Source: Neocallimastix sp. 'constans' (lineage: Eukaryota). From it: a DNA stretch of 64,000 nt. Made by a program: the position numbers and the translations under genes. The notes beneath the pieces were generated by a model, which saw only the letters and a program-made list of their open reading frames with translations, was not told the DNA's origin and searched no databases. Positions 1 to 64,000 of the stretch are shown here, piece by piece (position 1 is the stretch's first letter; each line of letters starts with the position of its first letter). The stretch covers positions 930,001 to 994,000 of the forward strand of contig JBODTK010000011.1 in the NCBI GenBank assembly GCA_050613775.1, given 5' to 3'.

Positions 1-2790
1 TTTGATATTGAATTTCAACACCAAGGGTACTAACAGTTAAGCACCACCTTGCTTGCCTAGCATTATTAGGTTCCTTATTTTTAAAGAAACTGATTAAAGG
101 TTTATGATCTGTTATTACTACTGTTTTATTAGGATTTCCTAATATATAAGATTTCAACTTAGTAATACAATAAATTAATGCAGCTCCTTCCAAGTCAGTA
201 ATGCCATAATTTTTCTCGGCTTTACTTAAACTTCTACTTATATAATGAACTGGATGTTCCTTTTTGGTTTCTAAATCTTCTTGGAGTAATACTCCTCCAA
301 TACCTTCATAGGAAGCATCCGTTCTAATTATAAACCTTTGATTAAAACTTGGATATTTTAAAATTGGAGCATTTATTAACTTTTCTTTTAACAGATCAAA
401 ACTTTGTTGATGTTCATTATTCCATTTATATTTAACATTCTTTCTTAATAATTTACATAAAGGAGCAGAGATTTGAGCATATTTATCAATAAAGTTTCTA
501 TAATATCCTACTGCTCCAAGAAAGATCGTAATTCATGAACATCAACAGGTGCTACCCACTCCTTGATAGCCTTAATTTTGCTATCCTGGAGACTTAAACC
601 TTTCACTGATGCCTTATGACCTAAGACTTCTACTTCAGTCTGCATAAAGGCACATTTTTCAATGTTAATTTTCAATTTGTGTTGGCGAAATACTTCCAAC
701 ACTTGCCTAATGTGGCTTATATGTTCTTCTATACTCTTAGAGTATATTAAAATATCATCTATAAAGTTAAAAACAAACTTTCCTATAAATGGGAAAAGAA
801 TCCTATTCATTTCCCTTTGAAATGTAGCTGGGGCTCCGGTTAAACCAAAAGGCATAACCTTGAATTGGTAGTTACCAAATTTTGTGGTGAAGGTGGTAAT
901 TTCTACGCTTTCCTCATCCATCAAAATTTGATGATAACCAGAGTAAAGATCCATTGTTGTAAAAATCTGTGCCCCATCTAAACTATCAAATATCTCATCA
1001 ATGTAAGGTAATGAATAAGAATCTTTAACTGTTAAATCATTAACCTTACGATAATCAATACATAATCGCCATTTACCGTTCTTCTTCGGTACTAACACTA
1101 TTGGCGATGACCATTCGGAACAAGAAGGTTCAATTAATTTCTTATTAATTAATTTAATTAATTCCTCCTTAAGTATATCCGACTTAAATTTAACTAATCT
1201 ATAGCACCTTTGCTTAACTGGTTTCGCACCAGGAATTAAATTAATCTTATGTGGAGGAAGATCAGAAGGTGTTAATTCTTCTGAAGAAGTAGCAACTATT
1301 TCTAAGTTCTCCTCCAGAATTTTAATTATTTCATCTTTATATTTTTCGTTTAAAGTATTTAGGAAAATTTCATGATGAATATATTGCTTTGGGGATAATC
1401 CTTCAATTTTCTTTAAATCATTCTTTTTGGAATCCTCATCCAAAGCCTTAATCATACACAACAACTTTTCTTCATCTTCATAATCATTATTAATAGGTGC
1501 AATAACGTCAATTACTCCCTCAGGAGTAATTTGACACAAACTATATAAAATGGGGTGGATAAACAAATTATAATCAATTTGGGTTTTTAAGTTAATTAGA
1601 ATATCGTAAAAAGGATCCTCCTTTTCTACTATTCTACAATTAACCATTAATACAAGATTATTAATCTTTACTGGCACCCGAATGATATAACCTTCCGAGT
1701 AATCATCATTCTTAGTTGCCAACCTAATTCTGCCACGACTAATATCAATAGGTTCATATTCGGACGGAAGCTTATCTAAAAATTGTTGAGTAATTATACT
1801 TAAATTACTACATGAATCAATTAAAGCCTTCCCCGAAACGCCTTCAACTGTAACATCAACCATGGCAATATCCTCTTCACATGGTTCGTTACCTTTACTT
1901 TTATAAGTGTGGTCTATGTTATTAACGACCACAGTCGTGGCTGACACATTATCCAACACCCCAGAGATATTAGATTTGTCCCTATCCAATTTAATACCCT
2001 GTGACACCTTATATCTTAATTTTGGAGCAGCATCCAATAACTGTCCAAAAGTAATATTGCAATGGGCAGAATTTAAATCTTTAAGAATATCATATTCTTC
2101 TTCCCCCGATTGCATCTTAATTTTCCTAGATACTCTAGAACTTTTATTTTCTTTTTGAGTATCTTTATCTTTACTAATTAACACCTTTTTTAAATCAATT
2201 ACTTTATTATTCTCCTTCACAATACTTTTATTATTATCATTATTTTCTTTCATTAAATTTTTATTCTTTCTTTTATCATTATTTACATTATTTATAATAA
2301 CTTCATCATTCACTAATGAATTATTATTAATATTATCATTACTATTATCATTACTATGATTATTACTATAATTAGTATTACTATTACTAGCTCTTTCATT
2401 ATCACGAACTTGTCTTTCAATCTCTTTTTCTTTTTCAATTCGTGGTTGAGCTAGAATAGATGGTTTAATTTGTTTAACAATTTTATTACTTATATTATTT
2501 TCTTTTACTTCTCGTTCTTTCTGTTTTCGTAATGCAGGAGTTATTATAGGTTTAGGATTCTCTTTCAACGACTTATGAATCCTTTTCTCTGCACTACCTT
2601 CATCATTATTAACATCATAAATTTTACGTTTAGATGCTCCTACTAAATAATCAACTTTCTTTTTATTAACCACCCTTTTATTAGCAGGAGTTTCTTCAAT
2701 ATTAGAAAGACGAGAATTTTTAATTTCTTTTTGATATTTAAGTGAAGCTGCTTTATTAAGTATGGGAGAGCTTCTTATCCCATTACTCAA
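1..2790 (-). CDS. pol: Family A Pol (protease, RT, RNase H; runs off the window), with a 1-nt frameshift near 520
   Basis: Protease LIDSCS and RT motifs (WRLCIDYR, MPFGL, FIDDILI). ORF ends SFLEQ*, but the shifted frame continues GAVGYYR...FIIRTDASYEGIGGVLLQ (RNase H). Confidence 0.9.
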
Positions 2791-3695
2791 TTTAAACGTT
2801 TATTGTTTCTAATTTCCTTCCTATTTTTCTCAACAATTGCTCTCAACTTTGGGCAATTGTTTTGATAATGACCTGGTTCTTTACAGAAATAACAAGCCTT
2901 TATTGTTAAACTTCTCATTTTTCTTGTTAATTCCTCTATGTCATTATCTTCTTTAGGTTTAATATTAACTTTTTGTTCTAATTTATTTTTAATAGGAGGA
3001 TGAAAATTAACTCTATTACTAAAAGAAGATGTATTTGCAGAAGGTGAAGGGGTAGAAGGATGTCTTCTTTGATTACTACCCATATAATTTAACCTATCTG
3101 CTTTTTCAGCAATTTTAAAGGCTTTTGACAGAGAAATGTTATCAAATAAGGTTAGACGTTTCCAGGCTTCAACATTGTTTTCAATGGAGTCTGTGTAATC
3201 TAAAACACTTATCTGACTTCTTTTCTTTTTATTTAATTTTAAATATAAAGTTTTATACTTAATATTAAAATCTTTGATTCTTTCATTTCTCTTAATTCTT
3301 AGAGCACGTAGCTCTCTTAATAAATTATTTTGATCCTCCCTAATGCCATAAAATTCTTCTATAGCTTTTACAATTCTATTAAGGGAAGGATAAGCCTTAT
3401 TCTTTTTATCAATTTCTTTATCTTCTTCATTATCATCATCCTCATCTTCATCATCATCATCATCACTATCATCATCTTTATTATTATCATCCATTAATTC
3501 TTGGATGACTTTCCTGGTTTCACCAATTGAGGTTAAAACACAGGCATAAAATATAATCTTGGAGTCTTCAACATGTTCAAGCTTTATCCAAAGCTCTAAA
3601 TCAGACTTCCAAGTTTTAACATCTAAATTTTCTTTGGATATTTTTTCAATATCCTTAAGTTCCTTTTTTAAATCTTTAAAATTAATTGTACTCAT
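2787..3695 (-). CDS. gag: Family A Gag with CCHC zinc knuckle
   Basis: ORF track 2787-3713, first ATG at 3695. Knuckle CYFCKEPGHYQNNC. Confidence 0.88.
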   Translation of the reverse strand: MSTINFKDLKKELKDIEKISKENLDVKTWKSDLELWIKLEHVEDSKIIFYACVLTSIGETRKVIQELMDDNNKDDDSDDDDDEDEDDDNEEDKEIDKKNKAYPSLNRIVKAIEEFYGIREDQNNLLRELRALRIKRNERIKDFNIKYKTLYLKLNKKKRSQISVLDYTDSIENNVEAWKRLTLFDNISLSKAFKIAEKADRLNYMGSNQRRHPSTPSPSANTSSFSNRVNFHPPIKNKLEQKVNIKPKEDNDIEELTRKMRSLTIKACYFCKEPGHYQNNCPKLRAIVEKNRKEIRNNKRLN

Positions 3696-4676
3696 TTTAA
3701 AAAAAAAACACACTTTTAAAAAAAATAAAATAAAAAAAAATTGTTTTATTAATTATTTAATTGCTATATTTTTATTTATTTATTTATTTATTTACAATTA
3801 AAATTATATATTTAAGTAATTTATATCTCTAGTGAGACGTTTCCGGCTAGTGTATATTTAATTTTGCTATATACACCCGTACTCCCCCTCCTGGACACTA
3901 GAATAAATATAAATTAATAAACTAGTTGGAGTGTTCACTATTCTTTCAAGCTAATAACCCCTTTCGTTTATCTTTACTTAAAAAAAAAATATATATACAA
4001 TTATTTACAAAAAAAATTTTTTTAAATATAGCAATAAAAATATTTAAAAACACAAAAATTAATATTATTTTTTTTTTTTTTTTTTTTTTTTTTTATTTAT
4101 TTATTTGTTATCGGTTATTATTACAATATTTACAATTACAATTACAATTACAATTATTATTAAGTTTATATAATTACAACTTAAAAAAAACAAATAAACT
4201 TAATTAAAAACAAGGTAAATTAACAAACCTAATACAACTTGAAAAACCGCTATCTATTACAACTGCCGACCACGCAGAGGGACCTTAGTATTTCGGTATA
4301 CTAAGTGAATTTGCCTGAGTCAAGTGGAGGAGCACCCAAACCGTGTTGAACGTATAATGGTGATCTATAGGGTAATTTCTGCTTCCCAACAGTATTTACC
4401 GCTATATCTAATCGGGGTTCGATTAGTTCGTAACCGGCCCCTCTCCAAACACCTGATTAAACCACTCGCAATTATAGAATTATCTATAACTGCTTAGTAC
4501 GCAGTAAACTCAGTATATAGTTTTATTTGGAGCACGCGAAGACCAAATAAAACTGATGTTAATTTTTATTACTACCACAACAACAACAATCACAACAACA
4601 ACACCAACCACAACAACAACACAAAAACCGATAACAATAAAAAAAAATTTGATGATGATGATTGTAAAAGTGTAAA

Positions 4677-4714
<38 letters not shown>

Positions 4715-4811
4715 TAATTTAATTTAATTTAATTCTATTAAATTTAATTTAAAAAAATTATTCTCATAATTCCAAAAAAAAAAATAAGTCCTAGTAGTTC
4801 CAATTTCCTTC

Positions 4812-5176
4812 TTGGTCTTCTCCTTCTTGGTCTCTTCTTCTTGGTCTTCTTCTTGGTCTTCTTCTTGGTCTTCTTCTTGGTCTTCTTCTTGGTCTTCTTC
4901 TTGGTTTTCTTCTTGGTTTTCTTCTTGGTCTTCTTCTTGGTCTTCTTCTTGGTTTTCTTCTTGGTCTTCTTTTTCTTGGTCTTCTTCCACTTGGTTTTCT
5001 TCTTGGTCTTCTTTTTCTTGGTCTTCTTCCACTTGGTCTACTTCTTGGTCTTCTTTTTCTTGGTCTTCTTCCACTTGGTCTACTTCTTGGTCTTCTTTTT
5101 CTTGGTCTTCTTCTTCTTCTTCTTCTTCTTCTTCTTCTTCTTCTTCTTCTTCTTCTTCTTCTTCTTCTTCTTCTTC

Positions 5177-5208
<32 letters not shown>

Positions 5209-5236
5209 CTTCTTCTTCTTCTTCTTCTTCTTCTTC
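4812..5236. repeat. 12-nt tandem repeat (TTCTTCTTGGTC variants) grading into (CTT)n, in the family A leader
   Basis: Directly visible; abuts the PBS. Confidence 0.95.
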
Positions 5237-5252
5237 CCCGATATCTCCACCA
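5236..5252 (-). promoter_or_regulatory. Primer-binding site of family A (TGGTGGAGATATCGGGG), tRNA-Ala- or iMet-like
   Basis: TGG-initiated motif 4 nt inside the 5' LTR end. Confidence 0.7.
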
Positions 5253-6286
5253 ATTTTGGTAGACTCGGGGTTGACACTTAGATATTTAAAATCAAGCAGG
5301 GGGGGACGGGTATTACCCTGCTTTGATTTTAAATAAAAAAAAAAATAATTCTTTATTAAAAGTTATTTATTTTTTTATTAATATAAAATTTTATTATTTA
5401 AAGTACACATATTTAATTTTTAAGAAATTGTTACAATATTTATATTTTTTTATAAATTTAAAGTATAATTAATTGTTTATAATTTAAGTAATTTTATAGA
5501 ATTATTGAATTAATTTTATATCAATAATTCATTTTTGTTTTAATTTTTATAAATATAATAATATAATATTCAAATATAATTTAATTAAAAATAATTATAA
5601 AATAAATATATAGAAAATAGTTTTTACTATTTTCTTTGATATTTTTAAGTTAAATAAATTGTTTTTAAAGATTAATATAATAAATTTAATAATCTTTAAT
5701 TATTTTAAATAATACTTGTAATTATTTTCAAAATAAAATAAAATTTTTATAATATTTAATTAATAAATTTGATAATATTTAAATAATAATTTTTATAATA
5801 AGTAAAAATTTTTAATAATAATTTTTAATAATAAATTTAATTAATAATCTTAATAATTTTATAATAATATTTAATAGTTATAATAAATAAATTTTTATAA
5901 TAATATTTAATAATTTTAATAATTTTATAATATTAATAATTTATAATAATTTTTAGAATAATATTTAATTAATAATTTTAATAATTTTATAATAATTTTT
6001 ATAATAATATTTAATTAATAGTTTTAATAGTTTAGTATCTTAAAAGTATAATTTTAATATTTACAATTGTATTTTAATATACATATATTTAATAATATAA
6101 CAATAAAGTAATTAATTAAAATTTATTTACATTATTTACAAGTTAAAATTAATTTATATTAAAATAAATTAAATTTTATTATTAAGTTTAGGTTATCAAG
6201 AATATAGGAAAGTACAATTTAGTAAAGAATTATTAATAATAAAATAAAGGTTATTAATTCATTCTTTACCAATGTAAAGCAGGAAA

Positions 6287-6358
6287 GGAGGGTTGGCGCA
6301 ACGGTAGCGCGTCCGCCTCCAGAGCGGAAGGTTGGGTGTTCGAATCACTCACTCTCCA
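6287..6358 (+). tRNA. trnW: tRNA-Trp (CCA), copy 1
   Basis: Acceptor GGAGGGT/ACTCTCC, anticodon arm TCCGC-CTCCAGA-GCGGA, T-loop GTTCGAATC, oligo-T terminator after it. Confidence 0.96.
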
Positions 6359-6466
6359 TTTTTATTTCCTTTTTTATTAAATAGAAATGTTTTTTTACCA
6401 ATAAACTATATCAAAAATAAATTCATTATTTATTTATTTTTAATTTCTTATTTATTAATTTAATTT

Positions 6467-7009
6467 TGATACGTATCTTTTATATTTAAAGATGTATCTA
6501 AATAATTTTATTTGTTTGGACGTTGTCAGAAGGGAATTATTGACAAAATAAAATATTCTAATAAATATAATAATAACACATAATGTATAAATATAAATAT
6601 ATAATTTAAATGTAAAGATTTATCTTTATTTATTTATTCTTATTTCTTTATTTATTTTTATTACATTATTCTCAATGTTTACAAAAATATAAAAATACAA
6701 GTTATATATTTATTATTATATTTCTCACTAACTATCTAATTATACACTTAATAATTAATATTTATTACTCTATAAACTATTATATTTTCTAATAATAAAC
6801 CTGTTATTTTGAAGTATCTTTATTATATATTTCCGATATTATAACAAAGAACTCCTCGTTTAATTATTAATAAATATGAATTATCAAAATATGTATCTAA
6901 CTATTTAGTCTTATTTAATTATCTACCAATCATTATTAATTTTTAATTTATTACTTTAACTAATTTCTAAAACTATTTCTAATAATGTTTTTAGTGTGGT
7001 ATCGTATTA
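6467..7009. mobile_element. Probable solo LTR L (most distal unit of the stack)
   Basis: TGATACG...CGTATTA terminal inverted repeat (CA end mutated to TA). Begins where homology to the tRNA-2 downstream flank stops. No matching TSD. Confidence 0.6.
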
Positions 7010-7701
7010 GTCGTGATATGAAATAGAAATAAAAACTCTAATTAATAATAAATTTATGTTAATTAAGAAATGTAGTAAAAGCATAAATTTATATATTAAT
7101 CTAGTTTTTATTGTATTTCTTATTAGAAATTAATTTATATATTTTTATTATTTAATTTTAACATTAATGAAAGTAAATTAATATTTATACTTTAATATAG
7201 GAAAACTTTATTGTAGTAAATAATTATAAAAGAGAAAAATATTTAGAAATAGTTTTATTTCTTTGTCCAAGAATAAGAAATAGTAGATTATAATAATTCT
7301 TGAGATCAAAATATGAAAATAAATATTAATTTTAGGAATAAATGTTAGTTTATATTTTTAATAATGATAAGCAAATGTAATTCTTCTAAATAAATAAAAT
7401 TTAAATAAAATTATTTTTATAAAACATATAAATTATATCCCCCAAATAAAGAATATAAACCTTAAAAGAGCCGAACCTGAACTTCGTACTTTATCAATTG
7501 GTAGAGATATCGGTTTCTTTTAAGGGGGGTAAGATACTATAAATTTTACCAAATTTATATTATAAAATTTTAATTAAATATATTAATTTTCATAAGTTAC
7601 CTACTAGTTTTAGTATATTTTTCCTTACTTTCTACTTGATTAAGTAGAAATTTAATTTTAATAATTCACAATTTAAATTAATTCATAGCAACAATATTAA
7701 A

Positions 7702-8400
7702 ATGGATGAACGAGAATCTATAATTCAAGATTTTGGATCTCCTAATGTTTTATTTAATATTTTGAAAAGACTAAAAATTGACGACAATGTAAATATTGCC
7801 GATTTTACTTTTGTGTATAGAAAATTGTATGATTGTCTTCCTACAGAAAATGTTAAGCAAATCACCATCAAGGACTACCTTAATTCCTTGGATATATTAA
7901 GAAATATTACGAAAATGATGGATTGGGAAAATTCAAGAATGTCCTTTAGGAAAACGCTAGAATGTATAAAAGTATTTGTACTATTCTATACAAACATTAG
8001 AAAACACAAAATAAATGATAATTATAAAAATAATCAAGATAATAAAAATAAAGAAATTAATAAATGGGATTATGTCATAGCGGAGTATGAAAAAATTAAT
8101 TCATGTGACAATCAAGTCAAATCGGTGATTCAAATTAATAATTTAAAAGACAATAATAATCAAGAAATTGAAAAAATTATTAAGTTAACAAAATTTTTAA
8201 TATACAAAGGATCAAATAAATTAAATAAAATTTTAAAAAATAAATTTTTAGAATATCATTCATTTTATAAGGCTTATGTAAATATTTCCTTCTTTATAAA
8301 TGAATGTTTCTCAAGATATCAATTAAAATTTTTATTAAAGAAAAATTATTATCAAAAAAAAAAAAAAAAAAAATTTTTTTTATTTAGTTCTTATTATTAA
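7702..8400 (+). CDS. Truncated Gag-derived ORF inside element J
   Basis: LKRLKIDDNVNIADF...ITIKDYLNSL aligns by eye with family C Gag LKALKIKRNETIKGF...ICVDDYLNAI. No knuckle, no pol. Confidence 0.6.
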   Translation: MDERESIIQDFGSPNVLFNILKRLKIDDNVNIADFTFVYRKLYDCLPTENVKQITIKDYLNSLDILRNITKMMDWENSRMSFRKTLECIKVFVLFYTNIRKHKINDNYKNNQDNKNKEINKWDYVIAEYEKINSCDNQVKSVIQINNLKDNNNQEIEKIIKLTKFLIYKGSNKLNKILKNKFLEYHSFYKAYVNISFFINECFSRYQLKFLLKKNYYQKKKKKKFFLFSSYY

Positions 8401-8925
8401 AAGAAGAATTCAAATTTTCATAATAAAAATATTATATATTCTTCTTTACAACTACGATGTAGTTGTAACTAAAGGAGGGAGATATGATATGAAATAGAAA
8501 TAAAAACACTAATTAATAATAAATTTATGTTAATTAAGAAATGTAGTAAAAGCATAAATTTATGTATTAATCTAGTTTTTATTGTATTTCTTATTAGAAA
8601 TTAATTTATATATTTTTATTATTTAATTTTAACATTAATGAAAGTAAATTAATATTTATACTTTAATATAGGAAAACTTTATTATAGTAAATAATTATAA
8701 AAGAGAAAAATATTTAGAAATAGTTTTATTTCTTTGTCCAAGAATAAGAAATAGTAGATTATAATAATTCTTGAGATCAAAATATGAAAATAAATATTAA
8801 TTTTAGGAATAAATGTTAGTTTATATTTTTAATAATGATAAGCAAATGTAATTCTTCTAAATAAATAAAATTTAAATAAAATTATTTTTATAAAACATAA
8901 ATTAAATTATATTCCCCAAATAAAA

Positions 8926-11900
8926 TGTTAAAGTTTTGTGATAATTTGGTCTTAACGATTAGATCAAGATGCCAAATTATAGTAATTAATTAATAATTTA
9001 ATTTTACTCTTTATTTACATATTGTTGTTAGTAAATTTTATAATTAAGTTTTTATTTAAAATATAAATTTTATTTAATCTTAATAATATTTTATTACATT
9101 ATTATTTTATATAATTATTACTATAATTTAAATTACAATAATCCTACAAAGGATTAGTCAAAAGATTTAAACATGTATTTATATAAAATAATTAATCATT
9201 AAAATATTAATTATTAATATGAATATGTAATAGTATTAATATAAGTTTGATATTGATAATATAAACTAAGATAATAATATAAATATTTAATATAAATAAA
9301 ATATAAGAATATAATATTTTCTAAATATTATATTTTATAATGTAGAAATTAATTTAATGACAATCACATGTCTACATTATTTAATATATATTAATTTCAA
9401 TATGTTAATAATATTTAGTAATTAGTTGGCCTAGACTATTTCCTAAATATTTTAATAATAACTATTATATTATTAATTATTAATATTGAAATTCAAATAA
9501 CTGAATTATTGAAATTGAAATTGAATTGAAATTCAGTTATTATCTTAACAATGCCCTTCCACAAAAGTCGGATTCCAGACGATTTGTGTATCATTGTTAA
9601 AAAAAATTTTAAATTTATTACAGAAAAATTTTTAATTTTTTAAAGTTATTAAGGAATTAAAAGGTCACTTGAATCCTTTGGAGAAGACATTTTAAGTGAC
9701 AATTTCATGAAATTTGAAATTTGTCAAAATTTATTAAAATTAAAATTTTATTATAAAATTCAATATTTTTAAATATGTTGGTACTGATTTTAATATATAT
9801 TCCCTTGTAAATTTTTGAAATTGAAATTTTGAAATTAAATTGAAATTAACATTTCAATTTTTACCATTAACTATGAAATTTTTGAAAATTTTAAAAATAT
9901 AATGTATAATAAATATATTAAAATATAAAATTAATATTAAATCGTTGAATATTTAATTTTTATTAAATTTTGAAATTTCGTAATGTGAAATTTTTAAATG
10001 TCGAAATTTGAAATTTTAAAATTTTTAATTTTTAATTTTCTAAATTCTGAAATTGTAATTGAAAATTTTATCAATTTAATTATTGAATATATTTTATCAA
10101 TATAACTTATTGAATATATTATAATATTCAATTTAATATATTATTAATCTTTGATAATTATGAAAGCGTCCTTATCATAATTATCACAAAATAATACTAT
10201 AAGAAAAGCGTCTTTCTCTATATAATATTAGATCAGTTCTAATAAGATATTGTTGAATTTTAAATTATAAGTACAATAAAATTATACTTTATTATTAAAT
10301 TTTAACTAGTATTAATTTAATAACTATATAAATCTTAAAATTTTAATTATAACTCTTGTAGAGAATATTATTAAATGTAAAATAAGGGAAAAGTTGATTG
10401 TTTTCAACTGTTTAATTATAATATAATTAATGTTTTTGATTTTAAAGAAAAATTGTTAATTTCAAATATTGATTCCTACTGAATTTTTGAATTGTTTTTG
10501 TATTTATTGTAATTAAATATTTAATTTTATTAAATATAACTGTTCGTTTTTTTTTTTTTTTTGTTTTTAAAAAAAAAAAAAAACAATATAACTGTAAAGA
10601 TTTGGATATTTATATAAAGAAATAGAAATTTTAGTTTGATATAATTATTTATCATAGAATATAAAAAATGTAAATTATAATTGAATATATCTTTAGTGCA
10701 TTATTAATTAAAATAGTAAGTCAATTTTTTGAACTGAATGAATTTTTTATTCCCATTACTGGTGGGGAAAAATCAGATTCATGTGAATTTGCTCTTATTC
10801 CTTTTTTAATTTGAAAAAAAAATAAATATTAATTTTTGAAAAGAAAATACTGCAACTAATAGATTTGGATTGAATTTATTATATGTATTTTTATTATATT
10901 ATTTCTTTAATTTTAATTTTGGTTTAGTTTTCATTTTATTATTTCCACTAACTTTATTAGACTTTATTTTTTCTTTTTTGTGATTGCTACCTTTAATTGT
11001 ATTTGATTCTTCGTTAGAGTCATTTTTACTGTGTCTTGTAGTTTCTTCGTAGGATTCCTTGTCAGGAAGTTCAGATTTTGTGATGAGATTTATGTCATAA
11101 TTAATTCATTATTATTTTTATTAATGTTGTTTTCATTAATATTAACTTCTTTCTGTCTTTTATTAGGAATTTCTTCTTTTAAAAATATCATAGACTTATC
11201 AACCTGTTCAAAATTAGAAATGTTCTGATTAATTTGTAATATTAATTTTTCAATTTGACATAAAGCTAACTTAGCACTTCTGAAGTCTATTGATTCGTTT
11301 AGCATTGATTTTGTTACAACGACTTTCTGAGAGTAGACGACCTGTTTTGCTTTGTTCATCTCTGATATCTTCGATTTTATTTTCTTCTTCATCTTGTGAA
11401 TAAATTCATTATATTCTTCGATAGTAACAAATTCTTCTTTTGGTAGCTTTAATATATCATTACTTGTTAATGATATATTAGGATCGGATCTAATTGTTGT
11501 GGACATCTTGAGGTAATTGATAGATTGTTGGTAGGATTATTGTTAAAGTTTTTGGGTTAGTATCCTTGTACGTAGCTAGATACAAATTACGAGCGCTATC
11601 TCTTAAACGGGATTTAATAAAGTTAATTTTGATATCTTCTGTAGCTTCTGAATTTGGATATGTTTTAAAAGTATCTTCACAAAGTTGACAGAATAGATCA
11701 GTTTCTTTAGTATCTCCAGAGAAAAATCCAGGTTCAAGAACTTGTTGTAAACGGTTTGAAAAAGCATTCCTCATAATAACATCATTGTCATCATCACGTC
11801 TAGTAGTGGTAGATACATTATCCTCTTAAGTTTGACTAGTAAAAGGAATATCATTTGTAGCAATATTTATATTTAACTTTTCATCTAAAATTTTTGTTAA

Positions 11901-12844
11901 ATTAGATAATTGATTAATAATATTTTTATTATCTTTGTAAAGTGTATAAAGTTTTTTTTGTAAGTCCTTGTTATATTCATTAAAATCTTCTTTTAATAAA
12001 AAACTATCATTAACAGAAGAAGCCAATTCGGATACAGTAACTTGGGCGTCAGACCTTAATTTATTAACTTCTGACATTGGAGCAATGTCAGCCCATACAT
12101 TATTGTAAAAAGACATATTTAAGTAGTAACCAAAACTAGGGTAAGGTTATTGTTAAAATTAAGATATAAAATAGCTTTATAATTACTAACGTTACTAGGT
12201 TAATATGTTGAATTATATATTAATAATTCAACAATAATTAATTAATAATAAAATAATAATTAAAATAAAATAAGTTAAATAATTAATTTATTTAAACACT
12301 TAATATTTAATGAATAATTTAAACAATAATTTATTTGAAGATTTACGAAATATTTATTTATTTAAAAGTTGAATTATTAGTATATAATTATTGTAACACA
12401 ATAACCTTACAAAGAACATAAAAGATAGATTTTTACATCTTTCTTTTATACTTTGTAAGTTACATAATAATAGTATTTAATTATAAGATAATAATATAGT
12501 AAAATGAATATTAATAAAATATTAAAATAATAACAATATCGATATGTTTAAAATATTTAATATAATTAAATAAATTTAATTTGTATAATTAATTTGAATA
12601 ATTAAAAATAGTAATTAATATATATGATATAAACATATATATAAACATAATAAATACATGTGACGTCATATGTAAATAATTGAAATTATTAATATAAATC
12701 TTATTTATTAATATTCTCAGAATTATTAGGCCTAAGATAATTCTTTAAATATTAAATAAGAATTTATATTAATTATTAATTAAATGTATATTGAAATATG
12801 AATAACTGAAATTGAGATTTCAATTCAGTTATATAATTTCAACA
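8926..12844 (-). mobile_element. Defective gag-only LTR element with mismatched LTRs (G-type 8926-9550; G'-type 12151-12844), nested in the J LTR
   Basis: TSD TAAAA on both sides. PPT (GGAAGGGCAT on -) beside left LTR, self-priming PBS beside right LTR, gag remnant inside. Confidence 0.8.
11090..12116 (-). pseudogene. gag: Gag pseudogene of Tf1/sushi type
   Basis: ORFs 11826-12116 and 11490-11774 are in frame across a single TAA. Motif EPGFFSGDTKETDLF...KINFIKSRLRDSA resembles B Gag PKVFSGKRNEL. Frameshift into 11090-11506. Confidence 0.72.
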
Positions 12845-12849
12845 TAAAA

Positions 12850-14047
12850 TGTAAAATTAAATTGAGTGTTTAGGTAAGATTCTTACTATATCTTTCCTAG
12901 TTTGGGTTAAATTGGTCAGGTCAAGATGTTTTTTATTAATTATAACAATTTAATTAAATTTAAATAATAAATAGCACACACAAAGTTTTATAATTAAGAT
13001 TTCAATATTTAAGATTTATGTTTTATTAGAACTTTATTTAATATATATTTTAATAATAAAATTTTAACTAAGATTAATATAAAAAATTATTTATTGTTAT
13101 AATTAATTTATTAACTTTATGTTAATACATTAAATTAAATTAATAATCTTACAAAGAATTCAAAATATGGAATTTCAAATCCTTTTTATACTAAACTAAA
13201 ATAATAATTACCAATATAATTAAATAATACATTTTAATCTTAATATATTCATACATGTATATAAACTATATAAAATATAATAATAAAATAATATTGATAA
13301 GAACCTTTTAATAAATTAACTATATAAATTATTCATAAAACAATTTAATAATAAAACTAATTTAATAATCAAATATAAAATAAAATAAAATAAAATATTA
13401 AAACTAATTAAAAATTTCTTTCGGAAATCTTTAGAATGATAAAGAATTCCTTAGAATCTTTTAGAAAATAATTGAATAAAAATATATAATAATAAAATAT
13501 ATAAAACTTATAAAACTTATTTAAAATATGATAAAACTATTACTAATAACTAATTCTGTATTTTTAATTAATAATACAAATTAATAATATAATTTCCAAG
13601 TTATGAGATTTATCTAATATAAATTTCTTAATTAATAATTTAGGGTCTTAAATAATTAAATTATATTTTTATATTTAAATATCTTTAAAGTTAAATATCT
13701 CGTTATCTAGTCGACCAATAAGGTTGATTTTAACATATGTTGTAGTTCTCGTCTGTAGCTTTCCAATGAATATAATTTTAGCGGGAAATCACAATATATT
13801 ATTTCCATTATTTGTCGTGTTGTCGTTGTTTTTCTTCATGTTATTTTTATCAAATTCTTAAGGGTTAAATTAAATTAAATTATCTTTAATAAATAAGTCC
13901 AAACCCTTTGGTTTCTAATTCTTTAATGTTTCTAATATTTATTTGTATAATTAAAATCGAATTAAAATAATTTTTGTCAATAACTAAATTAAATTTCAAT
14001 TGATCTAATAGTGAATTTTAACTTCAAATCCACTAGTATTCGTGACA
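12850..14047. mobile_element. Solo LTR-like element K (G-related), nested in the J LTR at the same site as G/G'
   Basis: TG...CA ends, TAAAA on both sides, carries ATAATCTTACAAAG motif related to G and G' LTRs. Confidence 0.68.
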
Positions 14048-14102
14048 TAAAAGAATAAACCTTAAAAGAGCCGAACCTGAACTTCGTACTTTATCAGTTG
14101 AA

Positions 14103-14776
14103 TGGTGCAGGTACACAATAAACTTCAAAAAAAATGAAAATAATATATTAGTTAATAATTTAATTTCACTTTCAGTTTTTTTTATTTTTTAACTCTTCAT
14201 TTTTTATTAAGTATTTTCTTTTTCTTTTATACTTTTTTACTACATGAATTTTATAATAATTTAAATTATTTTAATTCTTATTAGTATAATTATTACATGT
14301 GATTTTATTAATATTTTTTAAAAGTTATTTTAATAATAAAAATATTAATACTAATATAATTAATATTATCTTTAATGACAAAATATTAATAATGATAAAA
14401 TTAAAAAATTTAACAATAAAATTATTGGTAATATTTTTGATAATAATTCTTGAAACAATTTAATATTAATAATAATTAAATATAATAATAAAACAATTTA
14501 ATTAATATAAGATAATAATTATTTAATAATTAGTCATTAATCAATTTAATTAAATAATAATTTTTAAATAATTAGTCATTAATCAATTTAATAAAATAAT
14601 AATTATTTAATAATTAGTCATTAATCAATTTAATTTGATAGTTTATATAATTTTTTTAAATTAAAAATAAAATTTTGGAATTATAAAAATAGTTTAAAAT
14701 ATTTAATACATAAAGTTATTAAACTTAATTATAATTTCCAATAGTATAATATAAATTATTAGTTAGTTCCGTAACA
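14103..14776. mobile_element. Solo LTR N
   Basis: TGGTGC...GTAACA. TSD TGAA/CGA(A). Internal triple repeat ATAATTAGTCATTAATCAATTTAAT. Confidence 0.72.
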
Positions 14777-14779
14777 CGA

Positions 14780-17700
14780 CGTAAGAAACTTAGATAAATT
14801 TATTATAAAATTTATCTATCTTTCTTATTTAATACATTAATTTAATACATTAAATTATTGTATTTATTTTAACCAATAATATTTAATTATTAATTTATAT
14901 ATATTTGATTCTCTTGAGTTCTCTTCGAGAAATCAAGAGTTATTATTTTAGAATTTTTATAATAAATAATAATTCAAATAAAATAATTAATTAATAAACA
15001 AATCCCATTTTAATAAAACATATTTTATAAATATTTGTGTCTTTTATTCCTTTTGTGTTATTGTTTATTATAAACTTTCTATAATAAACTCTATCTTATA
15101 TTTAAGTTAAGTATAATTATTTATTTATATTATTTTATATTTATTTAATTATATTTAATTTTATTTTCTCAAATTAATGTTAATTAGTAATAATTAATGT
15201 TAATTTGTAGTTAAGAAATTATTTATAATTAATTTTATAAGTAATTTCTTACAATAATAACTCTTCTTTGAAAGAGAAAATTTTGGAAATAATATGTTAA
15301 AATAATAATTAAAAAAAAAAATATAAATAAATAAATTTTAAAGCAATTAAAAAACAAATTATATATAAGAATTATATTATATTATTTGCAAAACTTTTTC
15401 TTTCTAATTATATAATTTCATAATATTTATTTCATTATTGTTTACATATTTCCTTTATTTATTTTTGTTTACTTTATTAAAATAATATATACTCACCATT
15501 ATATTCTCTTTTATTTTATTTTATATATCGTCTTTTTATATAATATTATTATATTTATTTATATATAATTAAATTTATACATTATATCTTAAAAAAAAAA
15601 AAAAAATATAATAATAATAATAAAAAAAAATAAAATAAAGCAAACAAATAAACTAACAAGTAAACAAAAACAAAATAACAAAAAACAAAACAACAAAAAA
15701 CAAAACAAAACAATAAAAAACAAAATAAAAAACAAGAAAACAAAAATAAACAAAATAAATTAAATAAATAAATAAATAATTTAAAAAAGATAAGTATTTG
15801 AAATTTTTATTTTTAATAATTAAATAATTTCAAATAATAAATAATTTTAATAATAGTAATAATATAATAATAATAATTATAATAATGATAATATAAATAA
15901 TAAATAAATAAATAAATAACAAATAGTAAGTAATAAATAAATAAATAAATAAATAAATAAAATAATTGTAAATAAATAATAATTTTACATGTAGAATAGT
16001 CAACAGGTGTAACACTAACACCAATAGCAGAAGCCGTTCAATTTAGATTGAATGATAATGCTTTCTGTTAAACCATTTATTATGGTTTATTTGTTGACAA
16101 AATTATAAAATTTAATTATTTAATTTATTTACTAATATATAATTATAAAATAATAAAATAATTAATTATTAATTATATATTTAATTTCTACATATAATAT
16201 TATGAGAGTAATTCTCATATTTGTATATAAACTTATACACTAAAAAATTATAACTAAAATATAATATAAAAATTATAAAATTTTAAATTATTATTTATTT
16301 ATTTATTTAAGTAGATATACATAATATTTATAATATAAAATTATAAATTAATATTATTCATTTGTTTATTGAATAATAAAAATAAATATTATATAAAGTA
16401 AATAAACTAAAAATATGAACTTTTATTTATTTACTGTGTAATAATTAAATTATAAATTATATTTATTTATTTGTTGTATAATTATACATATAAAATATAA
16501 TATAAAAAAAAAAAAAAAAAAAAAAAAAATTATTTATTTATTTAATAAATAATACATATGTATAATTTAAATTATTACTTACTTATTCATCTAATGAATA
16601 ATATAAAGATAATTATAATATAAAATTATAAATTATTATTATTTATTTATTTAATATATATGAAAAATTATATATCATATTCATATAATTTAAAATTCAA
16701 ATTATTATTATTATTTTTATTCATTTAATGAATAATATACAATATATATATATATTGTAAAATTAATTATTATTATTATTATTTATTTATTTATTAATAC
16801 AAAATATATATAATATATAATATAAATTTATAAATTATTGTTAATTTAATTATTTATTTAAAATAAATTTTAATTCAAAATTTAAATTTCAATTTTTTAA
16901 ATTGAAATTGCAATTAAATATTTATTTTAATTTTATTTAAATTTTATTTCTTTTTAATATTTCTTAATTTATTATTTCTTAAATTGTTCTTCTTTCATTG
17001 AACAATTCAGATGAAAAGGAGCAATGTAAGAAATACAAATAAATTTATTAATAATTTATTTACATTTCTTAGTTATTAAAATTTATTTAATTTAATATTT
17101 ATTTATTCATTTAATAATATAGTCATTTTATTTAAATTTATATTTATTTATACATTTAATAATTATATTTATTTTATTTAATTTATAATTATTTATTCAC
17201 TTATATTTATATATTAGTTAGAAAACAATATTAAGGTTTTCCCAAGTTAATTGGTTTTACTTAATATTGATTCATCTAGAGTTTTTCCGCTAATCTTTTC
17301 TCTAGATGTAAAAAAGTTAAGGTTAGCAAAACTTTCAATAAATTATATAATTTTATATTTTTTTGGTTAATTATAATTTTTATTTTAAACTTACTACTTC
17401 TTTTATGATAATGAATTTATACAAATTCATTAAGTAAAGGGAGCAATGTAAGAAACTTAGATAAATTTATTATAAAATTTATCTATCTTTCTTATTTAAT
17501 ACATTAATTTAATACATTAAATTATTGTATTTATTTTAACCAATAATATTTAATTATTAATTTATATATATTTGATTCTCTTGAGTTCTCTTCGAGAAAT
17601 CAAGAGTTATTATTTTAGAATTTTTATAATAAATAATAATTAATAAAATAATTTATTTAATAAAAAGTATTTATGTATTTTGTAATTTAAAGTGTTCTTG

Positions 17701-17907
17701 AAATTTTAGTGTTATTGTTTATTATAAACTTTCTATAATAAACTCTATCTTATATTTAAGTTAAGTATAATTATTTATTTATATTATTTTATATTTATTT
17801 AATTATATTTAATTTTATTTTCTCAAATTAATGTTAATTAGTAACAATTAATGTTAATTTGTAGTTAAGAAATTATTTATAATTAATTTTATAAGTAATT
17901 TCTTACA
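14780..17907 (+). mobile_element. Non-autonomous non-coding LTR element F, empty copy (LTRs 14780-15253 and 17447-17907)
   Basis: Direct-repeat LTRs, PPT AAAGGGAGCAA, self-priming PBS ATAATAACTCTT, TSD CACGA/CACG(A). Inverted homolog at 22706-28866. Confidence 0.88.
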
Positions 17908-17911
17908 CACG

Positions 17912-18697
17912 TGGTATGGTTCATATAGTTTTTGGAATATAATAATAATTAACACAAATAATTAAATTACAATAAAAAAAAAATTTGTTTTAAAATCAAT
18001 ATTTATTTATTTAAATTTATAAAAGAAAAATAATAATATAATTATTTATTTAATAAAGGTAAGTTATTGATTATATTTTATTTCACTAAAAATTACATGT
18101 ATTTATATTTTTTTATCAAATTAAAATTTATAAAGCCTAACTATTTTTTTAATAAACTAATTACTAATTATTTTTATAAATGAAACATTTAAATTGAAAT
18201 TGAATTATTATTTTAGTTAATAATATTATTGTTATAAATAGTAGTTATATATTATTGAATTATTAATTATTTAATAATAGTTTAATATTAATATATATAA
18301 AATAAAAATAAAGAGATTATACAGAATATTTTATTGTGGTTTAGTTAAATTTAGTAATTAAAAATAAATTTAAATTGATAACGAAAATTTTAATAACTAA
18401 TTAAATAGATTTGATTATTTTCAATATAACATATTACAAAAGAAATATAATATTAATATATTAAGTGGGCAAGGACAATATTCTTGGCTAAAGATTTTTA
18501 ATACATTATAATGGAATCGGATCGATAATTCAAAAAGGAATTATAAGTTAATTGGTGATTTATTAACTTAAGATTTCTATTTAGTAATATTTGAAGAATA
18601 TTGGAAAGTTCCAATTATATAGAATAGAATAATCTATAAGGTTAGAATAATTTATATTATTCTAGCACAATTAGTATTATTTGTTCATTCTGTATTA
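17912..18697. mobile_element. Solo LTR M
   Basis: TGGTAT...TGTATTA flanked by CACG on both sides. Confidence 0.68.
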
Positions 18698-18701
18698 CAC
18701 G

Positions 18702-18939
18702 TGATAAATTTTAGAAATTATCTTAATTTTAATATAGAATTAAAAAGTGATAATTTCAATTTATTTTAATAATAACTGTATAAGTTATTTATGAATTAAA
18801 AAAAATGTTTTATTAAAAATAACACTAAAAATTTGATTTATTAGAACACTTGTTTTCTAATATTTTATTTTATAAATCTTTTATTAAAATTTATTAAACA
18901 TTATAAAATTTAAAAGTGATTATTAAAATTATAAAATTA

Positions 18940-18970
<31 letters not shown>

Positions 18971-19458
18971 TTTACATGAAATATTTACAAGTATTTATAT
19001 TTTTCTTTAAAATTAAACTATTTATAATTTATAAATAAAAAGAATAATTAAATAAAATAAAAGTAATAAAATTAATAATAAAATAAATATTTAATAATAA
19101 AATAAATAAATTTGTTTATTATAGAGATAATTAAAAATATTTTGTTATTTAAATTAATTAATTTTGTTATTATAAAAATATTATTTAATTATAAAATTAA
19201 ATATAAAAATTATTATAAAACTAATTATAAAAATTAATTATTTTATTTTAAATTTAATCTTAATATTTTTATTTTGAAAAATATATAATATTTCTTTCAT
19301 ATCTGAGTATTAATGTAATTTTTAAGTAATTTATTTGTTTTATTTAATTAATTAATTAATTAATTTTATTTTATTAAATTATTATTAAACTTGGCTAAGG
19401 TTAGTTTTGATTTTATGTATAATAAATTTTCAAGATTTATTAATTTTGTTATTTATCA
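18702..19458. mobile_element. Solo LTR O (diverged relative of family D)
   Basis: TGATAAAT...ATTTATCA perfect terminal inverted repeat, TSD CACG/CACG, right end resembles D LTR (GTTATTTATCA). Confidence 0.8.
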
Positions 19459-19462
19459 CACG

Positions 19463-20424
19463 TGGTAGACTCGGGGTTGACACGTATAGATTTAAAATCA
19501 AGCAGGAGGGACGGGTATTACCCTGCTTTGATTTTAAATAAAAAAAATTCTTTTTATTAAAAGTTATTTATTATTTATTAATATAAAAATTTATTTTTTT
19601 AAAGTACAAATATTTTTAATTTTTAAGAAATATTTACAATATTTATATTTTTTTATAAATTTAAAGTATAATTATTTGTTTATAATTTAAGTAATTTTAT
19701 AGAATTATTGAATTAATTTTATATCAATAATTCATTTCTGTTTTAATTTTTATAAATATAATAATATAATATTCAAATATAATTTAATTAAAAATTATTA
19801 TAAAATAAATATATAGAAAATAATTTTTACTATTTTCTTTGATATTTTTAAGTTAAATAGATTGTTTTTAAAGATTAATATAATAAATTTAATAATCTTT
19901 AATTATTTTAAATAATACTTGTAATTATTTTCAAAAATAAAATAAAATTTTTATAATATTTAATTAATAAATTTGATAATATTTAAATAATAAATTTTTA
20001 TAATAATTAATAATTTTTAATAATAATTTTTAATAATAAATTTAATTAATAATCTTAATAATTTTATAATAATATTTAATAGTTGTAATAAATAAATTTT
20101 TATAATAATATTTAATAATTTTAATAATTTTATAATATTAATAGTTTATAATAATTTTTATAATAATATTTAATTAATAATTTTAATAATTTAGTATCTT
20201 AAAAGTATAATTTTAATATTTACAATTGTATTTTAATATATACATATATTTAATAATATAACAATAAAGTAATTAATTAAAATTGATTTACATTATTTAC
20301 AAGTTAAAATTAATTTATATCAAAATAAATTAAATTTTATTATTAAGTTTAGGTTATCAAGAAAGTACAATTTAGTAAAGAATTATTAATAATAAAATAA
20401 AGGTTATTAATTCATTCTTTACCA
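19463..20424 (-). mobile_element. Solo LTR of family A
   Basis: Colinear with 5257-6271. Flanks CACG/CAC(G). Confidence 0.93.
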
Positions 20425-20427
20425 CAC

Positions 20428-20899
20428 TGTAAGAAATTACTTATAAAATTAATTATAAATAATTTCTTAACTACAAATTAACATTAATTATTACTAATTA
20501 ACATTAATTTGAGAAAATAAAATTAAATATAATTAAATAAATATAAAATTATATAAATAAATAATTATACTTAACTTAAATATAAGATAGAGTTTATTAT
20601 AGAAAGTTTATAATAAACAATAACACAAAAGGAATAAAAGACACAAATATTTATAAAATATGTTTTATTAAAAAAATATTTTGTTTATTTATTAATTATT
20701 TTATTGAATTATTATTTATTATAAAAATTCTAAAATAATAACTCTTGATTTCTCGAAGAGAATTCAAGAGAATCAAATATATATATTAATAATTAAATAT
20801 TATTGGTTAAAATAAATACAATAATTTAATGTATTAAATTAATGTATTAAATAAGAAAGATAGATAAATTTTATAATAAATTTATCTAAGTTTCTTACA
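20428..20899 (-). mobile_element. Solo LTR of family F
   Basis: TGTAAGAAA...TTTCTTACA, near-identical to 22706-23182. Confidence 0.92.
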
Positions 20900-20902
20900 C
20901 AC

Positions 20903-22370
20903 TGGTACAGAATTGAAGATTATTAAAAAAAAATAATATATTCTAATAATTAAAAATCTAATTTTTCACTAACAAAATAAATATTATTTTAACTATTCTA
21001 ATATAAATAACTTAAATAAATATTTTAATAAAATTTATCTCTAAATTAAAACTAAATTACCAAACAAACTAAATATTTAAACTAACCAAAATTAATTTTA
21101 TCCTTAACTATAATAAAACACAAAAACAAAACTAATCAATTTAACTAGAGAACAATTTAATTTTATTAAATTATTTATTTAATTATTTATTAATACTAAT
21201 ATTAAATATTTACTATTTCATTCTCGAAAAATTAAGAGAAAAATATAAAAATAAAGTTGAAAGAAGAGGAAGAACTAAAGTATTGTTTTACTTTGTTCTT
21301 TTTATATCTTTAAAATATTTATTTGATTGGAGTAAAAATAAAAATATAAAATATAATAAAAATATAATAACAAAAATATAATAATTTTATAATAATAAAA
21401 TATAATAAAATATAATTTTAATATAATATTTAATATAAGATAATAATAAAAATATAATAAAGTATAATAAAAATTTTATAATAAAAATATAAAATAATAA
21501 TAAATATAATTTTAATTATTTATAATAAAATATCTAATTGTTTACTATTACAATATTAAATAAATACAATTAATACATTATTTTAAATAATTTAGATATT
21601 TATATATATTTAATTTCCTTATTATATATTTTAATACTTTAGTATTTTATTCTTATTTATTTATTAATTAATCTTAATAGTTTTGTCAAGGTTTTTAGAT
21701 AATTTGGTCTTAACGATTAGGTCAAGATGCCAAATTATAGTAATTAATTAATAATTTAGTTTTACTCTTATTTCAAACATATTGTTATTAGTAAATTTTA
21801 TAATTAAGTTTTTTTTATTTAAATTATAAATTTTATTTAATCTTAATAATATTTTATTATATTATTATTTTATATAATTATTACTAGAATTTAAATTACA
21901 ATAATCCTACAAAGGATTAGTCAAAAGATTTAAACATGTATTTATATAAAATAATTAATTATTAAAATATTAATTATTAATATGAATATGTAATAATATT
22001 AATATAAGTTTGATATTGATAATATAAAGTAAGATAATAATATAAATATTTAATATAAATAAAATATAAGAATATAATATTAGCTAAATATTATATTTCA
22101 TAATTAAAATATAATATGTAGAAATTAATTTAATGACAATAACGTGTTTATATTATTCAATATATATTAATTTCAATATGTTAATAATATTTAGTAATTA
22201 GTTGGCTTAGACTAATTCCTAAATATTTTAAAAATTATTATTATATTATTAATTATTAATATTGAAATTCAAATAACTGAATTATTGAAATTGAAATTGA
22301 AATTCAGTTATTATCTTAACATTTTATTTAATTTTTTATTTATTTTTTATTTATTATTTGTATCGTAACA
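20903..22370. mobile_element. Solo LTR I, interrupted by a G LTR
   Basis: TGGTAC...GTAACA, TSD ACAC/ACAC. Confidence 0.72.
21684..22321 (-). mobile_element. Solo LTR of family G nested in I
   Basis: Colinear with 8926-9550. TSD imperfect. Confidence 0.9.
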
Positions 22371-22375
22371 ACACG

Positions 22376-22701
22376 TATTTAATATTAATAAAAGAAATTA
22401 ATAAGAATATTTAATAATAATTTTTATTATATTTAATGTTAATAAAAGAATTTATAAGAATATTTAATAATAATTTTTATTATATTTAATATTAATAAAA
22501 GAAATTTATAAGAATATTTAATAATAATTTTTATTATATTTGATATTAATAAAGGAAATTAATAAGAATATTTAATAATAATTTTTATTATATTTGATAT
22601 TAATAAAAGATTTTAATAAGAATATTTAATAATAATTTTATTTTATTATTATTAAGAGTATTTAATAGGAAATACAAGGTATTTAGTGACACCCCGTATC
22701 A
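22376..22701. mobile_element. Short LTR-like unit H, mostly ~54-bp tandem repeats
   Basis: CACG on both sides, ends CGTATCA, about 4.7 copies of TATTTAATATTAATAAAAGAAATTAATAAGAATATTTAATAATAATTTTTATTA. Confidence 0.6.
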
Positions 22702-23880
22702 CACGTGTAAGAAATTACTTATAAAATTAATTATAAATAATTTCTTAACTACAAATTAACATTAATTATTACTAATTAACATTAATTTGAGAAAATAAAA
22801 TTAAATATAAATAAATAAATATAAAATAATATAAATAAATAATTATACTTAACTTAAATATAAGATAGAGTTTATTATAGAAAGTTTATAATAAACAATA
22901 ACACAAAAGGAATAAAAGACACAAATATTTATAAAATATGTTTTATTAAAATGGGATTTGTTTATTAATTAATTATTTTATTTGAATTATTATTTATTAT
23001 AAAAATTCTAAAATAATAACTCTTGATTTCTCGAAGAGAACTCAAGAGAATCAAATATATATAAATTAATAATTAAATATTATTGGTTAAAATAAATACA
23101 ATAATTTAATGTATTAAATTAATGTATTAAATAAGAAAGATAGTAGATAAATTTTATAATAAATTTATCTAAGTTTCTTACATTGCTCCCTTTACTTAAT
23201 GAATTTGTATAAATTCATTATCATAAAGGAAGTAGTAAGTTTAAAATAAAAATTATAATTAACCAAAAAAATATAAAATTATATAATTTATTGAAAGTTT
23301 CGCTAACCTTAACTTTTTAACATCTAGAGAAAAGATTAGCGGAAAAACTCTAGATGAATCAATATTAAGTAAAACCAATTAACTTGGGAAAACCTTAATA
23401 TTGTTTTCTAACTAATATATAAATATAAGTGAATAAATAATTATAAATTAAATAAAATAAATATAATTATTAAGTGTATAAATGAATATAAAATTAAATA
23501 AAATGACTATATTATTAAATGAATAAATAAATATTAAATTAAATAAATTATAATAACTAAAAAATGTAAATAAATTATTAATAAATTTATTTGTATTTCT
23601 TACATTGCTCCTTTTCATTTGAATTATTCAATGAAAGAAGAACAATTTAAGAAATAATAAATTAAGAAATATTAAAAAGAAATAAAATTTAAATAAAATT
23701 AAAATAAATATTTAATTGCAATTTCAATTTAAAAAATTGAAATTTAAATTTTGAATTAAAATTTATTTTAAATAAATAATTAAATGAACAATAATTTATA
23801 AATTTATATTATATATTATATATATTTTGTATTAATAAATAAATAAATAATATTAATTAATTTTACAATATATATATATT

Positions 23881-26230
23881 ATAAAAAATAATTGATTTAG
23901 ATAACAATTTGAATGGAGAAAAGGAAAGAATTAAAAAATTAATATTAGATTATTATAAAGTTAATAATAATAATGTTGTATTGACAAATTCTATTAAAAG
24001 TAATACAATAAGTGTAAAAGAAAAAAGAGCTCGTATTCCACATCTTCCAAAAACACAACCCATTATAACTAAAGGTACTACTGCTACAACGAGCAACCAT
24101 AAATCTACAACTACTAATGTTACCACAAACAATAATAAATCTAAAACTATTACAGTTACTACAAGCAGCCATAAATCTACAACAACTACTATTAACAGTA
24201 ATAAACCTACAACTACTATTATTCCTACAAACATTAATAAATCTTCAACAAGTATCATTATTACAAATAATAATAATTCTACTACAACTAATAATGCTAC
24301 CGTAACTGCAACAACAACAACAGCAACAGCAACTAGTACAACATCTCCTACTTCGGATAATCCAAATGGAATAACTATATAAGACGATGATTATATTATT
24401 TGGGATTCTTTACCTAAAGATTTACCTTTTAATGTAGGTTTCCCAGATGATAAAGGTTATTATTTACATATTAAAGATGAAGATGATGTGAGAATAGGAG
24501 CTTCAGTGACTTTATACGATGGCGTAGGTGTAAAAATTTGGGAAATTAAAGGTCATCAAGAAAATTATAATGGTTACGCTTTTCCAGTAGAATATGTTTA
24601 TCCATTGAGTATTAACGGTAATATAAAAGCCGATTATGAATATTATGATAAACATAATGTACATAATATTAAAGTTGTTAAAGATCTTAATACTAATACA
24701 ATTGAAATGAATTGTTCTAATAGGTTGAATCAAAATGAAGCACTAATATCTGAAAATAAAAAATATAGATTTTATGTTCAAAAAACTGGAAATATGGTAA
24801 TAAAAGATAATTCAAGAACTACTTGGTCTTCCAATACAGCTAATATTGATTTGTTTGATGGTCCTTATAAAATTGTTTTTTCTCCATTAGGTGAAATTAT
24901 ATTAAGAGATAAAAGCAATTATTCTATATGGCATTCGATTAACCCGTTAGCTCTTGTTGACTCAGAAAACCTTTTAAATAGTTATAAATTCTATTTAACA
25001 TTAACTAACGAAAGTGAATTAATTGTTGATGATCAATATCATAATGTTTATTGGAGTAATTGGAATAAAAGATTATACGATGGTCATATTAGATTTGTTA
25101 ATCCAGTTTTATATGAAATTACATCTTGTTCAGAACATGTAAGAAATAAATATATATATGAAATATTTTCAGAAACAGATATATATAATTATAATTATTT
25201 TGAAAATTCCGATGAAGATCCAATCTTCATTAAAAAATACTACTTTAATAATTTATTACCTGGAGAATCATTATTATCAGATTATAATATGTATTTAAAT
25301 GTTACGGATACTGAAGTTAAACTTATTAATGGTAACTTGAACGAAACCACAATTATACAAAGTTGTCCAAAGGATGAAGGAGTTAAGGAATTACAATTAA
25401 ATAATCAAGGTCTATTTCTAATTTGTAACAACAAAACCAAAAAAACGATTGTATCCATTGATCCTAAATTCGATGAAAAAGGTAATAATCTTAATAAATA
25501 TAATAGATTGTCTATTGAATATAGACCAAATATGAAAAAACCAGAATTAATGATTTTTAATGTAAAAAATTGGGAACCGATATGGAAATACTCCGGTATA
25601 AGATATTTATCTAGTATAAGACAAGTAAATAGACCACTCTAGGGTAGTAGTCATGGAATAAATAATGTAATTACTGAACGTATGAAGCCTCATCAGATAA
25701 GTTAATAGCTTATAATAATACTCATCACATATGGGAATTATATAGTAGTTTACATTTATGTGATTATTTTATTTCCAATAGCACAAATTGTAACACCATA
25801 TACACAATGAATAAAATGTTAATTTATTATATATCACCTAATGAAAAAACTGAAAATACTCTTATCAGTCTAATAGACAATTTATTATTTTATAGTGATT
25901 ATAATGAAAAGATTATCTATAATTTCAATATTGCGGAATATACTAATATTAATGATTCGATTTTTCTTTATCCGTATTAAATAACGGTAATATAGAATTA
26001 AATAATGGTCAATATTTATTACATAAAGAATATTTTGTAAGTGATGAATACTACTATTTATATGTGAAATATAAAAATTTAATTTTAAGATCGAGTACTG
26101 GTGAATATAAATGGGCTGCGAAAAAAACTATTACTAATAGACCATATGATGCCAGTGAAATTAAAATTGGTGAATCTTTTAGAGAAGGAGAAATGTTATA
26201 CTGTGGAGATTATTCAATGATTATTCTTAA
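23881..26230 (+). pseudogene. Captured fragment of a gene with Thr-rich linker and bulb-type (B) lectin-like domains
   Basis: Broken ORFs 23909-24382, 24488-25642 and 26064-26258. B-lectin-like segment NRLNQNEALISENKKYRFYVQKTGNMVIKDNSRTTWSSNT. Absent from the empty F copy. Confidence 0.75.
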
Positions 26231-28159
26231 CATATATTATATATTATTCATTAAATGAATAAAAATAATAATAATAATTTGAATTTTAAATTATATGAAT
26301 ATGATATATAATTTTTCATATATATTAAATAAATAAATAATTATAATAATTTATAATTTTATATTATAATTATCTTTATATTATTCATTAGATGAATAAG
26401 TAAGTAATGATTTAAATTATACATATGTATTATTTATTAAATAAATAAATAATAATATTTTATAATTTTTTTTTATTATATTTTATATGTATAATTATAC
26501 AACAAATAAATAAATATAATTTATAATTTAATTATTTATTATTATTACACAGTAAATAAATAAAAGTTCATATTTTTAGTTTATTTACTTTATATAATAT
26601 TTATTTTTATTATTCAATTAACAAATGAATAATATTAATTTATAATTTTATATTATAAACATTATGTATATCTACTTAAATAAATAAATAATAATTTAAA
26701 ATTTTATAATTTTTATATTATATTTTAGTTATAATTTTTTAGTGTATAAGTTTATACACAAATATGAGAATTACTCTCATAATATTATATGTAGAAATTA
26801 AATATATAATTAATAATTAATTATTTTATTATTTTATAATTATATATTAGTAAATAAATTAAATAATTAAATTTTATAATTTTGTCAACAAATAAACCAT
26901 AATAAATGGTTTAACAGAAAGCATTATCATTCAATCTAAATTGAACGGCTTCTGCTATTGGTGTTAGTGTTACACCTGTTGACTATTCTACATGTAAAAT
27001 TATTATTTATTTACAATTATTTTATTTATTTATTTATTTATTTATTACTTACTATTTGTTATTTATTTATTTATTTATTTATTTATTATTTATATTATCA
27101 TTATTATAATTATTATTATTATATTATTATTATTATTAAAATTATTTATTATTTGAAATTATTTAATTATTAAAAATAAAAATTTCAAATACTTATCTTT
27201 TTTAAATTATTTATTTATTTATTTAATTTATTTTGTTTATTTTTGTTTTCTTGTTTTTTATTTTGTTTTTTGTTGTTTTGTTTTGTTTTTTGTTGTTTTG
27301 TTTTTTGTTATTTTGTTTTTGTTTACTTGTTAGTTTATTTGTTTGCTTTATTTTATTTTTTATTATTATTATTATTATACTTTTTTTTTTTTTTTAAGAT
27401 ATAATGTATAAATTTAATTATATATAAATAAATATAATAATATTATATAAAAAGACGATATATAAAATAAAATAAAAGAGAATATAATGGTTAGTATATA
27501 TTATTTTAATAAAGTAAACAAAAATAAATAAAGGAAATATGTAAACAATAATGAAATAAATATTATGAAATTATATAATTAGAAAGAAAAAGTTTTGCAA
27601 ATAATATAATATAATTCTTATATATAATTTGTTTTTTAATTGCTTTAAAATTTATTAATTTATATTTTTTTTTTTTTTAATTATTATTTTAACATATTAT
27701 TTCCAAAATTTTCTCTTTCAAAGAAGAGTTATTATTGTGAGAAATTACTTATAAAATTAATTATAAATAATTTCTTAACTACAAATTAACATTAATTATT
27801 ACTAATTAACATTAATTTGAGAAAATAAAATTAAATATAATTAAATAAATATAAAATAATATAAATAAATAATTATACTTAAATATAAGATAAAGTTTAT
27901 TATAGAAAGTTTATAATAAACAATAACACAAAAGGAATAAAAGACACAAATATTTATAAAATATGTTTTATTAAAATGGGATTTGTTTATTAATTAATTA
28001 TTTTATTTGAATTATTATTTATTATAAAAATTCTAAAATAATAACTCTTGATTTCTCGAAGAGAACTCAAGAGAATCAAATATATATAAATTAATAATTA
28101 AATATTATTGGTTAAAATAAATACAATAATTTAATGTATTAAATTAATGTATTAAATAA

Positions 28160-28816
28160 TGTTAAGATAATAACTGAATTTCAATTCAATTTCAATTTCG
28201 ATAATTCAGTTATTTGAATTTCAATATTAATAAATAATAATAATATAATAATTATTATTAAATTAACTTTATTAAAATATTTAGGAATTAGTCTAGGCCA
28301 ACTAATTACTAAATATTATTAACATATTGAAATTAATATATATTAAATAATGTAAACACGTGATTGTCATTAAATTAATTTCTACATATTATATTTTAAT
28401 TATGAAATATAATATTTAGCTAATATTATATTCTTATATTTTATTTATATTAAATATTTATATTATTATCTTATTTTGTATTATCAATATCAAACTTTTA
28501 TTAATGCTATTACATATTCATATTAATAATTAATATTTTAATAATTAATTATTTTATATAAATACATGTTTAAATCTTTTGATTAATCCTTTGTAGGATT
28601 ATTGTAATTTAAATTATAGTAATAATTATATAAAATAATAATGTAATAAAATATTATTAAGGTTAAATAAAATTTATTTTTTAAATAAAAACTTATTTAT
28701 AAAATTTACTAATAACAATATGTTTTAAATAAGAATAAAATTAAATTATTAATTAATTACTATAATTTGGCATCTTGACCTAATCGTTAAGACCAAATTA
28801 TCTAAAGACTTTAACA
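28160..28816 (+). mobile_element. Solo LTR of family G (inverted) nested in the F LTR
   Basis: Reverse complement of 21684-22321, TSD AATAA/AATAA. Confidence 0.92.
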
Positions 28817-28870
28817 AATAAGAAAGATAGATAAATTTTATAATAAATTTATCTAAGTTTCTTACAACAC

Positions 28871-30806
28871 TGTATGAATCTATAATTATTTTTAAATAAA
28901 ATAATTATATTTTCTTAGTTAAGTTATAATTATAACTTTATTTAATTATATAATATTTATTCATTTAAATATTATTAATAATTTATTAAACTCAATATTA
29001 AATAATCATTAATTTAATACAATAAATTTATTTAATTAATTATTATTTATACATTTATAAATAATTATAATTTATTTAATTATACATTTAATTATTAAAT
29101 TTATTAGTCTTAGTTTATTTATTTAATTAAATTGTAAACAAATATATTATGTATTCTAATATGTACTTAATAATGTATTCTGTATTTTGTTTATTAATAT
29201 CATTATTATGTTATTTTCCTTATTTGTAAATTTATGATTTTATGGTCGAAATATCTTTTATTATTTTATTCTTTTATTTTCGATCAATTAAATTAGATTA
29301 GCTAATCGGTTAATTAGGGTTTTTCCCAATCACCTTTTAAAAGTAATTGGTTTTACCTAATTGATATGATGATCGATATGGATAGAATATCGATCAAAAA
29401 TCTTATCTAGGTTTTTCTCTCTAATCTTTTCCTAGATAAGAGATTTGTTAAGATTAGAAAACATTTTTTAATTTAACCTTATTTTTCAAAAAAGTATAAA
29501 TAAGGCTCTTGAATTCTCTTTGAGAAATCAAGAGTTATTATTATAACAATTATAATATAGTAATAACATTAATAAATTTTTTATATTTCTATTTTAATAA
29601 AGTAAGTTTTAATAAAAAACAAATTTAAAAAAAAATAAAATAAAATAATCTTTTCTCTTTGACAATTTTGTGTTATTAGTTTATTATAATTAGTTATAAT
29701 AAACTCTCTCTTATAGAAGATAAGTATATTTATCTTTTTTTTGTTTTCTCAATTTAATAATAATTATTATTTAGTTATTATTAAGTTGTAGTTAATAATT
29801 TAATTCTAATTAATTTTATAATTAAATTGTAAAATAAAATACTTATCAAGTCTAGGTTTGTGGCTATTCTAAACTAACTTTACTACACTAATAACACTAT
29901 ATCCTAAACCTCTATTATTTAATTAATTATTTTCTTTTTTAATTTCTTTTATTTATTTATTTTATTTATTAACTAATTTTCAACAACCACTTAACTGGGT
30001 AACGCAGGGTCCTTTCCGGAGTTCCCACTAGCAGTTAAGATTTTACAAACTATTATATAATTGTTTTATAAGAAAGTAACTATTCTAATAATAGTTACGA
30101 AACTAATAATAAAATTTAAATTTTCCTATTACTATACGATTTTCCAACTATCGTTCAATAGTTGAAAAATTAACTCTTTTTATACTTTTTCAAAATAAAG
30201 TTTTAAATCAAAATAAATTTTAATAAATTATATAAACATATTATTTTATATTATCAATTACATTATATAATAAATTACATGAAATGTTATGAATTATTTT
30301 AATATAAATCCTATTTAAAACTATCTAATTTTTCTAAAATTTTCTATGAAGAAAAATTTAGAGTTTAATTCATTAATTATATGATTAAATATATTCTATC
30401 CATATATTTAATTTAAATTTTGCCAAGTTGTGAAAACCAATTTACTAAACCACAACTTGATATTTTTATTTTTAGAATTTCCATAATTTAAAAGACAAGT
30501 AAACAAAACGGCAAGTTTTTGTAAACAAACGGAAAAGGCAATATTCCTTTAATTATTTTAATTTAACTAATTAATGACTAATTATTTTTTAATTTATGAA
30601 GTTTCGTGATTCAACTGAGTAATTGTTACGTAAATTCTCCAAATAATTTAGTCATACATTTTTGAGAAAATTATTTAAATTAATAATTTGGAATACATTT
30701 AAATTTATATTAAAAATTTGGAAAACATTTTTATCCACAATAATTTACATTACATTACATTTAAATACGTATTCAAATTATTAAATATTTTACATAAATT
30801 ATTACA
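28871..30806 (+). mobile_element. Solo LTR E1, interrupted by a B solo LTR
   Basis: TGTATGAATC...TATTACA, homologous to E2, TSD AACAC/AACA(C). Confidence 0.85.
29828..30794 (-). mobile_element. Solo LTR of family B
   Basis: Colinear with 31805-32806, TSD TAAAT/TAAAT. Confidence 0.95.
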
Positions 30807-31804
30807 AACATATAAGAATCTATAATTATTTTTAACAAAATAATTATATTTTCTTAGTTAGGTTATAATTAATATAACTTTTATTTAACTCATATTTCAT
30901 TTATACAATTAATTATAATTAATAATTTATTTAATTATATATTAAAATTTTATTTAGTTTAATATTAAAAATTTATTTAATTAAATAATTTTTATACATT
31001 TAAAATAATATTAAATTTATTTAATTATTCACTTAATTATTAAATTTATTAGTTTTAGTTTTCTCTCACTTATTAAATCATAAACTAAAACACTATTCTG
31101 TATTTTATCATGTATTCTGTATTCTATCATGTATTCTGTATTGTATTAATCATGTATTTTATTATTAATGTATTGTTTTATATTTTTTATGTAAAGTTCT
31201 ATAAAATAGAACTAAATAGATTAAATTTTAAATTTTATGATCGAAATAATTTTCATTATTTTATTCTTTTATTTTCGATCATTATATTAGATTAAGTAAT
31301 CGGTTAATTAAGGTTTTTCCAATTACTTCTTAAAAGTAATCGGTTTTACTTAATTAACGCGATGATCGATATGGATAGAATATCGATCAAAAAACTTATC
31401 TAGGTTTTTCTTCTAGTCTTTTCCTAGATAAGAGATTTGTTAAGATTAGAACCCCTTTTGATTTTAACCTTATTTTGACAAAAAAGTATAAATAAGGCTC
31501 TTGAGTTCTCTTTGAGAAATCAAGAGTTATTATTATAACAATTATAATATAATAATAATAACAATAAGTTTTAACATTTAAAATTTTTAATAAATAATAA
31601 AACAAATTATTTTAATAAAACAAATTTTATAATTAAAACTTTTCCTTATCAATTTTAGTGTTTCGTCTATTATAATTCGTTATAATAAACTCGATAATTA
31701 GAAAGAACCATAGGTAAGTATGATTCTTTTCTAAACCTTTAATATTAGCAGTTAGAGCTAATATTAATGATTAATAATTTAATTATAATTTTTTAATTAA
31801 ATTA

Positions 31805-34800
31805 TGTAAAATAAAATACTTATCAAGTTTAGGTTTGTGGCTATTCTAAACTAACTTTACTACACTAATAACACTATATCTTAAACCTCTATTATTTAAT
31901 TAATTATTTTCTTTTTTAATTTCTTTTATTTATTTATTTTATTTATTAACTAATTTTCAACAACCACTTAACTGGGTAACGCAGGGTCCTTTCCGGAGTT
32001 CCCACTAGCAGTTAAGGTTTTACAAACTATAATATAATTGTTTTATAAGAAAGTAACTATTCTAATAATAGTTACGAAACTAATAATAAAATTTAGATTT
32101 TCCTATTACTATACGATTTTCCTATTCTATACGATTTTCCTATTCTATACGATTTTCCAACTATCGTTCAATAGTTGAAAAATTAACTCTTTTTATACTT
32201 TTTCAAAATAAAGTTTTAAATCAAAATAAATTTTAATAAATTACATAAACATATTATTTTATATTATCAATTACATTATTTAATAAATTACATGAAATGT
32301 TATGAATTATTTTAATATAAATCCTATTTAAAACTATCTAATTTTTCTAAAATTTTCTATGAAGAAAATTTAGAGTTTAATTCATTAATTATATGATTAA
32401 ATATATTCTATCCATATATTTAATTTAAATTTTGCCAAGTTGTGAAAACCAATTTACTAAACCACAACTTGATATTTTTATTTTTAGAATTTCTATAATT
32501 TAAAAGACAAGTAAACAAAACGGCAAGTTTTTGTAAACAAACGGAAAAGGCAATATTCCTTTAATTATTTTAATTTAACTAATTAATGACTAATTATTTT
32601 TTAATTTATGAAGTTTCGTGATTCAACTGAGTAATTGTTACGTAAATTCTCCAAATAATTTAGTCATAAATTTTTGAGAAAATTATTTAAATTAATAATT
32701 TGGAATACATTTAAATTTATATTAAAAATTTGGAAAACATTTTTATCCACAATAATTTACATTACATTACATTTAAATACGTATTCAAATTATTAAATAT
32801 TTTACATGCCCCTCTGTTTAAGTCGAGCCCCTGAGCGACTTATAATCTCGAAGGAACTCTATTAGTTCTATTGAACTCTTGAACTAATTGAGGATCGGAG
32901 ATTTCTTCTTCAGACAACCAAGTGCATTCAGTAGCTGGAAGTCCTTTCCATAACATAAAGTAAAGAGGTTTATTGTTAACAACTTTAGCGGCAACAATCT
33001 TCAAAGGTTCCTTTCCTTCAGTATCAGTAGCGATCGAAGTAATTCGAGTATTAGTACTTGCACTTGATTCATCAAATTCTCTTTCATTGTAAGGTTCTAG
33101 GTTTGAAATATGGAAAACATTATGACACTTAATAGTATCAGGCAATTCTAATTTATAAGAAACAGGGCCTGTTTTTTCAATAATTTTAAAAGGACCAAGT
33201 TTTCTGTTAGTCAATTTAGAAGGACCTTTTGGAAGTAAGTCTGGACGCTTTAACCAAACTTTATCACCTACTTTTAATTTTGGTCCTACAATTCTTAAGT
33301 GATCTGCATATCTCTTATATCTTTCCTTAGCTTTTTCTAAATTTTTCTTGAGGAATTGCATGTTTTTCCTTATTTGTTCAACATGGTCAATGGTACTTGT
33401 TCTTCTGCTATCAGCAGGTATAACTGGATTGAATTTTGGATTAAAACCATAATTTGAGAAGAATGGTGTCTGATTAGTCGATTGTTGTAATGTGTTATTA
33501 TATGCGAATTCAGCATAAGGAAGAATGTCCATCCAGTTATTTTTTCTTTTGTTAATATAGCACCTTAAAAATTGTTCTAATATACCATTAACTCGTTCAG
33601 TTTGACCATCTGTTTGAGGGTGATGTGCTGTTGACAAATTTTGACGAATATCTAATAGACTGCATAATCGTGTCCAAAATTCCGAGGTAAATTGAGAACC
33701 TCTATCGGAAGTAATATCTTCTGGTAATCCGTGTAAACGAAAAACTTCTCTAAAAAATACATCAGCAGCGATTTGAGTAGTAGGTATACTCCTAAATGGA
33801 ATAAAGTGAGCCATCTTTGTTAATCTATCAACTACGACCATTATAACTGTTTTGTCTCTTGACTTAGGTAAATCAGTTATAAAATCCATTGAAACTGAGG
33901 ACCATGGTCTTTTTGGAGTAGGGAGCGGTTGAAGTAATCCATATGGTTTATGACGATCATCTTTAGCTTGACAACAAATCTTACAAGAAGCAATGTACTT
34001 TACGATATCATCCGTCATTCTGAACCAAACAAAATTTCTACTAATAACTTCTTTAGTTTTAAGAATTCCAAAGTGGCCTTGCACAGGATTATCATGGTGG
34101 ATACCGATAATAATATCTTTCATCTTGTTAGGAACAAAGATAAGTCCTTTATAAAGAAGTAATCCATCCTCCTCAAGTTCGAAATCTTTCATTTTACTTT
34201 TATATTTATTGTTAGTAGTCGATACTCCTTTCTTTACGCTAATTAATTCCTGGATAAATTTATCCTCTTTTGTATTCTTTATTAATTCCTCTTTTAGTTG
34301 ACCTTGGATTGAAGGGTATGAATTATTATCTAAGTCCATGATAGCGAAGCACGGGATTGAGTCTTCTTCATCCTCAATTTCTTTATCTTCATAGTCTGGT
34401 CTTCTTGAAAAAGCATCTGGTTTTCCACCCTCTTTTCCTGGTCTATATTGCAATTTATAATCGAATCGTGACAAAAATAAATTCCATCTAATTTGTCGTT
34501 GAGATAGAAGTTCTGGCTTACGAGGAAAAGTAAGATTTTTGTGATCTGTGAAAATTGTAAACTGGTGTTTTGAACCCTCAAGGTAATGTCTCCATTCTTG
34601 TAATGCACACTTAACAGCTAAAAGTTCCTTGTCATAAATAGGGTAGTTTCTTTCAGATTTGGACAAACCTCTAGAATAATAACAGATTGGATGTAACTCA
34701 TTTGTATCCTTATTTCTTTGAGATAATACGGCACCAATTGCAAAATTACTTGCATCTGTCTCTACTATAAACGGTAATTCTGGATCTGCATGGGCAAGAA

Positions 34801-37573
34801 TAGGTTCTATGGTAAAAAGTTTCTTCAAAGTTTCGAATGCAACGGAGCATTCTTCAGTCCATTCATATTTAATATCTTTTCTTGTTAAGTTGTGTAACGG
34901 CTTAGCAATTTTAGCAAAGTTTGGGATGAATCTTCGATAGTAGTTGCATAAACCTATAAACGATTGTACTTCTTTGACTGTAGTTGGTATTGGCCATTCT
35001 AAGATAGACTTAACTTTATCCGGATCTATGGAAATTCCTTGATTGGATATTACGTGCCCCAAGAATGTTGTTTTCTGGACTTCAAATTCACACTTACTTA
35101 ATTTTGCATAAAGTCCACTTTCTTGCAAACGTTTAAGAATCTTCTTCACATGCACGCGATGTTCTTCTAGGGTGTTTGAGTATATAAGTATATCATCAAT
35201 ATAAGCGAAAGCGAATTCATCTAAGTATTCCCCTAATACATCATTAATAAAGTGTTGGAAAGTAGCAGGTGCATTCTTTAATCCAAAGGGCATTACTCGG
35301 TATTCATAATGACCATATCTTGTTCTGAAAGCGGTTTTATACTCATCTCCTTTACGAATTCTTACTAGATTATATGCTGATTTTAAATCTAACTTAGTAA
35401 AATACTTAGCTTCTCTCAATCTGTCAAAAAGCTCGGTGATTAAAGGGAGTGGATAGGAGTCCCTTATAGTATTTTCATTAAGTCTTCGATAATCGACACA
35501 AAGTCTTAAACTTCCATCCTTTTTTCTAACGAATAAAATTGGAGCACCAGCAGGAGATGTTGAAGGTCTAATGAAGCCTTTTTCTAAATTTTCTTTGATA
35601 TATTCTTTTAAAGCTTCACGTTCTTCCTCCGTTAATGGATATAAAGGACCATAAAATAAGTCAACATCATCCTTTAATCTAATTTTACAGTCATACAACC
35701 GGTGAGGAGGTAATTTATCGCATTCTCTTTCATCAAATACACTTTTATATTCCTTATATTGTTCTGGAATCTCTTCTTTAACTTCATCTTTTATATTAAT
35801 TTTATTTCTATCTTGTTTTTCTCGATCAATACTAGTATTCCTTTTTACATTTTCACATTTTTCTCTAATAACACGTAAAACTTTATCTTTACTTTCAGTT
35901 TTTGAAACACAATAAAATACATAATTTTCAATTTTATCTTTATTTAAATTTTTTCTTTTTAAACTCTTATTTTTCTTAACTAAGGCTTTTTTCATAACAG
36001 CCTTTTTACTACATACTTTACGAATATATGCTTTATTTTTTTCAATCTCTAAACTACTTTTAAAATCATCATTATCTAATCTAATACAATTATCTTTATT
36101 ATTTTCAACCTTATAATTAATAATTTCTTTTGCTAATTGGATTTTATTCCTGCGTTCTTCTTCTTCTTTTCTTCTTTTTTCTTCAACTCTTCTGGCAATT
36201 TCTTCGGCGGTAGCACAGCAGTTTCTTTTACAATACTGGGAACTGAATCTAATATTTCCGTGGTCAAATTCAATTGTTGGGCAGTGTTTCTTTAACCATG
36301 GATTTCCAAGGATAATGGGTATTCCTTCAGGTAAATCATAAATGTAAAAATTAATAGTTTCAGAATGCTGACCCATAACCATAGTTAAAGGAATGGTTTC
36401 ATAGCGGATAATTCCATTTCCGTTAATACCTAAAACATTCTTTTCATAACGAAGACGTTGCATTGGAATACCATACCTGTCGACAACTTTTCTATCAATT
36501 AAGTTAAGGTCAGATCCGGTATCTAAAATTGCCTTTAGAATTAATCCATCTCTGAACTTGATAGCTACATTGTAGGTGTGAGATAAACTCTTTTTACTAA
36601 CAGTTATCTGTAATACCTTTTCTCTTCTCCGAATTTTCTCCTTTTGTTTAGGACAGTTAGACTTCAAATGATTAGTACTGTTGCATATAAAACATTTCTT
36701 AATTCTTGACAATTTATTTGCTGGCGGCATTCCATAATTTCTTTCGGTATCTTGGTAATTAGTCCTGTAGTGGCTTGTTCCTAAACTTCTGCTAAAAGGT
36801 CTAATTCTTCTCTGGTCTACATCCATGGGGTCATTTCCAAAAACACGACGGTCTTCTTCAGCGTTGGCAGATACCACATTAATTAGTTCGTTGAGTTTCC
36901 TGATCCTGGGATAGATCAATCTTGTTCTTTCTTTTGCTCTTGCTGGCAAACCATCAATAAAAAAGTGAATCTTGGCTTCATCATTAAAGGAGGAGTCTCT
37001 GGCTACCTTTTCGAACTGATCACAGTATTCGGCGAGAGAACAATAATGGTGGCTTTTTATCTTCGTAATCCTACTGTTGGCTACATCGGTACTGGCACAG
37101 GTTTTATATCTTTCTTTTAATGCATTTATAAAGAGATCGTAACTTTGGAGCAAGGGGCTTTCTTCTTTACACAAGTCAGCATACCATTCTGCAGCGGTTC
37201 CATCTAAGTAGCTGCTCACTACATCTATCTTGAATTCGTCATCTTCAATTGCTTCACCTTCTAAGTTATATTTGAAATATCTTGAAATTTGGCCTAAAAA
37301 CGCTGACAGTTCGTTCCTTTTTCCTGAAAATACCTTAGGTTTTGGAATGAGGCGTGCCCTGATATTGACGTGATTACCAGCCTCATTTTCTACTTCCATG
37401 GAGCTGGCTTCAGAGACTGCGTCAAAGTCTCTCCTAGCTCCTGGGTCTTGGTTGTTGATTCTCAAATACTTCATTCTATTTATAAACCTATTTTTATTAC
37501 TAAACAATAAACTATATACTATATTATAACTAATTACTAAATCCACCTTTATTTACTATTACTAATTTTAAAC

Positions 37574-37610
<37 letters not shown>

Positions 37611-38693
37611 CTAAAACTAAAATTATTAACTATTCCTTATTTCTTAACAATGCCACAAAGGTAAACTTCTATTCTAAAGAGTTGGAAAATTGTAAAATAA
37701 AATACTTATCAAGTCTAGGTTTGTGGCTATTCTAAACTAACTTTACTACACTAATAACACTATATCTTAAACCTCTATTATTTAATTAATTATTTTCTTT
37801 TTTAATTTCTTTTATTTATTTATTTTATTTATTAACTAATTTTCAACAACCACTTAACTGGGTAACGCAGGGTCCTTTCCGGAGTTCCCACTAGCAGTTA
37901 AGGTTTTACAAACTATAATATAATTGTTTTATAAGAAAGTAACTATTCTAATAATAGTTACGAAACTAATAATAAAATTTAGATTTTCCTATTACTATAC
38001 GATTTTCCTATTCTATACGATTTTCCTATTCTATACGATTTTCCAACTATCGTTCAATAGTTGAAAAATTAACTCTTTTTATACTTTTTCAAAATAAAGT
38101 TTTAAATCAAAATAAATTTTAATAAATTATATAAACATATTATTTTATATTATCAATTACATTATATAATAAATTACATGAAATGTTATGAATTATTTTA
38201 ATATAAATCCTATTTAAAACTATCTAATTTTTCTAAAATTTTCTATGAAGAAAAATTTAGAGTTTAATTCATTAATTATATGATTAAATATATTCTATCC
38301 ATATATTTAATTTAAATTTTGCCAAGTTGTGAAAACCAATTTACTAAACCACAACTTGATATTTTTATTTTTAGAATTTCCATAATTTAAAAGACAAGTA
38401 AACAAAACGGCAAGTTTTTGTAAACAAACGGAAAAGGTAATATTCCTTTAATTATTTTAATTTAACTAATTAATGACTAATTATTTTTTAATTTATGAAG
38501 TTTCGTGATTCAACTGAGTAATTGTTACGTAAATTCTCCAAATAATTTAGTCATAAATTTTTGAGAAAATTATTTAAATTAATAATTTGGAATACATTTA
38601 AATTTATATTAAAAATTTGGAAAACATTTTTATCCACAATAATTTACATTACATTACATTTAAATACGTATTCAAATTATTAAATATTTTACA
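31805..38693 (-). mobile_element. Full-length chromovirus (Tf1/sushi-like Gypsy), family B; LTRs 31805-32806 and 37691-38693
   Basis: Near-identical ~1-kb LTRs, TSD AATTA, PPT CAGAGGGGCA, single intact ORF. Confidence 0.97.
32840..37474 (-). CDS. gag-pol: Family B single-ORF Gag-Pol (gag, CCHC, protease, RT, RNase H, integrase, chromodomain)
   Basis: ORF track 32840-37546, first ATG MKYLR. Motifs CFICNSTNHLKSNC, LDTGS, YIDDILI, ETDASN, SMDFIT/SDRGSQF, chromodomain LYFMLWKGLPATECTW. Confidence 0.95.
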   Translation of the reverse strand: MKYLRINNQDPGARRDFDAVSEASSMEVENEAGNHVNIRARLIPKPKVFSGKRNELSAFLGQISRYFKYNLEGEAIEDDEFKIDVVSSYLDGTAAEWYADLCKEESPLLQSYDLFINALKERYKTCASTDVANSRITKIKSHHYCSLAEYCDQFEKVARDSSFNDEAKIHFFIDGLPARAKERTRLIYPRIRKLNELINVVSANAEEDRRVFGNDPMDVDQRRIRPFSRSLGTSHYRTNYQDTERNYGMPPANKLSRIKKCFICNSTNHLKSNCPKQKEKIRRREKVLQITVSKKSLSHTYNVAIKFRDGLILKAILDTGSDLNLIDRKVVDRYGIPMQRLRYEKNVLGINGNGIIRYETIPLTMVMGQHSETINFYIYDLPEGIPIILGNPWLKKHCPTIEFDHGNIRFSSQYCKRNCCATAEEIARRVEEKRRKEEEERRNKIQLAKEIINYKVENNKDNCIRLDNDDFKSSLEIEKNKAYIRKVCSKKAVMKKALVKKNKSLKRKNLNKDKIENYVFYCVSKTESKDKVLRVIREKCENVKRNTSIDREKQDRNKINIKDEVKEEIPEQYKEYKSVFDERECDKLPPHRLYDCKIRLKDDVDLFYGPLYPLTEEEREALKEYIKENLEKGFIRPSTSPAGAPILFVRKKDGSLRLCVDYRRLNENTIRDSYPLPLITELFDRLREAKYFTKLDLKSAYNLVRIRKGDEYKTAFRTRYGHYEYRVMPFGLKNAPATFQHFINDVLGEYLDEFAFAYIDDILIYSNTLEEHRVHVKKILKRLQESGLYAKLSKCEFEVQKTTFLGHVISNQGISIDPDKVKSILEWPIPTTVKEVQSFIGLCNYYRRFIPNFAKIAKPLHNLTRKDIKYEWTEECSVAFETLKKLFTIEPILAHADPELPFIVETDASNFAIGAVLSQRNKDTNELHPICYYSRGLSKSERNYPIYDKELLAVKCALQEWRHYLEGSKHQFTIFTDHKNLTFPRKPELLSQRQIRWNLFLSRFDYKLQYRPGKEGGKPDAFSRRPDYEDKEIEDEEDSIPCFAIMDLDNNSYPSIQGQLKEELIKNTKEDKFIQELISVKKGVSTTNNKYKSKMKDFELEEDGLLLYKGLIFVPNKMKDIIIGIHHDNPVQGHFGILKTKEVISRNFVWFRMTDDIVKYIASCKICCQAKDDRHKPYGLLQPLPTPKRPWSSVSMDFITDLPKSRDKTVIMVVVDRLTKMAHFIPFRSIPTTQIAADVFFREVFRLHGLPEDITSDRGSQFTSEFWTRLCSLLDIRQNLSTAHHPQTDGQTERVNGILEQFLRCYINKRKNNWMDILPYAEFAYNNTLQQSTNQTPFFSNYGFNPKFNPVIPADSRRTSTIDHVEQIRKNMQFLKKNLEKAKERYKRYADHLRIVGPKLKVGDKVWLKRPDLLPKGPSKLTNRKLGPFKIIEKTGPVSYKLELPDTIKCHNVFHISNLEPYNEREFDESSASTNTRITSIATDTEGKEPLKIVAAKVVNNKPLYFMLWKGLPATECTWLSEEEISDPQLVQEFNRTNRVPSRL

Positions 38694-39506
38694 AATTATT
38701 ACAAAACACGAATGATACGATATTTTATTAAATACCGTATATGTTAGTTGGGCGTTTGTGCAAAAGGGAATTACTCCAAGAATATTATATTACAATAATT
38801 ATATTTACTTTTTATTTATTTATCTTTTATTATTTTATTTATTATATTTTATCATAAAAAAAATACATGTTTTATTATTATTCCTTAAAAATAAAGAAAA
38901 TATTTATTTATAAATTATTTTCATAATTATATTTTTTACTAATTTTATAAATTTTATTTATCGAAACACTAAAATTAATTAATAAATATAAATATTCATA
39001 ACTTTTTACTTATAACTATTAATTCATATTGTTTAACATTATTTAAAAATTATTTTAATATTAACATCAATTTAATTAAACATTCAATCTCCGTTATAAT
39101 TAATATAACTAATTTTACTATATTATCAACAATTCTTTTAATATTTTTAATATTATTATTTAATTTAATATTTTAATAATTAATAATAATAAATTATCTT
39201 TAATAATATATTAATAATATATTTTAAGATTCATTATATAAAATTAATTTTTAATAAATATTTATATTAATAATTTTTCTAAATAATTTTTCTATTATTT
39301 TCTATTATTTTTACTGGACATGCATCAAGATGCCCCCACTTAGCTTAGACTTCGTCCCTTGAAGTCTATAAGCATATTAAAATATTTATTAAACTAATAA
39401 TACTATTATATATTTTATAATATTTTTTTTTATATTTTTTTTTTTTTTTATATTTTTTATATATATCAAAAATTTTTTTTTTTTTTTTTTTTTATATATA
39501 TATCAT

Positions 39507-39578
<72 letters not shown>

Positions 39579-39583
<5 letters not shown>

Positions 39584-42500
39584 GATTATAATTTAGGAAA
39601 TTACTAATATATGGAATTACATTTTTTAGATGAATGTTTCTCTCTGCAATTTCATTCGTATAAGGATCACATACTGTGACAGTATTAAATTGCTGTTTAA
39701 CTATTTTTAATGGTCCGATATAATAAGGGTCTAGTTTCCTTCGATTGAAATTTCTAACTAAAACTAGGTCTCCTGGTTTGAATTCACTTCTTAATCTTTT
39801 AATCTGTCTTCTCCTATCTTTCCATAATTCATTTGCAGTTTCAATATTTTTGATTGCTTCAGAAATCCAATTATGGTGATTAATAAATTTTCGAACAAAA
39901 TATTCTTCTTCTGATTCTTCAGGAAATCTTTTGTCAATATTAATTGCTAATTCAAATGGTTGTAAGTCTTTCCTACCATAGAGTAATTCGAAACTACTAA
40001 ATTTAGTAACTTCATTTTTTGTTGTTCTTAAAGCCCAAAGTGCACTAGGTAAAATATCATCCCATTCTTGATTTTGTTTACTTAATTCTTTAAATTGGCT
40101 TTTAAGAATTCTAATATATTTGACTATTTCTCTATTCCTGTTTTCAACTTCTCCGTTAGAAGCAGGATGATAAGTACTAATATAATGTACATAGACATCA
40201 TTTAAATCTAGGAAAGCTTTTGTTTTATCAGATATGAATTGCGGGCCATTATCAGTAATTAATATCTCTGGAATCCCGTGTCTTGAAAATATATTATTTA
40301 AAAATCTAATGACATCTTCTGATTCTGTTTTGGCTAATGCTTCAGCTTCCACCCATTTTGTTAAATAATCTACAAGTACTATTATATATTTATTACCTCT
40401 GAAAGATTCGTATAAGGGTCCAACTAAATCCAATCCTACCCGAGTAAAAGGTAGACCTGGGGGTGTAGCTAAATCTTCTGTAAATACATTCGGTGGTTGT
40501 GGTTTACATAATTGACATACATGACAAGATTTAATAAATAATCTGATATCCTTATTCATTCCTATCCAATAATAGTTCCTTTTCAAACGATGGTAGGTTT
40601 TAAAGTTACCTTCATGTCCTAAACAATGAGCTTTACTAATAAGTTCCCATTTTTCATTATCATTAAATATTACTTTTCTTAATTCATTATTATCTTTATA
40701 ATACTGAACTCCATCAATTAATACAAATTTCTGGTTTATTATTTTTTTATAGAAATCATTTAGTATTTCAGTACTATCATCAATATCATTATTATTAGTA
40801 TTAACATGATTAATATTATTATTATTATTATCATTATTATTAAAACTATGTTTATTATTTTCTTCAGTTTGAAATACCATATAATTCACATTCAATTTAT
40901 TTTCCACTCCATTATTTTCACTATTATTATTATGTAATTTATTATTAAACTTATTAATGTTATTTACATTATTTTTAATTTCCTCATATTCCATTTTGTA
41001 ATTTTCATTATTACTATTGATCTTAATTTCATCCACTAACTCTTTTATTTTATTAATTTTAGTATTTTTCTTATTTCTAATTTCTTCATTATTTTTAATT
41101 TCACAATTTTGAATTTCATTATTTATAACTTGGTTGAATACATCTTTATTATAATTTTTTATATTATTTCTTTTATTTTTATTTTTTATATGTTTATCAT
41201 CATTTTTTATATTTTTGATTATATATTTTTCATTGTTAGAATGTAATCTAGATAGTGCATCAGCAACTACATTCCTCCTCCCCTCTTCATATAACACTTT
41301 AACTTTTAAAATACTGAACTCCGTTATCCATTTGACATGCCTTGCTGAAGAAGGTTCTTTATTTTTAAATATGTAAACTAAAGGCTTATGATCGGTATAA
41401 AGAATTGTCTCAAAACTATTACCAGTGAGAAAAGGTTTAAATTTCATGACACAGTAAAATGCGGCAAGCCCCTCAAGTTCTGTAATGCTATAATTGATTT
41501 CAGAATTGGAAAGTGTCCTACTTTCATAATATAATGGCTTCTCAATGTTGTCATCGTCTAACTGAAGTAGTACCCCGCCAATTCCTGATTTAGATGCATC
41601 TGAACGAACAATAAATGGTTTATCAAAATTTGGAGGTGACAATATAGGTGCATTAATAAGACGAATTTTTAAAAATTCAAATGCATTATTAGATTCGGTA
41701 GACCAAACAAAAGGAACATTCTTTTTTGTTAAATCATATAAAGGTTTAGCAATTTGGGCAAAATGGCTAATGAATTTCCGGTAATATCCAATTGCCCCTA
41801 AGAAAGAACGTAACTGTTTTAAATTAGAAGGAGGTAACCAATTAGCAATAACTTTTATTTTAGAATTCATAGGTTTTATACCCTTAGTAGAAAGAGTATG
41901 ACCAAGGAGCTCAACTTCTTCTTTAAAGAAATCACATTTTTCAAAATTCACTTTTAATCCATTATTAGCAAGAATGAGGAATACTTTTTCTAGGTCTTTG
42001 ATGTGTTGATCTAATGAAGGAGAATAAATAACTAAGTCATCTATGTAAATAAAAACACATACTCCGATTAAATCAAAAAATATTCTGTTCATCTCCCTTT
42101 GAAAAGTAGCGGGAGCGTTGCATAGTCCAAAAGGCATAACTTCAAAATTAAAGTTTCCGTAAATGGTCGTAAAGCAAGTGATATCTTTATCATCAGAATG
42201 CATAGGAATCTGATGGTACCCTGAGAAGAGATCAATAGTAGACAAAATAGAAATATCACCGCTAACATAGTAAAGTATATCATCTATTAAAGGAAGTGCA
42301 TAAGCGTCCTTTAATGTACAATTATTAATCTTCCTGTAGTCAACACACATTCTCACTTGACCATTCTTTTTCGGTACCAGTACTACAGGAGAAGACCAAG
42401 GAGAACTAGAAGGGACAATTAAGTTATTATTTATAAGTTTAATTAATTCCTTTTTAAGTGCATCAGCTTGCACTTTTGAAATACGGTAGGCCCTCTGTTT

Positions 42501-44859
42501 AATAGGTGTTGTTCCTGGTATTAAATTAATTCTATGAGGATATAGCTTTGACGAACCCAAATCGTCAGTTTTCAGTGCAAGAACACTAATATAATTTAAA
42601 AATAATTTTTCTACATCAGCTTTCAAATTTTCTGGTAATTTTTTTACAATAGAGTGAATCATTTCCAGTTTAGATATTGTGTCGTCTGTGCAAACCTCGT
42701 TTTCATTATGTAGTACTTCATTAGTTATTAATAAAAGAGATGGAATCAATTGTGTTGTAATATCAACCGTTTTATTCTTATATTCTTTCCTTTCAATATT
42801 TCTATCTACTAATTTATAATTACTATTTAATTTGTTATTGCCGTTTTGATCAGAATCGATTTTTGATGGAAGTTTAGAATGTAGTATGGGATTTATATTG
42901 TTTGTAACTTTAGAATTAATTTTATGATCATTTATTTTATAATTGTCAATTTTATCATCATTCTTATTATTATTCGTTTTTATTTTGATATTATTTTCTT
43001 TATCGATGTCGACACTATTAAAGAAAGGTAATTTTACATTAAAATTATTTATGTTAATATTAGGTAACTCTGATTTAGCATATGTAAAAAGTATATTATT
43101 ATTATCATTATTATTATCATTGTCACTCCAACTAGTTTCAGAATCCTCATCATTCTCTTCAGAAGAATTATTATTTATATTATTCTCCTTATTCATATTA
43201 TTTTCTTCGTCATTAATTCTATTTGTACTTTCAGAAGGACTCAAGCTAACATCATAAAATAAAGAAGCTAATTCTATAGGATTATTATTTTCATCAATAT
43301 GATATAAGGTATCATTAACTAAATTTATATCAAATCTATTTCGTTTAAGTGTGTCAATACCTATTAATATATCAAAGATATCATCCTTATCAATTTTCCT
43401 AAAGTAATCGATAAAAGTGTAATTTCCAATAGATATTTTTAGTTCATAAATATCTGAACAAGTTGAATTGTTGGAATATACCTGAAAAATTTTTTCGGAT
43501 ATTCTCCCAATAGGATTTTTATTAATTTTAAATTTTTTTAAAGCCGTAGTGGTAATCAAATTAACGCTAGCACACGAGTCCAAGAAAATTTCAGCTGGTT
43601 TCTTATCCACAGTGCCTTTAACTTTAATCACTTTATGTTGGCTTATAATTGTCATTACATTTATTAAAGATGTATTCAAATTTTTCTTTATTTTCTCTTT
43701 TCCTTCGGTTAATTTTAATGCTTTTGTAAATTCTGACCTGAACTTTGGAAACAGGTCTAACAAATATACTAACTTCGTTATGACTTCGGTTGATGCTACT
43801 TCCATGATAAAGTCCTTAATTTTAAATTCATTAAAATCTTCCATCATTTTTATGTGTTTCTCTGGCTTGGAATAACTTTTAACATTGATGGGTATATCAT
43901 CTTTGTTACTGCTCAGTATTTCATTTATTTTATTCAATTTATTCGCTTTTTTTACATTTCTAATATTTGGTTGATTGATATAAGAAAGATCCAAATATTC
44001 TAATTTATTTGTATTATTATTAGTTATTGTTTGATTAGTTGGTGGTTGTGAATCCTCAAAAATTTCAATAGATTCATTGAAAGTAACATTTTTATGATCT
44101 TTATTTTCTTTAAATTCTTTACCTTCTTCTTTTTCTGTTGATAGTTTGACATTCGTTCCTCCCTCATCTATTATCATATCAGGTGTTCCTGTAGTTGCTA
44201 ATTTATTAACGTTTAATTTTCTTTTCATAATAGTATTTTTCTTCATAGCATTTGTAATAATTGGAACTGGATTATCTATAAGCTTTTTCTTTATTTCTTT
44301 GGTATATGGGGTGATTTTTATTGAATTATTTTTACCTTTCTTTTGGGCAACAGCGATAATTTCCTCATTATGGTAATTATCAAAATTATTATAAATATTA
44401 TTTGAATTAGGTTCATTATTAATTTTCTTTTCATTATCATTTATAGAAATTCTATTTAAATCAATTTCATTGTTACTTTGATCATCATTATTATTTTTAT
44501 AAGTATTATTTATATTAACATCATTGTTAACTTGTTTATTAATAGTGTCATTTTCATAGATGTTGTTATGATTACTATTATTTAATTTATAACCGTTACT
44601 AGTATTCTTACTAAGATATTCTATATTATTTAAGTTATTATTATTATTATTATTGGAATAAATATTATCAATACTTGTATGATTATCATCAAATAAACTG
44701 TTTGTATAATTTATTTTATTATTCTTATTTAAATAATTATTGTTTATATCATAATTATGTGAATTATCATTATAAGGATATCCATTATTTATTACATCAT
44801 TATTTGAAGTTGCACTAGCATTATATGAATTATTATTATTATTATTATTATTATTATGT

Positions 44860-44890
<31 letters not shown>

Positions 44891-45056
44891 AATTATTATC
44901 ATTAGTATTATTATAATTATTTTTTATTTTCATAGTATTATTATTTAACTTGGGAGAGTATGTTAAATTTACATATTCTTCATTAATACTATTATTTTTA
45001 TTATAAGTTTGAAGTTTGGTTTGGTTAACGGGAGTTGTCCTTCTCCCATTATTTAG
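39579..45056 (-). CDS. pol: Family C Pol with long Asn-rich inserts (reached by -1 frameshift)
   Basis: FLDSCAS, YIDDLVI, RSDASK, integrase GLDLVGP/TDNGPQF. Frame is open up to the slippery site. Confidence 0.93.
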
Positions 45057-46356
45057 TTTAAATTATTAAAGCTATCTCCATTATTATTATTATTATTTAC
45101 ATTAGCTTTGAAATTACTATTAATATTTGAACTAGTAGTATTAATATCCTGATTTATTCCATTAGAATTTCTATTAAAATTATTATTTCCAGTGGGAATA
45201 TTATTCTCATTAAAATTATTATTATTTCTATTAGCAATATTATTTCCAGTAAATTTATTATTTTTATTAAAGTAATAATTACTACCATTAAAAGAATTAT
45301 TGTAGCCATTTTTATTACTATTATTATAATAATTGTTATATTTATTACTATTATTATTATAATCAAAATTATTATTATAATTATTACCATTATCATTATT
45401 ATTCATATTATAAAGATTATTATTTCTATTACTACCATTATTTTTATTATTAGGACATTCATAAGCTTTATGTCCTACTTGTTTACATGAGTAACACATA
45501 ACTGATTTTCTAGCTTTTGGTTCGTAGTTATTATAGATCTTCTTGTATCATAAGTATTATTTTGTTGAATTTGTTCTACTCCGTGATAATAATTATTATT
45601 ATTATTAAAACTTTTATTTTTATTGTTACTATATCTACCTGGTGTAAACATTCTATTATTGGTGGAGTTTTTATTTATATAACCCATAACATATGATGAC
45701 GCTTGATATGAATTATCTAAATTATTTCCATGTTCTCTTAAGCTCCTATAAATTGGATGATTTAATAAATTGTTACTATTTTTATTTATGTTGTTTTGAT
45801 ATACCATAACATTCTGAGAATTTTTGTTTGTTATAGTTCGTACTTCAGCTTTTTCTGCACGTTCTGCTACTTCGAACGCTTCTGTTAATGTTTTACAGTT
45901 GGCCAAAATTACTTGAGAATGTACATATACCCTATCATGTATAGCATTTAAATAATCATCGACACATATTAATTTTTTATATTCCAAGTCAAGTCGATGA
46001 TAAAGAGTTAAATAATTATAATTAAATCCTTTAATTGTTTCATTTCTTTTTATTTTTAAGGCCTTTAAAATTGAACACTTATCATTTTGAGTAATTTCTA
46101 AATAATCTTCAATGGCTCTCTGGATTTCTTTATATGAGGGAAACCTTTTAACATTATTTCTTGTAGTACATAAAGATTTTAAAAGGTTTTTTATGTCAGC
46201 CTCTACTGCGTTCTTTACCCAAATAAAAATTCTGTTTGGTTCCTCAATGTTGTAAATTTCCATAACATTTTTGAAATCTTCTATCCAAGAATCTATGTCC
46301 TTACCATAATTTGCTAAGTATGGTAAGTCTCTTCTAATTTTCGAAGCGTCCGCCAT
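45053..46356 (-). CDS. gag: Family C Gag, split by a 1-nt frameshift near 45530-45550
   Basis: ORFs 45475-46356 and 45053-45499; the second carries CYSCKQVGHKAYEC. Confidence 0.82.
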
Positions 46357-46442
46357 TTATCTAATTATTATTTTAATTTGAAATTATATTCTTATATACT
46401 TTTACGAGTATAATAATATTATTTTTATTATTGTTATTATTA

Positions 46443-46492
<50 letters not shown>

Positions 46493-47044
46493 TCTTATTT
46501 TATATACTATTACTAAAATATTACTATTATTAAAATATTATTTATTATTATTAATTATTAATTCACTATTACTAAAATATTATTTATTATTATTAATTAT
46601 TACTTAATTCACTATTACTAAAATATTATTTATTATTATTAATTATTACTTAATTCACTATTACTAAAATATCATTTATTATTATTAATTATTACTTAAT
46701 TCACCATTACTAAAATATTATTTATTATTATTATTAAAATATTATCTATTATTTTTTTTTTTTTCTAAATATTATCACATATACTATTAATAAAATATTA
46801 TTTAATATTAATTTTTATACTAAACTATTACTACTTTTTATTATAATATCATTTCTTAATTAAAGGTTTATTCGTTTTTATACTGGTCCGAATTCCCAGT
46901 TGTCTTTAATTACTAATAAAGATGATAATAAAAAAAATTAACTATACTAATAATAATAATTAAAGACTTATTCGTTTTTATTCTGGTTCGAACTCCCAGT
47001 TACCTTTAATTATTATTTAATAATAATCATAATAATTTTAGGCG

Positions 47045-47076
<32 letters not shown>

Positions 47077-48507
47077 TTTATATATTACTATTATAAAAAA
47101 TTAATTATTTAATTTTAATTTAATATTAATTATTTAATTGTCTTTATTTTTTAAAAAGTAAATATCAATATAAATATAAATTTCATAATATTCTTGGTTT
47201 GCACGCCCGGATTCTCCACCATTTTTGATACGATATTTTATTAAATACCGTATATGTTAGTTGGGCGTTTGTGCAAAAGGGAATTACTCCAAGAATATTA
47301 TATTACAATAATTATATTTACTTTTTATTTATTTATCTTTTATTATTTTATTTATTATATTTTATCATAAAAAAAATACATGTTTTATTATTATTCCTTA
47401 AAAATAAAGAAAATATTTATTTATAAATTATTTTCATAATTATATTTTTTACTAATTTTATAAATTTTATTTATCGAAACACTAAAATTAATTAATAAAT
47501 ATAAATATTCATAACTTTTTACTTATAACTATTAATTCATATTGTTTAACATTATTTAAAAATTATTTTAATATTAACATCAATTTAATTAAACATTCAA
47601 TCTCCGTTATAATTAATATAACTAATTTTACTATATTATCAACAATTCTTTTAATATTTTTAATATTATTATTTAATTTAATATTTTAATAATTAATAAT
47701 AATAAATTATCTTTAATAATATATTAATAATATATTTTAAGATTCATTATATAAAATTAATTTTTAATAAATATTTATATTAATAATTTTTCTAAATAAT
47801 TTTTCTATTATTTTCTATTATTTTTACTGGACATGCATCACGTGACAAATGTTGATTATTATCTTAATTTAGAATTTACTTCTAAAAGTGATAATAATTT
47901 GTCAATTAATAGGGTAGTTATTAACACAAAGATGTTAATTAAAACACTACAGTTTAAAATAAGAAAAGAATATTTGTTTTTTTTTTTATAATAAAACTTT
48001 ATTTATCAATATAAAATTGTACTTTTTATTATTTTGAATATTTATATTCTTAATAAAAAGTATTTAAAATAAATGAGAATAAAAGAAAATAATTTATTAA
48101 AACTTAAATTTTAAATTTTTAATTCTTGAATTCTGATTTTTTATTTTTAAAGAAATATTTACATGTTTTTATATTTTTCTTTTAAGTTTAAATTATTTAA
48201 AATAAAACTATATAATTATTTTAAGTAAACACTTTTAAGATAAAATAAACAATTTTGTTATTATTAATAAGTTTCTTTTTAATTAATATTAATATCAATT
48301 TAAACTGAGATTTAATTTAAAATCGTTAAAGTAAAATAAAAGAATAATTTAATATAAAATACATTGTTCTTTAAATTAAAATAATATTTATTTAATAATT
48401 TTAAATCTTTTAATTTATTTTTATTAAAATATTATTTTATAATTATCAATAACTAATGAAGAGGGTTATTATTCCATTTTATTGATTTTTCTTAATTTAT
48501 AATTTGG

Positions 48508-51500
48508 TTATTTATCAATTCCTCCACCATCAGATTGAACTTCGTCTCTTGAAGTTGTAATATTTTCTTCTCTTATTGTATATGGATAAACATTTTTAAT
48601 ATGTACATTTCTTGAAAGTAATTTTCCAGTTTGTGGGTCTTCTAATACTACTGTGTTGAATTTTGGTTCTTTTACAACTCTAAATGGTCCGTAAAAGTAA
48701 GGGTCTAACTTTGTCCTGTTAATTAATCTTATCATCACATAGTCTCCAATTTTGTATTGTTTCTTTAAGGCTTTATTGAAACCTATTCTGTGTTCCCAAT
48801 ATTTATTAGCATATTCTGAATATCCTATTGCTTCTTTTACCCATTTGTAATGTCTTAAAAATCTTCGAAAATTAAATTCGTCTTCTGTTTCTCCTTCTTC
48901 TTGGTGAATATCCGGAAACATGATTTCCATTGGCCAAGTATCCCTTCTTCCATATAATAGTTCAAAACTGCTGAATTTAGTTTTTGAACTTTTTGTTGTT
49001 CTAAGTGCCCATAAGACTGATGGAAGACATTCGTCCCATTCCTGTTCTTCCGTTATTAATAATCGTAATATTTTTCCAATCTCTCTATTTCTGTTTTCTA
49101 TCATTCCATTTGATTGTGGATGGTGTGGTGCAGTAAAATGTACCCATGATCCATATAAATCGATCATCATTTTTGTAATATCCGAAATGAATGAGGATCC
49201 ATTATCTGTTATGATTATTTCTGGTGGTCCATGTCTTGCTATTACTTCTGTTAAAAATTTAATTACCTGTTCTGATTTAATATCTGGTATAGCTTTGGCT
49301 TCTGGCCATTTAGTAAAGTAATCAACTAAAGTAATTATATATTTATTACCTTGTTTTGTGGCTGGTAACGGTCCGATAATATCTAGTCCTACTCTGGTAA
49401 AAGGTTTTTCAATTGGTGTAATATGATCTTCTGTATTTTGTGGTAGTGATTTGGGTCTAAATAGTTGACACTTGTGGCATGATCGAACCCACATTCTAAC
49501 ATCATTCCATATTCCAGGCCAGTAGTATGATTCTAAAATTCTTAAAGTAGTCTTTTCAGCACCTTCATGGCCGACGTTATGAGCTCTATCAATAATATCT
49601 TTCTTATCTTCATCTCTATAAATGACTTTTAAATATAAATCGTTTTTTTTATAATATAAAGTGTTATCTATTATTTGATAATTTTTGCTAAAATATTTTC
49701 TTATACCTTCTGGTAAGTCTAAATCTCTTGGGTTGATATCACTTAAAATAGCATTAATACAATTTGTAACACTCTCATTTTGTTTTGATGGTAATCTAGA
49801 TAAAGCATCTGCGAATATATTAGACTTTCCTTTTTCGTATATTAATTTTATTTTATATTTATTAAATTCTTCTATCCATCTAAAATGTCTATTTTTGGTT
49901 GGTATGCTATTTTCAAAAAAACCTAAAAGTGGTTTATGGTCAGTAATTACTGTTGTTATTTGTTTATTACTTACAATATATTCGCGGAATTTCTTTAAAC
50001 TATAAATAACTGCTAAGCCTTCCAGATCGGTTATAGAGTAATTTTCTTCTGCAGGCTTTAAGGATCTGCTAACACAATAAATTGGATGTTCCAATTTATC
50101 TTCCTCCCGTTGCAAGAGTACACCCCCGATTCCTTTGATAGAAGCATCTGTTCTAATAATGAATGGCCTATTGAAATCAGGAAAGGCAAGTATTGGATCT
50201 TTCAAGAGACAATTTCTTAAATCTTCAAATGCTAAGGTACAATCATTATTCCAATTGTAATTATTATTTTTCTTTAAAAGTTTGAATAGTGGACTAGCTC
50301 TAATAGAAAAGTTTTTTATAAATTTTCTGTAATAACTTACCAAACCAAGAAATGATCTTAATTGAGAAATATTCTTTGGGTTTTCCCATAAGGCAATACT
50401 TTGGACTTTTGATGGTGCAGTTTTTAATCCATCAGCTGTTAGTACATGTCCTAAAACTTCGACTTTTTCTTTAAAAAATTGACACTTTTGTAAATTTATT
50501 GATAAATTATATTTTGAGAATATATCGAATACTAATTTTAAGTGATTTATGTGCTCTTTTAAATTCTTAGAATAAACCACGATATCGTCAATATAGACAA
50601 ATAAGCATTCACCTATTAATGGTAGCAATATCCGATTCATTTCTCGTTGGAATGTCGCTGGCGCATTTGTGAGTCCAAAAGGCATTACTAAAAAATTGTA
50701 ATTTCCAAATTTTGTGGTGAATGATGTTTTCTCGATATCTTTCTTATTCATTGGTATTTGGTGGTAACCAGAAAATAAATCCAATGCGGAAAATATTTTT
50801 GCACCCTTTACTGATGTTACTAATTCGTCAATGAGAGGCAAGGCATAAGAATCTTTTATTGTAATATTATTCAGTTTTCTATAATCAATACACATTCTCC
50901 ATTTTCCATTTTTCTTTTGAACAAGTAATACTGGGAATGCCCATGGTGAATGGGAAGGTTCTATTAGTCCTTTGTTTAATAATGATATTATTTCCTCCTT
51001 AAGAATATTTGAATGTTCCTTTGATAATTTGTACGGTTTTAATTTTATTGGTACATTGGTAGTTGTTATTATATTATGAGGATGCAAATTTGCAGTTGTT
51101 AATTGAGAAAGAGAAGTTGCCATACACTTTTGATTATTTAATATTAAAATTTTAAATTCTTCCTTTATTTCAATTGGTACTTCGTTAATTATTTCATTAA
51201 GAGTATTCATAAATTCATTTTCTTCTTCGTTTGAAATAATAATTGAATTAATTAAAGGTATGTCCTGTTTACTATTAATAATTTCGCTAACTTTAATTAA
51301 ACCTTTATCAGTCTTCTTGTAAATAAAATCATCATCTGGGTCAATTAATAATCTATATTTCTTTTGTATACTTCTTCCTATAATTAAATCATAATAATTA
51401 TTTGTATAGTCTATAATATAAAATTTTTCATTAATAGTTAAATTTTCACTTATTTTTAATTTTATAGTTGTATAATATTGAGTTGGTATTAATGTTCCAT

Positions 51501-52521
51501 CAGCTAGAGCAATGGTAATTGTTTCGTCAGTTTTTACTATGTTATTTAATTCAGTTTTATTAAAACTTTCTAAGGTAATTATATTAATATTTGCACCAGT
51601 ATCAAATAATACTTTAAAAGGTTGGTTATTTATTTCCCCAATGATAATCGGTATATTAAAATTCGCTATTGAACATAAAATTCTTTCTACTCTTGGCTTT
51701 AGACCCTGTTCCAATTCTTTTCTTATTGCTGGACTTGCTGCTAATAGCTGTGCTAAATTAATTTTTGGATAGATTGATTTGATTTCTTCAATAATATTAA
51801 ACTTTTGTTCTTTATCTAATAATTTTATTTCAGTCATATTCCTTTTAGTAATAAATTTTGTTGGCTTATTTTCATTATAATTATCTTTATCTAAATCAAT
51901 TACATTATTTGTTTTTATTTCATTTTTATTTTTATAATTTTCATTATCTTTATTACTATTATCATTTTTATTATCATCATTATTCTTATTATCATAATTA
52001 TTTTTATTATTTTTATTATTTTTATTATTTGTATTATTTGTATTATTTGTATTATTGGTATTATTTGTATTATTTGTATTATTTGTATTATTATCATTAT
52101 TATTACTAATTCCATTACTGTCATTATTATTAATAATACCATCATTACTATGATTATTATTAAGATTTATACTTTCCTCAAGATTATTTTTATTTTCTAT
52201 TTCTTGATTATTATTAGTTTCGTTATTTTCATTCTGGTTGGAGTATTCTTCTTCATTATCATCTATATCCATGGCTCTTCTTCTTTTGTCTCTAATTTCT
52301 CTTTTTTGTTGTTTTACTATTTTAATTTTGGGTTGGTTTAATATTGAAGGTTTAATAATTGATTTATTTGATAATTTTATTTTGGTTTTATTCAATTGAT
52401 TTGAAGTTGTAGTCTTTTTTTTTTGTGCGGCATTAATTGTGTATATGTTATTGTTATTATTGGAATTTATTGTATTTGCAATTTTATTTATATTGGGAGA
52501 TTGCGTACTCCCATTATTTAT
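48508..52521 (-). CDS. pol: Family D Pol (reached by -1 frameshift; stop lies inside the 3' LTR)
   Basis: LFDTGA, YIDDIVV, RTDAS, GLDIIGP/TDNGSSF. Uninterrupted. Confidence 0.95.
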   Translation of the reverse strand: MNNGSTQSPNINKIANTINSNNNNNIYTINAAQKKKTTTSNQLNKTKIKLSNKSIIKPSILNQPKIKIVKQQKREIRDKRRRAMDIDDNEEEYSNQNENNETNNNQEIENKNNLEESINLNNNHSNDGIINNNDSNGISNNNDNNTNNTNNTNNTNNTNNTNNTNNKNNKNNKNNYDNKNNDDNKNDNSNKDNENYKNKNEIKTNNVIDLDKDNYNENKPTKFITKRNMTEIKLLDKEQKFNIIEEIKSIYPKINLAQLLAASPAIRKELEQGLKPRVERILCSIANFNIPIIIGEINNQPFKVLFDTGANINIITLESFNKTELNNIVKTDETITIALADGTLIPTQYYTTIKLKISENLTINEKFYIIDYTNNYYDLIIGRSIQKKYRLLIDPDDDFIYKKTDKGLIKVSEIINSKQDIPLINSIIISNEEENEFMNTLNEIINEVPIEIKEEFKILILNNQKCMATSLSQLTTANLHPHNIITTTNVPIKLKPYKLSKEHSNILKEEIISLLNKGLIEPSHSPWAFPVLLVQKKNGKWRMCIDYRKLNNITIKDSYALPLIDELVTSVKGAKIFSALDLFSGYHQIPMNKKDIEKTSFTTKFGNYNFLVMPFGLTNAPATFQREMNRILLPLIGECLFVYIDDIVVYSKNLKEHINHLKLVFDIFSKYNLSINLQKCQFFKEKVEVLGHVLTADGLKTAPSKVQSIALWENPKNISQLRSFLGLVSYYRKFIKNFSIRASPLFKLLKKNNNYNWNNDCTLAFEDLRNCLLKDPILAFPDFNRPFIIRTDASIKGIGGVLLQREEDKLEHPIYCVSRSLKPAEENYSITDLEGLAVIYSLKKFREYIVSNKQITTVITDHKPLLGFFENSIPTKNRHFRWIEEFNKYKIKLIYEKGKSNIFADALSRLPSKQNESVTNCINAILSDINPRDLDLPEGIRKYFSKNYQIIDNTLYYKKNDLYLKVIYRDEDKKDIIDRAHNVGHEGAEKTTLRILESYYWPGIWNDVRMWVRSCHKCQLFRPKSLPQNTEDHITPIEKPFTRVGLDIIGPLPATKQGNKYIITLVDYFTKWPEAKAIPDIKSEQVIKFLTEVIARHGPPEIIITDNGSSFISDITKMMIDLYGSWVHFTAPHHPQSNGMIENRNREIGKILRLLITEEQEWDECLPSVLWALRTTKSSKTKFSSFELLYGRRDTWPMEIMFPDIHQEEGETEDEFNFRRFLRHYKWVKEAIGYSEYANKYWEHRIGFNKALKKQYKIGDYVMIRLINRTKLDPYFYGPFRVVKEPKFNTVVLEDPQTGKLLSRNVHIKNVYPYTIREENITTSRDEVQSDGGGIDK

Positions 52522-53468
52522 TTTAAACGTTCATCATTTTGTTTAGATTCTGGGCAGTCAACTTCATTATGTCCGATCCTCATACAATTTACGCAAAAAT
52601 TAATTTTTAAGTCGGAGAGCTTTTGTGTTATTTCTTTTATTTCTTCATCATTTATGCTTTGTTTTGCATTATTTCTATTATTATTAGTATTTTTATTTAA
52701 TTGTTCTTTATATTGATAATAATTATTGTACTTATTATTGTAGTTACTATTATAGGATTTATTATTATAAAAATTTTTATTTTGATATCCATACGTTGAA
52801 CTATTAGCGTTATTATTATTTCCTTCCTTATTTTTATTATTTGGAGAATAAAAATTAATATAAGAACTTTCGGATTGCCTTTTTGTAGAATTATGGCTAG
52901 TAGTTTTCTCTTTTGAAGGATTTTTATTTTTATTTTCTTTAATAAGGTTCATAATCTTTTCTTTCTTCGAAGTGATTTTCTGAGCTTCTTCTAAGGTTGT
53001 TGGTTCTTCCTCCATTAAACTTTCGTATATTTTATTCCAATTACGAAAAGCATTTATATAATAAGATGTTACGATAACATCTGAGATTACCACAGTTTTA
53101 CTTATTTGGTTTAGCAATTCAGAGAATCGTATGTCAAAGTCTGTAATTGTTTCATCTTTACGTATAGTAATAGATGAAAGTTCCAGAAGTCTGGAATTCT
53201 TTGACGCAGTTTTCTTATAATACTTTGCTAAATTTGTTAATATAGTATCATATTCATCTGGTATTTTTTTATTTAGAGAATTATAAACTATTGTCCTTGC
53301 AACACCATCTGTTATTGCAATTAAATAATCTATTTTCTCTCTTTCTTCGCTTACTTTAAAAGTAAGACACCAATGTTCGAATGCAAACTTCCATTCATCG
53401 AATGCAACTTTTGTTTTTCCGAGAATGGGAAGTCTGTTGAACGTTATTAATTTTATTTGATTTTCCAT
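52518..53468 (-). CDS. gag: Family D Gag with CCHC knuckle
   Basis: CVNCMRIGHNEVDC; intact 316-aa ORF. Confidence 0.92.
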   Translation of the reverse strand: MENQIKLITFNRLPILGKTKVAFDEWKFAFEHWCLTFKVSEEREKIDYLIAITDGVARTIVYNSLNKKIPDEYDTILTNLAKYYKKTASKNSRLLELSSITIRKDETITDFDIRFSELLNQISKTVVISDVIVTSYYINAFRNWNKIYESLMEEEPTTLEEAQKITSKKEKIMNLIKENKNKNPSKEKTTSHNSTKRQSESSYINFYSPNNKNKEGNNNNANSSTYGYQNKNFYNNKSYNSNYNNKYNNYYQYKEQLNKNTNNNRNNAKQSINDEEIKEITQKLSDLKINFCVNCMRIGHNEVDCPESKQNDERLK

Positions 53469-53553
53469 TTTTTTTTTTTTTTTTATATATTTTTATTTTA
53501 TTTTATTTTACTTATATATGCTACTTTATTGTATCACTATATATGTATATTTA

Positions 53554-53585
<32 letters not shown>

Positions 53586-53819
53586 TTTTTTTTTTTTTTA
53601 TATATATATATTATTTACTTATATTATTTGTATTATTTTACTTATTTATATTTATATTATTTAACTTATTTATATTATTTAACTTATTTATATTATTTAA
53701 CTTATTTTATTATTTTCTTCATTTAATATATATTATCTTTTCTTTGTTTTATATATAAACTAAGATTAATTTTTAATATCTAAAAATTATATATTATTAC
53801 TAGTTCTATAATGGTTATA

Positions 53820-53878
<59 letters not shown>

Positions 53879-54891
53879 TAATAATAATTAATTATAATTT
53901 AATTTACTATATTTTTATTAATTGTGTAACTTATAATTTTTTTTTTTTAAAATAATTATATTAATAATTTTTAAATTAATTATTACATTAATCTATTTTA
54001 ATTAATTTCTGCTAAATCTTTTATAACTATGATTTAATGGTTTTCTTTTATTTATAATTAATTTTTACTTAAGTATTTTACCTCCTTGGGTTTTACATAA
54101 GAATAACTTTAATTACCTCATTGGGTTTTAATTTTTTTTTTTTTTATAGAATAAAGAATTCTACTTACCTCACCGGGCTTAGTTAGGATTCTCCACCAGT
54201 TTGACAAATGTTGATTATTATCTTAATTTAGAATTTACTTCTAAAAGTGATAATAATTTGTCAATTAATAGGGTAGTTATTAACACAAAGATGTTAATTA
54301 AAACACTACAGTTTAAAATAAGAAAAGAATATTTGTTTTTTTTTTTATAATAAAACTTTATTTATCAATATAAAATTGTACTTTTTATTATTTTGAATAT
54401 TTATATTCTTAATAAAAAGTATTTAAAATAAATGAGAATAAAAGAAAATAATTTATTAAAACTTAAATTTTAAATTTTTAATTCTTGAATTCTGATTTTT
54501 TATTTTTAAAGAAATATTTACATGTTTTTATATTTTTCTTTTAAGTTTAAATTATTTAAAATAAAACTATATAATTATTTTAAGTAAACACTTTTAAGAT
54601 AAAATAAACAATTTTGTTATTATTAATAAGTTTCTTTTTAATTAATATTAATATCAATTTAAACTGAGATTTAATTTAAAATCGTTAAAGTAAAATAAAA
54701 GAATAATTTAATATAAAATACATTGTTCTTTAAATTAAAATAATATTTATTTAATAATTTTAAATCTTTTAATTTATTTTTATTAAAATATTATTTTATA
54801 ATTATCAATAACTAATGAAGAGGGTTATTATTCCATTTTATTGATTTTTCTTAATTTATAATTTGGTTATTTATCACACGAAAACAGGTAA

Positions 54892-54963
54892 GGAGGGTTG
54901 GCGCAACGGTAGCGCGTCCGCCTCCAGAGCGGAAGGTTGGGTGTTCGAATCACTCACTCTCCA
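54892..54963 (+). tRNA. trnW: tRNA-Trp (CCA), copy 2
   Basis: Identical to 6287-6358, oligo-T terminator. Confidence 0.96.
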
Positions 54964-55051
54964 TTTTTATTTCCTTTTTTATTAAATAGAAATGTTTTTT
55001 TACCTATAAACTATATCAAAATAAATTCATTATTTATTTATTTTTAATTTC

Positions 55052-55083
<32 letters not shown>

Positions 55084-55353
55084 GTATTACATTGCTTTGA
55101 TTAATTATTATTTTTATATCTATCTATATTAATTTAATATTTTTATTTTAAAAAGTAAAACTAAATAAAAAGAGAATGAAAAATAAAAATAAGATAAAAA
55201 TTAAGAACAGAAAGATAAACTATTTCTTAATAAATATTTTTTTATTTTAAATAAGAAAAAGGAAATTCTATCACTTATATAAAATATGTAAATAATTTGA
55301 TATTAAAATTTCAATAATGAAATATTTTCATTAATTAAATAGTTTCATCAATA

Positions 55354-56706
55354 TTAATTTCTACCTATTAATAAAAATGAAATTATTAATGAAAAGATTA
55401 ATAATTTAAAAGACTCAATATTTATACTAGATGTAGCTTTGTTTTCTTTATCATTATAAACATTATAATCTTGTATAGTATTAATACTACACTCTCCTTG
55501 GTCATCATAATCTGATTTTACTAATTTAATACTATCAAAATAAATAATTTGAGAATCCTTTTTACTTCCTTGAAACATGAATTTTCGAAATTTTTTAGTT
55601 GAACTTGTAAGTCCTAGTTCTTCTAATGTTAATACTTTTTCTTCCCATTTACCCGCTTCTGAAGTACTAATAGAATAAAATGAATAATCATCTAATTTTA
55701 TTTTTAAACATTTATCACATGTATTTTCTGTTTTAATGGCAAATTTGATAGCATTGTATCTTTTAGTTTCTGGTTGAATTCTATTAAAAAATTGATATAC
55801 ATTCCAATCCTTAAAATTAACTTTGATACATTTTTTTCCTTCATAACAATTTTCGGAATATTCATTCTCTGGCTCACAATTAGAAATATCTTGCCATTCT
55901 CCTAAATATTTTCCTTCATAATAAATATCTGTATAAGCATCATCTAATTTACAACATCCTTCAACTTTAGGTGATTTAATTTCTTTCAATGAAAATGGAT
56001 CATACATTTTATTTGGTACTGAAAATTGAACTCCTGTATCATAATAATTATCTGCAATAATTTCATTTATAGTTGTTTCAACTTTTTCTCCAGAAATAGA
56101 TTCTAATTGAATATATAATGGTAATTCTACACTTCTAATAGTCCAATGATTATAATCACCTTCTCTTTCTAATCCAGTCCATGTTTCATTATCATAAGAG
56201 TAATACACTTTTTTTAAACCAATATTATGATATAAGATAACAAAACTAAAAAAATATTTTGAGACATCTTTTTTAGTTTTTAATATCATATTACTTTCAT
56301 GGTCACATGAAACCATTCTAAAAGTAACATTTAATCTTCCTATACCTTCATCAACAATAGTATCAAACCCATTTTTATGTAAATCAAAATGAAGCATATC
56401 TCCACTACATGAATGTTCATTACCTTTAACTGGGCAATGAGAATCCACCATAAAAAGTAAAACTCCATTTGGACCAACTAATTCATAACATATACCACAT
56501 TTCTCTCCTAAATTATAAAATGCTTCATTTGGAGCAGCACCATACATTTTCGGAATACCAAATCCACATGAACCTCCCTTTTCATATCCATCATAAGCTG
56601 TAATTCTTCCCTGTGTACATTCTGAATATGGAGTTAATGATAAAATTAGTTTATGAAAATCAAAAAATAATATTAAAAAAATTAAATATTTTTTTATATA
56701 TGTCAT
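55354..56706 (-). CDS. Secreted expansin-like protein (DPBB + CBM63-like + extra carbohydrate-binding-like domain), hydrophobic C-terminus (possible GPI anchor)
   Basis: Signal peptide, GGSCGFG, CGICYEL, VDSHCP, HFDL motifs. Confidence 0.85.
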   Translation of the reverse strand: MTYIKKYLIFLILFFDFHKLILSLTPYSECTQGRITAYDGYEKGGSCGFGIPKMYGAAPNEAFYNLGEKCGICYELVGPNGVLLFMVDSHCPVKGNEHSCSGDMLHFDLHKNGFDTIVDEGIGRLNVTFRMVSCDHESNMILKTKKDVSKYFFSFVILYHNIGLKKVYYSYDNETWTGLEREGDYNHWTIRSVELPLYIQLESISGEKVETTINEIIADNYYDTGVQFSVPNKMYDPFSLKEIKSPKVEGCCKLDDAYTDIYYEGKYLGEWQDISNCEPENEYSENCYEGKKCIKVNFKDWNVYQFFNRIQPETKRYNAIKFAIKTENTCDKCLKIKLDDYSFYSISTSEAGKWEEKVLTLEELGLTSSTKKFRKFMFQGSKKDSQIIYFDSIKLVKSDYDDQGECSINTIQDYNVYNDKENKATSSINIESFKLLIFSLIISFLLIGRN

Positions 56707-57394
56707 TTTAATTATTATTACTTTTTTTTCTTTATTATTATTATTTAAAATAAATATATATTTTTTTTAAGAAATTAAAATTAATAATTATGATATTAAA
56801 TATTTATTGTAATAATAGTATATCTCCAATTAAACTTTAATTAATAATAAAAAAACAAAACACTGAGTTTCAATAACAAAAAAATTTTATTCGAAAAAAA
56901 ATTTTATTACGTATATATTATGTATAAATATTATATAATAAGATTATTATTATTATTATTATTATTTAAAATTTATATTATTATTAAATTTTAATATATA
57001 TATATCTTTTATTGTATATTATAATAATGAATATAGCAATAAAATATTTTTTTATTTATTACAATTATAAGTCTTCATATATCTTATAAAGTCTTATAAA
57101 AATAATTCATAATATACTATCTATCAATGTAACAATATATCTTTTTTTTTCCATATAAATGGTTTTTAAAAAATAAAAAATTCATAATTAAAGATAAAGA
57201 TATTAATTAATAATTTATTTATTTACTTATTTATTTATTTACTTATTTACTTATTTGAATAAAATAACTATATTTTATTGAATTTTATTTTTATTACTTG
57301 TTGAATTCATAATATTTTAATGTTTTTTTTTTTTTTTACTTTAATTAATAATAAGAATAAAAAAAAAATTTATATTTAGTAATGAATCAAATTT

Positions 57395-59059
57395 TTAAAC
57401 TATTAATAAACTAATTATAATATTTATTATTAGTATTAAACCAATAGATTCCTTTAAAATTACTGAACCATTATTTTCTTCCCCTTTATTAAGTTCATTA
57501 TCTTCAATTGTACTTATATTATCTTGATCTTTTTTTTCTTGAGAATCATTACTATCTATATCCGTACTGTTAGTTTTTTGATTTTGAGTATCATTATTGT
57601 TATTTTGAGTATTTTGATTTTGAGTATCATTATTGTTATTTTGAGTATTTTGATTTTGATTATCTTGAGGGTCATTGTTAACATTATTATTAGTATTAGT
57701 ATTATTATCAGTATTATCAGTTTGGCTATTTTGATTTTGATTTTCTTGAGTGTCACTATTAATATTATTATTACTATCTGTTTGGCTATTTTGATTTTGA
57801 TTATCTTGGGAGATATTATTGTTTTGAATAGTATTTGGATTACATTCTCCTTGGTCATCATAATCTGATTTTACTAATTTAATACTATCAAAATAAATAA
57901 TTTGAGAATCCTTTTTACTTCCTTGAAACATAAATTTTCGAAATTTTTTGGTAGAACTTGTAAGTCCTAGTTCTTCTAATGTTAATACTTTTTCTTCCCA
58001 TTTACCCGCTTCTGAAGTACTAATAGAATAAAATGAATAATCATCTAATTTTATTTTTAAACATTTATCACATGTATTTTCTGTTTTAATGGCAAATTTG
58101 ATAGCATTGTATCTTTTAGTTTCTGGTTGAATTCTATTAAAAAATTGATATACATTCCAATCCTTAAAATTAACTTTGATACATTTTTTTCCTTCATAAC
58201 AATTTTCGGAATATTCATTCTCTGGCTCACAATTAGAAATATCTTGCCATTCTCCTAAATATTTTCCTTCATAATAAATATCTGTATAAGCATCATCTAA
58301 TTTACAACATCCTTCAACTTTAGGTGATTTAATTTCTTTCAATGAAAATGGATCATACATTTTATTTGGTACTGAAAATTGAACTCCTGTATCATAATAA
58401 TTATCTGCAATAATTTCATTTATAGTTGTTTCAACTTTTTCTCCAGAAATAGATTCTAATTGAATATATAATGGTAATTCTACACTTCTAATAGTCCAAT
58501 GATTATAATCACCTTCCCTTTCTAATCCAGTCCATGTTTCATTATCATAAGAGTAATACACTTTTTTTAAACCAATATTATGATATAAGATAACAAAACT
58601 AAAAAAATATTTTGAGACATCTTTTTTAGTTTTTAATATCATATTACTTTCATGGTCACATGAAACCATTCTAAAAGTAACATTTAATCTTCCTATACCT
58701 TCATCAACAATAGTATCAAACCCATTTTTATGTAAATCAAAATGAAGCATATCTCCACTACATGAATGTTCATTACCTTTAACTGGGCAATGAGAATCCA
58801 CCATAAAAAGTAAAACTCCATTTGGACCAACTAATTCATAACATATACCACATTTCTCTCCTAAATTATAAAATGCTTCATTTGGAGCAGCACCATACAT
58901 TTTCGGAATACCAAATCCACATGAACCTCCCTCTTCATATTCATCATAAGCTGTAATTCTTCCCTGTGTACATTCTGAATATGGTGTATAAGATGATATT
59001 AATGAAAATAACCTTAATAAAGATATCCAGAATATTATATATTTTATAGAATTGATCAT
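57395..59059 (-). CDS. Secreted expansin-like protein, paralog with Asn/Gln/Thr-rich stalk
   Basis: Core nearly identical to 55354-56706; distinct N- and C-termini. Confidence 0.85.
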   Translation of the reverse strand: MINSIKYIIFWISLLRLFSLISSYTPYSECTQGRITAYDEYEEGGSCGFGIPKMYGAAPNEAFYNLGEKCGICYELVGPNGVLLFMVDSHCPVKGNEHSCSGDMLHFDLHKNGFDTIVDEGIGRLNVTFRMVSCDHESNMILKTKKDVSKYFFSFVILYHNIGLKKVYYSYDNETWTGLEREGDYNHWTIRSVELPLYIQLESISGEKVETTINEIIADNYYDTGVQFSVPNKMYDPFSLKEIKSPKVEGCCKLDDAYTDIYYEGKYLGEWQDISNCEPENEYSENCYEGKKCIKVNFKDWNVYQFFNRIQPETKRYNAIKFAIKTENTCDKCLKIKLDDYSFYSISTSEAGKWEEKVLTLEELGLTSSTKKFRKFMFQGSKKDSQIIYFDSIKLVKSDYDDQGECNPNTIQNNNISQDNQNQNSQTDSNNNINSDTQENQNQNSQTDNTDNNTNTNNNVNNDPQDNQNQNTQNNNNDTQNQNTQNNNNDTQNQKTNSTDIDSNDSQEKKDQDNISTIEDNELNKGEENNGSVILKESIGLILIINIIISLLIV

Positions 59060-59639
59060 TTTATTAAATAAATAAATATATATAGTTATAATTTTTTTTT
59101 TTTTTTAAATTTTTTTATTTATAAAAATTAATAAATATGGAGAAATTTTAACCAAGAGAAAAATTTTTTTTTTTTTTTGTTTATTTCATAGATAAAATTT
59201 AAATTATTAATCATCTTTAATTCGAGTTTAAAATTTTTTTTTTCAATGTTATATATTTTATGTTGATAAATATCAATTTTATTTTTATTTAAAATTTTTT
59301 TATAATAAAAAATTTGATGTATCCAATTTAAAATTTAAAATATATAAAATTGTATAAAAAAAATTTTTTTTCAATAATAAATATATATTATCACTTATCA
59401 TTATTAAAATTTATTTTTAATCAAATAATAAATGAGAATAATATATATTTGAATATTTAAGAAAATATATGTAAATTAAAAATTGCTTGTATAATATAAT
59501 TAACATATTCTTTTAAAATTTTAAGCATTTAATTAAGAATTAATATATATACTATTTTATTTCTGATTTAGTTTTATTTAATGAATTAATATAAATAATA
59601 AGTTTTTTCTATCTATCATATTAGTTCTAATATTTTAAT

Positions 59640-60020
59640 TTTCTTTCATATCTGAAATCTATTACCATTCTTATATATTTATCTTTATAAACTTACATTC
59701 TTTAAAGCATTATCTAATTTATAACATCCTTTACCTTTTGGTGATTTCATTTTATTTAACAATAATAATTAATACATTTTGTTTGAACACAAAAAATATG
59801 AATACGAATTATAATAATGATCAATAATAATTACTTTAATAAGGGTGATTTAAACTTTTTCTCTAGAAATTAATTCAAATTAAGAATAAAATGGTATATT
59901 TTCAACCCCATAAGTAGTCCAAGAGATATAATCCTCTTTTCTTTCTAATATACTCTATATTTCATTATCATATGAATAATTTAGTTTTTTTTTTTTTTTT
60001 TTTTTTTAATCATATCACTA
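59640..60020 (-). pseudogene. Decayed third expansin-like copy
   Basis: Colinear matches to the intact genes: TCTAATTTATAACATCCT (59713), AACTTTTTCTCTAGAAAT (59852), AGTCCAAGAGATATAATC (59916). Confidence 0.65.
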
Positions 60021-61044
60021 TATGCTTCAGTATTTTCACCTAAGCAATAAAGAATAAATTTAAAATAATACATTCATTGAACTAATCTTTAATATTTATA
60101 TTATCATATTAACTATTAATTTTATATTTCTTTTTTATTAAAATTAAATTGCTAAATGTTACAAGTATTTATTTCATTTTTTTTTTGCCGAATTCAAATA
60201 ACACGATATTTGAAGAAATGATGTATACTACTGGAATATCAAACCTACAAGGTCTAAACTTCTTTACTATTTACAATATTATTATTTATAATGATATTAT
60301 TATACATATATGTTAAAATATTATTACTTTATTTAAATGATATAAATTTATTTTTTTTAATTCAAAGTATTAATTAATAAAATATATTTATATCATTTAA
60401 ATAAATAAACATGAATTTTTATCTTCTACTTTTAAATGTACAAGAAAATTAACTTTTTTATTATTTTTTTTTATAATTAAAATATATATATATATATATA
60501 TATTTATAAATTTAATACTATAAATCTCCAATCCAAGAATAATTTAATTATAATTTGAGTTTTAATAAATTAATTTCAAAATTTTTTCTCTAAGCAATAT
60601 TAATTATATTTAATAAATAAAGTTTCATATTTATAAAATTTATTATATGTTAATTACATGTTTAAATATATATTAAATTATAAATAATTATAAAGCTTAT
60701 ATATTATTAATTTAGTTTTTCTAACAACATATATATTTCAACCTACAATTCTTTATTATAATTAATTGTATTAAACATTTAATTGTTTACTCACCAGTTT
60801 AAACATAAAAATAAAAAAAAAATTAAATGTTAAATAAAAAACTTTATTATGTTATTTTTTAATAGTAACTTTTACATTAGAAAGTATACGCAATTAATTT
60901 AAAACATATTACGATTATTACATTTTTTTAAATATTAAAACAAATAGATCTTTATATTAAATAATTTAGATAGAAAAAAAATAAATAAAAGATAGAATAA
61001 TTACTAAATTCATATCAATAAATAAAAGTTCTTATTAGCAAAAC

Positions 61045-61740
<696 letters not shown>

Positions 61741-61994
61741 TTATTATTATACTAGTTTAGATGATTCTAATAAATATTGATATATTAATTATTAATTATT
61801 AAGATTGATTGAATTGAATTATTTCCTTTAATTATGGTATAAGAATATTCCCTATTATTTTAAAAGGTAGAAATATATTATTATTTCAAACAATAATGAA
61901 TAATAAATATAAAGAGATAAATATTTTTTATTTTTTTTTTTTTTTTGAAGAAAAATTTCAATCTTTTATACAAAATTTTCACATAATTAATTCT

Positions 61995-61995
61995 T

Positions 61996-62042
<47 letters not shown>

Positions 62043-62152
62043 TTCATTCATTCATTCATTCATTCATTTATTCATTTATTCATTTATTCATTTATCTATT
62101 CATTTATTTACTTATTTATTTATTATTTATTTATTTATTTATTTACTTATTT

Positions 62153-62244
<92 letters not shown>

Positions 62245-62245
62245 T
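61995..62245. repeat. (TTTA)n/(TTCA)n microsatellite upstream of polyubiquitin
   Basis: Directly visible. Confidence 0.92.
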
Positions 62246-63673
62246 TGGTTTTGAATTTAATTATTAGTAAGTACTTTCTATTTATTCTTTTTAATTAGTA
62301 ATTACTAATTATTAGTAATAAATTTTTATTCGAAATTATGGCAAATTCAACATATTTTAAAAATAAATGAATGAAAAAGTAATATATATATTAAATTTTA
62401 TTTATAGTCTTATAATATACACTTCAATATATTATAATATATACTAATAATAAAATTAATATAATTGAACTTTGAAAAATATTAAAATCAATAAATTTTT
62501 TTAAAAGTTAATTCCAATGCTATGATGAATTTTTTACTTCCAAAAATAATACTCCTTTATTATAGTAAAATAAAAATATCTCACTCAATTACAGAAAATA
62601 TTATATTTAAAATATTTATAAAAAAATACAGAAATTAATAAAATAATGAAATATTAATAGAAAAAAATAGAAATCATTATTCAAGTATAAACATTATGAA
62701 TGAATTTGTTTTTCTTTTTAAATTTCTATTTTAAATGTTTTATTTATATATATATTTAAAGTATTATATAAAAAAAACTTATTATACTAGATTTTTTTAA
62801 TTATACTAATTTTTTTTCATTTTAAACCAAAAAAAGAAATACATTAAATTATATAAATTCCACATATATAAGTTTTATTTTTAATAATATATAAAAACCT
62901 ATAAATAATATACTTAACGAAAGTTATATATCAAATTTATTACTTAAATTATTATCTATTATCATATATTGGAAAAAAATAGAATAAATTATTAAAATAA
63001 ATTAATGATAATATTTATAATTAAAACTTATTAAAATAAAATAAATTTTATATTTAATAGTCAATATAAGTTTGACTTGTTTTTCGATATAATTTTATTA
63101 ATTATTATATATTCTTTTTGTTTTTGATTTTTTTTTTAATTTTGTTTAAGTATGATAAAGTAATAACTGAAGCATCTGTTTATCTTATTCTATTCATTGA
63201 TTATTAATAGATAATATTTAACAAATTATGCTTTAACAATCACATTTATTTCTACTTTCCCATACAAATATAGTAGTTTTTTATATCCATTTATTATTTA
63301 TTATTTTTTTTTTTTTTTGACAAATAATAAATTTTATTTAGTAATATTATTTATTCTTAAATTTAATAAAAAATACGAAATATATGAAAAATAATTTTAA
63401 TAAATGAAAATAAAAATAAAAATAAAATTTTTAAATTATTCAATAATTAATTATTTTTTTTAAAAAATTCTTTTATTTTTTTTAGTATATTCCCCTATTT
63501 TTTTTTTTTTTTTTATAATTAATTATTATACATTTTTATATTTTTTTTTCTTTTCTTTTCTACAAATAATATAATTAATATTTATTAAAATTTAACTATA
63601 TAGGATAAAAAATTCAATAACCTAAAATTAATCTACAAACATTTTATATTCATATTTATTTATTTATTTAATA

Positions 63674-63780
63674 CTAAGTGAAGAATAGACTACTTTTGAA
63701 TATTTTAATCAGAAATAGTACCACCATCTTCTAATTATTTATTTGAACTATGTAGATAAAGATAATGAAACCATAACATC
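63674..63780 (-). pseudogene. Degenerate ubiquitin relic
   Basis: ACTAAGTGAAGAATAGACTACTTTTGAATATTTTAATCAGAAATAGTACCACCATCTTCTAATT matches the DNA for [21 protein letters not shown] at 61070-61133. Confidence 0.7.
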
Positions 63781-64000
63781 TTTAATTTTTCAATTTAATT
63801 TAACGAAATTATAATTTAATTTATCAGTTGAAAACTATAAATAATACACTTTTCTTTCAGCATTGTTGAACAATTTTCTATATATATTATTTATCATTGA
63901 ACAATTTTCTATATATATTATTTATCATAGTTTTCTTTTTTTTTTTAATTTAAATTATAATAGAATTTTAACTGAAGTATTTATTTAATTATATTTTTTT

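Follow-up and report, generated by a model that had tools for sequence, protein, structure and literature searches.

A stack of 21 LTR retrotransposon insertions upstream of one tRNA-Trp gene in a gut fungus, likely built by Pol III-directed integration at a fixed distance

Introduction

Integration next to tRNA genes is usually taken to be the way in which elements of compact genomes reach safe sites. Ty3 of Saccharomyces cerevisiae integrates about 15 nt upstream of the mature tRNA, and the chromodomain of its integrase serves as a ruler on TFIIIB (bioRxiv 2021.07.27.453949). Passages on DGLT-A, a Ty3/gypsy element of Dictyostelium, describe an element that inserts 13 to 33 bp (mean 15) ahead of the mature tRNA and has a TGG primer site, many solo LTRs and no chromodomain, with a table note that later insertions at the same tRNA displace earlier ones (PMC5006619; PMC5911963); a further passage reports contact of its RNase H with the TFIIIC subunit Tfc4 (PMC6101501). 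No stack of comparable depth was found for DGLT-A in these literature passages. Tj1 of Schizosaccharomyces japonicus, a self-priming Ty3/gypsy element, inserts just upstream of tRNA genes (PMC4600332). The windows of the non-LTR elements TRE5 and NLTR-B are 40 to 54 bp and 39 to 64 bp; Ty1 uses nucleosome-set sites further upstream. We describe 21 LTR retrotransposon insertions stacked before one tRNA-Trp gene of a gut fungus, a pile that we attribute, with a probability of about 85%, to Pol III-directed integration at a fixed distance.

Materials and Methods

The window is the whole 64,000-nt stretch of Neocallimastix sp. 'constans' DNA that was analysed, and all coordinates are forward-strand positions within it. 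Target-site duplications (TSDs) were controlled by shifting the unit ends, which gave a 4-nt match in 2.0%. Loose ends were compared with contigs of four runs from other samples, probably other strains (12 of 17 rows listed). Homologue searches at longer lengths gave mostly generic long polyproteins.

Results

Positions 6467 to 54876 are 99.9% LTR retroelement DNA, and the stack stops 15 nt short of the tRNA-Trp gene (Table 1). Its 21 insertions in about 48 kb, which carry some 15 family labels, comprise 15 top-level abutting units and 6 nested ones. The top-level units occupy 48,351 of 48,410 nt, the remainder being 59 nt of 2- to 9-nt spacers, and once later units are removed, 15 of 15 end 13 to 18 nt from the tRNA. 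Unit-by-unit removal from right to left restores a single 15-nt target, GTCGAAAACAGGTAA, ahead of the gene. The first-pass annotation had given these coordinates and spacers and had proposed the regeneration of one target plus tRNA, and both hold as written; its estimate of about 13 families gives way to the present count. It had also called the stack polarised, which is correct for age and wrong for strand: units occur in both orientations (at least 10 face away from the tRNA and 3 to 5 face it), and strand polarity was rejected.

Apart from two tRNAs, an Rfam search of the window returned nothing. The two tRNA-Trp genes share about 105 nt of downstream DNA, and this homology stops at the start of L. 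The left gene has the family-A element A0 at 15 nt on a different spacer (ATGT). Host genes 400 nt downstream are intact.

Table 1. Features of the window, proximal to distal within the stack. Distances are to the tRNA, for top-level units after removal of later units.
Feature	Position	Strand	TSD	Distance (nt)	Remarks
tRNA-Trp(CCA), stack anchor	54892..54963	+			ARAGORN; Rfam RF00005, 65.3 bits
15-nt target spacer	54877..54891	+			first two bases stem from the end of LTR N
D, intact Ty3/gypsy element	47843..54876	-	CACG (4 nt)	15	LTRs 675 nt, 100% identical; gag 52518-53492, pol 48508-52530; TGG primer site
C, full-length Ty3/gypsy, clade of D	38713..47840	-	CGAA (4 nt)	13	LTRs 615 nt, 100% identical; pol 39579-45062; gag split over two frames
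E2, intact chromovirus nested in B2	31805..38693	-	5 nt	28 at insertion (putative)	single 1570-aa ORF; C-terminal chromodomain; 11-nt putative self-priming site
B2, solo LTR hosting E2	30811..38703	.	AAACA (5 nt)	18
E1, family E solo LTR nested in B1	29828..30794	-	5 nt	29 (putative)
B1, solo LTR hosting E1	28871..30806	.	AACAC (5 nt)	17
G solo LTR inside tRNA-facing LTR of F2	28160..28816	+	5 nt	66 (putative)
F2, non-autonomous two-LTR element	22706..28866	-	ACACG (5 nt)	16	putative self-priming site; no pol; 2.35-kb gene piece 23880-26231
H, 326-nt unit	22376..22701	.	CACG	15	tandem repeats plus LTR-type right end; left TG missing
I, solo LTR	20903..22370	.	ACAC	16
G solo LTR within I	21684-22321		not exact	65
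F1, family F solo LTR	20428..20899	-	3-nt duplication only	15
A, solo LTR	19463..20424	-	CACG	15	same family as LTR before left tRNA
O, solo LTR akin to D	18702..19458	-	CACG	15	16% substitutions from D, many gaps
M, solo LTR	17912..18697	.	CACG	15
F0, non-autonomous two-LTR element	14780..17907	+	CACGA	15	TSD includes last 2 nt of N
N, solo LTR	14103..14776	.	CGAA (left copy TGAA)	13
J, non-autonomous two-LTR element	7014..14096	+	GTCG	15	TGG primer site; 250-aa frame; right LTR interrupted at 8925/14053
K in right LTR of J	12850-14047		TAAAA	64 (putative)
G..G' in right LTR of J	8926-12844		TAAAA	64 (putative)	gag remnants
L, most distal solo LTR	6467..7009	.	no match	15	distance in reconstructed site
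Second tRNA-Trp, identical to anchor	6287..6358	+
A0, family-A Ty3/gypsy, runs off window	1..6271	-		15 (left tRNA-Trp)	5' LTR 5257-6271, gag 2787-3752, pol broken near 508-532

Exact TSDs of 4 to 5 nt flank 16 of the 21 units: 11 of the 15 top-level units and, at 5 nt, five of the six nested ones, G within I being the inexact case. N and J each have a 4-nt TSD with one mismatch, because a single C>T lies in the spacer common to them; F1 shows a duplication of only 3 nt, and L is without a TSD. Insertion order had been read from TSDs that overlap the left neighbour's end, which works for six of the 14 pairs of neighbours (N>F0, F1>I, H>F2, F2>B1, B1>B2, C>D); TSDs alone leave the remaining pairs without an order. 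From distal to proximal, substitutions between paired LTRs number 4/480, 11/456, 3/469, 5/1001, 0/615 and 0/675. As the first-pass annotation had expected, divergence drops toward the tRNA (rho -0.93, exact p 0.011, n=6; without F0, which is out of order, rho -0.97, p 0.017), and intact elements are proximal, the three pol-intact units being the last three of 21 (chance 7.5e-4). D is the youngest unit of the stack.

Insertions fall at three distances from the tRNA, namely 13 to 18 nt, 28 to 29 nt (the chromodomain family E) and 64 to 66 nt (G and K), the last two classes on the assumption that the host unit adjoined the tRNA at insertion time. The proposal that one site was reused thus applies to the 13- to 18-nt class, while the nested units sit at other distances. 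Nested sites lie in 5 of 5 cases inside the last 50 nt of the host's tRNA-facing end (uniform chance 3.6e-8), and G recurs at 64, 65 and 66 nt in three hosts that are unrelated in sequence and of either orientation. Serial tRNA-anchored insertion, with the youngest unit beside the gene, is supported at the sequence level by the chaining of TSDs, the LTR-divergence gradient, the fixed nested distances, the family-A element 15 nt before the second tRNA and LTR-type ends elsewhere.

The pol genes of D, C and E2 have the order protease-RT-RNase H-integrase (Pfam) of Ty3/gypsy elements (Metaviridae), and direct LTRs with TG...CA ends, a primer site and a polypurine tract are found in D, C, E2, J and F. 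One terminal base is altered in the solos L, M and B2 and in F0, and H is without its left end. Two Ty3/gypsy lineages are present, a chromodomain-less gut-fungal clade and predicted self-priming chromoviruses. D and C, of the former, have at most 60 residues after the GPF-type motif and no chromodomain; this tail measures 23 to 63 aa in 75 of 104 motif-bearing relatives, and PF00385 occurs in 2 of 120 search matches, both distant algal. In a tree without DGLT-A among its rows, D and C group with gut-fungal and metagenome sequences. The E2 chromodomain (PF00385, 34 bits versus a cut-off of 25.1) has lost two of three cage aromatics in an HP1 alignment, and the E2 integrase is near that of Ty3 (E 8.7e-62). 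Family E groups by RT/RNase H (100/99) with fungal chromodomain-bearing rows in a tree without named reference elements. Complements of the primer site inside the LTR measure 11 nt in E2, 11 in F0, 12 in F2 and 10 in G', lengths given without a chance control; E, F and G are accordingly classed as predicted self-priming elements of the Tf1/Tj1 type. The primer sites of D, C and A0 match the 3' end of this tRNA-Trp over 9 nt and diverge beyond that; tRNA-Ala may be their primer, which is a guess.

Among the rows listed, three of four tRNA-Trp flanks in contigs of other samples bear an LTR-type end at 13 to 16 nt: a family-I LTR end 13 nt ahead of the gene, on a different spacer, and two further ends at 14 and 16 nt. 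Two of these three resemble window LTRs only over the last 5 to 6 nt. The end of D is followed by a tRNA-like start or, in run X2, by another LTR (three of the five rows behind it are D's own internal junction and uninformative). The D-tRNA junction of the window (54877-54891) and its downstream flank had no cover in the contigs of all four runs, a gap that proves nothing. A metagenome tRNA-Trp locus (two contigs, one locus) showed no LTR end within its 23 to 24 upstream bases, and metagenome contigs gave 0 matches to the D LTR end. In viral contigs, D pol had 0 relatives among 14 candidates, the tRNA pattern had 0 matches, and the clade alignment found five distant loci, none with a tRNA. In the prokaryote genome set, the tRNA pattern again had 0 matches and the clade alignment found 13 loci, 12 of which are short contigs (46 to 81% identity) misbinned into MAGs. 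Across both sets a tRNA accompanied 0 of 18 clade-alignment loci, these being element-internal, and five of the MAGs searched with window positions 14000-33000 gave only low-complexity matches and a lectin-like gene.

Discussion

Elements might have been drawn to existing LTR ends or to a short CACG/ACA sequence, the tRNA being only the first landing place. CACG is present in seven top-level spacers, six TSDs cut into a neighbour's LTR end, the nested G and E sites are just as constant in distance from the host's right end (49 to 50 and 10 to 12 nt), and in run X2 another LTR directly follows the D end. However, CACG is not ancestral, and a common sequence motif as target was rejected, since J, N and A0 used GTCG, CGAA and ATGT. 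Nested sites always lie at the host's tRNA-facing end, whatever its sequence or orientation, sister LTRs whose ends are free in the stack have no such inserts, the age gradient is directed at the tRNA, and family I is found 13 nt ahead of another tRNA-Trp with a different spacer. We regard attraction to LTR ends or motifs as very unlikely.

It is highly improbable that the region is an assembly chimera joined by way of repeated LTRs and the duplicate tRNA gene: wrong joins between LTRs would disrupt TSD pairs, which are exact in 16 of 21 units and across elements of up to 9 kb, and the spacer bases are inherited as a consistent chain. The flanking of the stack by two identical tRNA genes, whose shared DNA ends exactly at L, the missing TSD of L and the uncovered D-tRNA junction do point that way, but the runs are probably other strains, and lack of cover is no proof. 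A mis-join at the left edge alone, at L, is possible and would leave the stack unaffected. Scarcely credible is a heterochromatic or centromere-like graveyard in which insertion was untargeted and selection spared only copies upstream of the tRNA. E bears a chromodomain, and S. japonicus centromeres hold clustered tRNA genes and LTR elements, yet untargeted insertion would scatter nested units over 48 kb, and all five nested sites lie at most 50 nt from the tRNA-facing end of their host; the abutment of 15 units within 2 to 9 nt and the intact host genes nearby also argue against it.

Under Pol III-directed integration, several Ty3/gypsy families would be anchored to the RNA polymerase III apparatus of the tRNA-Trp gene. 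Insertion at a fixed distance means that each newcomer displaces older units away from the gene, and the internal tRNA promoter would outlast each insertion, so that the target is re-created indefinitely. The 13- to 18-nt class may integrate at the transcription start site through contact with TFIIIB or TFIIIC. The D/C clade needs another tether than the Ty3-type chromodomain because it is without one; our best guess, offered with reserve, is an RNase H/integrase-TFIIIC contact like that of DGLT-A. In family E the diverged chromodomain may serve as a ruler, for G and K the site might be the upstream border of TFIIIB or the first nucleosome, and LTR-LTR recombination probably reduces older copies quickly to solo LTRs.

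The host of the stack has a large, repeat-rich fungal genome, whereas that of DGLT-A is Dictyostelium; tRNA targeting is met here in a repeat-rich gut fungus. We tentatively suggest that a guild of LTR retrotransposons aimed at Pol III arose independently in anaerobic gut fungi, out of two Ty3/gypsy lineages, and occupies three nucleotide-precise niches upstream of tRNA genes that trace the Pol III footprint, and that most tRNA genes anchor stacks, which would drive much repeat growth and be readable as dated, strain-specific transposon logs. With new copies joining at one end, a stack records the relative order of many families; it also offers a direct test of the speed of decay to solo LTRs, and strain markers. 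The intact elements D, C and E2, whose LTRs are identical or nearly so, are candidates for site-specific integration tools in fungi that are difficult to engineer.

The distances in the stack agree with those published for Ty3, DGLT-A and Tj1. D and C insert 15 and 13 nt upstream of the mature tRNA, as Ty3 does, but lack its TFIIIB-binding integrase chromodomain; E shares with Ty3 an integrase ending in a chromodomain and lands at 28 to 29 nt. DGLT-A resembles D and C in its 13- to 33-bp window, the absence of a chromodomain and the TGG primer site, and differs in having one ORF, where gag and pol of D and A0 lie in distinct frames that overlap. E2, F and G' share 10 to 12 nt of self-priming complementarity with Tj1, which has one fixed orientation and a window 1 to 10 bp from the start site, whereas both orientations are seen for F and G, and G and K sit at 64 to 66 nt. 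Skipper-2 of dictyostelids, a tRNA-associated chromovirus, resembles E2 in that its chromodomain is missing the first and third cage aromatics, but it lies downstream of tRNA genes and E upstream. G and K differ from TRE5, NLTR-B and Ty1 as LTR elements whose TSDs measure 5 nt and whose window here spans only 3 nt. The stack had been likened to a CRISPR-like time record, and its ordered, one-ended growth bears this out as an analogy only: CRISPR arrays have constant repeats, acquired spacers, acquisition genes and guide RNAs, while these units are self-inserting LTR elements and Rfam finds only the tRNAs, so a CRISPR-like function was rejected. Integration directed by tRNA genes is itself known from Ty3, DGLT-A and Tj1; the nested classes at 28 to 29 and 64 to 66 nt, which the table of the 2018 review does not hold as separate precise LTR-element windows upstream of tRNA genes, are new here.

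The window is very AT-rich, and the named relatives of its expansin-like genes identify the host as an anaerobic gut fungus, probably Neocallimastix. The right-hand one of the two identical tRNA-Trp(CCA) genes anchors a stack of 21 LTR retroelement units. Of the stack's 48,410 nt, 48,351 are taken up by 15 abutting units (distal to tRNA proximal: L, J, N, F0, M, O, A, F1, I, H, F2, B1, B2, C, and D), whose 14 spacers sum to 59 nt; six further units are nested (G..G' and K in J, G in I, G in F2, E1 in B1, and E2 in B2). Intact pol frames were found in D, C, and E2, with the domain order protease-RT-RNase H-integrase and, in E2, an additional chromodomain (Pfam). J, F0, and F2 are nonautonomous elements with two LTRs, gag remnants lie inside G..G', and the remaining units are solo LTRs (longest open frame, ≤78 aa). 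The units do not share one orientation: those pointing away from the tRNA are D, C, E1, E2, A, O, F1, F2, and two G copies, and those pointing toward it are J, F0, one G, and probably B1 and B2.

Features of the window and observations on them
Feature	Position(s)	Observation
Left tRNA-Trp(CCA)	6287-6358	
Anchor tRNA-Trp(CCA)	54892-54963	
tRNA-Trp plus shared downstream DNA	6287-6466; 54892-55067	~105 nt downstream common to both genes
Stack	6467-54876	21 units
A0 leader (family-A Ty3/gypsy element)	4790-5240	long CTT/GAA-type repeat region straight after primer site
G and G'	8926-12844	flank one gag-remnant element; 68-70% similar across roughly half of their length
Internal tract of F elements	17014-17446; 23183-23610	LTR-like start with decayed polypurine tract; remnant of a third LTR that F0 and F2 both inherited
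H	22376-22701	mostly five copies of ~59-nt repeat; LTR-type end at right only, yet clean 4-nt duplication
Gene piece in F2	23880-26231	2.35 kb, within TA run; weakly matches bulb-type lectin; frames of 165, 419, 100, and 100 aa
Expansin-like genes	55354-59104; 59654-59991	tandem, just downstream of tRNA; 96% alike over 1.27 kb; third fragment also present; best named relative Neocallimastix (91%), then Piromyces, Anaeromyces, Orpinomyces
Polyubiquitin gene	61045-61740	three repeats; residue 20 F instead of S in one

When units are removed starting at the right, a single 15-nt sequence before the tRNA is regenerated. Target-site duplications are exact in 16 of 21 units (4 to 5 nt in 11/15 top-level units; 5 nt in 5/6 nested units), set against matches in 2.0% of a control with shifted ends. 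N and J carry 4-nt duplications with one mismatch, both accounted for by one C>T; that of F1 is 3 nt, and L has none. After removal of the units to its right, every top-level unit ends 13 to 18 nt from the tRNA. The abutting units, the one regenerated target, and the exact duplications show that the stacked LTR insertions described in the first-pass annotation are real. Captures are recorded in the spacer (CA from the end of N, later one A each from H, F2, and B1). The insertion order proposed earlier is fixed by duplication overlap with the left neighbor in 6 of 14 pairs; for the others (e.g., M, O, and A, all on CACG), it assumes growth at the tRNA side.

The 15-nt spacers upstream of the two tRNA-Trp genes differ at 5 positions, and homology between the loci ends exactly at the start of L; with the shared downstream DNA, this is suggestive of either duplication or deletion between LTRs at the left edge. 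The gene piece in F2, lacking from its sister F0, has a 73% relative inside a 1,314-aa frame (contig G005:C121) and is likely a host-gene capture. The LTRs of J differ by 0.8% despite the dissimilarity of G and G' within it, and G..G' likely arose by recombination between two related insertions in the same place.

Assuming that nested units inserted while their hosts adjoined the tRNA, the insertion sites were 64 nt (G..G' and K), 65 nt (G in I), 66 nt (G in F2), 29 nt (E1), and 28 nt (E2) from the gene. The hosts of the three G copies show no sequence relationship and are not all oriented alike, and all five nested sites lie ≤50 nt from the tRNA-facing ends of hosts of 0.8 to 5.5 kb (uniform chance, 3.6e-8). 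As an internal control, this favors the tRNA as the ruler for nested insertions and puts each of them ahead of the following top-level insertion in time. Attraction to LTR ends is also compatible with these distances, since they are equally constant when measured from the host's right end. The nested distance classes go beyond the first-pass reading, which was largely right: serial growth at the tRNA, probably Pol III-targeted, stands, the single site gives way, under the above assumption, to three windows (13 to 18, 28 to 29, and 64 to 66 nt), and the likeness to CRISPR extends to one-ended growth and nothing further.

LTR-pair substitutions, distal to proximal, were 4/480 (J), 11/456 (F0), 3/469 (F2), 5/1,001 (E2), 0/615 (C), and 0/675 (D). 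Divergence thus declines along the stack (rho, −0.93; exact one-sided P = 0.011), on six LTR pairs whose values conversion between LTRs could distort; omitting F0, whose LTRs may be recombinant, gives a rho of −0.97 (P = 0.017). D, C, and E2, the intact elements, hold the three final places among the 21 units (chance, 7.5e-4), in line with the first-pass expectation of decayed units distally and full-length ones proximally. Because all LTR-pair divergences are low, we infer fast stack growth and fast solo formation.

A family-A end lies 15 nt before the left tRNA-Trp, with a different spacer. In contigs from 4 of 24 public runs, with 12 of 17 loose-end rows listed, each of the three listed rows upstream of a tRNA-Trp finishes with an LTR-type end, located 13, 14, and 16 nt from the gene, respectively; the first matches the end of family I exactly over 16 nt, and the others share only the last 5 to 6 nt with window LTRs. 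An LTR-type end was absent from a fourth flank (metagenome contigs; 23 to 24 upstream nt visible), giving 3/4 flanks versus a 4.9% background (4.5e-4). Two rows were informative for the D end: one has a tRNA-like start ~13 nt on (by eye; 4-contig consensus; agreement, 0.7), and the other has another LTR start after 3 nt; three further rows reflect the junction inside D itself. The run contigs leave the window's own junction uncovered, and hence the assembly is without read confirmation. Loci L003 to L014 are gut-fungal retrotransposon contigs misbinned in five archaeal/bacterial MAGs serving as species representatives.

The RT/RNase H tree comprised 63 rows (3 from the window, 24 named hits, and 36 unnamed hits, every third taken); it excluded A0, because its frame is broken, and lacked Ty3, Tj1, and DGLT-A. 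D and C belonged to a clade of 42 rows that also contains Orpinomyces and metagenome sequences (support, 100/100), and E2 grouped with fungal rows bearing a chromodomain (100/99). Members of the D/C clade duplicate 4 nt of target, carry TGG primer sites, and have integrases with short tails (23 to 63 aa in 75/104 relatives having the motif); a chromodomain occurred in 2/120 hits, both distant. Duplications of E, F, and G are mostly 5 nt, and complementarity of 10 to 12 nt makes these families putative self-priming elements. Against Ty3 integrase, E2 scored an E value of 8.7e-62 and D scored 6.3e-19.

The stack is probably a form of the Pol III targeting known from other systems and stands out for its depth, its two lineages on one gene, and its three precise windows. 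Literature searches listed no report of gut-fungal tRNA targeting; a 2024 paper by Navaratna et al. about anaerobic-fungal LTR elements (cf. PMC13728883) may bear on novelty. Because tRNA promoters are internal, upstream insertion spares the gene (PMC5911963); it would also re-create the target. From sequence, contacts with the Pol III complex may be proposed for all three windows. Ty3 integrase contacts TFIIIB with the chromodomain as ruler (bioRxiv 2021.07.27.453949), and DGLT-A uses the same window as Ty3 via RNase H-Tfc4 (PMC6101501). D and C differ from Ty3 in having no chromodomain and are for that reason likened to DGLT-A in geometry, a likeness that does not imply membership; they differ from DGLT-A in its single-ORF feature. 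In the E2 chromodomain, the first and third cage aromatics are missing, as they are in that of Skipper-2 (PMC5006619); a table footnote of that paper also records older insertions displaced at the same tRNA.
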